From a virus, in IMG/VR virus record IMGVR_UViG_3300044691_000274, positions 39,538 through 103,537 of that record: DNA of 64,000 bases. One strand, 5' to 3'. Of this stretch, positions 1-64,000 are shown one piece after another. A program made the position numbers and the translations under genes. The stretch's first letter is position 1, and the number at the start of each line of letters is the position of its first letter. The notes beneath the pieces are model-generated. The model did no database searches. It was not told where the DNA came from and worked only from the letters and a program-made list of their open reading frames with translations.

Positions 1-2976
1 CAGAACACGACCATCGGCCAGGGCATGAGCTGGGTCGGCAGCCACGTGCTGGGCGTCAATAGCGCTGAGCAAGACGCTCAGAAGAAGCAGGAAGAGGAAG
101 AGCGAGCCAAGCGCGAGGCCGACGACGAGAGCTTCCGCAACAGCCCGTCCGGCATGGCGCGCGGGCGGCAGGCTGAGCGTTCGACGTCGGGGGCCAACGA
201 CAATGGTGGCGGTGGCAACCCGCAAGCCGCCATGTGGGAAGGCGCGCTCAAGGGCCTGGACGATTACGAGACGAAATTGGGCGAGCTGAAGACCCAGCTC
301 GACGCCATCAAGAACCTGCAGGCGCTGCCGGCTGACCAAAGGACAATTTCCAGCGAGCAGCTGCAGATCGAGAAGAACATCGTCGCGGAGAAAATCCGGG
401 CGCTCGACCCAATGAACAAGATGCGGGACAGCTGGCGCGAACAGCTGCAGGCCGCGACCGCTTATACGAAGGTCCAGCAGGAGCAAGCCGCGATCGAGAA
501 GGCGGTTGCCGACGCACGTCGCTCGAACCCGCGTTTCAGCGCCTCGGACGAGACCGAGATGCGCGGCGCGATGAAGGCCACGAACACGGCTGAGCACAAT
601 AAGTCGTTCGCCGAGGACATGACCACGGCCAACCAGCAGCTCGCCGCTGCCGCCGCGATCTCCCAGACGTCTAAGGATCAGCTGCAGATCGACCAGCAGA
701 TCGCCGCCGTCGCCAAGACGAAAGGCTGGACCGACGCGCAGATCGCTCAGTACAAGCAGGTCCTGGAGCTGACCAAGCAGATCGAGGAGCGGACAGCGCA
801 GTTCAAGGCCCTGAACCCGCAGGCTGCCTCGATCCAGAGCTATAACGACCAGCTCATGCTCCTGAAGAAGAACCTCGACGCCGGCAACATGAGCCAGGGC
901 GAGTACAACCGCGAGAAGGCCAAGCTCGACGAGGACACACTCAGCGCGCGCGACCCGATCGGCGCCATCGTCGAGTCGCAGCAGGAAGAGATCGCCCAGC
1001 TGGGCGTCATCGGCCAATACCGCGAAGCCGATCTCAAGACACTGCAGGAGATCACCGCCCTCAAGAAGCAGGGCATCAAGGTCGACGACCAGACGGCTGG
1101 CCAGCTCCAAGGAGGCAATCGCGCGATCCAGGACATCAAGGAGGCTCAGTCCCAGATGCAGGGGCTGGAGGACAGCTTCGGCTCTGGCCTCGGCAACGCG
1201 ATCTCCGGCGCGCTCTCGGGCCAGAAGGGCGCGTTCCAGAAGTTTGCCGCTGACTTCGGCAAGCAACTGTTCGACAGCGCGTGGAAGAACATCTGGAAGC
1301 AGATCGAAGGCCAGATGAGCGGCGGCATGAATGGGATGCTCGGCGGCCTCTTCGGCAAGGCCAAGGACGCGACCAGCTCGCTCGCCGGGGCCGGCGAAAA
1401 GCAGATGGCCGACACTATGTCGACTGCCGCCATGACCGTGCAGGCGGCGAACGTCACCATCAACAGCGCGACCGCAGCGGCCACCGCAGCGACGGGCGGA
1501 GCCACGGCTGAAGGCGCCGCGCCCGACGTGACCGGCAGCACCGGCAACCAGGCGACGGCTCCGAGTGCAGGTATCAGCAAGTTGGTCTCGACTGGCGCAG
1601 GCGCAGCCAACGACAACAGCCCGAGCGGCAGCGCGAGCGGGGGCATAGGCTCGGACGCGCATATCGCCACGATCGCCAAGGCCATCACGTCGGGAGGGGG
1701 TGGCATCGGGTCTGACTTCAAGGCCAGCGGTGGCATGGGTGTCAAAGACCTGATCTCGAAGGCGCAGAGCGCGCTGAAGGGCGCGAGTGGCATTGGTTCG
1801 GACGCAGTAGCGGGCGGTGCTGCGGCTGGCGCTGCGGGCGGCGCTGCGGGCGGCGGGGATGGCCTAGCCGCGTCCATGAAGGCATTGAAGGGCTTCGAGG
1901 GCTTCGCACCCAAGGCGAAGTGGGACGTCAACCATTACCGTGCCGGCTACGGCTCTGACACGACGACCGACCCGAAGACCGGCGCTGTCCGTTCGATCCA
2001 GAAGGGTGACACCGTCTCGCGCGCTGAGGGCGACGCAGACTTGCAGCGTCGCGTCCAGACGGAGTTCATGCCGAAGGTTCGCGGGCAGGTGGGCGGCGAC
2101 AAGTTCGACGGCATGAGCCCAGAGCAGCAGGGCGCCCTGACGTCCATGGGCTACAACTACGGCAAGTTGCCGAAGGACGTGGCCAGGGCGGCGCGCAGTG
2201 GCAGCACGGAAGACGTCGAGAAAGCCATGCGGGCGCACGAGCACGACAACGGTGGGATCAATCTCAAGCGTCGCGACCAGGAAGCCGACCTGTTCGGCGG
2301 CAAACAGCAGATGGATCAGGCCGCCAAGCTCGCTTCCCAGACCAAGGAGCAGGCCAAGGCCATGCAGGACCAGGTGCAGGCGGCCAGCAAGGCTACGCAA
2401 GGGATCGGCAGTCTGAACAGCGGCATCGGCGAAATCGGCACGAAGGCGGCCGGCGCGGTGCCTGACATGAGTTCGTTCTCGGGTTCGATCGAGAAGATGG
2501 TCTCCAGTTTGGCGAGCGGAGCTGGTGGCGGGGGCGGTGGTGGCCTCGGCGGGATCGGCGGCGTGGTCAGCGGGCTGTTCTCGGCGGCGCATACCGGCGG
2601 CGTCGTCGGCTCGATGAACACCGGCATGTTGCGCTCGGTCAACCCGAACGTCTTCAACTTCGCCCCGCGTTTCCACGACGGCATGGGCAGCGACGAGTTC
2701 CCGGCTGTCCTGCAGAAGGGCGAACGGGTGCTGACCCAGAACCAGGACCAGCGCTCGACCGCGCTCATGAGCCGCATGGCAGCTGCGCTTTCCAACAAAT
2801 CGACCCCCGCTGGGTCGGCTCCGGTCACGAACCCGGCATCGGGCGCTCAGGCGCGCGGCGGGCACACAACCGTCAACGTCTACACGCCCAACGCGAGCAG
2901 CTTCCGCAGCTCGCAGTCCCAGATCGCAGCGACGACGCACGCCACCATGCGCCGCGCCAACGCCAAGCATAATTGA
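1..2976 (+). CDS. Tail tape measure protein (5' truncated) with embedded phage-lysozyme-like domain
   Basis: Frame open from base 1; Ala/Gln-rich coiled coil; C-terminal 'HTGGVVG...APRFHDG...DEFPAVLQKGERVL' typical of alphaproteobacterial TMPs; lysozyme-like 'FEGF...GYG...GALTSMGYNYG...RRDQEADLF'. Confidence 0.9.
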   Translation, partial: QNTTIGQGMSWVGSHVLGVNSAEQDAQKKQEEEERAKREADDESFRNSPSGMARGRQAERSTSGANDNGGGGNPQAAMWEGALKGLDDYETKLGELKTQLDAIKNLQALPADQRTISSEQLQIEKNIVAEKIRALDPMNKMRDSWREQLQAATAYTKVQQEQAAIEKAVADARRSNPRFSASDETEMRGAMKATNTAEHNKSFAEDMTTANQQLAAAAAISQTSKDQLQIDQQIAAVAKTKGWTDAQIAQYKQVLELTKQIEERTAQFKALNPQAASIQSYNDQLMLLKKNLDAGNMSQGEYNREKAKLDEDTLSARDPIGAIVESQQEEIAQLGVIGQYREADLKTLQEITALKKQGIKVDDQTAGQLQGGNRAIQDIKEAQSQMQGLEDSFGSGLGNAISGALSGQKGAFQKFAADFGKQLFDSAWKNIWKQIEGQMSGGMNGMLGGLFGKAKDATSSLAGAGEKQMADTMSTAAMTVQAANVTINSATAAATAATGGATAEGAAPDVTGSTGNQATAPSAGISKLVSTGAGAANDNSPSGSASGGIGSDAHIATIAKAITSGGGGIGSDFKASGGMGVKDLISKAQSALKGASGIGSDAVAGGAAAGAAGGAAGGGDGLAASMKALKGFEGFAPKAKWDVNHYRAGYGSDTTTDPKTGAVRSIQKGDTVSRAEGDADLQRRVQTEFMPKVRGQVGGDKFDGMSPEQQGALTSMGYNYGKLPKDVARAARSGSTEDVEKAMRAHEHDNGGINLKRRDQEADLFGGKQQMDQAAKLASQTKEQAKAMQDQVQAASKATQGIGSLNSGIGEIGTKAAGAVPDMSSFSGSIEKMVSSLASGAGGGGGGGLGGIGGVVSGLFSAAHTGGVVGSMNTGMLRSVNPNVFNFAPRFHDGMGSDEFPAVLQKGERVLTQNQDQRSTALMSRMAAALSNKSTPAGSAPVTNPASGAQARGGHTTVNVYTPNASSFRSSQSQIAATTHATMRRANAKHN

Positions 2977-2985
2977 GGAACGACC

Positions 2986-4095
2986 ATGGCTCTCCTTTGG
3001 ATCGACGGGTTTGACGCCTACTCGCCAACAAGCGGCACGGTCATAGAGACGGTGCTGAACCAGCAGGGCTACATCGTGGTGGACCCCAACACGACGGACC
3101 TGCGCGCAAGCAACGTCACGCAGAGCGGCATCGGCTTCAGCCTGGATTTCGTCGGCACCGGCACGTTGACACTGCCGTTCGGCAACTCGCCGGGGGTCAT
3201 CGTCGGGTTCCGGTTCAATTCGCCGGTCGCGCTCGGCACTATCTTCGAGCTGAAATACAACAACCTGCTCGGGGTGTTCACGACGCAGCTGGTTGTTTGG
3301 CTGAACGATCAGAACGGTATTTCGGTCGGGACGCAGGACGGCGACATCCTAGCCTCGACCCCGGTCAACTCGGTCCTGACGAACACCTGGTATTACCTGG
3401 AGCTGCTCTACGTCCCGAGCCCGACCAACGCCGGCACCGTTAAGCTCAGGATCGACGGCGTCGAACTCATCACCATCTCTGCAACAAAGACGGCCTTCGC
3501 CAACATCGCGAGCACGGTGGGCCAGGTCACGTCGAGCCTCGTCAACCAGATCAGCTTCAATTGGGTCGGCGGAGAATTCTCGCCAGGAGCCTTTAACGTT
3601 ATGCCGGCCTTCGGCGGCTCTATCGACGACTTTTACCTGCTCGACACGACGGGCACGTTGTTCAACACGTTCCTGGGGGACGTGGTCGTTCATGCGGTGT
3701 TCCCGGCCTCCGATGCTGGCACGAACACCATGAGCCAGGTGGGCGGCGGCGCGGGGCATTTCACCTCGGTCAAGGAAGTCGCGCCCGATGGCGACAGCAG
3801 CTATGTCTTCGGCAGCACCTCGGGGCTGAAGGAGCTGTACACGGTCTCGACACTGCCCGCCGACATCATCGACGTGCTCGCAGTCAGCGTAGACGTCATG
3901 GCGCGCAAGGCCGCGATCGGCGACGGTTCGTATGAGAGCGCCTTGGTCTACAACACGGTCGAAGTCGACAGCCAGGCGTTCCCAGCCGCGTCCTCGTACA
4001 CGGCGACCCACTTCATTGTCACGACGCCGCCAGGCGGGGGCTCGTGGACGCTCTCACTCGTGCAGAGCGCTAAGATCGGGTTCAAACTGCCGTGA
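2986..4095 (+). CDS. Putative virion/tail protein (beta-rich, concanavalin-like)
   Basis: RBS GAGG; 'LLWIDGFD' N-terminus, 'NTWYYLEL...LRIDG...IDDFYLLD'; located between TMP and DUF2460. Confidence 0.7.
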   Translation: MALLWIDGFDAYSPTSGTVIETVLNQQGYIVVDPNTTDLRASNVTQSGIGFSLDFVGTGTLTLPFGNSPGVIVGFRFNSPVALGTIFELKYNNLLGVFTTQLVVWLNDQNGISVGTQDGDILASTPVNSVLTNTWYYLELLYVPSPTNAGTVKLRIDGVELITISATKTAFANIASTVGQVTSSLVNQISFNWVGGEFSPGAFNVMPAFGGSIDDFYLLDTTGTLFNTFLGDVVVHAVFPASDAGTNTMSQVGGGAGHFTSVKEVAPDGDSSYVFGSTSGLKELYTVSTLPADIIDVLAVSVDVMARKAAIGDGSYESALVYNTVEVDSQAFPAASSYTATHFIVTTPPGGGSWTLSLVQSAKIGFKLP

Positions 4096-5282
4096 GCGTC
4101 ACCTTCCTGATCACGGACACACAGTTCACCCGAGGCAAGCTGGAGGTGGTCGGCGTCCCCACGCCCCCAGACGTGTCGCTGACGCGCGCAGTTTTGCAAG
4201 TAGCTGCAACGGCGCCGGCCAACCCAGCCATCCGGCTCGGTCGGGAGAGCATGCAGGTGATGGGGCAGGTCCCAGCGCCGATCGTCCATTTAGGCCGCGC
4301 GGTGATGCAGGTCCTCTGCACGCACACGCCCAACTATGCGAGAATTCCCGTGATCGTATCAGACGTGTTCCCATACGACATCTCTTACGACTCTGTCGGC
4401 TCGACCCGGTTCGCGACGGACGTCCTCGTCGTGGACTCGGGCGACGATCAGCGGACCCAGCGTTGGGATCAGCCCGTCATGGAATACGACGTCGCCTATG
4501 GCGTCCGTACCATGGAGCAACTGATCGCGCTGGTGGCCTTCTTCCGCTCGATGCGGGGCCGGGCTATCGCGTTCAACTATCAGGACAATGTCGATTACAC
4601 GTCCTCGATCCCGACGCGGTTCGAGTCGCGCGCGGCGCCGCCCATCACGCCCTTCGACCAGGGGTTCGCGGTCGGCGACAGCAACACGATGACGTTCCAG
4701 CTCTACAAGACCTACGCCACGGCGACGCAGACCCAGCCGCGCCCGATCACACGTCCGATCCCCGGCACGACTCGCATCGGGGTGAACGGCGTCGAGGTCA
4801 CCAACTGGACCGTCGACACGAACACCGGCCTCGTCACCTTCAGCTCAGCGTTCTTCAAGCTGTTCACGGACGCGCTGACGACCTCGGTCCTCACCGGCAA
4901 CACCGGGCGGCTTAGCGGCGTGGCCAACGACTTCAACGGTTTCAAGCCGTTCGTCGGCTACCGGGTGACGACCTCGGGCTTCGTCAACGCCCAGAACAAC
5001 GTGCCGCTGACCCAAGTCGCGACCATCGGCGCGGTGGCCGCTAACGGCTCGACGATGGACATCAATTTCCCGGCGAGCTTCGGCGGCGTGGTCGAGATCA
5101 CAGCCAACGCAACGGTGTCGCTCCATCCGGCGCCGCAGTCGGGGTCGTCGCTCACCGCAGGCTTCTGGTTCTATGTGCCAGTCCGCTTCGACACGGACAC
5201 GCTGCCTTTGACTATTGCGGATTACGGTGTCGGCGGCGCGAACAGCGTCAAGCTGATCGAAGTCCGGCCGAACGCATTCTGA
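4092..5282 (+). CDS. DUF2460 family distal tail protein (GTA g12-like) with N-terminal extension and internal insertion
   Basis: 'FPYDISYDSVGSTRFATDV...SGDDQR...W...YDVAYGVR...FF...RGRA..F', 'FQLYKTY', 'AGFWFYVPVRFDTD', 'LIEVR'. Confidence 0.9.
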   Translation: MSVTFLITDTQFTRGKLEVVGVPTPPDVSLTRAVLQVAATAPANPAIRLGRESMQVMGQVPAPIVHLGRAVMQVLCTHTPNYARIPVIVSDVFPYDISYDSVGSTRFATDVLVVDSGDDQRTQRWDQPVMEYDVAYGVRTMEQLIALVAFFRSMRGRAIAFNYQDNVDYTSSIPTRFESRAAPPITPFDQGFAVGDSNTMTFQLYKTYATATQTQPRPITRPIPGTTRIGVNGVEVTNWTVDTNTGLVTFSSAFFKLFTDALTTSVLTGNTGRLSGVANDFNGFKPFVGYRVTTSGFVNAQNNVPLTQVATIGAVAANGSTMDINFPASFGGVVEITANATVSLHPAPQSGSSLTAGFWFYVPVRFDTDTLPLTIADYGVGGANSVKLIEVRPNAF

Positions 5283-5289
5283 GGGCGTC

Positions 5290-6078
5290 ATGAAAAGCAT
5301 CCCTTCACCGCTGTTCACCGAGCTGCGATCTTCGAACCCCCGCATCGCGACGGGTTGGCTCGTCACGCGCAAGGACGGGGCGCAATATGGCTTCACGACG
5401 TCCGACATCGAGTTCGTCTACCAAGGACTCCTGTTCACGCCAGCCAACGGCTTCAACCCGTCCGCGATCGTCTCCAAGGCCGACGCCTCGGTCGACAACC
5501 TGGAGGCCCAGGTGCTCCTGTCCGATGTGATCACCGAGGAGGACCTGCGCGGCGGGGTGTGGAACAACGCTGCGATCAAAGTCTTCTGGATTTGCCCGTT
5601 CCATCCGGAGTGGGGAGTCGTCCCGCTGCGCGGCGGCATCTTCGGCGAGGTGGTCATCAAGGAGGGGGATTTCACCGTCCAGCTCCGCGCGCTGTTCGAG
5701 CAGCTCCAGCTGCCGTTCGGTTATCAGTATTCGCTCCAGTGCCAGGCCCAACTCGGCGACGCGCGGTGCAAGGTGAAAGTAACTGCACCGGTCTGGCAGC
5801 CGAACCACACGTACAGGCTCGGGCTGATCTCGGACGCGGGCATCGGGGACATCGTTCAGCCGACCGTCCCGAACGGCTTCTGGTACGTGGCCGCATACAC
5901 GACCGAGGTGGGCCTCCAGTCAGAGCGCCTGCCGACGCTGCCAGGCCAAGGGCTCTCGGGCAACGACGACCTGGGTCCGAACGACGACACCCAGACCGCT
6001 GTCGGGCCGGCGCAGGACAACTTCACCGAGTTCCATCCGATCTCGCCGGTCATGGACATTTTCGGGATTGAAATCTGA
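5290..6078 (+). CDS. DUF2163 baseplate hub protein, N-terminal part (GTA g13-like)
   Basis: 'WLVTRKDG..YGFT..D', 'VDNLE', 'ITEEDLRGGVWNNA', 'CQAQLGDARCKV'. Confidence 0.88.
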   Translation: MKSIPSPLFTELRSSNPRIATGWLVTRKDGAQYGFTTSDIEFVYQGLLFTPANGFNPSAIVSKADASVDNLEAQVLLSDVITEEDLRGGVWNNAAIKVFWICPFHPEWGVVPLRGGIFGEVVIKEGDFTVQLRALFEQLQLPFGYQYSLQCQAQLGDARCKVKVTAPVWQPNHTYRLGLISDAGIGDIVQPTVPNGFWYVAAYTTEVGLQSERLPTLPGQGLSGNDDLGPNDDTQTAVGPAQDNFTEFHPISPVMDIFGIEI

Positions 6079-6923
6079 TGGGCGGCAAGAGCAGCAACAA
6101 TAGCGGGTACAACGCGCTGCAGGGCGGGAGAGGTGCCATCATCGCCGACCCGACGCCACCGACCGCGACCTCAGTTTCGGGCGCCACGGAGCCCGTGTGG
6201 CCCACGTCGCCCGGCGCGACCATTCCTGATGGCGGCGTCAGCGGACCTCCGGTCATCACGGTGATCATCGAGACGGCGCTGACGAACAGCAATTTCATCA
6301 TCCGAGGGATCGACACGACCCACCTGACCGTGGGCATGCGCGTCTCGTGCGGGGGCCTGTATTATCCGGCAAACACGGTGATCCAGTCGATCGGCACATT
6401 CGGTTCGGGGTCCATCGTCACCAGCAATCCACCAACGTTGCCCACGGAGTTCGTCGGTCCCGTTTTCCTCACGTTCCAGAGCGGCGGGGGCGGCACGGGC
6501 GCGATCATTTGGACCGCGATCCCAGCGCGCCAGAGCCTGCCGGGGACCGTGACGGCCATCCTGAACGAGGCGACCTTCAACCACGACCTCGGCCTCTACC
6601 CGAGCCATTATTTTCAATATGGGACCGTGACCTGGCTCACAGGGGACAACGCCGGCTTCACTTGCGACGTGCGCGACTCGCTCGCCAGCGTGCGGGGGTC
6701 CCAGCCTTACGTCTACATGCTGGAGATCGCCCCGAACCCGATCCAGGTGGGCGACACGTTCACGGCACTCGTCGGCTGCTCGAAGATCAGGAGCAAGTGC
6801 CAGGCGTTCAACAATCTCGACAACCATCGAGCCTTCCCGGACATGCCGACCGAGGAGCGCGCGCTGGCGACGCCGAACATTTCGAACCAGGGCTTCTCGC
6901 CCAACAGCTCAAGCTCGAAGTGA
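6078..6923 (+). CDS. BR0599-like C-terminal part of the DUF2163 hub protein, encoded as a separate ORF
   Basis: 'YFQYGTVTWLTGDNAG', 'IQVGDTF..LVGCSKIRSKCQAFNNLDNHRAFPDMP'; TGATG stop/start overlap with the upstream ORF. Confidence 0.85.
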   Translation: MGGKSSNNSGYNALQGGRGAIIADPTPPTATSVSGATEPVWPTSPGATIPDGGVSGPPVITVIIETALTNSNFIIRGIDTTHLTVGMRVSCGGLYYPANTVIQSIGTFGSGSIVTSNPPTLPTEFVGPVFLTFQSGGGGTGAIIWTAIPARQSLPGTVTAILNEATFNHDLGLYPSHYFQYGTVTWLTGDNAGFTCDVRDSLASVRGSQPYVYMLEIAPNPIQVGDTFTALVGCSKIRSKCQAFNNLDNHRAFPDMPTEERALATPNISNQGFSPNSSSSK

Positions 6924-6927
6924 CGCC

Positions 6928-7392
6928 ATGAAGCCCGAAGAGCTGCCAGTCGCCTACACCGTCAGCCGCCGCGAGATCATCAGGGTCGCGCGCGAGTGGA
7001 TCGGCGCGCCTTATCGCCATCAGGGTCGCGGCAAGCGCGGCATCGATTGCGTTGGCCTGCTCATTGAGGTCGCAGCCGGGGTCGGCCATCCAGTCGTGGC
7101 GCCGCACGCCTATTCGACCATGCCACAGGGCTGGCAGCTGCTGGTGCCGTGTGACGAGCAGCTGTGGAAGCCGGTTCGCCAGGCGCCAATCCCCGGCGAC
7201 CTGGTCGTGTTCTGGGGCTGGCACCCGGCCGAGCCGCAGCACTTCGCCTTCGTCGCGGAGCACGCCGGCCGCATCACGATCATCCATTCGTTCTCGAAGT
7301 TCGCCAAGGTCGTCGAGCAGGGCTGGAACCGGCATTGGACCGGGAAATTCCACTGCCTCTACAACCTGCCAGGCACAGAGGAGATCTACTGA
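6928..7392 (+). CDS. NlpC/P60 family tail-associated peptidase
   Basis: 'AREWIGAPYRHQGR...GIDCVGL', 'PGDLVVF...HFAF...IIHS'. Confidence 0.93.
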   Translation: MKPEELPVAYTVSRREIIRVAREWIGAPYRHQGRGKRGIDCVGLLIEVAAGVGHPVVAPHAYSTMPQGWQLLVPCDEQLWKPVRQAPIPGDLVVFWGWHPAEPQHFAFVAEHAGRITIIHSFSKFAKVVEQGWNRHWTGKFHCLYNLPGTEEIY

Positions 7393-7393
7393 A

Positions 7394-10051
7394 ATGGCCG
7401 CCCTCGCAGTAGAACTCGTCATCGGCCTCGGCGGCATGCTGCTGACGTCGCTGTTCCAGCCGAAGCCCAAACCACAGTATGGTTCCAGGCTCTCAAACAT
7501 CAACGTCCCGCCTGTTTCGGTGGGCAACACGATCCCGCGCGTCTGGGGCACGTTCAAGGTGCCTGGCCAGATGATCTTCGCCTCGCCGCTGATCGAGACG
7601 ATGCACACCCATCACGCGGCCAAGAAGGGCGGCGGCAAGGGCATGGGCGGGGGAGGCAACAGCGCCACGACCTACACGTACACGTATTCGGTCGACATCG
7701 CGGTCGCGGTCTGCGCGGGACCGGTCTACCGCATCAACCGCGTCTGGGCGAACCAGAAGCTGCTCTATATCGACCCGACGGTGGCGGCGCGCGAGCAGAT
7801 CGACTTCGACGCGGCCTACCAGTCGGAGGCGACCCGCCTGATCGACGAAGAGGGCTTGGACGTGGCGCAAGCTGCCGCATCCGCCTACATTTTCGCCTAT
7901 AACAATTTCTACACCTTCGAGGTCACGAACCTGACCGTCGACCTGGCGGCTGTCTACGTCACGACGCACCCGATCGACGACACGCAGGGCATCACCGGGC
8001 AGATGCTCCTTCCGGGGCCGGAAGTGCTGACCATCCTGAACCAGCTGTTCAGCGGCATCAACACGAACAACACTTTCGAGGCCCAGATCAACCGCTTCGA
8101 CGTGATCGAGATTTTCCTCGGGTCCGACCGGCAGGGTCCGAGCGGCTTGCTCGAAGGCTACCTGGGCATCGGCAACGTGCCAGCGTTCCGGAACTGCTGC
8201 TATTTCGTGCTGACCAACCTGCAGCTGATGGACTTCGGCAACACGGTGCCGTCGATGACCGTTGAGGTCCAGACCAGCCCCTCGGGGACGACTAGCCTCG
8301 TCGAGGTGATCACGTCCATGTGCTTCCAGTCAGGGCTGGCCGACGACCAGTTCGACGCTACCTCGAACGTGGACGACACGCCGTTCCAAGGCTTCGCAGT
8401 GCTGGCCAACACCTCAGTCCGTGAGACGGTGAGCGAGCTGCAGAAGGTGTTCCCGATCGACGCGGCCGAGACCGGCTACGGGATCGTCTTCTCGATGGTC
8501 AACAAGCGCGCCTCCCAGATTTTTAATCGACCGGACCTCGGAACGCACCAGGACTCGGAGGCGCTGCCGCCGTCGATGGAAACGACCATCACGTCGGATT
8601 ACGACCTGCCGTATCGGATCAACCTGAAATATCAGGAGGCGGCGCGCAGCTATTCGCCGAATATGCTCTACGCCATGCGGTCGAACACGCCCTCGAAGAC
8701 CGTCGAGGACAACGACGTGACTGTGGCGCTCGATCGCGCGGTGGCGCAGAACGCGGTCTCGAACCTGCTCGCCCATCGCATGTTTGGCCGGCGCTCGTAC
8801 AAGATGTCGTTCCCTCGCCAGTACGTCACGGTGGAGCCGACCGACGTCTTCAAGATGCCGAACAAGGTCAATGCCGCGTTCATGGACCAATATTACGTGA
8901 CGGAGGTTCATGTTGGGGCCAACGGCATCGTCAGTCTGACGGCTGTAGACCACATTTACGTCGATCCGAACCTGAACCCTCTTGACCAGGTGTCGCAAGA
9001 CTTCGACGTTGCTGTCGGAGGCAACACCTCGCTGCCCACGACCTCGCAGACGGTGCCGTTCCTGCTCGACACGCCGCTCCTGACCGACGTCGACACGGAC
9101 GGGCCGGGCTTCTACGTCGTGCTCTCAGGCGCCTTCAACGGCTGGTCTGGGGGCTCGCTCTTCGTCGATGCGGCGGCGCCGACAGTCTCGACCGCCTACG
9201 GCCTGGACATCCTGACGCCAACGGCGGGCTCGGCATGGACGACGATCGCCTCGAACGGCATCAACGTCCCCCAGGGGACCGCACTAGGCACACTCGCGCC
9301 GAATATGGTCTCCTGCTACTGGGATCGAACCAGCGTGCTCCTGGTCCGGATCGCCAACGGCATGGACTTGGTGGCAGCCGCCGAGGACGACATCCTCGTG
9401 CAACCGCTGAACGTGACCATGATCGGCAACGAAGTCGTCCAATATGCCAACGTCGTCGACAGGGGGAACGGCCTCTGGCAGGTCTCGACCTTCTTGCGGG
9501 GACTGAAGGGCACCGAGCGCTGGATCAACAGCCATGTGGCTGGAGAGAGGTTCGTCCGCCTGACCAGCGCCATGAAGCGCGTCAGGACGACCATCGCCGA
9601 CGTGAACCAGAGCGACAACTTTCAGGCCATCAGCAACAGCCAGCCTGCGTCCACGGCCGTTTCGTTCTCCTTCAGCGACACCGGCAATTCCATGCGGCCG
9701 CTCACGGTGGCGGTCGAGCGCAAGTTCCGGAACGTGACTGGGGCGATCGAGGTGGACTGGGTCCCGCGCGTGCGGCAGAACGGCTCGTGGCTCTCCCTGT
9801 CCGACGTCAAGCTCGCGGCGAACGATCTGCCGGAGCAATATCAGGTGGACGTCTGCACGACGGCCGATCCGACCACGGCGGTGGCGACCTATACAATCAC
9901 GCCGACGCCTGGCGCCCTCGCGGGGACGTTCGTTTACACGACAGCTCAGCAAGTGACGGACCTTGGCGCGGCGGCCAACCCCGTTCATCTGGCGATCTAT
10001 CAAATGTCCGCTGTTATTGGTCGTGGCTTCGGACTCGGTGTGAAAGTGTGA
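7394..10051 (+). CDS. Large tail tip/host-specificity protein (Phage-tail_3, GTA g15-like)
   Basis: ATG at 7394 just after the NlpC stop; 'GNTIPRVWG', 'RVWANQKL', 'VPAFRNCCYFV...LMDFGNTVP', 'EVVQY', 'LRGLKGTE', 'WVPRVR'. Confidence 0.9.
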   Translation: MAALAVELVIGLGGMLLTSLFQPKPKPQYGSRLSNINVPPVSVGNTIPRVWGTFKVPGQMIFASPLIETMHTHHAAKKGGGKGMGGGGNSATTYTYTYSVDIAVAVCAGPVYRINRVWANQKLLYIDPTVAAREQIDFDAAYQSEATRLIDEEGLDVAQAAASAYIFAYNNFYTFEVTNLTVDLAAVYVTTHPIDDTQGITGQMLLPGPEVLTILNQLFSGINTNNTFEAQINRFDVIEIFLGSDRQGPSGLLEGYLGIGNVPAFRNCCYFVLTNLQLMDFGNTVPSMTVEVQTSPSGTTSLVEVITSMCFQSGLADDQFDATSNVDDTPFQGFAVLANTSVRETVSELQKVFPIDAAETGYGIVFSMVNKRASQIFNRPDLGTHQDSEALPPSMETTITSDYDLPYRINLKYQEAARSYSPNMLYAMRSNTPSKTVEDNDVTVALDRAVAQNAVSNLLAHRMFGRRSYKMSFPRQYVTVEPTDVFKMPNKVNAAFMDQYYVTEVHVGANGIVSLTAVDHIYVDPNLNPLDQVSQDFDVAVGGNTSLPTTSQTVPFLLDTPLLTDVDTDGPGFYVVLSGAFNGWSGGSLFVDAAAPTVSTAYGLDILTPTAGSAWTTIASNGINVPQGTALGTLAPNMVSCYWDRTSVLLVRIANGMDLVAAAEDDILVQPLNVTMIGNEVVQYANVVDRGNGLWQVSTFLRGLKGTERWINSHVAGERFVRLTSAMKRVRTTIADVNQSDNFQAISNSQPASTAVSFSFSDTGNSMRPLTVAVERKFRNVTGAIEVDWVPRVRQNGSWLSLSDVKLAANDLPEQYQVDVCTTADPTTAVATYTITPTPGALAGTFVYTTAQQVTDLGAAANPVHLAIYQMSAVIGRGFGLGVKV

Positions 10052-10086
10052 TGCAATTAACTGCACGATAGGATAGAGTTCCTGTT

Positions 10087-10530
10087 ATGACTTGGGGCGC
10101 GTTGCGAGGTTTATCTGAAGAGGAACGCCGCGCGCATAAGCGTAGCGTCCATAAGGTGTGGCGTGCCAAGAACGCGGAGCACATACATAATTATCAGACG
10201 GAATACAGAGCTAAAGACCCTGAGAAGGCTAGGGTGGATAACGCCATTTGGCGCAAGAAAAACATAGATCACGTACGGGCAAAGAATAGAGTAAACAAAC
10301 TGAAAAGTATGTATGGCCTTACCGTGCCAGCTCTTGAAGCCATGAAACAAGCGCAAGCGTTTAGGTGTTTACTCTGCGATAAAGAGAAGCCACTGAACGT
10401 AGATCATTGTCATAAAACGGGGCAAGTACGCGGGTTACTATGTACGGACTGTAATACCTCGTTAGGTAAGTTCAACGATGACCCGAATATGCTACGCCGT
10501 GCTACTGCATATTTAGAAGGAACGCTGTGA
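10087..10530 (+). CDS. Endonuclease VII-type HNH homing endonuclease
   Basis: 'YGLT...Q..RCLLC...VDHCHKTGQVRGLLC..CNTSLG..NDD...L..A..YL'; visibly AT-richer than its flanks. Confidence 0.9.
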   Translation: MTWGALRGLSEEERRAHKRSVHKVWRAKNAEHIHNYQTEYRAKDPEKARVDNAIWRKKNIDHVRAKNRVNKLKSMYGLTVPALEAMKQAQAFRCLLCDKEKPLNVDHCHKTGQVRGLLCTDCNTSLGKFNDDPNMLRRATAYLEGTL

Positions 10531-11900
10531 TGGCTGTCACTCCCAACCTGGGCTTGACCTTAATGAGTAGTTCCCAAGCGCAGAAGGAGGCGGTGTTCAA
10601 CAACGCCATCGTCGCCTTTGATGCGCTGTTCAAGGGCTCGGTCATCAGCTTGGCGCTGAACACTCCGCCTGGCTCGCCTAGTGCGGGCGACATTTACATC
10701 GTGGCGTCCGGAGGCAGCGGGCTGTGGTCGGGCCACGATCACTCGATCACGTTCTATTTCAACGGCTGGCAGTTCTTCACTCCGCCCCTAAAACTCACGC
10801 TTTTCGACCAAAACACGGCTGAATTCTACACTTATCAGGGAGGTTCGACCTTCTGGGTCGCCAATCCTTCGGGCCTCGTCGCGGTCCTGAACGACCTCAC
10901 GAACGTCGCCGGCACGCCGACCAACGGGCAGGTGCTGACGTACAATACGAGCACAAGCAAGTGGGGTCCGGTCACGCCGTCCGCAGGCGCGCTCTCGGTG
11001 TTGACAGACGTCAACGTCACAGAGGGCAGCCCGATCGACGGCCAATACCTCATGTGGAACAATGGGACGAGCAAGTGGGTCGCCCACGCCGTCCCGACAT
11101 ACCCGACTGCTCTCACCGGCCTGACCGACGTCAATGTGACGGAAAGCTCGGGCATCGACACTTATTTGCTGTCCTGGCACAACTCGACTGGCAAGTGGGT
11201 CGCCATCGCGCCGACCGCGCTGACCTCGCTGGCCTCGCTCGCCGGGGTGGGCGACGTCACATACGGTTCAGGGCCGACGATCGGCGACGGCCTGGTCTGG
11301 AGCGGCTCGCACTGGGCGCCTTCGTCCTCGACCATGAGCTATAAGTTCGAGAGTCTGACGGACGGCCCCGGCCTGTTCGCGGGCCACGGCGGCTCGGTCG
11401 TCATGGTGGACGTCAGCGAGACGACGCTCGACTATATGACGCTGCCCACGCTCGCTTCGAACATGAACGCCAGCCTGGCCTACGCCGGCCTGAACGACGT
11501 CACCATCACCTCGCTGGCGACCGGTCAAGTCATGGTGTGGAGTGGAACGAAGTGGACGAACCAAGCCCACGTCGATTTCCCATGCGGGTCCGCCGTAGTC
11601 TCGACCGGCACGCACAACGTTGATCGCAGCGTCGGCGAAGTCCAGCGACTCAGCCTGACGGGCAACACCACCCTAACCGTATCCAACTGGCCGGCCTCGG
11701 GGCTCTTCGGGCGCCTGGTCCTAGAAATCCAGAACACCGGGGCGTTCAACATCACGACCTGGCCCACCGGCACGATCTGGCCGGGCGGCACCGTGCCGAC
11801 CATCACGCCGGGCAGCGGCAAGAAGGACGTCATCATCCTGATGTCGTTCGACGGCGGCACGACGATTTATGGTAGTGCAGCGGGACAGAATTTCAGCTAA
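10530..11900 (+). CDS. DUF2793 tail fibre/virion protein
   Basis: 'TPNLGL..M..SQAQKE..FNNA...D', 'PPGSPSAGDIYIVA...W.GH'; repeated 'L..LTDV......GQ.L.WN..KW' units. Confidence 0.85.
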   Translation: MAVTPNLGLTLMSSSQAQKEAVFNNAIVAFDALFKGSVISLALNTPPGSPSAGDIYIVASGGSGLWSGHDHSITFYFNGWQFFTPPLKLTLFDQNTAEFYTYQGGSTFWVANPSGLVAVLNDLTNVAGTPTNGQVLTYNTSTSKWGPVTPSAGALSVLTDVNVTEGSPIDGQYLMWNNGTSKWVAHAVPTYPTALTGLTDVNVTESSGIDTYLLSWHNSTGKWVAIAPTALTSLASLAGVGDVTYGSGPTIGDGLVWSGSHWAPSSSTMSYKFESLTDGPGLFAGHGGSVVMVDVSETTLDYMTLPTLASNMNASLAYAGLNDVTITSLATGQVMVWSGTKWTNQAHVDFPCGSAVVSTGTHNVDRSVGEVQRLSLTGNTTLTVSNWPASGLFGRLVLEIQNTGAFNITTWPTGTIWPGGTVPTITPGSGKKDVIILMSFDGGTTIYGSAAGQNFS

Positions 11901-11934
11901 GGTGTGCAATCAATTGCACCACAAATAGGAGAGC

Positions 11935-12381
11935 ATGATGCCCGGTGGAAAAGGACCGACCTTCGATGGTCAGCTTCTTGGACTAATTCTGAATGGCTCA
12001 CCGATCGCGAACATCGCGGACAACGCCGCGTCCTCGCCATTGACGAACCTGTATTTGTCGCTGCACACGGCGACTCCCACGGGAGGCAACCAAGGCACCA
12101 GTGAGGCGGCTTACACCAGCTACGCGCGCAAGGCGCTAGCCCGCAGCACCGGCAGTCCGTCGTGGACCATCTCGGGCGCGGTCGCGACCCTGGCGGCCAT
12201 CCAGTCGTTCGTCGCGGCGACCGGCGGCTCTGAGACAGAACAGTTTTGGGGCATTGGCGTGTCTGCCACCGCGCATGACACTGGCGAACTCCTTTACTGG
12301 GGTCCAGTCACTCCAAACATCGTGGTTTCCAGCGGTGTCACCCCGCAGCTCGGCACCGGGACGACTATCACCGAAGCCTGA
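11935..12381 (+). CDS. Putative virion structural (fibre/decoration) protein
   Basis: RBS AGGAGAG; 'LYLSLHTATP...EAAYTSYAR...F..ATGG' recurrent phage virion motif. Confidence 0.65.
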   Translation: MMPGGKGPTFDGQLLGLILNGSPIANIADNAASSPLTNLYLSLHTATPTGGNQGTSEAAYTSYARKALARSTGSPSWTISGAVATLAAIQSFVAATGGSETEQFWGIGVSATAHDTGELLYWGPVTPNIVVSSGVTPQLGTGTTITEA

Positions 12382-12415
12382 TCTCAGGTTTGCAAGTAAC
12401 TGCAACAGAAGGACC

Positions 12416-13075
12416 ATGCCAATGCGCGCTTCTCTCTTCGCTCTCGGACTCGCCGCTCTTCTCTCCAGCCCAGCCGCAGCGGCGCTCGTCAACGAGGGTG
12501 AGTGGACCCTCGACACGACCACGAACCTGGAGTGGCGACATCCACAGCTAACGCGAGGTGTTGAAGACCCGTTGGGCGCAGGCGGCTTGGCAGGTGCAGG
12601 GTGGAACTACGCAAGCGGTGATGAGTTTTTGGCCCTTGTGACCGATTACGTTGGCCCTGCAGTAGGAGCTTTGCCACCGATAGACCTAAGCGCAGACGGG
12701 AACGTCGTGGGGTACAGCACGTCCTATTTTCTGCCAGTAATTCAATTAATAGGGGCATTAGGCGGGCCTACCTACGCTGTAAGCTACAACGATCCGGGGG
12801 CATATCGTGTGCACAGTACCCAGTACGAGCAGATGTCTATTTGGGGCATACTTGAGGTGAGCCCTAACCAATACGCTGAAGGTTACCTTATTTCGGACCT
12901 GTGGCCGACGTCTGCGGGCGCGTGGGCCTACGGAGACTCCAACGGCGGGGTAGCACAGTTCGAAGGCAGCTTCTTAGTTCGGGAGGCCCCTGCTCCAGAA
13001 ATCTCGACCATGCTCATGATGCTCATGGGCTTCGTGGGCCTCGGTTACGCCGGTCGGCGCCGCGCGGTGATCTAA
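12416..13075 (+). CDS. Secreted protein with PEP-CTERM-like (PEPxxWA-type) sorting signal
   Basis: Signal peptide 'MRASLFALGLAALLSSPAAA'; 'LDTTTNLEW'; C-terminal 'APEISTMLMMLMGFVGLGYAGRRR' (motif + TM + Arg cluster). Confidence 0.85.
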   Translation: MPMRASLFALGLAALLSSPAAAALVNEGEWTLDTTTNLEWRHPQLTRGVEDPLGAGGLAGAGWNYASGDEFLALVTDYVGPAVGALPPIDLSADGNVVGYSTSYFLPVIQLIGALGGPTYAVSYNDPGAYRVHSTQYEQMSIWGILEVSPNQYAEGYLISDLWPTSAGAWAYGDSNGGVAQFEGSFLVREAPAPEISTMLMMLMGFVGLGYAGRRRAVI

Positions 13076-13076
13076 G

Positions 13077-15086
13077 ATGGCCTACGCTAACGCAGCCGGG
13101 CAATACGTCAACTACGGCAATGGCACGACGACCGGCTATTACGCCCTGACCAAGTGGGCGGCCGGCGCGGCGGTGACCGTTGGCATGCTGCGCCGACAGC
13201 TTACGGTGACAGGGTTCGTAGCCGAGCGGGTGTTCGTCTGCATAGTCGCCGGCACCACTGGATCGACTGAGCCTACGTGGGTGTTGACCAAAGGCGCGCG
13301 GTCGCCCGCTACAGGCACTGACGGCACAGCTGTTGTCTGGATGGAAGTGACTGGGCAGCCAGGCGTCAACGGCGACGTGACAGCGAGGACAGACGGCGTC
13401 GTCAACTGCCCTCAGTGGACTGTCAGCTCGACCCCGGCCCTTGGCACAATCATCTACGTCCCGAGCAACGGGTCACTGCAAATATGCACCACCTCGGGAG
13501 CTGGCGGAGCCACTATACCAGGAACGTTCAGCACGACGCCAAGCACCCCAGCAGCAGATGGCTCGGCGTCGTGGACCAGCCTTGGATTGGCCAGCAGCTT
13601 CAGCATATGGAGCGCGCCACACGCGCGCCTGAATAACGCCTGGACGTCCACGTGGGGCTTCGCCGGACAAGATTTCTACGTCTCCTCGATCCACGCGGAG
13701 ACCCAGAGCACTGCGATGACGCTCACTAGCCCAGGCACGGTCACGACGCCGTGCCGAGTGATCTGCGTCGCCCAGTCGCCAGCCTCAACGCCTCCCGGCT
13801 CGGCTGACGTGACCACAGGCGCGTCGATCTCGACGAGTGGCAACACCGACATGAGCCTGTGCCCTGGCACGAACATGACCTATATCTACGGCGTCGCGTT
13901 CACGTGCAGCAACGGAGCGGGCGCGAGCGGGACCTTCTCGATGGCGGTAGGCGTCGCCACTCTCACGCTCGAAAACTGCTCAGTCGTTTTGGGTACGACG
14001 TTTGGCAATCCGTTGAAGGTCGGACCGGCCACCGCCAGCCAGCAGGCGACTGTGCTCTGGAACAACGTCAAGTGGGCATCCGGCAATTCGGCCCAGGCGA
14101 TCCAGGTACAACAGGCGGATTTCACCTGGAGGAACACGCCAAGCGGCGCGTTCAGCGGGGCGCAAGCCGGCAACCCTGCTGTTCAGGCCAACCCCGGTCC
14201 ATGCAACATTTTGTTGGAAGGGCTCGATCTCAGCAACAACACGCACCCTGTCGTTGGTTCGGTATCCGGCGGGACAGGCTACGCTTGCGTCAAAGACTGC
14301 AAACTGCCCCCTGGTATAGCTTGGGGGGTAGCAGGGACCGGGGCCAATTTCACGGTAGACTTGGTGCGCAGCGACACTGCTGGGGCCACGTATCGCAATG
14401 AGCGCCTCTCGTCCCAAGGGTCGCAGACGACCGACACCCAATTCTATCGAAACGGCGGCGCGTCGGATGGCACCACGCCGGTCTCACATATGATCGTCAC
14501 TTCTTCGAATGGCTTGCTCTCGACCTGGAACCCGTTCCTTGGCCTCCCGATCGCCATCTGGAACGGCACGACGGGGTCGAGCGTGCATGTCACGCTGTTC
14601 GGTATTGTCAACGCAGCGGTGGTGCCTAACAACGACGGGTTCTGGTTTGAAGCCGAATATCTCGGGACGTCGGGGTCCGCCGTCGGCTCCTTCGCTTCGG
14701 CCTTCAAGGCGAACGTCCTAGCAGCTCCAGCCGCGCTCACGGCTGACAGCACTTCGAGCTGGTCCGTAGGCGCACCCTTGCGAACCAACGGTGGATCGTA
14801 CAGCCCTGCCGACCCCCCGATCGCGGTGGCGAGCAACCCCGGTCGGCTGTTTTTCTGCACCACTACCGGAAACTCAGCAGGCTCCGAGCCGACAGGCGTT
14901 GGCGGCTATAGCGCGTGTATCGACGGTGGCTCCGTGACGGATAACACAGCGGTGTTCCGCGCAGGCTGCCGGTTCTCGGTGAGCCTCAACGTCACTCCGC
15001 AGCAGGCCGGCTACATCTACGCTTATCCGAAATATGCGCAGATGAGCACGTCCTACTTTATCGACCCGCTGATCGTGCTGACCTAA
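13077..15086 (+). CDS. Putative virion fibre/adhesin (Thr/Ser/Gly-rich, beta-helix-like core, repeated CBM-like modules)
   Basis: Three 'C.xxGxxG..EP.W....DG...W'-like modules; beta-rich middle; structural gene context. Confidence 0.65.
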   Translation: MAYANAAGQYVNYGNGTTTGYYALTKWAAGAAVTVGMLRRQLTVTGFVAERVFVCIVAGTTGSTEPTWVLTKGARSPATGTDGTAVVWMEVTGQPGVNGDVTARTDGVVNCPQWTVSSTPALGTIIYVPSNGSLQICTTSGAGGATIPGTFSTTPSTPAADGSASWTSLGLASSFSIWSAPHARLNNAWTSTWGFAGQDFYVSSIHAETQSTAMTLTSPGTVTTPCRVICVAQSPASTPPGSADVTTGASISTSGNTDMSLCPGTNMTYIYGVAFTCSNGAGASGTFSMAVGVATLTLENCSVVLGTTFGNPLKVGPATASQQATVLWNNVKWASGNSAQAIQVQQADFTWRNTPSGAFSGAQAGNPAVQANPGPCNILLEGLDLSNNTHPVVGSVSGGTGYACVKDCKLPPGIAWGVAGTGANFTVDLVRSDTAGATYRNERLSSQGSQTTDTQFYRNGGASDGTTPVSHMIVTSSNGLLSTWNPFLGLPIAIWNGTTGSSVHVTLFGIVNAAVVPNNDGFWFEAEYLGTSGSAVGSFASAFKANVLAAPAALTADSTSSWSVGAPLRTNGGSYSPADPPIAVASNPGRLFFCTTTGNSAGSEPTGVGGYSACIDGGSVTDNTAVFRAGCRFSVSLNVTPQQAGYIYAYPKYAQMSTSYFIDPLIVLT

Positions 15087-15090
15087 GCCC

Positions 15091-15492
15091 ATGGCTCGCC
15101 AGGCAGGTCTATACACGAACGGCCTCGGAGCGATCTTCGTCAATGAGACGAGGGCGGGCCAAGTCGGCTTGCCTGGCGAGTTCTTCGACGAGACGTCTGG
15201 CCTCACGGTCCACGCCGCGACAGGCTCAGCCACGGGCCAGGCTTCGGTGTCCGGCCAGGGCAAGGCGCTGTTCACCGGCAACGGCAGCGCGACCGGCCAG
15301 GCGTCAGTGTCGGGCTCGTCGTCCTCGGGCAAGCTCGTGACGGGCACTGCCGCAGGGCAGGCGTCGGTCTCAGGGCAGGGCCAGTCGAAGGCTCTGGCCA
15401 ACGGCTCCGCCACCGGCCAGGCGTCCGTCTCGGGGCAAGGACGATCCATCACAAGGAACGGCGGGGCCATCTTTCTGCTGATCGGGGTGTGA
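15091..15492 (+). CDS. Small repeat-containing virion protein
   Basis: Four 20-aa repeats 'GSATGQASVSGQG'. Confidence 0.65.
   Translation: MARQAGLYTNGLGAIFVNETRAGQVGLPGEFFDETSGLTVHAATGSATGQASVSGQGKALFTGNGSATGQASVSGSSSSGKLVTGTAAGQASVSGQGQSKALANGSATGQASVSGQGRSITRNGGAIFLLIGV
15223..15441 (+). repeat. Coding tandem repeat, 4 units with 60-bp period
   Basis: Units at 15223, 15283, 15343, 15403 encode G[ST]A[TA]GQASVSG. Confidence 0.85.
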
Positions 15493-15599
15493 CCTCCACA
15501 CATAGGTCATGTTTCCGCGATTAACCAAAAGAATTGCGGCTATCGCCAGTTGCTAAAAAGTCCAAAGCGTGCAATTAAATTCATTCTCAGGAGCCTGTC

Positions 15600-16559
15600 A
15601 TGTCCGTAGGCGATTTCCCAAAAGCGCTCCTCCGCATCCTCGTCTATGAGGGCGGCAAGGTCGACAATCCCAAGGACCCAGGTGGGCGCACGAACAAAGG
15701 CATCACCCAGGGGACCTATAACGCCTATCGCCGTCAGATCGGCAAGGCGCCGCAGGACGTCTACCTGATTTCGGACGCCGAAGTCGCGACGATCTACCAG
15801 CTCCGATACTGGAACGTCATGGCGTGCGACAGCCTGCCGGCCGGGCTCGACCTGGCTGTCATGGACGGCGGCGTCAACTCGGGCTGTGGCCAGTCCGGCA
15901 AGTGGCTCCAGCACGCCCTGGGCGACACGTTCACCGGCACGGTCGACGGCCTCATGGGGCCGAAGACGATCCAGGCGATCGAGGACTACGGCGACGTCGA
16001 GAAGCTGATCGGCGCATACTGCTCGCGGCGCCTCGCCACCCTCCACAGCCTTAAGACCTGGAAGACCTTCGGGCCTGGCTGGTCCGCGCGCATCGCCAAC
16101 GTTCTCAAGACCTCGGACGCCTGGGCATCGGGAGCAGAGGCTCCGCACCCGGTAGACGTCACAGCGGCCGGCGGCCACCAGAAGGCCAAGGTCACCGACA
16201 TCAAGCCGGCCCCAATCTCGCAGATCACAGCCCACGCTACGGCCGGCATCAGCGGCATCGGCGCGGTCGCAAGCAACTCAGCCGACCAGCTCAAGCCGCT
16301 CACCGACACGCTCCCGCACTGGCAGTGGCTCACGTATGGCATGTCTGGGCTCGCCATTACCGGAGTGCTTGCCGGCATCGCGGTCAAGATCATCAACGAC
16401 GTCCGCAACCAGGCCGAGAAGGGCTCAGCCACGGCAACGGTCGATCTGGACGCCGACAGCGCGCATCCGCAGGTCGCGGTCAACGACAACGCGGCTCCGG
16501 CCATCGCATTCGACCCTGATGCGGCCAAGCTGTTGCAAGTAACTGCACAGGCGGCCTGA
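15600..16559 (+). CDS. Endolysin, glycoside hydrolase family 108 + PG-binding domain, C-terminal hydrophobic segments
   Basis: 'YEGGKVDNPKDPGGRTNKGIT', 'LPAGLDLAVMDGGVNSG', 'VDGLMGPKT', 'TFGPGWSARI'. Confidence 0.93.
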   Translation: MSVGDFPKALLRILVYEGGKVDNPKDPGGRTNKGITQGTYNAYRRQIGKAPQDVYLISDAEVATIYQLRYWNVMACDSLPAGLDLAVMDGGVNSGCGQSGKWLQHALGDTFTGTVDGLMGPKTIQAIEDYGDVEKLIGAYCSRRLATLHSLKTWKTFGPGWSARIANVLKTSDAWASGAEAPHPVDVTAAGGHQKAKVTDIKPAPISQITAHATAGISGIGAVASNSADQLKPLTDTLPHWQWLTYGMSGLAITGVLAGIAVKIINDVRNQAEKGSATATVDLDADSAHPQVAVNDNAAPAIAFDPDAAKLLQVTAQAA

Positions 16560-16561
16560 CC

Positions 16562-16816
16562 ATGCTCGCAATCGCCACGTTCTTCATCGGCCCGATCGGT
16601 CGCTACGTCGCTCTCGCCCTCGCGGCAGGGGCGGCTCTCGGCTGGTACACGGTCCACGAGCGGAACATTGGCGCAGCGAAGGTCACGACTCAAATCGAAG
16701 AGCAGAACAAGGAAGCTGATCATGAAGCGGAAGGCATACGCAACGGGGTTCAGCGTAATTGCGCTGTTGTCCCTCTCCCTGCTGACTGCGTGCGCGACGG
16801 TTGGTCCCGAGACTAA
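16562..16816 (+). CDS. i-spanin (Rz-like)
   Basis: N-terminal TM then short coiled coil; directly after endolysin; overlaps a lipoprotein ORF. Confidence 0.7.
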   Translation: MLAIATFFIGPIGRYVALALAAGAALGWYTVHERNIGAAKVTTQIEEQNKEADHEAEGIRNGVQRNCAVVPLPADCVRDGWSRD

Positions 16817-16946
16817 AGCCGGGGCCTGCAACATCTTCAAGCCGATCACGACGTCGGTCCAGGACACACAGCCGACCAAGACGCAGGTTTTCGCTCACAA
16901 CGCAGTGGGCCACAAAGAATGCGGATGGACTCCGCCCAAGTCCTAA
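16722..16946 (+). CDS. o-spanin (Rz1-like lipoprotein)
   Basis: Lipobox 'LLTAC'; overlaps the i-spanin in another frame; Cys-containing C-terminus. Confidence 0.75.
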   Translation: MKRKAYATGFSVIALLSLSLLTACATVGPETKAGACNIFKPITTSVQDTQPTKTQVFAHNAVGHKECGWTPPKS

Positions 16947-16970
16947 GTTTGTCACCCGTGAGTAACCCCC

Positions 16971-17297
16971 ATGGCCGATCCAGCAGCCGCCTTCGATTGG
17001 TACGAGGTGCTCAAACAGTGGTCGAACCCGGCTGCGATCATCGGGATCGGGGCTGTGGTCTGGAGAGTCGCGAGGGGCAAAGTGGCAGCCGGGCTTGAAC
17101 ACTTGCAGCTGCGTCACGACCACGACGAGCTGAAGACGTCCCACGAGAAGCTGGCTGAGAAGGTCACCGCCGTCCGCGAGGCGATCGCCACGCTGGCCAC
17201 GAAAGACGACTTGATGAAGCTCGGAGACCGAGTAGCCGACCGCGTAGACGCGAACTTCGGCCACCTGGTCAACCTGCTCAAAAAAGAGCACCAGTAA
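16971..17297 (+). CDS. Membrane protein in lysis cassette (holin/antiholin-like)
   Basis: One TM 'PAAIIGIGAVVW' plus coiled coil; position in cassette. Confidence 0.5.
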   Translation: MADPAAAFDWYEVLKQWSNPAAIIGIGAVVWRVARGKVAAGLEHLQLRHDHDELKTSHEKLAEKVTAVREAIATLATKDDLMKLGDRVADRVDANFGHLVNLLKKEHQ

Positions 17298-17309
17298 GGA
17301 GAGTTCGGT

Positions 17310-18920
17310 ATGGCCAGGACGCTTTCTGACAAAGAAGCCGCCCGCACGAAACGTGCATTCGAACTCAGCGACCATAATGTTACCGAGACCGCCCGCCGGA
17401 TGGGCATAAGCCGCACCACCATCCGGGACCGCCTCATTAAGATGGGGCTCACGGACAACGCCAAGACCACCAAGAAGCCGGACGTCGTCGGCGCCAAGAA
17501 GGTCTGGGCTGCGCCCGCTAAGACGCGCGTCGTCATCATGACCGGAGTGCAGGACGACTCGGGCATGGTGCCTGGCTGGCAGAACCTGCTGGCCTATACC
17601 AAGAAGCGCGACGGCGAGTTCCTCGTCGGGGGCTTCACCTACGACAAGAAGCTCTACACGGATCACGAGACCAAGACGGCGTTGTTCCATCACGACGTGC
17701 TGCCTTACATGAACGGCGAGATCATGCAGCTTGCGCCGCGCCTCGTCTGGTACGGCGACTTCAACGTGCTGCCGACCGCCGCCGACCCGCTCACCGGCTG
17801 GGACACGAACACCAAGGACAGTTGGGCCGTGTTCCCTCACGCCAAGATCGGCCTGAAGTGTGTCCCGACGATGCCAGGCCGGCCAGGCAAGCAGATCATG
17901 ACCACCGGGGTCATCAGCCGCGCGAATTACATCCGCAAGAACGCCGGCCAGAAGGCCGAGTTCCATCACACCCACGGCGCCACAATCGCCGAGATCAAGC
18001 CGGACGGCACGTTCTTCTGCCGCCAGCTGATCCTGCTCAAGGACGGATCGTTCCAGGACCTGGACGTTATGGTCAAGGACGGGAAGGTCACAAAAGGGCC
18101 GCCGGTAGAGGCCATCACCTGGGGCGACATCCACCGGGAATGGCTCGACCCGACCGTCGCGCGCGTCTGCTGGGGTTTCGACGTCGAGACCGGTGCAGTT
18201 AACGGCACGTCGATGCTCGACGACCTTCGGCCGCGCCACCAGTTCTTCCACGACTCGTTCGACTTCAAGGCCCGGAACCACTGGACCCGCAACGACCCGC
18301 ACGAGCGGCAGAAGCGCAACTACGAGAACTGCAACAGCGTCACGGACATGCTGGACAGCACCGCGCAGTTCCTCTCCGCGACCCGCCGCGACTTCTCGAA
18401 GAGCGTCCACGTTAGCTCGAACCACAACGACGCGCTCGACCGCTGGCTGAAGTCGCCGGACGGCCACATGGACGCGAAGAACGCCCAAATCTGGCATGAG
18501 CTGAACGCGGCTTGGCACGGCGCGATCAAGGAGGGTGACCTCCGGTTCGAGGCGTTCGCCTACGCGCTGCAGAAGCGGGACTGGAACCTCGACGACGTCG
18601 CCTTCGTCCGGCGCGGCGAGAGCTACACCATCTGCCAAGCCACACAGCCGGTCGAGTGCGGCCTTCACATGGACGTGGGTCCACGCGGCGCGCGCGGCAG
18701 CGCCAAGGGCCTCAGCAAGATCGTGGAGCGCGTCAACGGCGCCCACACGCATGAGCCCGCGATCGTCGAAGGCGTCTACGTCGCCGGCACCAGCACGGTC
18801 CTGGACATCCCTTACGCCACGCGCGGCCCGACCGGCTGGGCGCAGGCTGAGATCATCACTTACGAGAGCGGGAAGCGCGCGATCGTGACCATCAGCAACG
18901 GAGGATACCGTGCGTCTTAG
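17310..18920 (+). CDS. HTH + calcineurin-like metallophosphoesterase (resembles T5 A1-like family)
   Basis: N-terminal HTH 'NVTETARRMGISRTTIRDRL'; motifs 'GDIH', 'HDSFD..ARNH', 'SNHND', 'GLHMD.GPRGARGS', 'AHTH'. Confidence 0.7.
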   Translation: MARTLSDKEAARTKRAFELSDHNVTETARRMGISRTTIRDRLIKMGLTDNAKTTKKPDVVGAKKVWAAPAKTRVVIMTGVQDDSGMVPGWQNLLAYTKKRDGEFLVGGFTYDKKLYTDHETKTALFHHDVLPYMNGEIMQLAPRLVWYGDFNVLPTAADPLTGWDTNTKDSWAVFPHAKIGLKCVPTMPGRPGKQIMTTGVISRANYIRKNAGQKAEFHHTHGATIAEIKPDGTFFCRQLILLKDGSFQDLDVMVKDGKVTKGPPVEAITWGDIHREWLDPTVARVCWGFDVETGAVNGTSMLDDLRPRHQFFHDSFDFKARNHWTRNDPHERQKRNYENCNSVTDMLDSTAQFLSATRRDFSKSVHVSSNHNDALDRWLKSPDGHMDAKNAQIWHELNAAWHGAIKEGDLRFEAFAYALQKRDWNLDDVAFVRRGESYTICQATQPVECGLHMDVGPRGARGSAKGLSKIVERVNGAHTHEPAIVEGVYVAGTSTVLDIPYATRGPTGWAQAEIITYESGKRAIVTISNGGYRAS

Positions 18921-19290
18921 GGGCAAGATCAGCAAACTCTACCTGGCAGGCCCGATGCGGGGCTACCCACGGTTCAACGGCGATGCGTTCGAGTATTGGG
19001 CGGAGACGCTGCGCGAGGCCGGCTACGAGGTGTTCAGCCCACGCGAGAACTCGATCAAACTGTTCGGCAAGGCCGTCTACGAAAATGCCGACGGAGACGA
19101 AGGCGCGATGGGCGGGGACGAAGAGCACATCTCGCGGACGGTCTTCGCGATCGACTGCCACTGGATTTGCACGCAGGCGCACGCCGTCGCGCTCATCAAG
19201 GGCTGGGAAAAGAGCAGGGGCGCGAGCGCCGAGTCAGCCGTCGGCCTGGCCATCCCGATGCTCGTTCTGCCGGTCGAGGAATATATCTGA
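18910..19290 (+). CDS. DUF4406 / nucleoside 2-deoxyribosyltransferase-like protein
   Basis: 'LYLAGPMRGYPRFN', 'VFSP', 'GWEKSRGASAE'. Confidence 0.85.
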   Translation: MRLRGKISKLYLAGPMRGYPRFNGDAFEYWAETLREAGYEVFSPRENSIKLFGKAVYENADGDEGAMGGDEEHISRTVFAIDCHWICTQAHAVALIKGWEKSRGASAESAVGLAIPMLVLPVEEYI

Positions 19291-19320
19291 GCAGTGCAAT
19301 CACTTGCACGGGAGCGCGTA

Positions 19321-19791
19321 ATGAGTGAAACCACCGACCTCATGGACCAGCCAGACGCGAAGTCTTTGCTTGCCGTGCAGGCCGACGGCACCCCCGCGCC
19401 GCTGTTCGCCAACGCCTCCGACAACCCCGACAACCCGAAGGACAAGTTCGGCAAGGCCAAGGTCTGCGTCCACTTCATCCCCATGATCGCGATGGCCATG
19501 GAGGCAATCGTTATGCGGGTTGGCGCCATCAAATACGGATGGTTCAACTGGCGCGAGAAGAAGGTCGAGGCGGAAACCTACCTCGACGGCATGTGGCGGC
19601 ACTACGCGCTCTGGCAAGCGGGCGAGGACAACGACGACGAGACCGGGGTGAGCCACCTGGCCTCCGTCCGCGCCGGCTGCGGCATCCTGATCGACGCGCA
19701 AGCGCAGGGCATGCTGATCGACAACCGCAAGCCAGACGCGGCGCTGATCGCATTCATCAAGTCGCAGGTGAAACCTGTCAGCATGATCTGA
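19321..19791 (+). CDS. dATP/dGTP diphosphohydrolase domain protein (DUF5664-like)
   Basis: 'NPKDKFGKAK', 'GAIKYGWFNWR', 'RH...W..GEDNDDETGVSHLA'. Confidence 0.88.
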   Translation: MSETTDLMDQPDAKSLLAVQADGTPAPLFANASDNPDNPKDKFGKAKVCVHFIPMIAMAMEAIVMRVGAIKYGWFNWREKKVEAETYLDGMWRHYALWQAGEDNDDETGVSHLASVRAGCGILIDAQAQGMLIDNRKPDAALIAFIKSQVKPVSMI

Positions 19792-19801
19792 GGAGCGCGC
19801 C

Positions 19802-20263
19802 GTGTACCAAGTGCGAGAGGCGGACGGCAAGAACGCTCTAACCAGGATGATCCTGCGCGACCTCCACGAGGAGGTGTTTGGGGACTCGGCGCCCCAGGTG
19901 GTGACGGAGGAGGGCTGGTGGTGGCTCGCATGGTCTGGAAAGACACCTGTCGGATTTGCTGGGCTGCGGCTCGCCGCCGCGACGCCGGGCACAGCGTACC
20001 TGAACCGTTCCGGTGTTTTGCTTGCTCACCGTGGGCATGGGCTGCAACAGAGGTTCATCCGACTCCGGGAGCGGAAGGCGATCAAGCTGGGCCTAAACCG
20101 GATGATCTCGGACACAAGCGCCAACAATCCCTCAGCGAACTCATTGATACGTGAGGGCTACCAGCTGTTCGACCCAGACTGGAAATGGGCCTTCGGCTAT
20201 TCACTGTATTGGCAGAAGGCGTTGACCATAGATGGCCGCGCCGACTGCCGGGTGAGTAGTTAA
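19802..20263 (+). CDS. GNAT family acetyltransferase
   Basis: 'PVGFAG', acetyl-CoA motif 'V...HRGHGLQ', 'N.PSANSL...GY'. Confidence 0.85.
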   Translation: MYQVREADGKNALTRMILRDLHEEVFGDSAPQVVTEEGWWWLAWSGKTPVGFAGLRLAAATPGTAYLNRSGVLLAHRGHGLQQRFIRLRERKAIKLGLNRMISDTSANNPSANSLIREGYQLFDPDWKWAFGYSLYWQKALTIDGRADCRVSS

Positions 20264-20305
20264 CTGCAATTTCCCCTTGACTCCTGCCCGCACCAGAGTC
20301 ATCGG
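20255..20305 (+). promoter_or_regulatory. Degenerate TGCA box + 8 nt + TTGACT (-35) promoter
   Basis: AGTAGTTAACTGCA 20255-20268, TTGACT at 20277; extended SD CAGGAGGT downstream. Confidence 0.6.
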
Positions 20306-20332
20306 TACGGGACCCGCAAACAGGAGGTTTCG

Positions 20333-20473
20333 GTGAGCCTCAGACACGTCGTTGTAATCACGCTGGGCACGGTCGGCGCTTATGCCGTAAGCAGCGGCAA
20401 CTTGCTGGCCTTCGGGTTGGTTTTGGTGGTCGCAGCCCTGTCCGGCTATTTTTCGAAAGATTTGGGGCTCTGA
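20333..20473 (+). CDS. Small (46 aa) hydrophobic membrane protein
   Basis: Strong RBS CAGGAGG, GTG start, 'VVVITLGTVGAYAV...LLAFGLVLVVAALSGYF', TGATG coupling to the ATPase. Confidence 0.6.
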   Translation: MSLRHVVVITLGTVGAYAVSSGNLLAFGLVLVVAALSGYFSKDLGL

Positions 20474-21708
20474 TGCTCAAGCTTGCCATCGCCGCGCACC
20501 TGCCCCTCGTGGCAGTTGCGACCCGTGACACGATCAACCTGGCTGCGGTCATCAAGAACCTGACCAAGAAAGAAATCGAGCCCTTCCCGATGAAGGCGAC
20601 CGAGTTCAAGAAGCACGTGGTCTACTTTTTCGTCTTCTATCCGGACAAGAAGGTCTCGCTGGAATACGAGATGATCTACAGCCAAATGACCAGCGCCGAG
20701 AGCACCCTGCTGCTCGTGAACCCGCCGAGGATTTACGACATCATGTTCAATGCCGGCGAGGTGCCCGTCCCGCGCCCGCTGGTCCAGGAGTTCCTCCAGG
20801 TGGTAGTGACGGACAAGAAGACGGCTGATGCCCTCACACGGGGCCTCGGTGGCTGCACAATCAAGGAGACGGCCGAACTCTGCGGGCTCACCATGGCGCG
20901 CGACGGCAGCCTCACGGTGCCCGGCCTGATGCTCACCCGCAAGGAGTCCTTCGCCGGGCAGCAGGGGCTCACCCAAATTGACACGAAACAGGCATTTTAC
21001 CAGCCGCCGGCAGAGCTTGCGGAGTGGGTCTCCAAGGAGCGCCACGCATTCCTCACCGCCGAGGACGTGCGGCTGCGGGCGAGGGGCCTGGTCCTGGACG
21101 GCGATCCCGGTGTCGGCAAGACGTCGGGCGCCAAGTGGATGGCCGAGCAGTTCGGGGTGCCGCTGTTCCGGCTCGACCTGGCCGGCACCAAGAACAAATA
21201 CATCGGCGACAGCGAGCGCAATCTACAGTCCCATCTGAGCCGGGCTGATCAGGAAGAGCCGTGCATGTTGCTGATCGACGAGGTCGAGAAGATCATGGGC
21301 TCATCCGTGGACGACAAGTCGGGGGTCACGACCAGCATGCTCTCCCAGCTGCTCTGGTGGCTCGCTGAGCACAAGTCTCGGGTGCTGATCATCATGACCA
21401 CGAACGACCGGAAGGTGCTGCCTCCGGAGCTATATCGCGAGGGCCGCGTCGACAAGGTGATGGTGTTCGAGGGCCTTGAGTCAGGCCCAGCCATGGACTT
21501 CATCGACAGCGTGCTGAAGACCTTCCCCAAGCTCAAATATACGACGCCCGACGTCGCTGCGCTGCACGAAAAGGTTTTCGGCAAGAGCTGGGTCGTGCCC
21601 GGCGGCACAACTAAGAAAGTATCCCAATCTGCCCTGACAACAGCCGTATATGGTTGGGTCAAGGCTAACCAGACTCCCGGTCCGCACTTGCAAGTAATTG
21701 CAAAATAG
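20473..21708 (+). CDS. AAA+ ATPase (Ycf46/SpoVK-like)
   Basis: Walker A 'GDPGVGKT', Walker B 'LLIDEVEK', SRH 'TTN...LPPELYREGRVD'. Confidence 0.9.
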   Translation: MLKLAIAAHLPLVAVATRDTINLAAVIKNLTKKEIEPFPMKATEFKKHVVYFFVFYPDKKVSLEYEMIYSQMTSAESTLLLVNPPRIYDIMFNAGEVPVPRPLVQEFLQVVVTDKKTADALTRGLGGCTIKETAELCGLTMARDGSLTVPGLMLTRKESFAGQQGLTQIDTKQAFYQPPAELAEWVSKERHAFLTAEDVRLRARGLVLDGDPGVGKTSGAKWMAEQFGVPLFRLDLAGTKNKYIGDSERNLQSHLSRADQEEPCMLLIDEVEKIMGSSVDDKSGVTTSMLSQLLWWLAEHKSRVLIIMTTNDRKVLPPELYREGRVDKVMVFEGLESGPAMDFIDSVLKTFPKLKYTTPDVAALHEKVFGKSWVVPGGTTKKVSQSALTTAVYGWVKANQTPGPHLQVIAK

Positions 21709-21757
21709 CGCACAGGACGAGTGTAGCGAAAGTCCAAGTCTGAGCAAGGAGGCTCTA

Positions 21758-22546
21758 ATGGCAAAAAAGGCAGTTAAGGCAGTGATCGACCCGGCCAGCT
21801 TCACGCTGATGTCGGGGACCAGCAGCAAGGGGACCTATCTCCCGTTCGCGCGCAAGGGCGACATCCTTCTCGGCGTCAAGCCGGAGGGTGCAGTTAACGG
21901 CGGCACCATGGGAGTTCCACACACCGTCTATTTCTGCGCTCGCCTGCGCGCGGCGCCGAACAACGGACTGCTCGATCAGGCAGCAGAGGGCAACGTTGTC
22001 ACGCTCAAGCCCAAGGCGACCGGCAAGCCAGGCGATGCCTTCGGCGGCATCGAATGGGACAACGACGGCACCTCGCGCGCGTCGACCACGGTCGGAGCGT
22101 TCATCCCCGGCGACTTCAGCGTCAGCAACGAGAAGCTGCTCGCGGAGCTGAAGGAGGGCCTGGCCAACAGCGCCATGACGATCAAGATGGCTGACTACCT
22201 GCTCTCGCTCGCGGGGTCCGCCGACCTTCTCCACACGAAGGAGGAAATCGTCGCCTGGCTCGACAGCGTCTATGACCCGCAGATCAACGCGGTGTTCGAG
22301 GGCATCAGCAAGCAGCTGGAGGTCCAGGCGGCCATGACCGCATCGGTTGGCGCCTTCGGCATCCAATCGGCCCTGCTCAAGAAAATATACGCCGAGAAGA
22401 AGGCGGCAAAGGGCGAGCCGGGGCTGGAGGAGGAGCAAATTCTCGAAGACCACTCGGACGACATGGACGCCGAGATGAACGGAGACGACAGTGAATACGC
22501 CGTCGACGACAGTGGATACGCCGTCGACCCGCAAGACGGGGAGTGA
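21758..22546 (+). CDS. Hypothetical protein with acidic C-terminal tail
   Basis: RBS AAGGAGG before ATG 21758; phage-like codon usage. Confidence 0.7.
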   Translation: MAKKAVKAVIDPASFTLMSGTSSKGTYLPFARKGDILLGVKPEGAVNGGTMGVPHTVYFCARLRAAPNNGLLDQAAEGNVVTLKPKATGKPGDAFGGIEWDNDGTSRASTTVGAFIPGDFSVSNEKLLAELKEGLANSAMTIKMADYLLSLAGSADLLHTKEEIVAWLDSVYDPQINAVFEGISKQLEVQAAMTASVGAFGIQSALLKKIYAEKKAAKGEPGLEEEQILEDHSDDMDAEMNGDDSEYAVDDSGYAVDPQDGE

Positions 22547-22586
22547 GATCAAGCCCGAAGGACCGCGCGTGGTCTGAGGTGGGTTA

Positions 22587-22688
22587 GGGGTCCCGTTCAT
22601 GGAGGGGATTGTTCCCGAGGGTGTTGCCCGTTTGCAAGCGGGACCTCGGTGCCCCATTGAAGTGGGCGGGACCCCGCCGGTATTTTTG
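22587..22688 (+). promoter_or_regulatory. Long imperfect hairpin + T-tract in the leader of the replication initiator
   Basis: GGGGTCCCG/CGGGACCCC, TTCA/TGAA, CCGAGG/CCTCGG and CCCGTTT/AAGCGGG nested stems, followed by TATTTTT. Confidence 0.55.
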
Positions 22689-22697
22689 AAAGAGCCC

Positions 22698-23726
22698 GTG
22701 TCGATTGACCCTGCCGTAAAAAAGCAACCGCTCGCCCGCTGCATAGAGGCAACCAAGACTCTGGCTGCGGGCATTTTGCTTTACCGGGTCTGGCAATTCG
22801 CCCAGTGGAAGGGCATCGAGCGTGGTGGCCACGAGTGGAGCGTCAACGCAATGGAGCGGTGGCAGTTCGAGACCGGGCTGACACCAAAGCAGATGCGCGG
22901 CGCCTTCGACGAGCTACGCGAACGGAACCTAATCGTCACGGAGAGGCACGTGTTCAAGAACGTGATCCACGTGTTCGCGCGCCTCGTGCATTCTGCCCCC
23001 AAGGGCGAAATCCATTTTGCCCCAGAGGGCATAATCAGTTCTGCCCCAGAGGGCACAATCGAAGTTGCCCCGTGCGGCACAATCGGTTCTGCCCCAGAGG
23101 GCGAAATCATGTGTAAAGAAGAGCTGGAACTTGAGCTGGAACTAGAACTGAAATTGGGCGGAGCAAAGTCCGCCAATGTACCGGGTGAAGAAAAAGAGGA
23201 AACGGAAGAGATGTTGAAATTGAAAAGTCTGAGTGAGTTGATAGTGTTGACGGGAGCTGAGAAAGCATCCGCTCTACTGCATAAGCCCGTGAAGGATGAG
23301 AAAGTCTCTCTAGCGTGGAAGCATGGGTGGGCAAAAGCATATCCGGGGATGTTCTCTGGCCTCAGCGGCAAGGAGCTGGGCCAACTCCGGAACTTTGAAA
23401 AGGGGTGCCCCGCCGGCACCGCGCCCGCGATCCTCCTCTGGGTGCTTTCCGACTGGATCACGGTCGCGAAGAGCGCGGTGGAAATGAAGGGCAGCAAGGC
23501 GACACCAACTATGCCGGACGTCGGTTTTCTCTTGTATCACCGGCCACAGATCGTTATGTTATTTCAATCCAAGAAAGAGCCCGAAGTGCAAGAGGCGCCA
23601 GAGGCTATTATCGCGGCGGAGCAAGTGCAAGTAACTGCAATTCAACCGACCCCAGTCGAGCCGGAGCCCGCCTCCAAGAAACTGACTTGGGAAGAGCTGT
23701 CGGCCATCATCGACAAGGATGACTAA
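22698..23726 (+). CDS. Replication initiator (lambda O-like, N-terminal winged HTH); start uncertain (22599 or 22698)
   Basis: 'WQFETGLTPKQMRGAFDELRERNLI' wHTH; internal iteron array; upstream of DnaC/DnaB. Confidence 0.75.
   Translation: MSIDPAVKKQPLARCIEATKTLAAGILLYRVWQFAQWKGIERGGHEWSVNAMERWQFETGLTPKQMRGAFDELRERNLIVTERHVFKNVIHVFARLVHSAPKGEIHFAPEGIISSAPEGTIEVAPCGTIGSAPEGEIMCKEELELELELELKLGGAKSANVPGEEKEETEEMLKLKSLSELIVLTGAEKASALLHKPVKDEKVSLAWKHGWAKAYPGMFSGLSGKELGQLRNFEKGCPAGTAPAILLWVLSDWITVAKSAVEMKGSKATPTMPDVGFLLYHRPQIVMLFQSKKEPEVQEAPEAIIAAEQVQVTAIQPTPVEPEPASKKLTWEELSAIIDKDD
22989..23108. repeat. Five 24-bp iterons: putative replication origin
   Basis: CATTCTGCCCCCAAGGGCGAAATC, CATTTTGCCCCAGAGGGCATAATC, AGTTCTGCCCCAGAGGGCACAATC, GAAGTTGCCCCGTGCGGCACAATC, GGTTCTGCCCCAGAGGGCGAAATC; followed by a purine/A-rich tract. 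Confidence 0.85.
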
Positions 23727-24290
23727 ATGTTGACCGACCCGTACGCCACCGGGGTCCTGGACAAAGAAATCCACGGCCGCCTCGTTCAGAACCTTGAGCA
23801 CTATGCCAAGGACGCCGGCATCATGCCCTTCTGGGTCTGGACGAAGCTTTCCGACACCTGCGGGCCTGACGAACTCGACTACGCGCGGCAGTTCAACATC
23901 CACCGCGCCAAGGGCCTGACTCAGGGGCTCTGCTATCTCCGCGCCACCACCAAGGCCGATCCGGTCGACCATATGTTCGCGCTGGCGGGCGCGCTGGTGC
24001 GGAACTTCATCCGCGCGCGGGTGATGACGCTCTCCAAGGTCATCGAGCACATCAACGGGGGCGGCGTAGACGCCACGGCGCTCCTGATCCCAAACTTCTG
24101 CCTGAGCAAGCAAGAGGGTGGCAACATCCACCAGTGGCAAGCCCAGGTGATGAACGACCTGCTGATGCAGCGCGCGCAGGAGGGGAACCAAACGATCCTC
24201 TACGCGACCTCGCTGGACGACATCAAGAACGCCTACGGACTCGTGACCCAACAGCTGGTCAAGACCCGCTTCCTCAAGATCGAGATTTGA
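23727..24290 (+). CDS. DnaC/IstB-like helicase loader with degenerate ATPase motifs
   Basis: Between initiator and DnaB; 'AGI', 'ALAGAL', 'LLIPNF', 'DLLMQR...TIL' follow the DnaC layout but lack GxxGxGKT and DD. Confidence 0.55.
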   Translation: MLTDPYATGVLDKEIHGRLVQNLEHYAKDAGIMPFWVWTKLSDTCGPDELDYARQFNIHRAKGLTQGLCYLRATTKADPVDHMFALAGALVRNFIRARVMTLSKVIEHINGGGVDATALLIPNFCLSKQEGGNIHQWQAQVMNDLLMQRAQEGNQTILYATSLDDIKNAYGLVTQQLVKTRFLKIEI

Positions 24291-24294
24291 TCGC

Positions 24295-25569
24295 ATGACC
24301 GTCGGCAAAGACTTCCTGGCGGCCGTCGCTGCCAAAGGCACCATCTCGGACATCCTGCAACAAGGCCCGATCACCCATCTGTTCACTGGGACCGAGGTCG
24401 AGGTCTGGAAGTTCGTCCACGAGTTCGTGAAGAAATACGGCTCTTTCCCAACCCCGGAGACGATCCAGGCGCACACGTCGATCGAGCTGCCGACGGTCTC
24501 CGAGCCGCCGGCCTATTACCGCGATCTGATGGAGACACGCTACGTCGAGATGTCCCTGAAGACCGCGATGAAGACAGCCTCCGAAGCTCTGCAGCCTGGC
24601 GCGGCGGGCGCGTCGGCAGCGCTGGGCGGCATGACGGAGACCATCCTCAAGCTGCTGCGTACGCAGAACGGAGCCTCTATCGCCGACTTGCGCGACGCCC
24701 TCGACCTGCTCATGCCCGCATACAAGCAGCAGAGCACTGGCGCCGGGGGCGAGGCCCTCATGCTCGGCTGGCCGTACCTCGACGAAATGACCGGTGGGCT
24801 GCGCAAGGGGGATTTGGTTTCGTTCATCGGGCGCCCCGCGCTGGGCAAGACCTGGCAGATGCTCTTCGGCGCGCTCTACGGCTGGCTGACGGCCGAGGCG
24901 AACCCGGAGCACCCAGGCGTGTCCCGGATGTTCGTCAGCATGGAAATGAACGTGCTGCCAGTCGAGCAGCGGCTGGCCTCCATGGTTTTCGCGACCCCTT
25001 TCGACAAGATCAAAAAAGCCCAGCTGTCGACCGCCTTCCCGGACAACCTGACCAAATTCACGAAGAACCTGAAGACGCTGAAGGGCTTCAAGAAGCCGTT
25101 TTGGATCGTGGACGGCAACCTCACCTCGACGGTCGACGACATCCTCATCCTGGTCCGCCAGCTGAAACCGGATGCGATCTTTATCGACGGAGCCTATTTG
25201 CTGCAACACCCGAAGGCCCAGGACCGCTATAAGCGGGTGGCCGAGAACGTTGACCTGCTGAAGCGGGACATAGCCGCTGAGGCGCCCTGTGTGTGCTCCT
25301 GGCAGTTTAACCGGGACGCGACCAAAAAGAAGGGGGGCGACGAGGCCGGCCTGGAAGACATCGGCTATACGGACGCCATCCCGCAGCACAGCGCGCTCGT
25401 GCTTGGCCTGTTCGAGTCCGACTCGGTCGAGACCCTCAAGCACCGCCGGATCAAGGTCCTCAAGGGGCGCTCCGGCGAGACCGGGCAGTTCATGGTCAAG
25501 TTCGACTTCGACCACATGGATTTCAGCCAATACGTGCAGAAAAGCGTCGAGGAGCTGCATATCGATTAG
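24295..25569 (+). CDS. dnaB: DnaB-like replicative helicase
   Basis: 'LDEMTGGLRKGDL..FIGRPALGKT', 'FVSMEM', 'IFIDGAYLL', 'QFNR', 'KGRSGE'. Confidence 0.93.
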   Translation: MTVGKDFLAAVAAKGTISDILQQGPITHLFTGTEVEVWKFVHEFVKKYGSFPTPETIQAHTSIELPTVSEPPAYYRDLMETRYVEMSLKTAMKTASEALQPGAAGASAALGGMTETILKLLRTQNGASIADLRDALDLLMPAYKQQSTGAGGEALMLGWPYLDEMTGGLRKGDLVSFIGRPALGKTWQMLFGALYGWLTAEANPEHPGVSRMFVSMEMNVLPVEQRLASMVFATPFDKIKKAQLSTAFPDNLTKFTKNLKTLKGFKKPFWIVDGNLTSTVDDILILVRQLKPDAIFIDGAYLLQHPKAQDRYKRVAENVDLLKRDIAAEAPCVCSWQFNRDATKKKGGDEAGLEDIGYTDAIPQHSALVLGLFESDSVETLKHRRIKVLKGRSGETGQFMVKFDFDHMDFSQYVQKSVEELHID

Positions 25570-25579
25570 CCATGCCAAG

Positions 25580-25617
25580 TGCAGTTATTTGCAATCGGCG
25601 CGGGAGTGAGCTATGCA
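25580..25617 (+). promoter_or_regulatory. TGCA box overlapping a sigma70-like promoter
   Basis: TTGCAA(25589)-17 nt-TATGCA with GC preceding the -10. Confidence 0.6.
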
Positions 25618-25647
25618 ATCAACGTCATCCAGAAACAGGAGGTTTCG

Positions 25648-26097
25648 GTGGGCCTAATTACGATCCCAAAAAAGGTTCTGATCGCCGTCGATAGCTCGGT
25701 CAGCGAGATCGCGGCAGAGATCGACGCATTCGGTGAAGCGTCCGAGGCGGCAGCGCCGATCCTCGCCCAGATTGCAGCGCTCCAACTCAAGCTCGCGCCG
25801 CTCGGCATCACCAAGAAGAAGCTCGAAGAAAAGCTGGCGAAGCTGGGCCTCGACGACGACGTCAAAGACCACGTCGAGCGCGGCGCCTCCTACGAGGCCA
25901 CGATCGGCAAGAAGGGATCGTCCCGCGACATTGTGAGCATGGACGCGGTTAAAAAAGCCATGGGACCGACGCTGTTCATGCAGCTGGCCACGGTCAAGCT
26001 CGGGGACATGGACAAATACATGACACCCCCGCAGCTGGAGGCGCTGCTTACGACCACCCGCACCAAGCACTCCGTCACCGTGACGAAGCGTGGCTAA
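25648..26097 (+). CDS. Hypothetical protein
   Basis: RBS CAGGAGG + GTG; coiled-coil N-terminal half. Confidence 0.7.
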   Translation: MGLITIPKKVLIAVDSSVSEIAAEIDAFGEASEAAAPILAQIAALQLKLAPLGITKKKLEEKLAKLGLDDDVKDHVERGASYEATIGKKGSSRDIVSMDAVKKAMGPTLFMQLATVKLGDMDKYMTPPQLEALLTTTRTKHSVTVTKRG

Positions 26098-27289
26098 ATT
26101 GCTCGATGGTCCGCCGGTTGGCCTGCCTCCATGGGTTCTGAATAAAGACGAACCGATCGTCTGGGAGTTCGTGGACCTGGGGGTGCCGGGGTCAGACCAC
26201 ACGCACGTCGATATCAAGGTCGGGGAGTACATGTTTACCCACGCGAGTTGGGAGGGTGAGAACCTGGCCAAGAACATGGCCGCCAACAAGCTAGGGGTCC
26301 ACGTTTCAGAAGTTGAGATGACCGACCATAAATTCGTCGCCAAAGACCAGATGCACACGTTCACTTTCAAAAAAACGAAGGTTCCTCCACAGGACTGGAC
26401 TCAGGTTGGCCACAACCACATCGCCGTCAAGATCGAGTATGGCCTCAAGCATCCGGCGCATGGCCAAGCCGTAAACGATGCGTTTGCGCTCGCGGCCAAG
26501 CACCTGGGCGTTCCCGCTGCTGCCCTCAACGTGACTGATGCCGGGACCGATTACACCAGCAAGCAGCATGTGCTGCATTTCACCGTGAAAGGAAAGCAGG
26601 CCGTGAAGTTCATGAAGAAAAAAGAGGACCTGCCGACGCAAGATGACGGGACTCTGGTTATGACCGGTCCAATCACGGTCCTCAACACGGACGGCGGGTC
26701 GAACCTGATGAAGGAAGTCGGCGCCTTCGCATGGACCGCAGTCATCCCCGGCGGCCGGGTCCGCACGCGGTCGGTCGCGGTGGGGGACGTCACGAACAAT
26801 CAGATGGAGCTGCGCGCGGTCATCGACGCGCTGGAAGAGCTGGAGATCGGGTCCGAAATCCACCTCCGCGCCGACAGCGAATACGTCCTGAAGGGGATGC
26901 AGTATTGGGGCCGCAGCTGGCGCGCCAATGGCTGGAAGACCAAGGACGGCAACCCGATCAAGAACAAAGACTTGTGGGAGCGCCTGCTCGGACTCAAGGA
27001 CCTGCACCGCATCACCTATGAGCACGTCGACGGCCACACGGGCGACACGGGCAACGAGATGGTCGACAGCTTCTGCACCCAGGCGATCGCGGCCGGGGTT
27101 TACGAGGGCCTGGAGACGGGCGACGAGCATGTGGTGAAAGACATCGACATCACCGAGACGGGCTCCAACCAACTCACGACTGAAGAGCTGCTCAAGAAGA
27201 AGAAAAAGAAGCCGAAGCCTGGGCTCATGCCAACCGATGACTTCAACGACCTGTGGGGGATCACACCAGCCGAAGGTCCCGGCGCGTGA
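26090..27289 (+). CDS. rnhA: Ribonuclease HI with a duplicated N-terminal domain
   Basis: 'NTDGGS', 'TNNQMELRAVI', 'DSEYV', 'W..NGWKT..G.PIKNKDLW', 'HV.GH.G..GNE.VD'. Confidence 0.92.
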   Translation: MAKLLDGPPVGLPPWVLNKDEPIVWEFVDLGVPGSDHTHVDIKVGEYMFTHASWEGENLAKNMAANKLGVHVSEVEMTDHKFVAKDQMHTFTFKKTKVPPQDWTQVGHNHIAVKIEYGLKHPAHGQAVNDAFALAAKHLGVPAAALNVTDAGTDYTSKQHVLHFTVKGKQAVKFMKKKEDLPTQDDGTLVMTGPITVLNTDGGSNLMKEVGAFAWTAVIPGGRVRTRSVAVGDVTNNQMELRAVIDALEELEIGSEIHLRADSEYVLKGMQYWGRSWRANGWKTKDGNPIKNKDLWERLLGLKDLHRITYEHVDGHTGDTGNEMVDSFCTQAIAAGVYEGLETGDEHVVKDIDITETGSNQLTTEELLKKKKKKPKPGLMPTDDFNDLWGITPAEGPGA

Positions 27290-28263
27290 AGCCGGAGAAG
27301 ATCACCGAGTTCCTGACGATCGTCGGGATCAAGAACGCCAACCGTTATAAGCGGACTGGCTGGGTGGTCTCGCAATGCCCCCTCGGGCCGTGGAACCATG
27401 AGAACGGCAAGTCGGGGCTGGAGGTGTTCGGGGTCCAGATCGAGTCCGGCGACCCGAAGTGCAACTGCTTCGCCTGCGGCTTCCACGGCACGCTCGGCAG
27501 CCTCGTCCAGCGCATGTTCGGCCTGAACAAGATCAACCCCAAGATGGAAGCCAAGTGGGGCGACGCGCGCGCCATCACCGAGGCGGCCGACGCCGAGTTC
27601 GAGCTGGACCTGGACATTCCGGGGATCGAGGAAGTCCTGGCCGGCAACATGAAGCCGCTGCACGAATTCCCCTCATGGTGGCTTGACACCTTCCCGCCGG
27701 CTCTCGGGTCCGCTGACGCGTGCAACTACCTGCAAAAGCGAGACGTCGCCCCGATCGTATCCAAGATGCTGGACCTTCGCTGGGACCCTAACCAGCGGCG
27801 CATTTGCTTCCCGGTCCGCGACTTCAAGGGGCGCCTGGTCGGGCTGCACGGGCGCGCGATCGACGAAGAGGCAGACCTTCGCTACAGGATGTACCTTCAA
27901 GCGAAAAAGAACAATCCAATCGCCTGGCTCGGGGAGTCGTGGGTCAACCTTGACATGCCGATCGTGGTCGTGGAGGGGCCGTTCGACCTGGCGGCGGTCC
28001 TCGGGGTCTACAGCAACGCCACATCCCCGCTGTTCGCCACCCCGTCCTACGAGAAGCTCCGCCGGATGTCCGACGCCCAGACATGGATCACGTTCTTTGA
28101 CCGGGGCGCGGGCGGTGACTCCGGCCGGGAGCGCGTCAACAAAGCGCTGAGCAAAAAGACGCACCTGATCCATCACTTGCACCCGCCCAAAGGAAAGAAG
28201 GACCCCGGAGCGATGAGTAACCAAGAACTGCAAGACATTCTCTTTCCAGTTCTCGGCCTTTAG
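27286..28263 (+). CDS. DNA primase (Zn finger + TOPRIM)
   Basis: 'CPL..WNH...CNCFACG', 'FPVRD..G.LVG..GR', 'VVEGPFD', 'FFD...GD', 'KDPG'. Confidence 0.9.
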   Translation: MKPEKITEFLTIVGIKNANRYKRTGWVVSQCPLGPWNHENGKSGLEVFGVQIESGDPKCNCFACGFHGTLGSLVQRMFGLNKINPKMEAKWGDARAITEAADAEFELDLDIPGIEEVLAGNMKPLHEFPSWWLDTFPPALGSADACNYLQKRDVAPIVSKMLDLRWDPNQRRICFPVRDFKGRLVGLHGRAIDEEADLRYRMYLQAKKNNPIAWLGESWVNLDMPIVVVEGPFDLAAVLGVYSNATSPLFATPSYEKLRRMSDAQTWITFFDRGAGGDSGRERVNKALSKKTHLIHHLHPPKGKKDPGAMSNQELQDILFPVLGL

Positions 28264-28265
28264 GG

Positions 28266-28315
28266 TGAAATTGACTGCATTAACCGTTGCAATTAATGTC
28301 ACCGTGAGCTAGTGT
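28266..28315 (+). promoter_or_regulatory. Two degenerate TGCA boxes and a promoter upstream of the SSB gene
   Basis: TGAAATTGACTGCA and TGCAATTAATGTCA; TTGCAA(28287)-17 nt-TAGTGT. Confidence 0.55.
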
Positions 28316-28358
28316 TTGAATTGACCTGACGGTCCACATGAAACCATAGGAGGCCCTC

Positions 28359-29150
28359 ATGGGCATATCATTCACGAAGAAGGCAACTGAGGTTGCCGCT
28401 AAGGTCGGAGGCGGTGCCTTCAACTTTATGAAGACCGGCGCGGCTGCAAAGCAGGCAGTCCAGCAGGAGGATGCCAGGGCAGAGGCCAGGCGTCTTGAGT
28501 CGAGCAAGATGCGCGACTTTTACCTGAAAAACAACACGGACGGCCAAATCACCTTCCTCGACGGGAACCTGGACACGGACGGGATGCTCGAAATCCCGCG
28601 CTGGATGCAGCACACCATCCCGGTCGGTGGCACGTATAAGAGCTACGTCTGCACGAAGGACGCGGACACTTCCCAACCATGCCCGCTCTGCGAGGCCGGC
28701 GATAAACCTTCACTCGTCGGGGTGATGACGGTCATCGACCACTCGTCCTACACGGTGAAGACCGGGCCGAACGCTGGCAAGGTCTACGTCAACCAGCGTC
28801 GCTTGTTCATTGCCAAGGACGGCACGATCAAGCAGCTGAACAAGCTCGCAATGAAACCGGAACGCAACGGCCTGGCCCTCTGCACCTTCGACGTGAGTCG
28901 CGGGCCGGAGAGCAAGCACCCGCCGCGCGTTGGCGACACCTTCGATTTCGTCGGCAAGCACAAGTCGCATGCGGCTCTGGCTGAAAAGTACGAGTTGAAG
29001 ATCGAGGACGTCCAGCCCGCGATCTACGAAGGAGAAAACGGCGAGATCACGTACCTCCCGCCGGAGCAGCTGTTGGCCCTCGGACTCGGCAAGGCGCACA
29101 CGGGCGTCGGGTACGAGAAGGGCGTTTCGGCGGCAAAAGACGATCTCTGA
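28359..29150 (+). CDS. Single-stranded DNA-binding protein (gp32-like, Zn-binding)
   Basis: 'FYLK...ITFLD', 'H...YVC......CPLC', 'VIDH', 'FDVSR'; position in replication module. Confidence 0.7.
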   Translation: MGISFTKKATEVAAKVGGGAFNFMKTGAAAKQAVQQEDARAEARRLESSKMRDFYLKNNTDGQITFLDGNLDTDGMLEIPRWMQHTIPVGGTYKSYVCTKDADTSQPCPLCEAGDKPSLVGVMTVIDHSSYTVKTGPNAGKVYVNQRRLFIAKDGTIKQLNKLAMKPERNGLALCTFDVSRGPESKHPPRVGDTFDFVGKHKSHAALAEKYELKIEDVQPAIYEGENGEITYLPPEQLLALGLGKAHTGVGYEKGVSAAKDDL

Positions 29151-29173
29151 TCTGTGCAAGTGATTGCACGGAT

Positions 29174-29217
29174 GCGGGGGAGGTCTAGGCGCCTAGATGC
29201 TCCGCTCCCCCGCAAAA
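29174..29217. terminator. GC-rich hairpin after the SSB gene (terminator/attenuator candidate)
   Basis: GCGGGGGAG...CTCCCCCGC enclosing palindrome TCTAGGCGCCTAGA; just after TGCA box 29155. Confidence 0.45.
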
Positions 29218-29239
29218 TTATACGCCAGGAGGGCGTGAG

Positions 29240-30601
29240 TTGACTGCTCTGCATGAGTTGATCCAGCAGGCCAAGCCGCTGCGCACGGGCGCGACGGCCG
29301 TCTACCCGTATTCGGCGAAGCTGGAGAAGAAGTTCCAGTTCACCTCTCGCTTCGGCGACGAGGTCTCGCTCTGCCGCGTCGAAGGCAACGTGATCCACCT
29401 ACCGCGCGCCGTATGCCCGATCGGGGTGATCGACGAGCGCGTCAACGGGACGGTCGTCAATTTCCCCAAGGCCCCGACCCCCAAGCCCAACCAGTACGAG
29501 CTGTTCGACGCGACCGCGAACTTCCTGCTCGACGGCCTCTCCGGCATCGTCCAAGCCTACACCGGCTGGGGCAAGACGGTCCTCGGCTACCATGCCGCGT
29601 ATGTCACGCATCGCAAGACGCTCGTCATCACGACCAAGGACGATATTTTCAAGCAGTGGATCGAAGGCGCCAAGCAGTTCCTTGGCCTGCCCGATCAAAT
29701 GGTCGGCGAAATCCGGGGAGACAAGTGCGAGGTCGAGGGCACGGTGTTCGTGGTCGCGATGGTCCAGTCGCTCTCGAAGTTGGGCCGCTACCCCGCCTGG
29801 ATCAGGGACAGCTTCGGCCTCGTCATCTTCGACGAATGCCACCGGATGCCCGCTGAGCAGTTCAGCGTCGTGGTGGACATGTTCCCCGCCAAACTCCGGC
29901 TTGGCCTGTCAGCGACCCCTTCCAGGGCCGACGGCAAGGAGATTATCGCGTTCGCCCACATAGGTCCGATCCGCGCCGCGACTGAGGCGGAGCTGATGAT
30001 CCCCAAGGTCCTCCGCTTCAAGAGCGAGTGGAAGTGCCCGCGCACGCTCAAGACGGATCACGAGACGGGGGAGCAGGAGGTTGTCCGCATCCCGCACCAG
30101 CCTGGCAAGACGACGCACATCGAGAAGATCATCGGCAAGGACAAGGTCCGCAACCACGCGATCGCCGAGCTGATCAAACAGGCGTTCGACAAGGGCCGGA
30201 AGACGGTCATTTTCTCGACCCTGCACGACCACATCCACGCGCTCCACAAATCCTGCCTCGTCGACTTCAAGGTCTCGGGCAAGGACATGGGCTTTTACGT
30301 CGGCGCGGTCACCAAGGCGGAACAGGCTGCGCGCGAACGCGAGAAGGTAAAACCCATTGTTTTTACTACGTTTTCCATGATGTCCGAGGGCACAAGCATC
30401 GACTGGCTCGACACCTGCCTGCTCGCGATGCCGCGCTCGAACGTGACCCAACCCGTCGGCCGCATCCGACGAGAATATCCCGACAAGCTGCCACCGGTCG
30501 TCATGGAGATGATCGACGAGGACAGCCCCGTTTTCAACTCTTACGCGGCGAGCCGGCTGCGTTGGTACAAATCAATCGGCTGCCAGGTAAAGGATTTTTG
30601 A
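29240..30601 (+). CDS. Superfamily 2 DNA helicase (UvsW-like)
   Basis: 'AYTGWGKT', 'DECH', 'LSATP.RADG', 'Q.VGRI.R'. Confidence 0.93.
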   Translation: MTALHELIQQAKPLRTGATAVYPYSAKLEKKFQFTSRFGDEVSLCRVEGNVIHLPRAVCPIGVIDERVNGTVVNFPKAPTPKPNQYELFDATANFLLDGLSGIVQAYTGWGKTVLGYHAAYVTHRKTLVITTKDDIFKQWIEGAKQFLGLPDQMVGEIRGDKCEVEGTVFVVAMVQSLSKLGRYPAWIRDSFGLVIFDECHRMPAEQFSVVVDMFPAKLRLGLSATPSRADGKEIIAFAHIGPIRAATEAELMIPKVLRFKSEWKCPRTLKTDHETGEQEVVRIPHQPGKTTHIEKIIGKDKVRNHAIAELIKQAFDKGRKTVIFSTLHDHIHALHKSCLVDFKVSGKDMGFYVGAVTKAEQAAREREKVKPIVFTTFSMMSEGTSIDWLDTCLLAMPRSNVTQPVGRIRREYPDKLPPVVMEMIDEDSPVFNSYAASRLRWYKSIGCQVKDF

Positions 30602-30602
30602 G

Positions 30603-30932
30603 ATGGGAGTCACGTTCAAGACCACGCCTAAAGGCAAGGCGACGATCGACAAGGTCGTGACCGATAAGAAGACCGGCAACGTCATTTCGGAAGACCACCT
30701 GAATTTTAGCGAAGTGCTGGGGCCGGCCGGTTCTGGCATGGCCATCCACGTTGGTCCGAGCGCGGAGGTCAGCTACACCGCCGGCTTCACGAAGGGCATG
30801 CCGAATTACAGCGCGGCGCGCATCGACATCACGCTCAAGATGCCCTGCGATCCTGGCGACATCGACGCGACCTACGAGTTCACCGAGAAGTGGGTCAGCG
30901 ACCGCCTCGAAAAGCAATACGGAGAACTTTGA
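30603..30932 (+). CDS. Hypothetical protein
   Basis: Coupled to helicase and RecA; 'T..MPNYSAARID' motif. Confidence 0.7.
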   Translation: MGVTFKTTPKGKATIDKVVTDKKTGNVISEDHLNFSEVLGPAGSGMAIHVGPSAEVSYTAGFTKGMPNYSAARIDITLKMPCDPGDIDATYEFTEKWVSDRLEKQYGEL

Positions 30933-32041
30933 TGGCGGTCATCATCAAGAACTCGGGCAAGTCGGACAGCGGAGCCAAAGGCACGTCGATGGGGGACTTC
31001 CTCAAGGCTCTGCAGAAGGATCACGGCGAGGGGGTCGGCAGCTTCGGCGGCAAGCTTGTAGACGCCACACGTATCCCGACCGGGCTATTTCCGCTCGACC
31101 TCGCGCTCGGAGGCGGCCTGCCACGTGGCACTACGTCGATGATTTACGGTCCTGAGTCCAGCGGCAAGACGAACCTGGTCCTGCTCGCTATCGCAGCGCA
31201 CCAGCGTATGTGGCCCGACGCCATCAACGTGTTCTTCGACATCGAGCACTCTCTCGACCCGACTTGGGCCAAGCGGCTCGGCGTGAACATGGACAAGCTC
31301 GTCGTGATCTCCCCGAACTATGGCGAGCAACTTGTCGACATGGCCGAGAGCGCGCTCCGTACGCACGACTGCGGCATCGTCGCAATCGACAGCTTGGCAG
31401 CAATCCTGAGCACGGCTGAGTCCGAGAAGAGTGCTGAGGCCAACACGTACGGCGGCAATTCGATCCTGATCGCCAAGCTCGTGCGCAAGACGACCAACGC
31501 CATCATGCAGGCGTCTAAGGCCGGCCGCTCGCCAACACTGTTCTACGTCAACCAGATCAGGAGCAAGATCGGCATCGTCTACGGCAATCCGGAGAGCATT
31601 CCGGGAGGCAACGCCCCGAAGTTCCAGTGCAACGTCATCCTGCGCGTCTACGGCAAGAATGAGATGGACACGAAGATCAGCGCCGTTATGCCGGTAAAGA
31701 AATTAGTAAAGTTCATCGTGGCCAAGCGTAAATGCCCTATGCTTAGTGAGTCCGGAATATTTTCGATGGTGACGCTACCGCATAAGGGCCTGGAGATTGG
31801 CCAGTGTGACGACTTCAATACGGTCAGTGAATACCTGAAAACCTTCGGCCAGTTCGAGAAGGACCCGAAAAAGGGTTGGCTGATCTGCGGCCAGCACTAC
31901 GACACGATCGAGCCGTTTAAGACCAAGCTCTACGTGGACAAGGTGTTCGGAAACGAGATCAGGTCGAGCATCATCAAACGGATGTTGGAGTCCGGCGACC
32001 TCCTGCCAGAGGGTGAGAAGGAAGAAGAGGAGGCAGCGTGA
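30932..32041 (+). CDS. recA: RecA-like recombinase
   Basis: 'IPTG...LDLALGGGLPRG....IYGPESSGKT', 'FDIEHSLD', 'IDSLAA', 'NQIR.KIG..YGNPE..PGGNA.KF'. Confidence 0.95.
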   Translation: MAVIIKNSGKSDSGAKGTSMGDFLKALQKDHGEGVGSFGGKLVDATRIPTGLFPLDLALGGGLPRGTTSMIYGPESSGKTNLVLLAIAAHQRMWPDAINVFFDIEHSLDPTWAKRLGVNMDKLVVISPNYGEQLVDMAESALRTHDCGIVAIDSLAAILSTAESEKSAEANTYGGNSILIAKLVRKTTNAIMQASKAGRSPTLFYVNQIRSKIGIVYGNPESIPGGNAPKFQCNVILRVYGKNEMDTKISAVMPVKKLVKFIVAKRKCPMLSESGIFSMVTLPHKGLEIGQCDDFNTVSEYLKTFGQFEKDPKKGWLICGQHYDTIEPFKTKLYVDKVFGNEIRSSIIKRMLESGDLLPEGEKEEEEAA

Positions 32042-32394
32042 TGGACCTCCCTTACCTCCGGCGCCGCGAAGAGCACAAGATCGGCAAGGCTGGTCGGGCG
32101 TCTGAAAAGCGCTTGATCAAGCAGCTGGGAGGTCGCGGGCGTCCCGCGTCCGGCGCCATGGTCGGGGCTAAGGGGGACATCGACCTCGGCACGGTGCTGC
32201 TGGAGGCCAAGTCCACGACGTCGGCCAGCATCTCGGTCAAGCACGACTGGCTGGCCAAGATCGCCCACGAGGCGCGCTCCGAGGGGAAGACCCCGGCGCT
32301 GTCCATCTCGTTCGTGGGGGTCGGCGGCGGGCCGGCCTTCCATGACGGGGAATGGGTGATGATCCCGCGATACAAGTTCGAGGAAATGCTCTGA
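32038..32394 (+). CDS. PD-(D/E)xK Holliday junction resolvase-like nuclease
   Basis: 'E.R....GGR..PASGA....KGD.....LLEAKST'. Confidence 0.8.
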   Translation: MMDLPYLRRREEHKIGKAGRASEKRLIKQLGGRGRPASGAMVGAKGDIDLGTVLLEAKSTTSASISVKHDWLAKIAHEARSEGKTPALSISFVGVGGGPAFHDGEWVMIPRYKFEEML

Positions 32395-33302
32395 TGGCAA
32401 TGAAGTTCCTCGCCAAGATCAAGCACCCTGGTCCGGAGCAGAGCGTCAAATTCCTGCTCCACCAATACCTTAACGACAGCGAGCCCGAGCGGACGATGGC
32501 GACCGTCCATGCGTCCGAGCTGACCAAGCCGGACGGGTTCTGCCCGCGCGCCTACGCGCTCAGCGACGTGACGCATCAGAAGCCAGGCGTCCGGTGGCTA
32601 TCGACTTCCGAGAACATGACGTTCGCGCTGGGGCGCGCCGTGGAGAAGAAGGTGGTCGAAACCTTCGCGGACATGGGCAAGGCGATCTGCCATTGGGAAT
32701 GCCTCGCGTGCAAGCATCTGCACCAGTTCACGAGCCGTCCGTTCGGTTGCCAAAAATGCAGCTGCAAGGCGTTCAAGCCGGTCGAGGTGCGCTTTCAAAG
32801 TGCAGTTAATGGCGCGTCATGCGGCATCGACATGCTCGTGACCCTGGGCGAAGGCAAGCTCCGGCCGGTCGAGCTAAAGACCATGGCGGCCGACGAGTTC
32901 AAGTCCCTCCAGGCGCCGCTTGCCGAGCACCGGCTGCGCACCAACCTCTACCTGCGGCTGATCGCCGAGAGCGACCACAACTGGTCGAACATGGTGGCCA
33001 CGGACCGCGCGCTGATCCTCTACATCTCGAAGTCCGCCTACGGCTGCGCCGATCCATCGCTGGCGGCCTGGGGCCTCAAGGAGAAGTTCAGCCCGTTCAA
33101 GGAGTTCGAGGTCACGAGGGACGACAAGGAAACAGACTACCTCGCCAACCGCGCAATCGTCGTCAAGAGCTTCCGGGACGGCGTGATCGGGGTGCCCGCC
33201 GGCATATGCCCAACGGCCATGACTAAGCGCGCGTGCAGCTGCGCTCTCCGGATACCGTGCTTCTCCGGGGCACACCCCGCAACCTATGAGTGGGCGCAAT
33301 GA
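32394..33302 (+). CDS. Cas4-like PD-(D/E)xK exonuclease with Zn ribbon
   Basis: 'HASEL....CPR', 'CLAC...CQKC', 'GIDML...VELKT', C-terminal Cys cluster. Confidence 0.75.
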   Translation: MAMKFLAKIKHPGPEQSVKFLLHQYLNDSEPERTMATVHASELTKPDGFCPRAYALSDVTHQKPGVRWLSTSENMTFALGRAVEKKVVETFADMGKAICHWECLACKHLHQFTSRPFGCQKCSCKAFKPVEVRFQSAVNGASCGIDMLVTLGEGKLRPVELKTMAADEFKSLQAPLAEHRLRTNLYLRLIAESDHNWSNMVATDRALILYISKSAYGCADPSLAAWGLKEKFSPFKEFEVTRDDKETDYLANRAIVVKSFRDGVIGVPAGICPTAMTKRACSCALRIPCFSGAHPATYEWAQ

Positions 33303-33859
33303 TCTCGCTAGCGAAGAAGAGCGGCCGAAAGTTCACCAGCTTAGGCATCGACCCTTCCACTGTCGCGACAGGCGTCGTTATGCTGGAGGAGTCCGGAACC
33401 AGGCTCCCCACCGTCCTGTGGCAAGACGAGATCAAGGTCGCCGGCGCCGGCATCCAGCGCAACGCGACGATCGTATCGATCATCATGAAGGCGATCCTGG
33501 CCAACAAGCCGGACATCATCGTGATGGAGGGCTACAGCCTGAACATGAAGAACGCGGCCAGCGTGATCCCGCTCGTCGAGTTGGGCGGCATGTTACGCTT
33601 CATGCTTAAGATCGAGGGCCTGAAGTGGTTCGACCCGCGCGCCGGGCAGCTGAAGCAGTTCGCCACCGGCAAGGGAAACTCGCCCAAGGACGTCGTCATG
33701 ATGCACGTCTTCAAGCGTTGGGAGTTCGAGAGTGCAACTAATAACATCGGTGACGCTTACGTCTGCGCCGCGATGGGGTTGGCGCGCGCCGAGCGCCTGC
33801 CTGGGATCACGCTCCCTATGAAGTGCATCGTCGGCGAAATGAAAGAAAACATGAACTGA
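33299..33859 (+). CDS. ruvC: RuvC-like Holliday junction resolvase
   Basis: 'LGIDPS..ATG', 'MEGY', 'LKQFATGKGNSPKD', 'NNIGDA'. Confidence 0.88.
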   Translation: MISLAKKSGRKFTSLGIDPSTVATGVVMLEESGTRLPTVLWQDEIKVAGAGIQRNATIVSIIMKAILANKPDIIVMEGYSLNMKNAASVIPLVELGGMLRFMLKIEGLKWFDPRAGQLKQFATGKGNSPKDVVMMHVFKRWEFESATNNIGDAYVCAAMGLARAERLPGITLPMKCIVGEMKENMN

Positions 33860-33874
33860 CGCCTGCATTTCCGT

Positions 33875-33903
33875 TTGCAATTATTTGCACGGCGAGCTAT
33901 CGT
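33875..33903 (+). promoter_or_regulatory. TGCA box overlapping the -35 of a promoter
   Basis: TTGCAA(33875)-17 nt-TATCGT preceded by GC. Confidence 0.6.
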
Positions 33904-33944
33904 CCACCCATCGGTTTTCACCGAATGCCAGGAGGGCAGCTAAA

Positions 33945-35180
33945 ATGGAAACTAACAGCGCTTCGTTGACTATGTTGCAGAACGCTGGTGCGAAGGCCAA
34001 GGCCGTCGACGCCGAGTTGGAAAAGCCTGTCACGGCCGAGGGCGACGCGGTTGTCGACATCGACGTCGATGACATGACCACCGAGCAGCTTGACGGTCTC
34101 GTGCAGGCGCAAGGGGTCGAGACCCCGGAAGAATGGGCCGGCTGGGACGTCGTCGCCAAGCGCGCGTGGCTCAACCAGACCTTCGGCACCCCACCCGGCG
34201 AGGTCACAGTCGGCGAAGTGCTCAACGTTGAGACGCCTGCTGCGTCCGAGGCGGACCCGGCAGTCATCGCAGCTGACGCACTCGTCGAGGTGGCCAAGCC
34301 CAAGAAGGGCAAGGGCAAGAAGGCCAAGGCGTCCACTGCACTCAGCACGGATGTCGCCAAAGACGGTGTCATCGTCGAGGCGGACCCGCTGCTCGATATG
34401 GTCCACGAAATCGAGAATATGAAGGAAAAGGAGGTTTACGACGTGATCGCGGTCCTCATGGAGCAGACCGACATCACGCACTTCAAGCTCGGCGGCATAC
34501 TCTCCATCGCCTCGGCCAACCAGTGGTTCCAGGGTTACGCCTCGTTCCGCGAGTTCGTCGAAGGCAAGTACGGCCTGGCCTACCGCAAGGCGATGTACCT
34601 GATCGAGATTTACAACAAGCTCGCAAACAGCGGCATCCCTTGGGAGAAGTTCAAGGACCTCGGCTGGACCAAAATTCAAGTGATCGCGCGCATCGTGAAC
34701 AAGGATAACGTCGACCAGTGGGTCGCCATCGCCACCGAGCAGAACCTCATGACCCTGCTCGAAACGGTCAAGAGCGCGCTGTCCAAAAAGCCCGACCAGA
34801 TCGAGGGCGAAGTCAAGACGGTCACGACCATGTCCTTCAAGGTCCACCAGGACCAGAAGATCAGCATTGACTCGGCGATCGCCAAGGCCAAAGAGGCTGC
34901 AGGGACGGACGTCGGAACGGTCGCGCTCGACTTCATCTGCATCGAATACCTCGGCGGGCAGTCACTGGCCCAGCGCATCGCGACGGTCGGACCCTCACAG
35001 GCCGGCAAGGCGGTCGCCCAGGCGTTCGCCGCGAACGAAGAGATGCTCACCTCCTTCATGGTCGAGATCGGCTTCAAGGAGGCCCTAAGCGCGGTTGCAG
35101 CCACGGCGCCGCAATACGACATCACGGTCGACACCAAGCCGACCGGCAACGAACAAGGCGGACAGCAAGAAGCCGCCTGA
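33945..35180 (+). CDS. Putative DNA-binding protein (HTH; DUF3102/ParB-HTH-like), paralog of 36289
   Basis: 'FKLGGIL...FREFVEGKYGLAYRKAMYLIEIY...LGWTKIQVI'. Confidence 0.6.
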   Translation: METNSASLTMLQNAGAKAKAVDAELEKPVTAEGDAVVDIDVDDMTTEQLDGLVQAQGVETPEEWAGWDVVAKRAWLNQTFGTPPGEVTVGEVLNVETPAASEADPAVIAADALVEVAKPKKGKGKKAKASTALSTDVAKDGVIVEADPLLDMVHEIENMKEKEVYDVIAVLMEQTDITHFKLGGILSIASANQWFQGYASFREFVEGKYGLAYRKAMYLIEIYNKLANSGIPWEKFKDLGWTKIQVIARIVNKDNVDQWVAIATEQNLMTLLETVKSALSKKPDQIEGEVKTVTTMSFKVHQDQKISIDSAIAKAKEAAGTDVGTVALDFICIEYLGGQSLAQRIATVGPSQAGKAVAQAFAANEEMLTSFMVEIGFKEALSAVAATAPQYDITVDTKPTGNEQGGQQEAA

Positions 35181-35207
35181 CGCGCGGCCCACACCGCGCG
35201 AAACTTG

Positions 35208-35236
35208 GGCCGGGGGGGCAACCCCCGGTCTTTTTC
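35208..35236 (+). terminator. Rho-independent terminator
   Basis: GGCCGGGGG-loop-CCCCCGGTC then TTTTT. Confidence 0.8.
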
Positions 35237-35240
35237 ATGA

Positions 35241-35291
35241 TGCAAGTAACTGCAGAATTTTCTTGACTCGGCTCCGCCGCAGAGCGACAAG
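35241..35291 (+). promoter_or_regulatory. TGCA box + 8 nt + TTGACT promoter
   Basis: TGCAAGTAACTGCA-gaattttc-TTGACT. Confidence 0.65.
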
Positions 35292-35323
35292 GTCCACGCG
35301 CATCAACAGGAGGTTGATCCACC

Positions 35324-36124
35324 GTGTCTACCGCTACCATGGTCTACCCTGACAAGAAGCTGGCAGAGGCCATCCTCGCCAAGGTCCAGAAGCACCGCCC
35401 GCACCAGAAGTGGACCATCCGGGACCTGCCTCACGGCTTCCACGTCACCCGGCAGCTCCACATTGACCTCTCGAAGACATTGGCCGCCGCGCCAGGGGCT
35501 GCAGAGCAGGTCGACCACGTATTCAGCCCAGAGCTAATGGCGGCGCTGGAGGAGTCGGCCAACATTTCCAAGAAGAAAAAGAAGACCGCGTCCGAGGAGC
35601 TATTGGACAACCTGGCCACGCTGAGCGCCGAGAAGGAAGAGGCCCCGCTCGGGCCGTGGACGGGAGGCGTGACCTCCACGATCAAATCCAAGGGGCCAAG
35701 CATCCAGCAGATCGCGAAGGGCGCTCCGTTCCCCAAATTTGAGAACGTGGGCGTGACGCCGCCCTGCGAGTTCAGCATGGGAATGACCGAGGAGGCCAAG
35801 TGGCATCAAAAAGGCCAGCACGTCACTGGCCTTCCCGGCAAGCCTAGCGTCGTGGAGACCAAGGTCGCCGGACTGAAGATCAAGAAGGCCCAGGAGATGC
35901 CTCTGGCCAATTACCTGATGCTGGCCGCGACCACGCCCGCCTCGATCAATTATAAGTTCTTCCTGTCCAGCATCGACGAAGGCTGGATACACATCAAGTA
36001 CAAAGGGCAAAACGTGAGCATCGGCAAGTCGTCGGTACTGGCCTACACTGTTGCGACAAGCAAGAAGCTCGTACATATCTTGCTTCCGAACGCTTACGCC
36101 CAGAAGAAAGGCTTTTCTTTTTAA
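35324..36124 (+). CDS. Hypothetical protein
   Basis: RBS CAGGAGG; 266-aa ORF with phage-like codon usage. Confidence 0.7.
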   Translation: MSTATMVYPDKKLAEAILAKVQKHRPHQKWTIRDLPHGFHVTRQLHIDLSKTLAAAPGAAEQVDHVFSPELMAALEESANISKKKKKTASEELLDNLATLSAEKEEAPLGPWTGGVTSTIKSKGPSIQQIAKGAPFPKFENVGVTPPCEFSMGMTEEAKWHQKGQHVTGLPGKPSVVETKVAGLKIKKAQEMPLANYLMLAATTPASINYKFFLSSIDEGWIHIKYKGQNVSIGKSSVLAYTVATSKKLVHILLPNAYAQKKGFSF

Positions 36125-36188
36125 CTCTATTGGCTCGAACGTGTTGCAAACAAGATACAATTCGAGCAATATTGAGAGGCAAGCGACA

Positions 36189-36240
36189 ACCAGTTAACTG
36201 CATAAAACGGTTGACTCCTGGTGTGTTGTCGCGAACATGG
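36189..36240 (+). promoter_or_regulatory. Degenerate TGCA box + 8 nt + TTGACT promoter
   Basis: ACCAGTTAACTGCA-taaaacgg-TTGACT. Confidence 0.6.
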
Positions 36241-36288
36241 ACGGCCCGATTGCACGAGGCAGCGGGATAATTAAAGTAGGAGGAGCAA

Positions 36289-36831
36289 TTGGCGCTCTCG
36301 ACGGAAGACTTGTTCGATAAGGCCCTGCATCAAGCGGGCGGAGTGAACGACGACAACTTTTTGGAACTCGGCAGGTCGCTGAGGCAGCTCCAGGATCGTG
36401 ATCCAGAGCTGTTCAAGAAAATCGTATCGAAGTCGGACGTAGGCCGCCGGAAGGCTTACTACCTGGTGGAGGTGAGTCGCACGTTCGATCCCCTGCCGGT
36501 GCCGCGCTCGCGGCTCAAGAAGATCAAGTGGACCAAGCTCCAGTTGATCGGCAAATACGTGAAGCCCGACAACCTCGAAGAACTGCTGACCTTGGCGGAG
36601 ACACACAACGCCAAGGAACTCCAGAGACACCTTCGGGGGGAGAAGACGTTGGGTGGCAACGCGCACTGCGTGCTGATGTATTTCAGCCCGAAGGACTATG
36701 AGGAGGTCGAGGAGGAACTCGTCAAACACGGCGCCAAACACTCGACTGGCTCCGGCGGGCGCGTTGGCCTCTCCAACAAGGAGTCGGCCCTGCTCAGCTT
36801 GATCAGGAAGATCAAAGAGACCGCATCGTAG
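36289..36831 (+). CDS. Putative DNA-binding protein, paralog of the 33945 HTH region
   Basis: RBS AGGAGG; 'FLELGRSL...RRKAYYLVEV...KWTKLQLI..YV..DN'. Confidence 0.65.
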   Translation: MALSTEDLFDKALHQAGGVNDDNFLELGRSLRQLQDRDPELFKKIVSKSDVGRRKAYYLVEVSRTFDPLPVPRSRLKKIKWTKLQLIGKYVKPDNLEELLTLAETHNAKELQRHLRGEKTLGGNAHCVLMYFSPKDYEEVEEELVKHGAKHSTGSGGRVGLSNKESALLSLIRKIKETAS

Positions 36832-36835
36832 ACCA

Positions 36836-36860
36836 GCCGGGGCTAGAGCGCCCCGGTTTT
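36836..36860 (+). terminator. Rho-independent terminator
   Basis: GCCGGGGC-TAGAGC-GCCCCGGT then TTT. Confidence 0.65.
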
Positions 36861-36899
36861 GGGACCCAACGTGTGCAATTATTTGCACGAAAGGACGTC

Positions 36900-37133
36900 A
36901 TGAACGAGATCGCAAAGAAGGCAGCAGAACGCGGGCCTAGCTTTGACGAGCAAGCCAAGGTGATCCAAGTGATCGAGACCACGCTGTTCCGCAAGGGCGC
37001 GGGTACGCCGGAGAGCCCGCTGCGCTGCGTCACGCAATACTGGACCCTGGACGGCAAGCTCTTGGCCGAGGTCGACCCTGTGCAGGAGTCGCGCGGGACC
37101 CGCCCGACCGCAAGGCTCTCGTCGGATGGCTGA
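36900..37133 (+). CDS. Small conserved-type phage protein
   Basis: 'IQVIET...GAGT.ESP.R.VTQYW.LDG.LLAE.DP' recurrent phage motif. Confidence 0.7.
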   Translation: MNEIAKKAAERGPSFDEQAKVIQVIETTLFRKGAGTPESPLRCVTQYWTLDGKLLAEVDPVQESRGTRPTARLSSDG

Positions 37134-37452
37134 TCCAGTCCTGGAGACCTTCACCTGTCCCTGGTGCAAGAAGCCAGTCCGCACGTTCTGGGACGGCGAT
37201 CAGGGCGGCATGCTCTCTGACTACGAGTCGACCCTGATCGGGGACTGCGTGTTCCACAGCAAGTGCTGGGACGCTCTCGTCGAGAAGCACCCGCCTGGCG
37301 CCCAACCAAAAGACGAGGACGACCTGATCATGGTCGGGGACCTCGATACCAGTCCGTGGGCGCCCTCGGGGTTGAGGGCCATGGCCTACTGGCTGTTGAT
37401 CATCGGGGGCCTGACGTGGCTCGACTGGTTTCTGGATTGGATTTCCTCATGA
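37126..37452 (+). CDS. Zn-finger + TM hypothetical protein
   Basis: 'CPWC...H..C'; C-terminal hydrophobic segment. Confidence 0.6.
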   Translation: MADPVLETFTCPWCKKPVRTFWDGDQGGMLSDYESTLIGDCVFHSKCWDALVEKHPPGAQPKDEDDLIMVGDLDTSPWAPSGLRAMAYWLLIIGGLTWLDWFLDWISS

Positions 37453-38094
37453 ACACCGACCTGATCCTAGAAGCCCTCGACCTGTACCGCGATCAGATAA
37501 GTGAGTCGAACCAGCTGCGTGGCAAGGAGAACGCTGCACGGCCGCTCGACCAGCGTTGGCTAACCCAGGATGGAGAGAGCCGCCGCGCCACGGTGGACGA
37601 GTGCAAGAAGCGCGTCCTTGACGCTGCCAGGAGATCGTCATGACAGTCAAGAAAGCGGCAGTTGAGCGCATCTATGCGAGCAGCCTTGAAGAAGTGCTGG
37701 CGATCATGGAGCAGCGCCACCCTGGCTTCAAGCGCGTCAAGTGCGTGCTGTGCAAGGGCGACGATCCGCACTGCTTGGGCTGTTCGCCTGAAGGTGTTTC
37801 GACAAAGGGGACACGCCAGTGACCACCGAACGCTTGATCCCCATCACCTTCGTCGGGCCGGTCATCAACGCGGGGGCCAGATACGGCAAGCGCACGTGGT
37901 GCTTCCTGCTCATGCAGCCGGACAGCGACGCGCCGCTCAAGCTCGAATACAAAACCAAGAAAGAGGCAACGCTCGCGCGGATCGCCATGCTCGAAACTCC
38001 GCGCCTGGTCGACGTCCCGACCGTCCGGTTGTTCGGCGCCATCGAGATCGCGCTCAAGCAGGCGGCAGAGATGGCCGATAACAAGGGCGGCTGA
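37449..38094 (+). CDS. Three small coupled hypothetical ORFs (37449-37643, 37640-37822, 37819-38094)
   Basis: ATGA/GTGA overlaps at each junction. Confidence 0.6.
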
Positions 38095-38646
38095 TAAATC
38101 CGAGTTCACGAACGCGTGATCTTCAGAAACTGTTCCGCTGATGTGACTCCACATATTTGGGGGTTTTTGTACGAAACCGGACATAGCCTTCGTCCTAGCC
38201 GCTGCTACATTCCTTAAGCAAAACAGCGACCTACACGGCTTTTGCAGTCAACGGCATCATTCACATGTGAACAGTGTGCCCGCCGAAGGTCCAGTGGAAA
38301 TACCCAAAAAGTGATGCTACCCATCAGAAATACTACTGGTTCGTGGGCGCGCATGAGGCATGCCCGACCGTGGTGGGGGAGGCCACTTTGCCTAGCACAA
38401 CTGACGCCCCGTTTTGGCTGCCACGTTTCGGACCCGAGGGCGGCTTCGTCATGTATTCCTGGACGCTACGCTTCGCCTTCAGATCGGGGGTACCGGCGTT
38501 TCACCGCGTACCCGTCGAAGTTGATCCTGGGCGAGACCGGTCCGACGTCGAGCGAAACCTCACGACAGCCTACGGACTAAGTATTCGTAGGGAACTGAAA
38601 AGCGACGAGGACAAGAGGCCCCGTCCAGCGATCGTGGAATGGTTAT

Positions 38647-38937
38647 ATGCCCGATGCAGTATCAAGAAAGTCCCGCATGGTGGTGCTGGCATACGCGGTC
38701 CTTGGCTCGATCGAAGCCCCGTCGACCAAGGACGTCTCAGACTCGGAGGTTTACGCGATGCTGTCGCGGGAGTTCGCTCTTAAAGCGGCCAACGCAAGCA
38801 AGATCGTTCGTAAACGGAGAGGCAAGGGCAAGCCAGCCCTCATCGAATTTGGCAAACCCATACTTATCGAACATCCACAGCCCGCACTCATCGAACGCGA
38901 GCTGTTGATATGGGTCAAACCAAAAGACGCCGCCTAG
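38647..38937 (+). CDS. Hypothetical protein in AT-richer island (frame uncertain)
   Basis: Ends just before the 38944 terminator; overlapping alternative ORF 38274-38783. Confidence 0.4.
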   Translation: MPDAVSRKSRMVVLAYAVLGSIEAPSTKDVSDSEVYAMLSREFALKAANASKIVRKRRGKGKPALIEFGKPILIEHPQPALIERELLIWVKPKDAA

Positions 38938-38943
38938 AAGGAG

Positions 38944-38972
38944 GACCGGGGAACTCAACCCCGGCTCTTTTC
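38944..38972 (+). terminator. Rho-independent terminator
   Basis: GACCGGGG-loop-CCCCGGCTC then TTTT. Confidence 0.75.
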
Positions 38973-38983
38973 ATTAACGATCA

Positions 38984-39034
38984 TGCAGCTAACTGCATAT
39001 TCCAGTTGACTCGTCCGGAGGCCATCCATATGCT
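38984..39034 (+). promoter_or_regulatory. TGCA box + 8 nt + sigma70-like promoter
   Basis: TGCAGCTAACTGCA-tattccag-TTGACT-17 nt-TATGCT. Confidence 0.75.
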
Positions 39035-39065
39035 CCAACCATCAAGAGCCAACAGGAGGTTCGCC

Positions 39066-39227
39066 TTGAGGAATGACGCATACCACGTAGGACGCCGCTG
39101 CTGGATGCTGGGAATTGCCAGCTGCCCCCACGCTCGCGGCACACGCCGGCACCGGACCTGGTGGGCCGGATGGCAGGATGCCGATCGCTCGTTCAAGCTC
39201 GTGCAAACAACTGCACGGATCGCATGA
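39066..39227 (+). CDS. Rmf/CrpP-fold-like small protein
   Basis: RBS CAGGAGG, TTG start; 'AYHVG...G...CPH.......WWAGWQDA'. Confidence 0.55.
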   Translation: MRNDAYHVGRRCWMLGIASCPHARGTRRHRTWWAGWQDADRSFKLVQTTARIA

Positions 39228-39529
39228 TGGCTGGCAGCAACCGGCGCAGCAGGCGCCATACCGTAGCCCGTGGGCATCTACAACCATCTAAAGAGGGTCT
39301 TGATCCGCGCCTGAACCCAACCTTCTTCATGGCTATCGAGGCTGCCGGTGAGAAGCGCGACAAGTGGCGCATGGGCATCCCCAGACTACCAGTCAAGTTG
39401 GCGGGCCTCCGCTGGATGGGTCAGGACCCAGTTGTGCAATTGTTTGCACGCGCCGAAGCCCCACAGGACGACGTCGAAGACGAGGAAGAAGAGGCACAAT
39501 CACTGGACGGCAGTGCAGCTAACTGCTAA
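39224..39529 (+). CDS. Hypothetical protein
   Basis: ATGA overlap; acidic C-terminus; contains two TGCA boxes. Confidence 0.5.
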   Translation: MMAGSNRRSRRHTVARGHLQPSKEGLDPRLNPTFFMAIEAAGEKRDKWRMGIPRLPVKLAGLRWMGQDPVVQLFARAEAPQDDVEDEEEEAQSLDGSAANC

Positions 39530-39556
39530 AATCGGTTGTCAATCAGAGGGCACGTC

Positions 39557-39835
39557 ATGACCCCCAGGTGCAGAGAGATCATCGAAAGCGCGCAGTCCCC
39601 GATCCCATTCGACATGTGGTTGGAGATCGAGCGTAACGGCAAGCGTGCCTTCGAGGTCGGCCTGCGCCTGGTTGATTGTCCTTACACCGACAATATGGCC
39701 AAGCTCCAAGGGGAGGGCGGTCAAATGTACTCGCCCATCATCGTCTGGGCTTGGGGCTTCACCGACGCCGCGCAAGAGGACGACCTGGCGCGCAAGGCCG
39801 AGGGCGACGACAACGACAGACTCGTGAGGGTGTAA
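39557..39835 (+). CDS. Rmf/CrpP-fold-like small protein
   Basis: 'GKRAFEVG....CPY......W.WGF.DA'. Confidence 0.5.
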   Translation: MTPRCREIIESAQSPIPFDMWLEIERNGKRAFEVGLRLVDCPYTDNMAKLQGEGGQMYSPIIVWAWGFTDAAQEDDLARKAEGDDNDRLVRV

Positions 39836-40201
39836 TGGACTGGCAGGACATATGCATGAACGTCGCGATCGCAATTCTGGCCGTGCTCGGCCTGATCGTC
39901 ATAGGAGTCGAGGGCGCGGTCGAAATCCACAACGTCTACTATGTCTGCGGGGAGATCGAATGCCCCGGCCACTGACATGATTATTCCCACAACCATGCTG
40001 CTCGCGCTCGGATACGACGACCTCGGCAACAACCTGAACCTGCTCTGCCGGGACGACCTCGAAGCGATCGAGGCCGGGCAATATCTGCGCGCGAGCGGCG
40101 AGATGGTCTGCAGGAAGTGCGGCTGCATCTATTACGACCATCCGAACGTCCAAGGCGCCCTGTGGCTTAGGCGCGCGTGTGAGGGGCTGGTCAAGCTATG
40201 A
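39835..40201 (+). CDS. Two small ORFs (39835-39975 membrane; 39977-40201 Zn-finger-like)
   Basis: TM segment in the first; 'RASG...C.KCG..Y.DHP' in the second. Confidence 0.55.
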
Positions 40202-40662
40202 GGGTGCTCATCTCCGGGGGTCGGACGCTAGACCTCGCCAAGGTGCTCCAGTGGCTGGACACGAACCTCGCGATCCGCTGCGCCGGCCTGCCATCGTTCA
40301 TAATCGAAGGCGGGGCCACGGGCGCGGACCAAGGCGCTCGCATGTACCGCAACGCCCACCAGATCGCTGGGCAGACCTTCAACGCAGCCTGGGAGAACCT
40401 CACGCTGAAGCCCTGCGTCATCAAGTGGCGGGCTGACGGCTCGGCGTACAACGTCCTGGCCGGCTTCGCCCGCAATCAGCAGATGATCGACGAGGGCAAG
40501 CCCGAGGTCGCCGTGGTGTTCAAGGGGGGCAAGGGCACAGCCGACATGGTCAAGCGTCTCAAAAAAGCTGGGATCGAGATCATCGACGCGCGTGACGACC
40601 CGGCTAACCTCGCTGCAAATAACTGCACTCTCCACTGGACATTGCCCGGCGAAAAGCTATAA
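40198..40662 (+). CDS. YspA/DUF2493 SLOG-family protein
   Basis: 'RVLISGGR', 'IIEGGATGAD', 'AG..RNQQM', 'F.GGKGTADMV......GI'. Confidence 0.88.
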   Translation: MRVLISGGRTLDLAKVLQWLDTNLAIRCAGLPSFIIEGGATGADQGARMYRNAHQIAGQTFNAAWENLTLKPCVIKWRADGSAYNVLAGFARNQQMIDEGKPEVAVVFKGGKGTADMVKRLKKAGIEIIDARDDPANLAANNCTLHWTLPGEKL

Positions 40663-40663
40663 C
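40614..40663 (+). promoter_or_regulatory. TGCA box + 8 nt + promoter of the Arc gene
   Basis: TGCAAATAACTGCA-ctctccac-TGGACA-16 nt-TATAAC. Confidence 0.7.
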
Positions 40664-40691
40664 AGCGACATCGGGCAACACGAGGTTCCCA

Positions 40692-40904
40692 ATGAAAGAC
40701 GCTAGGTTAGCCGACAAGTTCATCGTTCGCTTGCCTGATGGCATGCGGGACGAAATCAAAGAGGCTTCTCTCAAGAACCGCCGCTCGATGAACTCCGAGA
40801 TCGTGGCTCGTTTGGGGTCGTTCGGCAGGGAAGACGCAACGCCCACGCTGGAGAAGCGACTCGAAACGGTAGAGCGCATGCTTGGCGTTGGAGTGGTTCA
40901 GTGA
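40692..40904 (+). CDS. Arc-family ribbon-helix-helix repressor
   Basis: 'DKFIVRLPDGMRDEIK..S..NRRSMNSEIVARL'. Confidence 0.93.
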   Translation: MKDARLADKFIVRLPDGMRDEIKEASLKNRRSMNSEIVARLGSFGREDATPTLEKRLETVERMLGVGVVQ

Positions 40905-43190
40905 GAGGCGTCGACTGGAAAGCGCTGGAAGCCACCAAGTGGAGCCCCTGGTGGCGCTGCCGCTTGCGCGTCTGGTTTCTCGGCCCCAAGTTCCCCGAGC
41001 GCCTCTGGCACATAAGAGAGTGCCGGGGCTGCTGGGATGGAGACGCTGTTTTCGAAGGCCCTGAAGGCCCAGGAGCAATCATGTGCTTCTGCCACAGATG
41101 CAAGGTCTGGTACTATGGCTAAATTTTGGATTGCCGGCTGCTTGGTACTCGCGTTCACCGGCTTCTTCGTCGCGGGGACCTTCACCGGCATTGCGCTCGT
41201 CGAGTACGGGCCGTTCTGTTGGGACCAGCAGTGCAGCTATCTGCAATCGGGCGACGTCAAGTGACCAAGTACCAGGTCGCCTGCGTTTTCCTGCTCAGCA
41301 GTCTTGTCGTGCTGTCCACAAGCTGGTTGAGCTTCAGCGCTGGCTATCTGCATGGCCACATGGATGGACGCTTCGCAGGGCAGTACGACGCGAATGAAGC
41401 GCACGAGAAGATCGAGCTGGAGCTGAAGGCAGTCGGCATCTGCACGTGGGCCAGAACGACATGCGGGATCGACAAGTGAGCAAGCTAGGCATCCCGCAAC
41501 ACCACTCCCTCCTGTCCGTCGAAGAGATGGTCATGATGCACCGGCGGGGGCTGTCTACCCTGGTAATCGCCAAGCACGCCGGGCTGACACACCGCTACGT
41601 AGCCGGCCAGATCAGGGATAACTTCGAACGCATCAACGCCTTGGAGTGCAAGAACCAGACCGGCATAGGTTCGATGTAGTAACCACGGTGCAGTTGTTTG
41701 CATGAATACTAAGGAACTTGCGGCGGGCATGTGCTATAGTTTGCTTATCGGGAAAACGGGAGGTTCTCCCCATGCCATTTCATGATGACCCTGCGCACGA
41801 CGTGCTCGTAAACGACTTCACCTTGGCGAGCTGGCTGCAGGGCATCACCGCCGACCACGCGGGAACTCCAACGAAGCGGCCGGTGCGGCTGGCCGACATC
41901 CTCGCCGAATACGTCAAGCGCAAGCACGCGGGGATCGCACGCAAATGAGCAAGACCCTCCTGACCAAGATGGTCGCGGTCGAATACGTGCCCGGCGAGCA
42001 AGTCATGCTCGACAAGGAGATCACCGGCTACGTGACGGAGGTCTGCATATTCACCCAGCGCATCCTTTACGAGGTCCGATGGATGCACAACGGGGACTCC
42101 CGCAAGGACTATTTCGACGGCTTCAGACTGAAGGCAGTTCCGTGAAACTCACCCCAGATCAAGAACGCGCGCGCCAGCGTCAGCTGGACGAAGATCGCAC
42201 TCGACAGGCCGAGGCTGACGCCAGTGCTTTCGAGAACACGCGCAACGAGCATATCTATCAGCTCTCATGCATGGAGGACGTGACAGCGCCCCAGCAGCGC
42301 GCCGTAATCAACGCCCTACTCTTTCTCATGGAGAACCTGAAGTGAGTGACACCCACGAAGTCGACCGGCAGTGTCAGCTGCACGATTGCCAGCATCGGGC
42401 GCTGAGCGCTCGGATCGAGGAGCTGGAGCTGGAAGTCCAGGAGTCGGAACGCAAGCGCGCCGACCTGCTCAAGAACTCCAGCCGCTATATCGAGGGGCTC
42501 AAGGAAGAGAACGCCCGGCTCCTGCCGCTCGACGTCAAGTCCAAATTCGCCAAGGGCGACAAAGTGTCCAAGGTGAGCGAGGACAGCACGTTCCACGGAG
42601 TCGTGGTCGTCGCGTTCCGCAAGCTCTCGGGCAAGGTCCGCTACATCGTCGAGGACGACCGGGGCCTGCTCCTGATCCAGTCTGACAACTCGGTGGTCAA
42701 GACGCCATGACCGTCAAGGATTTGATCGCCGAGCTGCAGAAGCACGATCCGCTCGCTCGGGTGGAGGTCGACGTCCACGAAGCCGGCTTCATTACCAGCC
42801 ACGAGATCGAAGTCGTCCAGTACGAAAGCGGGGTCACGCTCCATGTCTACGCATAAGCAGATCGCGGACGAGTTCGAGACCAAGCTCGCCAAGATGATGA
42901 AGGAAGCCGCCTCTGGCCACGGGGTCAACATGGCCTCGATCTGGTACACGTGGCTGCACCGCGAAGGGACCAAGATCATCGACGCGATGCGTCTTGCTGA
43001 GGAGCACGCCAAGCTGATCGAAGCCTTGACACCGAGCGCCGAGACGAAGGCCGAGTATATCGGGGAGTTCTCGTTCTACGGTCCTGAATACGTGGACGAC
43101 AAGGGCGAGCCCCGCGCCGACAAGATGCTTGTTCCGTGGAGCACAGTCAAAGTGCTCATGGCCGCGATCCGCAAGAGGGCAGAACGATGA
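40901..43190 (+). CDS. Run of small coupled hypothetical ORFs (40901-41122, 41115-41264, 41261-41479, 41476-41679, 41772-41948, 41945-42145, 42142-42345, 42342-42710, 42843-43190)
   Basis: Consistent stop/start overlaps; two have N-terminal TMs; 42342 ends in an SH3-like 'KFAKGDKV.K....FHGVVV'. Confidence 0.6.
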
Positions 43191-43645
43191 TCCCCAAGCT
43201 GGGACGACGGGGCTTCCTGCGCGCGCTTGGCCTGGCGCCGGCCGCGATCGCCGTTGAGACCGCAGGCATCGGCCTGGGTGGTCGCGCTGTGCTTGGCTAT
43301 AGCAGCATCGCCTCGGCCGTGTGGGAGAACACCGGCGGCCCGATGAACAGCCCGACCAACTGCACCGAGATCGGTGGCATCTCACACGCCCAGAAGCTTG
43401 CCGCGTATCTCGCGACCCACGACCTGCCACAATATCTGGTCGACCGCATGCGCGCGCAGTCCCGGCAGAGCATCAATCGTTTTGATCCGGACCTGGCCGC
43501 CAATCGGTCGTTCAGCCTCTCGACCAAGATGCGGGTCCAGGCGGACCGTGATTTCGATCGCGCGGTGCTTAGCACGCGGGAGGTCGCCAATCGCAACGTG
43601 CTTTCTGAATTATTCTCTAAAGCAACTGGCTTCGGGTTGTGGTAG
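43187..43645 (+). CDS. Protein with twin-arginine (Tat)-like signal
   Basis: 'LGRRGFLRALGLAPAAIA'. Confidence 0.6.
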   Translation: MIPKLGRRGFLRALGLAPAAIAVETAGIGLGGRAVLGYSSIASAVWENTGGPMNSPTNCTEIGGISHAQKLAAYLATHDLPQYLVDRMRAQSRQSINRFDPDLAANRSFSLSTKMRVQADRDFDRAVLSTREVANRNVLSELFSKATGFGLW

Positions 43646-43678
43646 ACGTGTGCAGATAATTGCACTTGCCGGAAGGAT

Positions 43679-44080
43679 TTGATCGTGAACAGGATAAGCT
43701 GGGTCGTTTACATTGTGTTCTGGATCACTCCTGCTATGGGAGGGGTGAGCGAGATCAACTGCCCATTGCCGGTGGCTCCGCTGGTGACGCATCATCCCTC
43801 GACCGGGGCCAAGCCCCACAAACACCGCAACCACGTCGCTAGGCTGCCGTGTCGTTGCGAGGACGGCGGGGGCGGAGGTGGTTACGACTCATCTGAAACC
43901 TATTACGGCGACGACCAGGGCGGCCCGATCCTCGGCGCCTCGGGTCAACCCGGCATCGGGGGCCTATGGGGAGACCACGGCGGCTGGGACCGAGTCGGCA
44001 AGACGATCAACGGCGTTCCAGAGATACCGACCTGGATGATGACCGGGCTCGGCATCGCCGGCATGCTGTTGCTGTTGTAG
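43679..44080 (+). CDS. Secreted protein with PEP-CTERM-like C-terminus
   Basis: Hydrophobic N-terminus; Gly-rich linker; 'VPEIPTWMMTGLGIAGMLLLL' (no basic tail). Confidence 0.6.
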   Translation: MIVNRISWVVYIVFWITPAMGGVSEINCPLPVAPLVTHHPSTGAKPHKHRNHVARLPCRCEDGGGGGGYDSSETYYGDDQGGPILGASGQPGIGGLWGDHGGWDRVGKTINGVPEIPTWMMTGLGIAGMLLLL

Positions 44081-44106
44081 TGCCATTAACTGCATAGGAG
44101 AAAGCC

Positions 44107-44499
44107 ATGCGAAAGTTGTTCCTGTCCGCCACCCTGATGCTGCCGCTTCTGAGCTGCGGGGGCCACCCGGCCTACGCCTACCCGCTCAGCCCAGCGTTGC
44201 TCAAGCACTGCATGCCGTTGTCCGAGCGCGCCTCGGGCCTGGCGGCAGCCGCCGACATGGGCAAAGTCCTCCATTTCGATGGGGCGATCGCGCAGCGCTT
44301 CATCGACGCGATCAACGACCAGCTGCCGCTGTCCGACTGGACCGCAAGCCAGGTGGACGTGGTCATCAAGCAGGTCCCGGCAGACCAGCTCGCCGCCTAC
44401 GTCTTCCTGACCGACGACGCGAATATGTGCCTGATCGAGACCGCCAAGAAAGCGGACTGGGAGAAGCTCGCCGACAAGGTGTTCGGGTCGGGGACCTAG
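44107..44499 (+). CDS. Exported protein / probable lipoprotein
   Basis: RBS AGGAG; 'MRKLFLSATLMLPLLSC' lipobox-like (alternative SPI site 'AYA'). Confidence 0.65.
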   Translation: MRKLFLSATLMLPLLSCGGHPAYAYPLSPALLKHCMPLSERASGLAAAADMGKVLHFDGAIAQRFIDAINDQLPLSDWTASQVDVVIKQVPADQLAAYVFLTDDANMCLIETAKKADWEKLADKVFGSGT

Positions 44500-44590
44500 T
44501 CACGAGATTGTGATCGGCGTCGCGTGCAGCTAATTGCAATCGCCTGGTTGCTCTGTTACTACGGGGTCCTTAACTGAAGGGAACCCCCAA

Positions 44591-46267
44591 ATGTTCAAAA
44601 GCTACGCTCTCGGCTTCGCCGCGCTCATGGCCGTTGCCATGCCTGCAAACGCCTATCAGGTCTATCCTGGCTGCGCCGCCCCACCCCCGGTCAGCGTCGG
44701 CAAGAAATGGTTCGTCGATCCGGCCAACGGCAAGACCCCGGCAGCCGGCGGCCTCGGCACCCAAGACGCCCCGTGGAACAGCCTCCAGGGCGTCCTCGCC
44801 GGCCAGTGGGGCGCGGCCATCGTAGTCCCCGGCTACACCCGCCCGCTCCTGTCGATCGTCCCGTACAACCACGCCACGCCCACCGGCCGCGTAGACGCCG
44901 CTGATCTCATGGGCGCTCCGCCCGTCAATCCCGGCGACTCGATCGAGCTGATGACCGGCAATTACGGCGACGTCGGGCTCGGAAACTACCAGCTGCCCAC
45001 CGTCAACACGGACTGGATCACGGTCGAAGCCGCGCCTGGCCAGAAGCCGGTGTTCGACACGCTCGCGATCTCGCTTACCAGCAAGTGGGTTTTCAACGGC
45101 ATCAAGGTCCAGAGTCTGCTCTGGACGAACAAGAACACCAGGGCGCTGCTCACGGTCAACGATGCAGGCACAGTCGCCTGGTCGACACACGACATCGTGT
45201 TCACGAACATGGACATCAGCACGGACGACAACACGGCCGCCTGGACGCAAGCCCAGTGGGTCGCGCAGGGACGCTCGGGCGTGAGCTTCTCGGGCTCGGC
45301 CGGCGACGGCACCAACGGTCAGCCACTCACCAGCTGCATCTCGATGACGGGTTCGCACGTCCACGCCATCCGCACCGGCGTCTACCTCGGAGCGAACTCG
45401 ACGCTGTTCACGAACAACGAAGTCGACCATTTCGGGGACGACGCGCTCGAATGGGCAGCGAACGATCTGGCGATCACGAACAATTACGAGCATGACAACT
45501 TCGACGTCGGCGACGGCAATCACGAAGACGCCATGCAAGGGGTGATCGGCGCGCTGCCCAAGGGCGTCGCGTTCAACCGGTTCTCGAACATCCTGATCGA
45601 CTCGAACAAGATCATCCGCGCGACCGATCCGACGATCCTGTTCCCGACCTACCTGCAAGGGATCGACGCCTTCGACTCCGACTGGACCGGCATGACCGTG
45701 ACGAACAACGTCATTGTCACAGCCTCGTGCTGGGGCATCGACCTGTCATCCCAGCATAACGCCTTGGTCGCTGGCAACACGGTGGCCGACGACCTTCTGG
45801 TCTCGACGCCAGGCTGCACGACGTGGCTCGCGGTCGGAGGCCCGTCGCACGAGGGGTTGCCAAGCTCGAACGTCCGGGTCACGAACAACCTAGCCGAGCA
45901 CTTCATCATGGGCTCGCAGGGCGACACCGGCATGGTCTGGGACAACAACGTCGCGACGAACAGCTACCAGTCGTTCTCGGGCTGGAACTTCACGACCGGG
46001 GCATGGTCCTACGGCGAGAAGGTCGGCACCGACGCGACCGGCAACGTGACGCCTGCCAAGGCGATGGACCTGACGACGGTGTTCAAGGTCTGGAGCCCAG
46101 CGACGCGCACTTATGACATGCGGGTGCTCGCCACCTCGGGAGTGCTAGGCCACGGCTCAAGCTTGCCGGCGACCGACATCCTCGGCTCCGCGCGCGCCGC
46201 TGCCGCCCCGGTCTGCACGACTCCGGCCTACACCCCGGTCCCCGGCGCCTACAGCCTCCCGCTATAA
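44591..46267 (+). CDS. Secreted right-handed beta-helix (pectin lyase-like) protein
   Basis: Signal peptide 'MFKSYALGFAALMAVAMPANA'; 'G.GTQDAPWNSL'; Asn ladders 'FTNNEV..F..D', 'ITNN', 'H.DAMQ', 'IDSNKI', 'VTNNVI', 'VAGNTV'. Confidence 0.85.
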   Translation: MFKSYALGFAALMAVAMPANAYQVYPGCAAPPPVSVGKKWFVDPANGKTPAAGGLGTQDAPWNSLQGVLAGQWGAAIVVPGYTRPLLSIVPYNHATPTGRVDAADLMGAPPVNPGDSIELMTGNYGDVGLGNYQLPTVNTDWITVEAAPGQKPVFDTLAISLTSKWVFNGIKVQSLLWTNKNTRALLTVNDAGTVAWSTHDIVFTNMDISTDDNTAAWTQAQWVAQGRSGVSFSGSAGDGTNGQPLTSCISMTGSHVHAIRTGVYLGANSTLFTNNEVDHFGDDALEWAANDLAITNNYEHDNFDVGDGNHEDAMQGVIGALPKGVAFNRFSNILIDSNKIIRATDPTILFPTYLQGIDAFDSDWTGMTVTNNVIVTASCWGIDLSSQHNALVAGNTVADDLLVSTPGCTTWLAVGGPSHEGLPSSNVRVTNNLAEHFIMGSQGDTGMVWDNNVATNSYQSFSGWNFTTGAWSYGEKVGTDATGNVTPAKAMDLTTVFKVWSPATRTYDMRVLATSGVLGHGSSLPATDILGSARAAAAPVCTTPAYTPVPGAYSLPL

Positions 46268-46302
46268 ACCAAGAAAAGCTGAGTCCGGTCAATCGGTTGA
46301 TT

Positions 46303-46336
46303 TGCAGTTGACTGCATCGCCGGACTCAGCTATCAC
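46303..46336 (+). promoter_or_regulatory. TGCA box containing the -35 of a promoter
   Basis: TTGACT(46308)-17 nt-TATCAC preceded by GC. Confidence 0.7.
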
Positions 46337-46362
46337 CGGTTCACCTGAGCAAGGAGGCTCTT

Positions 46363-46647
46363 GTGAACGTCGCCTACATGACCATGATCGAAGTTCGCGC
46401 AGAGCTATATGCGCTCTCCGAGGCCATGGGCTATCCACGGCTCAAGGAGCTTGCCGACCGCACCAAGCGGACGACCCACGCTCCGCGCGGGCGTAATGAC
46501 TCGGTCAAGATGACCGACGAGATCAAGCAACAGATCAAGGCGATGAAGGCCGAGTTCCCGAGCCGGACCCTGGGCAAGCTAGGTCAGCTGCACAAGGTCA
46601 GCATGGGCCGCGCGAGCGAAGCGCTCTACGGGAAGAAGATGAAGTGA
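46363..46647 (+). CDS. Small HTH DNA-binding protein
   Basis: 'MTDEIKQQIK...FP..TL..LG..HKVSMGRASEALYG'. Confidence 0.65.
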   Translation: MNVAYMTMIEVRAELYALSEAMGYPRLKELADRTKRTTHAPRGRNDSVKMTDEIKQQIKAMKAEFPSRTLGKLGQLHKVSMGRASEALYGKKMK

Positions 46648-46692
46648 ACGCTGGCGCTGCAAGTGCAGTCAACTACACTAAGGAAAAAGCAA

Positions 46693-46800
46693 ATGGCTAA
46701 ACCAGCAAGCGGCTTCCCTCTCAAGAGGAAGGGCAAGTCCGTTGCCAAGGCGGACCAGCGGCGCGACGCCGCGAACAACGCCAAGAAGGCAACCAAGTAA
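46693..46800 (+). CDS. 35-aa basic peptide
   Basis: RBS AAGGA; MAKPASGFPLKRKGKSVAKADQRRDAANNAKKATK. Confidence 0.45.
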   Translation: MAKPASGFPLKRKGKSVAKADQRRDAANNAKKATK

Positions 46801-46857
46801 TTCTGACAGGGAGACCGGGGAGCCCTTCAGTCTAATCCATCCCCGAAGGAGAGAACA

Positions 46858-47301
46858 GTGAGCATCACGACACGTGAGAACCTGGTGATCCGCAAGGACG
46901 AGCCCAAGGAATACGTCAGCATGTACGGCTACTCGAAACGTGGCTTCTACGTCTACTTGGCGTCGGACACGGAATTCGATAACGCGATCGGCTTCATCAA
47001 GGAAGAGCGCGTCATCGGCGTCGATGGCAAGACGGTCGGCCTCGCGTATTACACGCGCACCGGGGGATGGCGCAACAACGGTCAGGAACGTTTCTTCGCG
47101 AGCCCGGAAGCCTTGATCATCGCGTTCGGCGGCAAGCTCCAGCCGGCCCTCGTTGCCAAGCCCCGCAAGAAGGCTGTGGCCAAGAAGGCAGCGGCGCCGA
47201 AGAAGCGCGCCAAGGTCGTCGTCAAGACCAAGGCCAAGACCAGCAAGCGGACCATGGCGGCACTGACCCCCAAGCCGCGTGCAAAGTACGCCTACGCCTA
47301 A
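46858..47301 (+). CDS. Hypothetical protein with histone H1-like Lys/Ala-rich tail
   Basis: 'AKPRKKAVAKKAAAPKKRAKVVVKTKAKTSK'. Confidence 0.7.
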   Translation: MSITTRENLVIRKDEPKEYVSMYGYSKRGFYVYLASDTEFDNAIGFIKEERVIGVDGKTVGLAYYTRTGGWRNNGQERFFASPEALIIAFGGKLQPALVAKPRKKAVAKKAAAPKKRAKVVVKTKAKTSKRTMAALTPKPRAKYAYA

Positions 47302-47443
47302 GCTTAAATTGGGCTGAATTACCCCGCGAGGTGGCCGCCTGCAATAGAGTGGGCGGTCACACTCAGCGCTAACTCAGAATAGGCTCTCGCGTTGCATCGT
47401 TTGTGGAACGAGCTATAGTTGTTTCATGCAAACGGAGATTACG

Positions 47444-47635
47444 ATGTTTACGAACTTCCTCAAGGGCCTCTTCCACGTCCCGGCCAAGTTCAACGAGGAC
47501 CTGCTGAAGGTTACTTCGAGCACCCTTCGCCAGAACCACACGATGCACCGCCCCGGCAGCAACCAGAGCAGCCAGCACTGGAGCGGCGGACAGAACCAGG
47601 CGATCCGCGCCAACTTCGCCAGCAAGTGCAAATAA
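47444..47635 (+). CDS. Small hypothetical protein with own promoter
   Basis: TTGCAT-16 nt-TATAGT upstream; RBS GGAG. Confidence 0.5.
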   Translation: MFTNFLKGLFHVPAKFNEDLLKVTSSTLRQNHTMHRPGSNQSSQHWSGGQNQAIRANFASKCK

Positions 47636-47693
47636 CTGCAGAAAGCACTTGCAAAGGCTGCGCCGAACGGCATAGTAGGCGCAGCTAACTGCA
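47627..47693 (+). promoter_or_regulatory. Promoter flanked by two TGCA boxes
   Basis: TGCAAATAACTGCA-8 nt-TTGCAA-16 nt-CATAGT, then CGCAGCTAACTGCA. Confidence 0.7.
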
Positions 47694-47710
47694 CGCCAGG
47701 AGGGCGGCCC

Positions 47711-48037
47711 ATGGCCAACGATTTCGGCAAGATCAGGAACAGCATCGGCAACGACACGGTGGGCATCGCTCAGTGGATCGGCCGCAAGATCAGGAACCAC
47801 GACCCCATGACCAATCGGGACCGTGGCCTTCGTGGCGCTGGCGTGATCAAGCACCGCGCGCTCGACACCGGCAAGTTCCCGGCCGGGGCAGCCTGGGTCG
47901 CCATCGCAGCCGAAGCGCCTGCAAGCGCCCCCGTCGTGCTCTACAGCATGGAGGACGGGCGCCTGTTCGAGGTCCAGGTCCGCGAAGTGCGGCGCGAAGC
48001 CTACGCCCAGCAGAAGCTCGTCGCGGTGGGTAACTGA
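47711..48037 (+). CDS. Hypothetical protein
   Basis: RBS CAGGAGG. Confidence 0.65.
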   Translation: MANDFGKIRNSIGNDTVGIAQWIGRKIRNHDPMTNRDRGLRGAGVIKHRALDTGKFPAGAAWVAIAAEAPASAPVVLYSMEDGRLFEVQVREVRREAYAQQKLVAVGN

Positions 48038-48038
48038 G

Positions 48039-48842
48039 ATGAACGGTGCCCCCATGCGGATCGGCCCGTACGTCGCTCCGAAGAAGCCCTCGATCGAGGA
48101 CCTGCCCGCCTACAAGGCGCTGTTAGCCCGCGTCACGGAGCTGCAGGCAGCCAACACCGCCTTCGAGGAACGGGCGCGCGAGGCTGAGCGCAAGCTCGCC
48201 GCGCACCAGTCATTCCAGACCCACAACGAAGCGTGGATGGACTCGTGCTTCGGCCCCGAGATCAGCAAAGACATGGTCGAGCGCCGGCAGCGCTTCACGG
48301 AAGAGGCGATCGAGCTGGGGCAGGCCATTGGCGGCACCGCAGACGAAGCGCACGCGTTGGTTGACTATGTCTACAGCCGCCCGATCGGGGACCCCAAGCA
48401 GGAAGTAGGCGGGGTCATGGTCACGGTCGCCGCAATATGTTCGGCCGCCGGCCTCGACATGATCGAGTGCGCCCGCAACGAACTGCTCAGCTGCTGGAAG
48501 CGCCGGGAGAAGATCAGGGAAAAGCAAAAGACCAAGCCACGTGGCTCGGCTCTCGCCCAGAAGTGGGAAAACCCAACTATCGCGTGTCTCAAGTCCGCGT
48601 TGGTTGAACAGACCACCGAGAACGTTTGGTCCAGCTTCAATGCTGGCATCGAGCGCTCCTACGTCGTCACCGGCAAGACTTGGCGGTCGGGTGGCATGTC
48701 CGACGCCGAGTGGCTGGAGCGCCAGCTCGGGCTGACGGTGGGCGACTTGCACGATGCGGAGAAGGTGAAAGCGGCCATCCCTGGCCTCGCCGAGCGCCTT
48801 GTCGATGAGATCATAGCAGGAGAGAAGAATGCAACAAGCTAG
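48039..48842 (+). CDS. MazG-like all-alpha NTP pyrophosphohydrolase domain protein
   Basis: 'ER..RF.EEAIEL.QA.G', 'YVYSRP.G.PKQEVGGVMVT'. Confidence 0.7.
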   Translation: MNGAPMRIGPYVAPKKPSIEDLPAYKALLARVTELQAANTAFEERAREAERKLAAHQSFQTHNEAWMDSCFGPEISKDMVERRQRFTEEAIELGQAIGGTADEAHALVDYVYSRPIGDPKQEVGGVMVTVAAICSAAGLDMIECARNELLSCWKRREKIREKQKTKPRGSALAQKWENPTIACLKSALVEQTTENVWSSFNAGIERSYVVTGKTWRSGGMSDAEWLERQLGLTVGDLHDAEKVKAAIPGLAERLVDEIIAGEKNATS

Positions 48843-50660
48843 TCTGGCGTTGACGTCGGTCACAGACGACATTTACTCGAACCGGCAGATGGCGGTCGCG
48901 GACTGCATCGACCTCAACAAGAACTCGCCCCCAGGCGTCAAATACGGGGTCCGGGAGGTCGAGGGCGGCTGGCAGGTCGAAGCCCACCGCTTCGCTGCCA
49001 AGGGCGAGGCTGAGCGCGCTGAGCTGCGCCGGGGCATCGGGTGATCGTCGTCCGCGTCGAGCTGCACAGCGCAATCACCGGCAAGGTGACCGAGCTTGCC
49101 CGCATGGCGATCTCCAACCTCGGCACGCAAGTCGACCCGAAGTTGGGGGATTACGTCGGCAATGTGCTGCGGCGCCCGGCCTTCAAGTCGATGGCGCGCA
49201 CCGCGCATTTGCAGAACTATCGCCGGCTCGGTCGCCCTGTGTGGGACCTGGTGACTTTGATGCTCAAGGACATGGGATACGGGAAATGAATTCGACCGTC
49301 GATCTTCCAGCCCATCCGGTCTACCTGGCCGCCAAGGCGGTCTGCGACAAGCTCAGTCAGGCGTACGAGATGCGCAAGACCATGGCCATCGAAGACGAGA
49401 TGGCCTTTGAGCACAGCTTCCTTTGGGTGTTCAAATGGCACGTGACGAAGGAACAGGCGCAGAAGACGGTTGCAGACCCGCACTATGACCTGGAGCTGTG
49501 GAACGGAACATACGCGCAGTTCGGGCGCTCGTTCAAGCTTCTGACCCTGACCGCCGCTGCCCTGCAGAACGATGACGACTGGAACGTGCAAGTATCTGCA
49601 CAGGACCTCGCCGCGATCCAGGGCGTTTACTTTGACGAAGGGTTCCGGAAGACAGCAAGGATCATCGCAGCAAAAGCGGCGCGCGCTAACTTCGATCTGT
49701 GAAGCTAATTGCACCGGCGCCGCAACAGAGCTATCGTTTTCTCATGGGCAACATGGAGGTTCCCGTGCCGAACTCAACCGTTAATCTGCTGGTGGACCGC
49801 GCCGACTTGGTCGAGTTGACCCGGCTTGCGGTCATGCTCGAAGGCCGGCAGTTCCCAGAGGCTCGCCGGCTGCGCGAGCTTCTGATGCTTATCCGGACCA
49901 ACAACCGAGTCCACGTCTCGGCCGATGACGTTCTTCGTTCGAAGGTGGCATGATGTCCGCGCGCGTAATTCAGGAACCGACTGAGAAGCCTGGCTCTATG
50001 GGTGGCACCCGTTATGACCATCCGGCATACGGCGTCATCCGGACGTCCCAGCCGCAGGGCAACACAGTGCTGTTCGGGACCGACTTCGTCCACCACAACT
50101 TCATCACGCTCACGATTTGCCAAGCCAGCCGGGAGCGCCAGTATCACGAGGACCGCGTGTTCGGCGAGAAGGTCATCTGCGAGATCGACATGAGCGAGGC
50201 GCAGTGGGCTCACTTCGTCAGCTCACACGGTCAGTATTCTGGGACCCCTGTCACGCTCCGCCACGTCCCCGACCGGACAGCCAAGCTGGAGCAGGTCCCC
50301 GGCCTCCCGCACCGAGACTCGACCAACAGCTTCGACCCTGAGACGCGCGCTCGCATCAAGGACGTCGACGCCAACCTGGAGCGACTCACCGTCCTGCTGA
50401 CCGACAGCCTGAGCAAGCTGTCCAAGGCCGACCGTGCTGAGGCCCTCGGCTTCGTCACCAAGGCCCGCCAGCAGATCGGCCCGAACCTCAAGTTCGTCGA
50501 GGATCAGCTAACAGAGCATCTCGACACCAAAATCACCAACGCCAAGCTGGAAGTCTACGCTTGGATGGACGGCGCGGTGCGCGCTGCCGGCCTTGAGTCG
50601 ATCCACAGCCGCCAAGCACCGATAGAAATCGAAGGACCCGATGCCAACCTCGACGTGTGA
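48829..50660 (+). CDS. Run of hypothetical ORFs (48829-49044, 49041-49289, 49286-49702, 49765-49953, 49950-50660)
   Basis: Coupled overlaps; promoter TTGCAC-17 nt-TATCGT at 49709 overlapping a degenerate TGCA box. Confidence 0.6.
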
Positions 50661-50916
50661 GATTTGCTCCAAGGAGTTTTGGTTCCGTAGGGGGCCGGCG
50701 CCTAAAGCCTGCTCCGTTGAGCATCGCCGCGAGAGAAACACTCGCCGGTCGGCAGCCAGGTACGCGAAGGACCCGCTGCCGCAGCGCGCGGCGTCCAGCC
50801 GCTGGGTGAATAAGTATCCGGAGAGAAGGCGCCTAGCGAACAAAAACAACAAAGCCAAGATCAAGAAAGCCTCGGCTGCGCTGCAAGCGCTAGAGGAGCT
50901 TGGACTCCAATGCTGA
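50641..50916 (+). CDS. Zn-finger (CxxC...CS) basic protein
   Basis: 'CEICSKEF......ACS', Arg-rich helix, C-terminal 'ALQALEELGL'. Confidence 0.55.
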   Translation: MPTSTCEICSKEFWFRRGPAPKACSVEHRRERNTRRSAARYAKDPLPQRAASSRWVNKYPERRRLANKNNKAKIKKASAALQALEELGLQC

Positions 50917-51305
50917 TCAAGACGTGCCTCATCTGCAGAAGCGAGTTTGAGTGCGTGAGAAGCACGCGAAGGTTTTGCTCAGGCATGTGCCAAGTAAAAA
51001 ATAGGTACATCACCACCGGAAGACTTGAACAAAAAACCGCACGTGACGCCAATCCTAAGACGAAGAACTGCGCCATATGTGGATCAACATACAGAGCTAT
51101 TGGCCGGCACCGAACGTGCTCTTCTATATGCGGCGTCGAACTCAAGCGCATCAGATGCCTGTCATTTCAGCGACGACATCCTCCAAGCAGAGAAACGCGC
51201 AATGCTATACAACAAAAGTATAGGACGAAAATCCACCTCGCCTTGGAGACGCTGAAGGTGATTGAAGGTTTGGGCATTCAAGTGAAGGAGAACGCAAATG
51301 GGTAA
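50910..51305 (+). CDS. Double Zn-finger basic protein, paralog of 50641
   Basis: 'CLICRSEF...FCSGMC', 'CAICG...TCSSIC', C-terminal 'ALETLKVIEGLGI'. Confidence 0.6.
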   Translation: MLIKTCLICRSEFECVRSTRRFCSGMCQVKNRYITTGRLEQKTARDANPKTKNCAICGSTYRAIGRHRTCSSICGVELKRIRCLSFQRRHPPSRETRNAIQQKYRTKIHLALETLKVIEGLGIQVKENANG

Positions 51306-52667
51306 ATATGGTGCGACTAAGCAATCTTGGTCTGAGGAGAACCCCAGGCATTTGTTGAAGGAAATCATGGACGCCAATACAGGTTTATCGGAAGAGTCGG
51401 CGATAGACCTTATGTCCACCCGCTTGCTGCAGGAGCATCGGGTTGGCTATTTGAAGACCGCCATCGCCTATTGGGTGACGAACAACTATTACGCGTTGAA
51501 GCGTGAGATGGCGCCGACGGCCAAAGTGCTGCCATTCGTGAAGCTAGCTCAGCCGACCGCAATGCAAAAGAAGCAGGCGAGTCAGAAGCTCCACGAGACA
51601 ATCAAGGCGAAGATCGTGGCGCACGCCCCGACGCTGATGCTCGACTATCTGCTGCCCAACGGCAAGCGCTTGCGGGACTGCACCTTCCAAGAGGTCAAGA
51701 CAATCGGGCAAGGCTTGAACAAAGAAGGGGCCTGGATGCTCAACATCGCGGCTATGGGCAAGCCCACCGCGATTGTTGGCGAGGTGCTGACAGAGAAGGA
51801 CCTCCCCAGCAAGTGAAGGCACGTGCAATTATCTGCAAGGACCCATGACTATGCCTAAGCACGACCCTCCTGAAGCAACGTTTCCAGTCAACGACTCCAA
51901 CATGCACGCATGGCTGAACCTTTTCGACATAGGGAAGCCCGCGACGTGTATTGACAAAAATACAACACTCGGGGCCGCGATAAAACAGTGGCTGCAGCAA
52001 ATTCCGAATATAACGGAAGACGAGATGCTCTTTCTCGTATGTGAACAGCTTCCTAGTAATATCGCGGAGATGCTTAGGTTCCCGATTATAAACGAATACT
52101 ACCGCATTAAAGCAGCTATGCCGTGATCCGGATCATCAAGCGGGCGGCTACCACACGGGTTGCCGACCCCCTCGTTGAGGATGCCCCCAAAGCCACACTG
52201 GCGCCCAAGGAGTGGGAGCCGGCGGACTCGATAGCCTGGTGGGCCGAGCACGGCGTGTCCCCCACCACCAAGCCTTCCCCCTGCCAATTCTGCAAGGGCG
52301 TATTCGTCAAGCACTGCACCGATGCGGAGCACGCGGGGTGTCAGAACTTTCAGACGGCGGAGCGGCGGGCCAAGAACCCTCCGCCAGAAAAATCGAAGGC
52401 AAGGTGATGAGCAGCATCGAGATCAACGCCCCCGAGGGTGTCGAGTTCAACATCATCACCTATATGACGTCGGACTCGACCGGGCTCGACGTGGCGATCG
52501 GCCTCAAAAGCATGAAGAAGATGGTCGAGCTGGCCGAGAAGGTCGACACCGTCGCGTTGGCGCTTGCCCACAACCTGACCAATTCGATGGGTGTCAACGA
52601 CTGGCGAGTCATGACCCGTGACGAGATCGCGCAGTACAAGAAGGCTATTGAGGACGAGGAAGGCTGA
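51298..52667 (+). CDS. Hypothetical ORFs (51298-51816, 51845-52126, 52123-52407, 52407-52667)
   Basis: RBSs and stop/start overlaps; first two AT-richer. Confidence 0.6.
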
Positions 52668-52668
52668 C

Positions 52669-52878
52669 GTGCAAAACCTAGCCCTGATCGATTACACGAA
52701 CCATCGCGGCAGGCGCGCGCGGCGCCGGGTACAGCCGATCTCGATCCGGTTCGGGCACACGGACTGGCACCCGGAAGACCAATGGCTGCTCCTGGCGTTC
52801 GACTCCAACCACAAGGCAGAGCGCGAGTTCGCCATGCGCGACATCCACAGCTGGGAGCCAGCCAATGCCCAAATCTGA
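52669..52878 (+). CDS. Stand-alone WYL-like domain protein
   Basis: 'IDYTNHRG....RRVQP..I.FG...WH...QWLL.AFD.....REFAM..I'. Confidence 0.75.
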   Translation: MQNLALIDYTNHRGRRARRRVQPISIRFGHTDWHPEDQWLLLAFDSNHKAEREFAMRDIHSWEPANAQI

Positions 52879-53086
52879 TCGCTTCCCGCCCTCTGGCCGG
52901 GAGCTTACGCTTTACGGCGTGCGGCTCAACGAACAGCCACGCGAGTTTCTGCTGCAGGCGATCGAGTACGAGGTCACCAGGAACCTGCCAGACGTGGGGC
53001 CGATGCACGACAAGACCCACAAGGACGCGATCACACGCGCGTTCAAGGAGCGCTGCCGTCAGATACGCCGAGCGGCGTGCAGGTAA
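52865..53086 (+). CDS. Hypothetical protein
   Basis: Overlaps WYL gene; stop codon lies inside TGCA box 53078. Confidence 0.55.
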   Translation: MPKSDRFPPSGRELTLYGVRLNEQPREFLLQAIEYEVTRNLPDVGPMHDKTHKDAITRAFKERCRQIRRAACR

Positions 53087-53147
53087 TTGCACTTGACTTC
53101 AGCAGCAGAGCCTGTCAAGAACTCGATGGAGTTTTTCGGGGGTCCTG

Positions 53148-53309
53148 ATGCAAACGGTTGCACACACCAAGGTCGTCCAGTGTTCGCTCAGCGCAGTCAT
53201 CACGCGCGCTGACGGACGAGTCGAGGACCAAGGCGTCATCAGCTACTGGCACAGCAATCCCCTCAAACGCATCGCCTGGCGCATCAAGCGCTTTTTCGGC
53301 ATCGCCTGA
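53148..53309 (+). CDS. Small protein preceding second structural-like cluster
   Basis: MQTVAHTKVVQCSLSAVITRADGRVEDQGVISYWHSNPLKRIAWRIKRFFGIA; start codon overlaps TGCA box 53149. Confidence 0.6.
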   Translation: MQTVAHTKVVQCSLSAVITRADGRVEDQGVISYWHSNPLKRIAWRIKRFFGIA

Positions 53310-53322
53310 GAAGGGGATTTAA

Positions 53323-53685
53323 ATGGCCAACTCCCAGACACAATTCTTGGGCCTAGCCCGTATGGCCACCGCCATGGCAGCCTTGTCCTTCTGGATCGGC
53401 TGGGGCACCGGCACCGGGGCGGTTTCTTCGGCGACAGCTCTCGTTGTGGCGTCGGCCGAGGCACGCGCGACCACGACGCCGTCCGCCGTGACCGTCACGT
53501 CGGCGGGCGACACATTGCAGTTGATTGCAGCGGCGATCACATCTTTGAGTGTTCAGACGATCACTGAGATCGGTTCGTTCGATGCCCTCTCCGCTGGCAA
53601 CATGGACCATTACGCCTGCTTCACCGGCATGCCTTTGGCCATTGGCGACAGCATCACCTTCACGATGAAGGTCACGTATTTGTAA
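53323..53685 (+). CDS. Putative virion structural protein
   Basis: 'WIGWGTGT...TAL...E.R', 'ITEIG.FDA..AGNM...F....GDSITFT'. Confidence 0.65.
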   Translation: MANSQTQFLGLARMATAMAALSFWIGWGTGTGAVSSATALVVASAEARATTTPSAVTVTSAGDTLQLIAAAITSLSVQTITEIGSFDALSAGNMDHYACFTGMPLAIGDSITFTMKVTYL

Positions 53686-53741
53686 GCGAGGTGAGTGCCC
53701 CCGCGTATTCTGGGAGTTGAGGATCGCAAAGGGAAAGAGCG

Positions 53742-54233
53742 ATGACCGATTACACCGCCCTTGTGGCGAAATGGGCCACGCTCACCGGGACGACGCAGCA
53801 GAAGCTTGACGTGCTCAACGGGACGATGGTGGCAGGCCCCACGGTCGACGTCACGGTCCCACAAGTCGTTGGCTATCTCCTCCTGAACCAATCATATCTG
53901 CCGCTGCAGTCGTTTGCACTCACGACGGCGCCCGGCGGCAACGCAACTTACGCGGCAGCCTTGGTGGCGGCGAAGACGCTCATTGAGTGGCTCACCGTCG
54001 CGAACGCGCCGACCATGCAGATGTCGAACGCAGCCGTGGCTCAAACGGTGGCTGGGATGGCGGGTCTTCTCCTTGCGCAAGAGACCGCCGCACCAGGCAG
54101 CACAGGGTTCACGAGCGCGGTGTTCAACGGATTGCTCGCTCTCGCTGCGACGCAAATTCCGTGGTGGTTTTCGAGTGGGTACACGTCGCCGATCAGCGCG
54201 GGAGACCTCGCGGCGGCTGGAGGGTTAGCGTAA
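53742..54233 (+). CDS. Hypothetical (virion-like, Ala/Thr-rich) protein
   Basis: RBS; coupled to downstream ORF. Confidence 0.6.
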   Translation: MTDYTALVAKWATLTGTTQQKLDVLNGTMVAGPTVDVTVPQVVGYLLLNQSYLPLQSFALTTAPGGNATYAAALVAAKTLIEWLTVANAPTMQMSNAAVAQTVAGMAGLLLAQETAAPGSTGFTSAVFNGLLALAATQIPWWFSSGYTSPISAGDLAAAGGLA

Positions 54234-54706
54234 TGGCTATTGAGAAATACACTCCCGGTGCCACCGCAGGCTGGGTTGCCTGCATGCTCAACTCGGGCAC
54301 GTCGGTTCTCAACTCCATGACGAACAACTCGTCGGTGCTCGACGGCGCGGACGTCGCGCAGCTGACGAACCAGGACGTGTTCGCCGACTTCTCGGTGTCG
54401 CTGGCCTCCGTTGTCGCCGCCGCGCCGGCTCAGCTTAACATCTTCCAATACATCCTGAACGCCGACGGCACGACCTATGGAGACGGCCAGCTGACGACCA
54501 GCTTCGCGGCTAAGACACCCGCACCGCAGCTCTACGTGGGCTCGATCATCTTCCCAGTCGGCACTGGTGTTTTGGTCGGCACCCTTCTGCGCATTCCTCT
54601 GCCAGAGGGCAATTTCCGCTGGGCGGTGCAGAGCCAAGCCGGCGTCACGCTAGGCTCGTCCCTCAACACGGCTTCCTACCGGACGTTTAACCGCGTGGTG
54701 GCGTGA
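54233..54706 (+). CDS. Hypothetical beta-rich (virion-like) protein
   Basis: TAATG overlap; 'DGTTYGDG', 'IPLP'. Confidence 0.6.
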   Translation: MAIEKYTPGATAGWVACMLNSGTSVLNSMTNNSSVLDGADVAQLTNQDVFADFSVSLASVVAAAPAQLNIFQYILNADGTTYGDGQLTTSFAAKTPAPQLYVGSIIFPVGTGVLVGTLLRIPLPEGNFRWAVQSQAGVTLGSSLNTASYRTFNRVVA

Positions 54707-56751
54707 TGCCTGCGGTAGCGCGGGGGCTAGTTTTACCGCCGCGACCTTACAGCCTGAACGGGCTTGTCGGGCTGTATCCTGCTGCGACGCCACGCCTCAC
54801 AGCGTCGGTGTACGACGCGAGTGGCAGGAACAACACACTAACCGCCACCGGTTCTCCCGTCGTCACGGCAAGTCCTTACGGCCCAGCGATGGCGAGTGTT
54901 GGCGCGGCTCCATTCACGGCCACTGCCGTCAACGCTGCGTTCTTGACCCCCGATCTGACTTATGTCGCCTGGATCAACCTGAACAGCCTCGGGGCCAACA
55001 GGTGCATCTTTGGTGGGTCCAGCACCAATCCAATTCTCTTCATCAATACGACTAACAAGCTGACGTTCACGAAAAACGGCTCTGGAAACTTTGCCGTCGG
55101 GGCCACCTCGGTTGTTGCGGGGCAGTGGGTGCATGTGGCCGGTACTTATTCATCCGCCACTGGCGTTTGGATGGTGTACCTGAACGGTGTTCTGAACGGC
55201 ACCGGGACCTCGTTGCAGACATGGCTCACAACCGGCACGATTGGCGTCGGGGGCGGGGCGTTCACGATCCTGGGGCAGGTTGCAGACGTGCGCGTCTACA
55301 GCCGCGCGCTGCCCGCAAGCGAAATCTACGGGCTCTACGCCTTCGCCGCCCAAACCAGCTATCTCGAACCGATGACGCTGTTCTCGGCAGGGGGCGCCCA
55401 TGCGTTCACTAAGGTCGTCAGCATCTCGTCGGGGTCGAACCTCACGTTTCGCCGCTCGGTTGGCAAGAAGGTCGCCGTGGCTTCGTCGTCCAACGTCTCA
55501 GCCAAGAAGGCGACAGCAAAAAAGCTGCTCGTGGCGGCCCACTCGGCAGTCTCGACAAAGAAGGCCGTGACGCACAAGCTTCTCATCGCCGCGCACTCAG
55601 CGGTTGTCCTTAAGAAGGCTGTAGCGCACAAAGTGCTCGTGACCGCGCAGTCGACCGTCGCCATAAAGAAGGCCGTTGGCAAGAAGCTGGCGGTGGCGGC
55701 CCACTCGGCTGTGACCATCAAGAAGGCAGTCACCAAGAAGCTGTCCGTGGCTGCGAACTCATCTGTCGCCACGAAGAAGGCAGTCGCCAAGAAGCTGGCG
55801 GTAACGGCGCACTCAGCGGTTGGCATCAAGAAGGCGGTGGGCAAGAAACTGTCCGTGGCAGCGCACAGCGTGGTCTCGATCGTCGGGAGCCTAGCGACCG
55901 GCGCGCGGGCGCTGACCCACACGGTTTCGATCGCGGCTTCGTCCAGCGTGCATCTCAGCAAGTCCGTGAAGAAAAGGGTTTCGATCGCGACGGGGTCAAG
56001 CCTGCACTTCGGCAAGGCCGTGACGAAGCGAGTGGCCATCGCGGGCCACAGCGCGCTGAAGGTGCTCAAGGGCGCCCACTTGTCATTGAGCTTGGCAAGT
56101 GGTAGTGCAGTCAACGTCACCAAGAGGGTGTCGACGACCGTGGCCATCATGACCGCGAGCGCCGTCGCGGTGTCCAAGGCGATTGCCATCACCGTGGCGA
56201 TCCTCTCGGCCGGCGCGGTCCTGATTACAAACGACGCCAATAAGCACTACCAGATGCTGGTCAGCATCATGTCGACTTCGACGGTGTCCGTCGCTACGTC
56301 GTTCTTCGTTCGGTCAATCGCGGTCTCGTTAAGGCTGGTGGGATCAGCCTTTCATATGTTATTGTTCGGCAGGGCCTCGCGGCTGGAGTTGACTGGGATG
56401 AGCACGATTGCAAACGGCAAGTTTCACTACGGCGAGACTTGGGACATAACAGGCGTGGCTCGTGACGCCGTGGGCCAAGTCCTCGACCTCACGAACGGCA
56501 TCGTGCAGCTGCGGATCACGACTGCTGCGGCTGTCGTCCTCGACCTGTCGACACCGAGCACAGGCTTCATCACCGACGCAGTTAACGGCAAGTACCTGTT
56601 CCAAATCTCGGCGGACCAGCAGATAACCGCTGGCCTGACGCTGAAATATTACACCTATGAGGTCCGCGTCATTCTGCAGGACGGCACGAGGTCGGTGCAG
56701 AACACCGGCATTTTGACCATCTTGCCGTCGAAGTTCACTCAGTTTCCTTGA
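54706..56751 (+). CDS. LamG/concanavalin-domain fibre protein with 18-aa Lys-rich repeats and a C-terminal BppU_N-like domain
   Basis: 'DASGRNNT', 'TYVAWIN', 'GQWVHVAGTY...VYLNG', 'ADVRVYSRAL..EI..LY'; KKAV repeats; 'G...DLT....LRI...YTYEV.V...DG....G.LTI'. Confidence 0.75.
   Translation: MPAVARGLVLPPRPYSLNGLVGLYPAATPRLTASVYDASGRNNTLTATGSPVVTASPYGPAMASVGAAPFTATAVNAAFLTPDLTYVAWINLNSLGANRCIFGGSSTNPILFINTTNKLTFTKNGSGNFAVGATSVVAGQWVHVAGTYSSATGVWMVYLNGVLNGTGTSLQTWLTTGTIGVGGGAFTILGQVADVRVYSRALPASEIYGLYAFAAQTSYLEPMTLFSAGGAHAFTKVVSISSGSNLTFRRSVGKKVAVASSSNVSAKKATAKKLLVAAHSAVSTKKAVTHKLLIAAHSAVVLKKAVAHKVLVTAQSTVAIKKAVGKKLAVAAHSAVTIKKAVTKKLSVAANSSVATKKAVAKKLAVTAHSAVGIKKAVGKKLSVAAHSVVSIVGSLATGARALTHTVSIAASSSVHLSKSVKKRVSIATGSSLHFGKAVTKRVAIAGHSALKVLKGAHLSLSLASGSAVNVTKRVSTTVAIMTASAVAVSKAIAITVAILSAGAVLITNDANKHYQMLVSIMSTSTVSVATSFFVRSIAVSLRLVGSAFHMLLFGRASRLELTGMSTIANGKFHYGETWDITGVARDAVGQVLDLTNGIVQLRITTAAAVVLDLSTPSTGFITDAVNGKYLFQISADQQITAGLTLKYYTYEVRVILQDGTRSVQNTGILTILPSKFTQFP
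55450..55881 (+). repeat. Coding tandem repeat, about 8 x 54 bp (KKAVxKKLxVAAHSxVxx)
   Basis: Visible directly in the translation. Confidence 0.85.
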
Positions 56752-56770
56752 TGCGTGCAAGTAATTGCAA

Positions 56771-57019
56771 ATGACCAAATCGCTCATTCAGCCGCAGGAT
56801 CGCCTGGGTCTTTCCCGGACCGAAGCCTCGGAATATATCGGGGTCGGCGTCGGCCTGTTCGACCTGATGGTTAAGGACGGTCGCATGCCGCCCCCGCGAC
56901 ACGTCAACAGCAGGCTCATTTGGGCGAGAAAAGAGGTTGAGAAGCATTTTGTGGACTTGCCTTACGCCGACGTAGTAGCGCAAAATGGGGAGTCGCCCAC
57001 CGGGTGGGACATGACGTAG
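56771..57019 (+). CDS. AlpA-like excisionase/HTH regulator
   Basis: 'GLSRTEASEYIGVG...FD.MVKDGRMPPP......IW'; directly upstream of the integrase. Confidence 0.85.
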   Translation: MTKSLIQPQDRLGLSRTEASEYIGVGVGLFDLMVKDGRMPPPRHVNSRLIWARKEVEKHFVDLPYADVVAQNGESPTGWDMT

Positions 57020-57033
57020 GCAGGAGGCCCGCG

Positions 57034-58164
57034 TTGAACGTTCGCATCAAGTATCTGAAGCAAGAGACCGACCGCCACGGCAAGCCTCGCCTCTACGTCC
57101 GACTCCCAGGCCAAAAGCTAATCCGCCTGCCGGTCAACACGATCAAGGACCCGCAGTTCGGTCCAGCCTACGCAGCGGCGCTCAACGGCGAGCCTGTTCC
57201 GAGTCCAGCACCCAAGCAACCAACCAAGCGGGAGAAGGCGCCCACGGGCAGCCTACGGGCTCTGTGCGACCGATACTTCGACTATTTCACCAAGGACACG
57301 ACGCTGGCGGAGCGGACGAAGTACGTGCGCAGGCGGAACCTGGAGAATGTGTGCAGGGAGATGGTGAAGTCGCCCTCTGGCATGCGCCCGGCCGCCGACA
57401 TCCCAGTGAAGATCATGACGCGCGCCCACGTGTCGCAGCTGCTCGATCGCAACCGCGCCACGCCTGAGGCGTCCAACGATCGGCGCAAGGCGCTCATGGC
57501 CTTGTTCAAGTGGGCGATCCCGCGCGGCTACGCCGACAAGAACCCGGTGACCGAGACACGCCCGATCAAGACCAAGACTGGTGGCTTCACGACGTGGAAG
57601 AGGGAGCACGTCGAGCGCTACGCCGAGACGCACCCGTTCGGCACCAAGGAGTATCTGGCCCTCGCCTTGTTTCTGTTCACCGGCCAGCGGCGCTCCGACG
57701 TGATCACTTTTGGCCCCAAGCATGTCGAGAACGGGGTGCTCCATTTCGCCCAGCAGAAGACGCGCAAGGAGATGCACATTCCGATCCATGCTGGGCTGCA
57801 GGAGGTCCTCGATCTAGTGCCGTCTGAGCAGCCTACGTTCCTGGTGACTGAGTTCGGGAAGCCCTTCGCGGCCGGCGGCTTCAGCCATTGGTTTCACGAC
57901 CGCTGCGTCGATGCTGGGCTTCGGGGCTTCTCGTGCCACGGGCTCCGCAAGGCCCTCCAGACGTTCGGTGCTAACGCGGGCCTCAGCGCGCACGAGCTGC
58001 AGGCGCTGGCCGGGCATTCGAGCCTCAAGGAGACGTCCCGCTACACGGAGCAGCGTGACAGTGCGCTCCTGGCTGACAGCGGGATGACCAAGCTGTCCGG
58101 TCTGCGAATTGGCGCACCGAAAATCGACCCCCCAAAAAGTGCGCCTAAGAAGCCAAAAAAGTAA
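57034..58164 (+). CDS. int: Tyrosine recombinase/integrase
   Basis: RBS CAGGAGG + TTG; 'DRHGK.R.YVR'; catalytic 'TGQRRSD', 'QQKT', 'HGLRK', 'GH.....T.RY'. Confidence 0.95.
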   Translation: MNVRIKYLKQETDRHGKPRLYVRLPGQKLIRLPVNTIKDPQFGPAYAAALNGEPVPSPAPKQPTKREKAPTGSLRALCDRYFDYFTKDTTLAERTKYVRRRNLENVCREMVKSPSGMRPAADIPVKIMTRAHVSQLLDRNRATPEASNDRRKALMALFKWAIPRGYADKNPVTETRPIKTKTGGFTTWKREHVERYAETHPFGTKEYLALALFLFTGQRRSDVITFGPKHVENGVLHFAQQKTRKEMHIPIHAGLQEVLDLVPSEQPTFLVTEFGKPFAAGGFSHWFHDRCVDAGLRGFSCHGLRKALQTFGANAGLSAHELQALAGHSSLKETSRYTEQRDSALLADSGMTKLSGLRIGAPKIDPPKSAPKKPKK

Positions 58165-58345
58165 ACGAAATCAATGGTCACAAAAGACCTCGCATCCTCG
58201 GTCGGGGCGTGTAACTCGCGATATATCAAATACTTAGATGGCCCAGTGCGCCAAAAAGACTCCCACGTAAACCATGGCCTCACAAAGCGCAGTGTCGCAC
58301 CAGAGTGCCGTTGCAATGCGCGTGCTGTGCAGTTAAAGTCATCCG
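58111..58345. other. Putative attP region with IHF consensus and short arm-like repeats
   Basis: Directly after int; TATCAAATACTTA (58224-58236) matches WATCAANNNNTTR; GGCGCAC/GTGCGCC at 58111, 58139, 58246. Confidence 0.55.
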
Positions 58346-58389
58346 CAAGGCGTTTTGATTTCCCCTTTCCCCCACCCCTGGAGTCCCCC

Positions 58390-58659
58390 ATGTTTGAAAC
58401 CCTCGTCGCTCTAATCCCGTCATGGGATCACTTCGTTGGCGGAGCCTCAGTCGCGGCCGGCGTCGGCGCTTGGTCCGGCGTCAAGAAGGCTTACACCTGG
58501 GTCGAGAACGAAGTCGCCCCCCTCTTGAAGGACCTCCGCGCATTTCGGGCACAAGCGGCCGTCGCCGCGAACAAGGCCGTTGCCGAGGCCAAGGTCGTCT
58601 CCGCGCCGGTCGCGGCTGCGGTCGCCCCGGTCGTGGCTGAGGTCGCCGCGAAGGTCTGA
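58390..58659 (+). CDS. Small Ala/Val-rich membrane protein
   Basis: RBS GGAG; hydrophobic N-terminus; followed by hairpin 58670-58697. Confidence 0.6.
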   Translation: MFETLVALIPSWDHFVGGASVAAGVGAWSGVKKAYTWVENEVAPLLKDLRAFRAQAAVAANKAVAEAKVVSAPVAAAVAPVVAEVAAKV

Positions 58660-59134
58660 TCAAAAAACAACGGGGGGTTGGAACAACCAACTCCCCGCCT
58701 ACCGTTGGTTGCGCTCAGATTTTCCCCGCAAGAGGCGTGGGAATACCCCCAATATGGCGATTGAGTGTTTTCCTCAAGACGAAGAAACGGATCACGGGAA
58801 CGTGTTCGGCCCTGGTGATTTGGGTCCGTTTCGCGATGAAACAGTCAGTTAAGTGACCTTGGGTGATACCCACACATGTGTCATGCACATCGGCTGGACA
58901 GCAACGTAGGATAAGAGCACCGTAGACCCATAATAAAACAAAAGAAAGCGGAGGCTAAAGGTGGCTGGTACAACTTGTTGGAGAAAAGATAGTATTTCAT
59001 CTGAGAACGAATGGCATAGAACAATATGGGCTTGGCGCAATCCAACGGCCGGCGGGACCTATCGCGAAGGCATGGTAATCTTGGTCGGATTGGAACCAAC
59101 CAGTGGTTGTGACCAGCAAATCCACCGAGAAGAC

Positions 59135-59422
59135 ATGACTCACGAGTTCCAAGCGTACGAGATTGATCCACGCACGCCTGTTGACCTTAAGAAAAGCCTA
59201 TTCGAGCAGCCTGGACTAACCCCCATGATGCCGTGGTGCGTGGCTTTTCAGTTCCCAGCCCTGTCGAACGCAGACGCGGACCTTCGCATCGGCAACCTGG
59301 TTGACCTCGTGGTCAAAAACATCCTGCCGGTGGACATCCCAGGCGAATGGCGCCGGTTCTTCCCGGAGGGTCTTGAGGTCCATCGCAAGGACAAGACAGC
59401 CGGACTCGCCAAAGCAGCATGA
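59135..59422 (+). CDS. Hypothetical protein (start uncertain)
   Basis: ORF ends at hairpin CACGGGGG/CCCCCGTG 59430-59454. Confidence 0.5.
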   Translation: MTHEFQAYEIDPRTPVDLKKSLFEQPGLTPMMPWCVAFQFPALSNADADLRIGNLVDLVVKNILPVDIPGEWRRFFPEGLEVHRKDKTAGLAKAA

Positions 59423-59549
59423 CAGCAACCACGGGGGTGGACAAAACCCCCGTGCAATTGCCTGCAATCTTAGCAAAAAGCTAGTTGCACAATCGCCCCC
59501 TGCTGGTGTAAGACAAGGCACGTGCAGTTAACTGCAACGGAGCTTGACA

Positions 59550-59843
59550 ATGACGCTATTCAAATTTGGCTGGGGCCTCTCCGGCAAGATCATGGCAGCG
59601 CCCGACCAGCACAACGTACAAGACGTGCTCGGGCCGGCGGTGAAGCTGGTAGCTCTCCCGGTCAACGGGACAGCGTTCCCGCCCCCGAAGTGGATCATCG
59701 GCAACGCGGCCGGCACCGCGTCGATCACGGACTGCTTCGGCGACACACTGCTCCTTTTCCCGATCACGGGCGGAGAGCAGCATATCGCCTGCACCGCGAT
59801 CAACACGCTCGTGACGACCGCCAAGGTTTGGGGCGCCTACTGA
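59550..59843 (+). CDS. Small beta-rich protein, possibly GTA head-spike base (Rcc01079)-like
   Basis: 'PKWIIGNAAG...ITD..G.T....I..G...I....I....T...VW..Y' pattern and size. Confidence 0.4.
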   Translation: MTLFKFGWGLSGKIMAAPDQHNVQDVLGPAVKLVALPVNGTAFPPPKWIIGNAAGTASITDCFGDTLLLFPITGGEQHIACTAINTLVTTAKVWGAY

Positions 59844-59852
59844 GTTCAAGCC

Positions 59853-60275
59853 ATGAAGATTTCCTACAGCCGTCGCGCCGCCGACACGCCAGCGTTCGCC
59901 CTCATTGCTGAAGGGTGGAACGAACTCGTCCAGGGCGGGCTAACGCCTGAGCTGCGGGGCGACTCTCCTGTCGGCACTGAGAACCAAGTGCTCTACGCTG
60001 AGCGCGAGGACGGGGAGATCGTCGCATTCTTGTGTTTCACCCACCACGAGGCGCTCAGCAGCTTCTCCGTTTCCTTGGCCTACGTCGAGCCCACCAGCCG
60101 CAAGCAGGGTGTCTTCCGGGATATGTGGGCCGCGCTGATTGAGCGCGCCAAGCGGGCGAAGGTGCGGCGCGTGACCGTGGACGTCCATCCGGACAACGAG
60201 AACATGACCGAGGTCATGTCCCGGCTCTCCATGCCGGTCGTCGCTTGGACTTACGAAGCGCTCCTTGAGGTTTGA
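59853..60275 (+). CDS. GNAT family acetyltransferase
   Basis: 'DGEIVAF', 'YVEPTSRKQGV', 'VHPDN..M'. Confidence 0.85.
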   Translation: MKISYSRRAADTPAFALIAEGWNELVQGGLTPELRGDSPVGTENQVLYAEREDGEIVAFLCFTHHEALSSFSVSLAYVEPTSRKQGVFRDMWAALIERAKRAKVRRVTVDVHPDNENMTEVMSRLSMPVVAWTYEALLEV

Positions 60276-60277
60276 GC

Positions 60278-60592
60278 ATGCCCGAGGTCACAGACTGGGG
60301 AAAAGAGATCAAGAGGCTTCGCCTGGAGAACGGGCACACGCATCGCTCTCTAGCTGCTGCCGCTGGCGTGAGCCGATCATTCCTGAACGACATCGAGAAC
60401 GGCCTAACCGTTGGCAAAACTGACGTCGTCGCGAAGACGATGGCCTTCTTCGGCTTTGACCTGGACGCCTGCGCGCGGACCAGCCCAGAGGAGCAACTCC
60501 GCCTGCAAGCGATGGTGGAGACCAACCCGGCGCGCCGCTCCGTATTAGCCGCAAAGCGTCTCGTGACAATGTTCCCCTTGACTCGGGGCTGA
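60278..60592 (+). CDS. XRE-family HTH regulator
   Basis: 'IKRLRLENGHTHRSLAAAAGVSRSFLNDIENG'. Confidence 0.9.
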   Translation: MPEVTDWGKEIKRLRLENGHTHRSLAAAAGVSRSFLNDIENGLTVGKTDVVAKTMAFFGFDLDACARTSPEEQLRLQAMVETNPARRSVLAAKRLVTMFPLTRG

Positions 60593-60643
60593 CCCTCGAC
60601 CATTGTGCAAACAACTGCAATCCCGCTAGCATGGAGGCTGGGG

Positions 60644-61318
60644 ATGAACGATCAGCTGACGGCCCTGAAAATCGTGCGTGCCTTTTACGCAGATATGGCG
60701 CCTGCAGGAGCGAAGTGCGCTTACAGCGGGAAATCGCTTGCGAGCGCGTTGGCGGCCCAGGACAACTGCCTCCAAGTCGTTGACCAGATCATCGCGAAGC
60801 TGCAGGCGTCGCCAACCACGAACGACCAGCGCATCAGCTCCATGCAGCTAGTCTACGAGGCGGCCGACGCGTACCTGCAGGAGAGCTTGTTCGACCCAGA
60901 CGCTGCTGTCCTTCAAAGCGCGCTGGGAGTCGTGGACGTTATGATCACGGAAGCCGAGGACGCGGGCCTTGACTGGAAGGACGCGGTCAAGCTCGCGAAC
61001 AACGTCACGAACAACCACGGCCACGTCGAAGGGATGCTGTGCATCTCCACGTCACATCTCACCGAGATGACGGCGCACGGCTTGGGCACGGATTTGGCGC
61101 CAGAGGTCATTGGTTACAACCACGGACAATATGGTTGGCAGGTCAGCATCCCGCTCGAAGAGAACGCCTGGGACATAGTGAAGGCGCATAACAAAGCCGG
61201 TGCCCTCCCGGACGACCTCTTCGGCTGCATGGAATTCGCGCGAAGTTTGGATTGTCCGTGGTTGCTGCTCGACCAAGACGCGGCGGCTATTTCGGACTTG
61301 AAAACCTATGACTGGTAA
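60644..61318 (+). CDS. DUF5983-like protein
   Basis: 'CISTSHL', 'YGW', 'LPDDL..CM.FAR..DC.WLLLD.DA.....YDW'; promoter TTGACT...CATTGT and TGCA box 60606 upstream. Confidence 0.65.
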   Translation: MNDQLTALKIVRAFYADMAPAGAKCAYSGKSLASALAAQDNCLQVVDQIIAKLQASPTTNDQRISSMQLVYEAADAYLQESLFDPDAAVLQSALGVVDVMITEAEDAGLDWKDAVKLANNVTNNHGHVEGMLCISTSHLTEMTAHGLGTDLAPEVIGYNHGQYGWQVSIPLEENAWDIVKAHNKAGALPDDLFGCMEFARSLDCPWLLLDQDAAAISDLKTYDW

Positions 61319-61354
61319 ACGATGATGCAATCAACTGCAACGTCGGAGGCTGCC

Positions 61355-61594
61355 ATGACACTCAACGATTTCTTCGAGCGCATCTCCCTTGAAGCGGCCA
61401 AGAGCTTCCCCGATCTCGTGGGACTCGTGATCTGCGCGCAAGGCGGCGAAGGCGACGAGACGGCCATCACCTCATTCACGAACCTGGAGCCCGAGGATGC
61501 TCTGGACTTAGCCATAGACGCGTTCAGCTCCGAGACGGACGAAACGGTGCTGGGCGCCGAGAGCGACCCTGACTGGGATGGGAGATTACATTGA
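61355..61594 (+). CDS. Acidic hypothetical protein
   Basis: RBS GGAGG. Confidence 0.6.
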   Translation: MTLNDFFERISLEAAKSFPDLVGLVICAQGGEGDETAITSFTNLEPEDALDLAIDAFSSETDETVLGAESDPDWDGRLH

Positions 61595-61956
61595 AGCCAA
61601 TCAAGCTGACTTCGTTCTCGTATCGAAACGGCGCCCCTCCCAAGGATGCGACCACCATCATCGACTGCCGGCCCATGCGGAACCCTCACCACGTCATGTC
61701 GCTGCGCCCGCTGGATGGTCGCTCGCTCGACGTCCAGGATTACGTGGGCTGCGATCCTCTGTTCCGGGACATGCGACAGGAAGTGCTGCGCGCGTGCGTG
61801 AAGACGTCGCCCACAGGAATGGCGCCGCCGGTCTCGATAGCCTTCGGCTGTTTCGGGGGCCGACACCGCTCGGTCGCATTAGCGGAGATGTCCGCCAAGA
61901 TGCTCCGGGACCTCCGCCTGCCGGTTGAACTTTCCCACACGGAACTAAGCGCATGA
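61591..61956 (+). CDS. Stand-alone RapZ C-terminal-domain protein
   Basis: 'SFSYRNGAP', 'IDCR.MRNPH...LRPLDG...DV..YV', 'IAFGCFGGRHRSVALAE', 'HTEL'. Confidence 0.85.
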   Translation: MKPIKLTSFSYRNGAPPKDATTIIDCRPMRNPHHVMSLRPLDGRSLDVQDYVGCDPLFRDMRQEVLRACVKTSPTGMAPPVSIAFGCFGGRHRSVALAEMSAKMLRDLRLPVELSHTELSA

Positions 61957-62171
61957 TCACGATCACGGTGGAAGACTACGAAGCGGTCGCCGTCCTCAAG
62001 CTGATGGATAAGTCGATCGTGATGGAGGCCAACCACCCGAGCCTTCTCCTGATGCACAAGATCATGTCGCAGGTGGTCAATCAGGGCGCAGTCCCCCTTG
62101 ACCCCGCCGCGATCAATGTTCTCGACCTGAGCACGCCGATCGACTGGCGCGGGTCAAACCAACTCAATTAA
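61953..62171 (+). CDS. Hypothetical protein
   Basis: ATGA overlap; stop codon abuts TGCA box 62172. Confidence 0.55.
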   Translation: MITITVEDYEAVAVLKLMDKSIVMEANHPSLLLMHKIMSQVVNQGAVPLDPAAINVLDLSTPIDWRGSNQLN

Positions 62172-62578
62172 TGCAAGTATTTGCACACCACGGAGTTTGA
62201 GCGATGAGCATGGAACCTTGGATCGGCGTCGACCTGGACGGCACCCTAGCCCACTACGACCACTGGCGCGGCGTGGAGCATATCGGCATCCCGATCTTGC
62301 CAATGCTGGACCGCATCCTCGTCTGGCTCCACGAAGGCAAGACGGTCAAAATCTTCACCGCGCGCGTCTGTGAGCGGGAAGACCCGCAGGAAGCCGCCCA
62401 TGCGCGCTTCTGCATCCAGCAGTGGCTGGAGTCGGTCGGGCTGCCGAAGCTTGAGGTCACGAACATCAAAGACTTCGGCATGATCTCGTTATGGGACGAT
62501 CGCGCGGTCGCCGTCAAATTCAACACCGGGGCAATCCTGGGACGCAACTAGAAACCCTCAATGCAAGTATTTGCACAC
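62170..62578 (+). repeat. 19-bp perfect direct repeat flanking the HAD gene
   Basis: AATGCAAGTATTTGCACAC at 62170-62188 and 62560-62578. Confidence 0.9.
62204..62551 (+). CDS. HAD-superfamily phosphatase (PNK 3'-phosphatase-like)
   Basis: 'IGVDLDGTLA', 'IFTAR', 'K', 'WDDRA'. Confidence 0.88.
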   Translation: MSMEPWIGVDLDGTLAHYDHWRGVEHIGIPILPMLDRILVWLHEGKTVKIFTARVCEREDPQEAAHARFCIQQWLESVGLPKLEVTNIKDFGMISLWDDRAVAVKFNTGAILGRN

Positions 62579-63046
62579 ATGCGCACTCGATCACACCCAG
62601 AGTTCGTTCGTCTTGCCCATTATCTGAAGCTCCGACGTCAGCGGGAACAGAAGCGTCAGGAGATCGAAGCAGCGTGGACCCAATACGGACCAGCCATCAC
62701 CAAGACGATGCTCAACACCGTGGCGGCCCAACGCCAGCTCAGGGCGAAGCACGCGGCTCAGGACGGGCTGTGCTTTTACTGCGAGCAGGAAGCCTGGCTC
62801 ACCGAGAAGCGCCTGAACAAAGACCTAATGTCCGAGGGCAATCCTGGGGCCGACCACCACATGAACCGGCGCCGCAAGAAGACCCAAGCCACGCGGGAGC
62901 ATCTCATCAGGAGGTGCGATGGCGGGACAGACGCCGACTCCAACATCGTCATGGCTTGCGCCGGCTGCAATCACGAACGACAGGACACACCGGTCGAAGT
63001 CTGGAAGTGGCACGTACGCGCGCGCCTCCCCCTCAACTGCGCATAG
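62579..63046 (+). CDS. HNH endonuclease
   Basis: 'Q.GLCFYC', 'ATREHL.RR..GG.D..SNIVMACAGCN..R'. Confidence 0.88.
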   Translation: MRTRSHPEFVRLAHYLKLRRQREQKRQEIEAAWTQYGPAITKTMLNTVAAQRQLRAKHAAQDGLCFYCEQEAWLTEKRLNKDLMSEGNPGADHHMNRRRKKTQATREHLIRRCDGGTDADSNIVMACAGCNHERQDTPVEVWKWHVRARLPLNCA

Positions 63047-63055
63047 GAGAATGAC

Positions 63056-63776
63056 ATGAACCTGAAAAAAGTATTCCTGGTCGCTGACCTGGGCAAGAAG
63101 CTGAATAGCGTGCGCCACAGGATAGACCGCTTCGGCAATTATCGCGACCAGAACGACCAAGGTCACACGATGCCGATCACGGGCGAAACCGAGATCAAGT
63201 TCGACGACGATAAAGTTCAGGTCCCGCGCCAGTTGGTGCTCGACATGCTCAAGAGCGCTGAGAAGCATTACGCCAAGCTGCTCAAGGCCGAGGGCATCGA
63301 CACGGACGGGGCGACATTCTGATGGCTCTGAAACAAGTCACCAGCGAGCAGTTCTTCAAGGTCGTCGGTCCAATCGACTCGATCCCCAAGGTCGACGTGA
63401 ACACGTTCAAGGATCGGCTGCACGTCTCGCACTGGGAGGTCCAGCACACCCGAAAATACCTGGGCCTCTGCAAGTCCGACAGCTGGGGCATCCTCCCCAC
63501 CGAATTTTACCTGGTGGCTCCATGAGCGATCGCCGCGAATACGCCTACCGCCAGATCGCCTACCGCGACGGGGTGGAGATCAGCAGCCAGGTGATCAAGG
63601 TCGTCTACAGCTACCACGTCGAGTTCCTGCGCGACATCGCCATGTGGAACAGCCTGGGCTTCGAGCCAAGTCCGATCGGCGGCCTCTCGTATCGCTACCT
63701 GACGTCTCACTATCACCGGGGCTCAGGGCGCTATGTCGATGACAGTGAAGCCTCGCGCAACCCGTACGAACGCTGA
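63056..63776 (+). CDS. Three small hypothetical ORFs (63056-63322, 63322-63525, 63522-63776)
   Basis: RBS AGGAG and stop/start overlaps. Confidence 0.6.
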
Positions 63777-63809
63777 CGAGTGCAATCACTTGCAAATCAG
63801 GAGACTGAA

Positions 63810-64000
63810 ATGAAACCACAGCTGTTCATCCTCGGGGACGACATTATGACGTCCCTGACCAGGGAAGAGTTCGACGCGGTCGTGGCGGATATGAAGGAGC
63901 TGAAGCTGCTGAAGCCGCCGTTTCGGAGCTTCGACATCAAGGTGTCGGCACGCGGCATGAAGACCTTGGCCGTGGATATGGGGTTCAGCGACAACGGGGC
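63810..64000 (+). CDS. Hypothetical protein, 3' truncated
   Basis: RBS CAGGAG after TGCA box 63781; open to window end. Confidence 0.55.
   Translation, partial: MKPQLFILGDDIMTSLTREEFDAVVADMKELKLLKPPFRSFDIKVSARGMKTLAVDMGFSDNG

Follow-up and report, generated by a model that had tools for sequence, protein, structure and literature searches.

What protein, if any, reads the dispersed TGCA-N6-TGCA boxes of this phage, and to what end, is the question raised by the window, the 64,000-nucleotide stretch analysed here. It makes up the final 64 kb of an uncultured soil phage whose virus record is a single contig of 103,537 bp.

Abundance and placement of the boxes

A box was defined as an exact TGCA-N6-TGCA match, and expectations were taken from 100 dinucleotide shuffles or a first-order Markov model. 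The window holds 39 boxes versus 1.29 +/- 1.10 in 100 dinucleotide shuffles (maximum 6), bearing out the initial annotation, which had counted at least 36 against about one by chance, and the complete phage holds 69 where about 1-2 are expected. N6 is the sole enriched gap among N0-N15, with 69 sites genome-wide and 0-4 at each other spacing. The spacer fits RNYRNY in 67 of 69 boxes (0.03 expected, first-order Markov) and in all 39 within the window, as had been claimed for the 36 first counted; spacers are also AT-rich as described, at ~69% A+T in a genome of 61% G+C. Allowing a single mismatch in the core while requiring an RNYRNY spacer gives 19 sites in the complete genome versus 3.2 expected, and the 10 inside the window fall short of the roughly 15 near matches first reported. 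Of 472 TGCA copies, 138 belong to boxes, and outside the boxes the tetranucleotide is about as frequent as expected (358 expected). Taken as a whole, the analysis supports boxes that are under selection, phage-specific and statistically two-fold symmetric. A literature search found no published description of such an array, in keeping with its presentation as undescribed.

Boxes in the window (exact-motif search, strand '.') and two terminators:
4195..4208, box TGCAAGTAGCTGCA, deep within tail gene
10052..10065, box, begins 1 nt past stop codon
11905..11918, box, short stop-to-start gap
12391..12404, box, 10 nt past stop
16534..16547, box, final codons of gene, read LQVTA
19295..19308, box, 5 nt past stop
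21689..21702, box, AAA-ATPase gene 3' end
23626..23639, box, within 375-aa gene, 33 codons ahead of stop
25580..25593, box, 11 nt past helicase stop
27721..27734, box, deep within primase-like gene
29155..29168, box, 5 nt past stop
32709..32722, box, deep within Cas4-like exonuclease gene
33876..33889, box, 17 nt past RuvC stop, 56 nt upstream of candidate binder start
35207..35231, +, strong intrinsic terminator ending candidate binder gene, box directly downstream
35241..35254, box, 10 nt past strong terminator, TTGACT 8 nt downstream (35263-35268)
36874..36887, box, 43 nt past stop of binder paralogue
38946..38964, +, intrinsic terminator, then box and promoter-like site
38984..38997, box, 20 nt past terminator, 8 nt upstream of promoter-like TTGACT-17-TATGCT (39006-39034)
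39202..39215, box, small-ORF region, weak coding signal
39435..39448, box, same small-ORF region with weak coding signal
40614..40627, box, close to gene 3' end, 65 nt upstream of Arc-like gene
41232..41245, box, small-ORF end
41689..41702, box, short intergenic gap
43651..43664, box, short intergenic gap
44525..44538, box, immediately upstream of beta-helix protein gene
46303..46316, box, 36 nt past stop
47627..47640, box, overlaps stop codon
49587..49600, box, small-ORF junction
51824..51837, box, 8 nt past stop, AGGA and ATG directly downstream
53078..53091, box, overlaps stop, TTGACT 1 nt downstream, first of pair 71 bp apart
53149..53162, box, second of that pair
53516..53529, box, deep within gene
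53905..53918, box, deep within gene
56756..56769, box, 5 nt past stop of 682-aa LamG-domain gene, upstream of integrase region
59453..59466, box, upstream of promoter-like TTGCAC-18-TAAGAC (59485-59514)
59523..59536, box TGCAGTTAACTGCA, sole perfect palindrome, 8 nt past -10-like TAAGAC, SD and ATG just downstream
60606..60619, box, 14 nt past stop of XRE-type HTH gene
61326..61339, box, 8 nt past stop
62172..62185, box, 1 nt past stop
62562..62575, box, 11 nt past stop, upstream of HNH gene
63781..63794, box, 5 nt past stop, AGGAG downstream

Every gene lies on the + strand, and the boxes form a genome-wide array. Its members sit chiefly at the boundaries of genes and transcription units, following stops or terminators and preceding ribosome-binding sites and a few promoter-like sites. 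As the annotation had proposed, most (59/69) are intergenic or no more than 90 nt from the end of a gene, with 10/69 deeper within genes; its intragenic list was roughly right: 4195 and 53516 are deep, 23626 lies 33 codons ahead of a stop, and further deep boxes are at 27721, 32709 and 53905. A box follows six of the approximately seven strong terminators by 10-22 nt. TTGAC occurs within 12 nt downstream of five boxes (0.6 expected), an association absent from the relatives described below, and one box pair flanks a promoter-like site; for most boxes no sigma-70 promoter can be recognised close by. In this phage, as in RcZahn, DLP5 and the Roseococcus prophage, the gap between the end of a box and a downstream Shine-Dalgarno sequence is often only 1-8 nt, and in 4/4 phages a box immediately precedes the prohead protease gene. 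The boxes of this genome are concentrated at gene boundaries and in pairs separated by 45-71 bp, and the intervals between them show no significant regularity (CV 0.85, P=0.10).

Symmetry of the box and its conservation among phages

Half-site base frequencies match across the 69 boxes (positions 7/8 are T51 C17 / A49 G20), and the central step (TA 35, TG 16, CA 14) is unoriented even though all genes run one way. Within single sites, however, the halves are not complementary: positions 5/10 are A-C in 24 boxes and G-T in 14, and positions 0/15 are G-A in 20. The palindrome at 59523 is indeed perfect and is unique among the 69. Equal base preferences without mutual pairing argue for two identical subunits of a dimeric protein reading degenerate half-sites on double-stranded DNA, rather than for an RNA hairpin or a promoter. 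No conserved element at a fixed distance was found within +/-60 nt of boxes in five genomes. The label 'stoperator-like' holds only loosely: stoperators lack symmetry and point along transcription, but the TGCA boxes are symmetric and, in this genome, unoriented.

Comparable arrays are present in Rhodobacter phage RcZahn (27 boxes, TGCAATYAAYTGCA), the Rhizobium phages RHph_Y1_11 and TM16 (15 and 18 boxes, TGCAACAWATTGCA), the Stenotrophomonas phages Summit and DLP5 (37 and 38 boxes, TGCAATCAATTGCA) and a Roseococcus pinisoli prophage (~19 boxes, GTGCACCYRGGTGCAC), in which the palindrome extends to 18-20 nt. The box also occurs in dozens of IMG/VR contigs, each lineage with its own spacer, and across 80 IMG/VR loci the top inverted repeat is mostly the box or the nested form GCAA-N4-TTGC. 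The conservation check suggested at the outset thus found arrays with lineage-specific spacers, and the TGCA box is a lineage trait conserved across a wide phage group. Because related phages and the prophage use their own spellings, the box is most likely a docking site for a paired phage DNA-binding protein. The Roseococcus chromosome outside the prophage, in a 4.8-Mb genome, carries ~20 TGCA-N6-TGCA sites with unrelated spacers; the chromosome of this one host tested lacks the array, which rules out a host-wide site.

The relatives differ in some details. The central dinucleotide shows a sense-strand bias (CA 15 vs TG 3 in RcZahn, 24 vs 11 in DLP5) and the RHph spacer is oriented one way (ACAAAT, 8 vs 0), which hints at some directionality. 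Around one third of their boxes are intragenic, and in DLP5 (CV 0.52, P<0.001) and RcZahn (CV 0.62, P=0.004) the boxes are spaced more evenly than expected by chance.

Candidate box-binding proteins

Genes considered in the window:
22599..23726, +, 375-aa homologue of RcZahn gp51 ('HTH DNA binding')
33945..35180, +, candidate box-binding protein, 411 aa, PHROG 17202 (unknown function), from conservation and fold match
36289..36831, +, 180-aa paralogue of the candidate, putative DNA-binding core only
40692..40904, +, Arc/AmrZ-like ribbon-helix-helix protein, 70 aa, alternative candidate binder
57004..58164, +, tyrosine integrase (Pfam Phage_integrase, 8e-15)
60272..60592, +, XRE-type HTH protein, 106 aa, adjoining GNAT gene, alternative candidate binder or antitoxin

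Cross-genome comparisons singled out the 411-aa protein at 33945, which had headed the initial list of candidates: it is the sole non-enzymatic-looking protein of unknown function found conserved in 5/5 box-bearing genomes, its counterpart in RcZahn being gp66. The 375-aa gp51 homologue is conserved in four phages and was not detected in the Roseococcus prophage. In the 411-aa protein, a Lys-rich linker joins an N-terminal helical part to a helical core (~residues 150-290), and the strand-helix-helix at the C-terminus may serve in dimerisation. Its core aligns with ParB-parS (6s6h_B) at Z 7.5-7.6 over 114-116 residues, below Z 8 and so in the range that the tool calls common, with Spo0J at Z 6.8-7.5 and with the KorB-operator complex (1r71) at Z 5.9-6.3 over 107/114 residues; Raf1 slightly outscores ParB. 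Foldseek gave ParB a probability of 0.6-0.77 with E-values of ~1, and HMMER returned no ParB, KorB or RHH family match. The ParB/Srx CTPase domain is absent, and a KorB-type sliding clamp is therefore not supported. Its putative recognition helix (YRKAxYLIxIY) hardly varies, nor does a GWTK motif, in parallel with the invariant TGCA. The candidate is not always accompanied by a dense array: Vibrio phage 1 combines a clear homologue (1.8e-75) with only 3-4 box-like sites, and at some homologue-bearing IMG/VR loci the surrounding +/-10 kb contains 0-1 boxes. From its conservation and borderline fold match, the 411-aa protein is the best candidate for the binder, an assignment with a little under an even chance of being correct.

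Competing explanations and the likely role of the array

Of the alternatives, the one with most in its favour, though still unlikely, is that the boxes are loading or anchoring sites at which a ParB-fold protein compacts, positions or partitions phage or prophage DNA, as at parS, NBS or the dispersed N15 sopC sites, with secondary effects on transcription. The ParB/KorB-like fold of the candidate core, the even spacing in DLP5 and RcZahn, the intragenic third of the relatives' boxes and the reported persistence of DLP5 as a phagemid would all fit, but spacing in this genome lacks significant regularity, with boxes at gene boundaries and in pairs. Furthermore, neither a ParA/SopA-type ATPase nor a CTPase domain was found among ~80 proteins scanned, leaving segregation without direct support, and partition is needed neither by a phage with an integrase nor by the integrated Roseococcus relative. 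An RNA-level element, a small hairpin at intercistronic junctions that stabilises processed mRNA ends, guides an endoribonuclease or tunes translation of the next gene, is improbable. Box RNA (+/-3 nt) does fold at a mean of -4.9 kcal/mol versus -2.5 for random 20-mers, with UGCA arms pairing in 65/69, and both the short distance to Shine-Dalgarno sequences in three phages and the Roseococcus prophage and the longer Roseococcus palindrome agree with it. The constant 4-bp stem is marginal, however, and no covariation lengthens it, the frequent A-C at positions 5/10 being unpairable in sense RNA; moreover, a hairpin gives no rationale for the symmetric R/Y 'loop', and deep intragenic boxes, 10 here and about a third in the evenly spaced relatives, do not suit it.

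It is very unlikely that the box is the target of a methyltransferase, nickase, HNH nuclease or recombinase, for example for self-marking or module exchange at gene boundaries. The phage does encode a ParB-domain DNA methyltransferase (genome 1228-2784; PHROG 498, 3e-94), a second methyltransferase-like ORF (weak match) and an HNH protein, the bipartite 4-N6-4 layout resembles Type I targets, and repeats at gene boundaries have been proposed as recombination linkers. Such an enzyme would nevertheless give no reason for placement at boundaries and terminators or for an R/Y-patterned, A+T-rich spacer; non-box TGCA sits near its expected rate, and spacers vary between phages while the methyltransferase lies outside the conserved core. 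Least probable of all is that the box is a self-contained, phage-specific promoter, recognised by an RNA polymerase or a sigma-like factor of the phage, that starts transcripts ahead of most genes. In its favour, boxes come after terminators and a few nucleotides ahead of Shine-Dalgarno sequences, a degree of direction is suggested by the central bias in RcZahn, DLP5, RHph and Roseococcus, and sigma factors are among the insignificant Foldseek matches of the 411-aa candidate. Against this, the box is unoriented here despite one-way genes, dyad symmetry is foreign to promoters, some boxes are deep intragenic, neither the scanned proteins nor the RcZahn annotation yielded an RNA polymerase or sigma family, and the candidate's sigma domain-4 fold matches (Z 4.1-4.5) fall below ParB.

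Since the boxes are selected, phage-specific, two-fold symmetric, conserved and absent from the tested host, the best reading is a dimeric phage DNA-binding protein, much as the initial annotation had suggested with its single dimeric binder. On balance, the boxes are probably double-stranded DNA sites for one phage-encoded symmetric-dimer protein that regulates or insulates transcription. Each half of the dimer would read kTGCA plus the phage-specific spacer across a flexible central pyrimidine-purine step, and the bound protein would act on transcription by host RNA polymerase along the one-strand genome; in another variant, the bound sites would be organising or loading sites. The integrase, already claimed for the window, points to a temperate lifestyle, the Roseococcus relative is a prophage integrated in an isolate genome, and phage DLP3 forms lysogens (PMC7326821). 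No integrase appears in the RcZahn annotation, and so the role of the box may not be tied to lysogeny. The most likely role, proposed tentatively, would be to repress or silence the phage globally in the temperate state, through promoter occlusion or a roadblock at unit boundaries.

Sequence and placement of the TGCA-N6-TGCA box

The TGCA-N6-TGCA box is a selected, symmetric and phage-specific site that is associated with gene boundaries and conserved within the phage lineage. The initial annotation had claimed that such sites occur far above chance, and the counts bear this out: 39 exact sites are present in the window against 1.3 expected, and 69 are present genome-wide. Enrichment is confined to the N6 form, with 0-4 sites at each other spacing from 0 to 15; the spacer follows the pattern RNYRNY in 67 of the 69 sites (0.03 expected), and 19 further sites carry a single mismatch in the core (3.2 expected). 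The consensus reaches one base further on each side, with G before the box and C or A after it, and the spacer, rich in A+T, has a pyrimidine-purine step at its centre (TA in 35 sites, TG in 16, CA in 14, and CG in 3). The 69 sites possess 45 different spacers, and the boxes are therefore not recent copies of a mobile element.

The base frequencies of the left half mirror those of the right half, with only a single perfect palindrome among the 69 sites. As RNA, the UGCA arms can pair in 65 of the 69 sites, with a mean fold energy of -4.9 kcal/mol against -2.5 kcal/mol for random 20-mers. Complementary spacer pairs average 1.20 per site against approximately 1.44 expected for independent halves, and complementarity at the pairs 5/10, 6/9, and 0/15 is no greater than independent halves predict; the commonest pair at position 5/10 is A-C (24 sites), and the commonest flank pair is G-A. 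No compensatory change keeping the stem was found, nothing extends or protects the 4-bp stem, and G-U, which can pair on the sense strand, is rarer than unpairable A-C. In none of the five genomes examined do the +/-60 nt around the box contain a conserved element at a constant distance from it. A site that is symmetric without pairing, has its halves spaced by exactly one turn and is flexible at its centre is what would be expected if a dimeric protein bound it as double-stranded DNA.

Of the 69 boxes, 59 are intergenic or no more than 90 nt from the end of a gene, and the remaining 10 lie deeper in genes; many are wedged between a stop codon and the following Shine-Dalgarno sequence. Clear operon boundaries are few; at these, a stop codon is followed by an intrinsic terminator, a box and sometimes a promoter-like site, and six of about seven strong terminators have a box 10-22 nt downstream (window examples: 35207 and 38946). 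TTGAC occurs within 12 nt downstream of five boxes against 0.6 expected, an association that is absent from the relatives. The boxes at 59453 and 59523 flank the promoter-like TTGCAC-18-TAAGAC, and other box pairs are 45-71 bp apart. Box spacing is not significantly regular in this phage (CV 0.85, P=0.10); it is regular in the relatives DLP5 (CV 0.52, P<0.001) and RcZahn (CV 0.62, P=0.004). A reading of the box itself as a sigma-54 or other known promoter was rejected, given that the GG/GC register misfits TGCA-N6-TGCA and that no flanking -10 or -35 element lies at a fixed distance.

The phage, its relatives and their boxes

The virus record is a single contig of 103,537 bp with a G+C content of 61%, of which the window is the final 64 kb, and all genes whose third-codon-position G+C signal is convincing lie on the + strand. 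A sequencing-run search identified a soil metagenome as the sole run containing the phage, which is probably its source, and listed no RNA runs containing it; the phage is therefore uncultured. AT skew on the coding strand is positive across the window (A over T, +0.04 to +0.2), and this strong skew fits one-directional transcription, possibly replication too. The features identified in the virus record (L001), in part by PHROG and Pfam scans, are as follows:

Modules and loci of the phage
Structural module of siphovirus type: portal, protease, capsid, and 1,537-aa tape measure (PHROG and Pfam scans)
Replication/recombination module: DNA polymerase, helicases, primase, SSB-like, RecA-like, Cas4-like, and RuvC (PHROG and Pfam scans)
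Tyrosine integrase (PHROG and Pfam scans)
Genome 1228-2784 (L001, outside the window): DNA methyltransferase fused to a ParB-like N-terminal domain (PHROG and Pfam scans; PHROG 498, 3e-94)
Genome 4331-5017: second, weak methyltransferase-like ORF
Genome 11570-17152 (L001): conserved block with a pyruvate-phosphate-dikinase-like kinase (PHROG 18609, 3.5e-153) and, by RcZahn annotation, two tyrosine-phosphatase-like genes; it lies between terminase and DNA polymerase in all relatives and is odd content for a packaging region
Window 40198-40659 and 61591-61953: SLOG/YspA-like domain protein and RapZ C-terminal-domain protein, accessory genes
Window 58165-59540: approximately 1.4 kb of weak coding signal right after the integrase gene, terminating in a box-promoter-box arrangement; a plausible attP location

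By tblastn with the portal, the nearest cultured relatives are Rhodobacter phage RcZahn (58% amino acid identity), the Rhizobium phages RHph_Y1_11 and RHph_TM16, and the Stenotrophomonas phages DLP5, DLP3, and Summit (Delepquintavirus), with VHS1-like Vibrio phages as more distant relatives. Relatives in bacterial assemblies were located via a terminase profile, and Roseococcus pinisoli XZZS9 possesses an integrated prophage of the lineage, approximately 95 kb or more in length, on a 668-kb contig.

Boxes in relatives of the phage
RcZahn: 27 boxes; typical TGCAATYAAYTGCA, often 2-4 nt before GGAGG
RHph_Y1_11 / RHph_TM16: 15 / 18 boxes; typical TGCAACAWATTGCA
Summit / DLP5: 37 / 38 boxes; typical TGCAATCAATTGCA
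Vibrio phage 1: 6 boxes, 3-4 of them box-like; spelling mixed
Roseococcus pinisoli prophage (G001:C6, about 58,000-153,000): approximately 19 copies of GTGCACCYRGGTGCAC, in some of which the palindrome reaches 18-20 bp

Across these phages, the box retains its outer TGCA and its central Y-R step and varies at the inner bases, which is the pattern expected of co-evolving, possibly heteroimmune protein-operator pairs. All four cultured-type genomes have a box immediately upstream of the gene for the prohead protease. Among 80 IMG/VR loci that carry a homologue of the candidate binder considered in the next section, the box or its nested form, GCAA-N4-TTGC, ranks first among the inverted repeats in most, contigs with a G+C content of 36-37% among them, and a few distant members exhibit the variant spellings TGAAATTAATTTCA, TGACATTAATGTCA, and TCCAATCAATTGGA.

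A box that served a host factor or a methylation enzyme would, as the initial annotation had pointed out, be expected at equal density in the host chromosome. In R. pinisoli the boxes are concentrated in the prophage, and the remaining 4.7 Mb of the genome contains approximately 20 TGCA-N6-TGCA sites with unrelated spacers. The host-factor or methylation-site reading is rejected on this basis for the Roseococcus chromosome only, the window phage's own host being a separate case.

A candidate box-binding protein

All ORFs of the phage were screened for conservation against RcZahn, RHph_Y1_11, DLP5, and the Roseococcus prophage. The conserved core comprises the structural proteins, the replication enzymes and one function-unassigned protein of 411 aa, the gene for which is positioned after RuvC in every genome compared. 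This protein and the other possible binders are as follows:

Possible box-binding proteins and neighbouring genes (window coordinates)
33945-35177 (+ strand): 411-aa protein, PHROG 17202, the candidate binder
36289-36828: 180-aa paralogue, confined to the candidate's putative DNA-binding core, which could be a competitor or a second specificity
22599-23726: 375-aa homologue of RcZahn gp51 ('HTH')
40692-40904: Arc-like RHH protein (Pfam Arc 5.7e-14; AmrZ 5.7e-11)
59853-60592: GNAT acetyltransferase gene with an XRE-type HTH gene (60272-60592) directly after it

A sigma-70-like match at 33917-33946, upstream of the candidate gene, has a -10 that overlaps the ATG and was therefore not counted as its promoter.

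In the AlphaFold models of the candidate (pLDDT 76 for the whole protein and 85.5 for residues 145-345), an N-terminal module of helices is followed by a disordered, Lys-rich linker, a helical core, and a C-terminal strand-helix-helix, with the N-terminal half predicted to be helical or disordered. VIA-align matched the core to ParB-parS (6s6h_B; Z 7.5-7.6, 114-116 residues), Spo0J (1vz0; Z 6.8-7.5), and KorB-operator (1r71; Z 5.9-6.3, 107/114 residues), covering most of each target domain. These are the only DNA-binding families among the best seven matches, with the Raf1 alpha domain just ahead of them (Z 8.1-8.6), and Foldseek returned ParB chains at probabilities of 0.6-0.77 and E-values of approximately 1. 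The fold scores fall within the range that the tool warns is common, and the ParB-like fold is therefore a lead and not a result. HMMER searches with the candidate found no Pfam or PDB sequence match, and no ParBc match, the ParB/Srx CTP-binding domain with its GxxRxxA box, was found in the candidate or in 82 homologues of similar length. A protein atlas search returned weak leads only (DUF3102 and 'ParB HTH', scores up to 0.86). Fold matches of RHH type for the C-terminal module are weak (Z 4.2-4.5); assignment of the C-terminus to the RHH family was not supported, with no Pfam match and an hhalign probability of 0.15% against the Arc-like protein.

Almost no variation is seen in the putative recognition helix, YRKAxYLIxIY, or in a GWTK motif, which parallels the invariance of TGCA. 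The 14-16-bp dyad array and the candidate gene are present together in five genomes and in most of the 80 loci, a co-occurrence that is confounded by shared descent. Where the helix varies, Tyr before RKA accompanies TTAA centres, and E/G/S plus R/K accompanies TCAA/TTGA centres; this covariation amounts to approximately one phylogenetic split and is therefore a lead only. Vibrio phage 1 (W05, JF713456.1) encodes a clear homologue of the candidate at 56003-56602 (1.8e-75) and has 3-4 box-like sites in 81.5 kb, and so a dense array is not universal where the protein occurs.

The 375-aa gp51 homologue is conserved in four genomes and was not detected in the Roseococcus prophage, and the XRE-type HTH protein is present in three of four relatives. 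The GNAT-XRE pair, conserved in RcZahn (gp134/gp135) and RHph, resembles a GNAT toxin-antitoxin pair, or the HTH protein may be a regulator. The Arc-like gene has no tblastn match in RcZahn, RHph, or DLP5, a search that such small proteins can escape. CopG of pMV158, itself an RHH protein, makes contact with a pseudosymmetric 13-bp element that covers two TGCA motifs (PMC3413123), and an RHH reader such as the Arc/AmrZ-like protein of this phage therefore stays in play; CopG differs in its N5 rather than N6 spacing and in having a single operator and no array. No ParA/SopA Walker ATPase was found among the approximately 80 proteins scanned with Pfam or PHROGs, a set that takes in some, but not all, of the small ORFs. 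Taken on the box anatomy, a phage-encoded dimer would bind the box, and its identification as the 411-aa protein is finely balanced, with the scales tipped slightly against.

Known site arrays and the possible role of the boxes

In Cluster A mycobacteriophages, each stoperator is an asymmetric 13-bp site that follows the direction of transcription and is recognised by a repressor in monomeric form. The initial annotation had described the boxes as stoperator-like, and the description holds for copy number, placement in gaps, and the presence of an integrase: as with the sites of the L5 repressor gp71, dozens of copies of a short site, many in short intergenic gaps, are present in a temperate phage (59 of the 69 copies at gene boundaries, with an integrase in the genome). 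It does not hold for asymmetry and orientation, given that the halves of the box are statistically identical and that TG (16) and CA (14) centres are similarly frequent with + strand genes, and the boxes, unlike Cluster A stoperators, are found in phages of Proteobacteria. The C1 operators of P1, a temperate phage with a plasmid prophage and a genome of approximately 94 kb, likewise serve one repressor at many dispersed sites; they are 17 bp long and, unlike the boxes, asymmetric, fewer (approximately 15-20), and at promoters. Cluster A stoperators are thought to silence transcription genome-wide (summarised in PMC4351075).

The 17-bp dyad repeat of Cluster O mycobacteriophages, TGTTCGGNNNCCGAACA (Corndog), has more than 30 copies with an invariant inverted repeat and a variable centre; approximately 40% are in short intergenic gaps and a third are inside genes, with no meaningful orientation, and its authors predict a dimeric DNA-binding protein and leave the function of the repeat unexplained (PMC4351075). 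The boxes likewise possess invariant inverted arms and a variable centre, in more than 30 unoriented copies between and inside genes. This likeness is in kind only, since sequence, phage lineage, and host phylum are unrelated, and Cluster O phages, unlike the phage here, are not evidently temperate. At 1 per 1.5 kb the boxes also form the denser array, their link to gene ends and terminators is tighter, and their conservation, with spacers that vary, extends over a much wider phage group.

The N15 prophage possesses dispersed sopC sites, and Noc binds NBS. The boxes resemble these sites and parS in being dispersed 14-16-bp palindromes of the kind bound by ParB-family dimers, to which the candidate has a fold resemblance, and organising or loading sites are the main alternative role for the boxes. 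They differ in that no ParA partner or CTPase domain was found, the sites are concentrated at gene boundaries, and the phage integrates. KorB of the IncP plasmid RK2 is a dimeric ParB-fold HTH protein that represses globally from 12 OB operators, scattered palindromes of which some are promoter-near and some distant; it works with KorA, carries a ParB/Srx domain at its N-terminus and acts as a sliding clamp that depends on CTP (PMC11790492). The boxes are likewise scattered palindromes on a mobile replicon, and the candidate core aligns with the KorB DNA-binding domain (1r71), whereas the candidate has no clamp domain, no KorA was identified, the sites are 5-6 times more numerous, and no sequence-level homology is detectable. 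The array is closest in kind to the Cluster O dyad repeat; in its proposed function it would be closest to Cluster A stoperators, which are asymmetric and oriented, and the predicted fold of the candidate appears closest to KorB, minus the clamp domain.

A temperate context is supported by the integrase and by the integrated Roseococcus relative, and DLP3 forms lysogens (PMC7326821). It is possible, and put forward with rather less assurance than an even case would allow, that the bound protein would repress or insulate transcription by the host polymerase at the boundaries of units, the most plausible effect being to silence the one-strand genome in the temperate state. RcZahn has no annotated integrase, and so the role of the boxes may be broader than lysogeny. 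A fuller model is a speculative extension and on balance unlikely: an undescribed type of regulator, with a CTPase-less ParB-fold HTH core and an RHH-like dimer module, would control the whole 100-kb genome from approximately 70 boundary palindromes, with each transcription unit silenced or insulated, the spacer specific to each phage (AWYRWT, ACAAAT, or CCYRGG) would form an immunity code against cross-repression, and a broad clade of phages infecting Alpha- and Gammaproteobacteria would have the system in common.

The motif is not mentioned in the RcZahn paper (PMC8601537) or the DLP3 paper (PMC7326821). Motif-string searches of the open-access literature returned unrelated primers only, and no description of the array was found in the open-access literature searched. 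To our knowledge, the stoperators of mycobacteriophages and the KorB operators of RK2 are the only genome-wide operator arrays known in detail, and we know of no explanation of the Cluster O repeat since 2015. The array is conserved over a large, poorly studied clade of siphophages of roughly 80-120 kb, with cultured members on tractable hosts (Rhodobacter capsulatus RcZahn, Stenotrophomonas DLP3/DLP5/Summit, and Rhizobium RHph), among which DLP3 is a proposed therapy phage, and the exact sites and a candidate binder make the question directly testable at the bench. If the boxes control lysogeny or gene timing, they would explain how a one-strand genome is regulated without a divergent switch, immunity groups would be readable from the spacer, and compact orthogonal operator-repressor pairs would be on offer.
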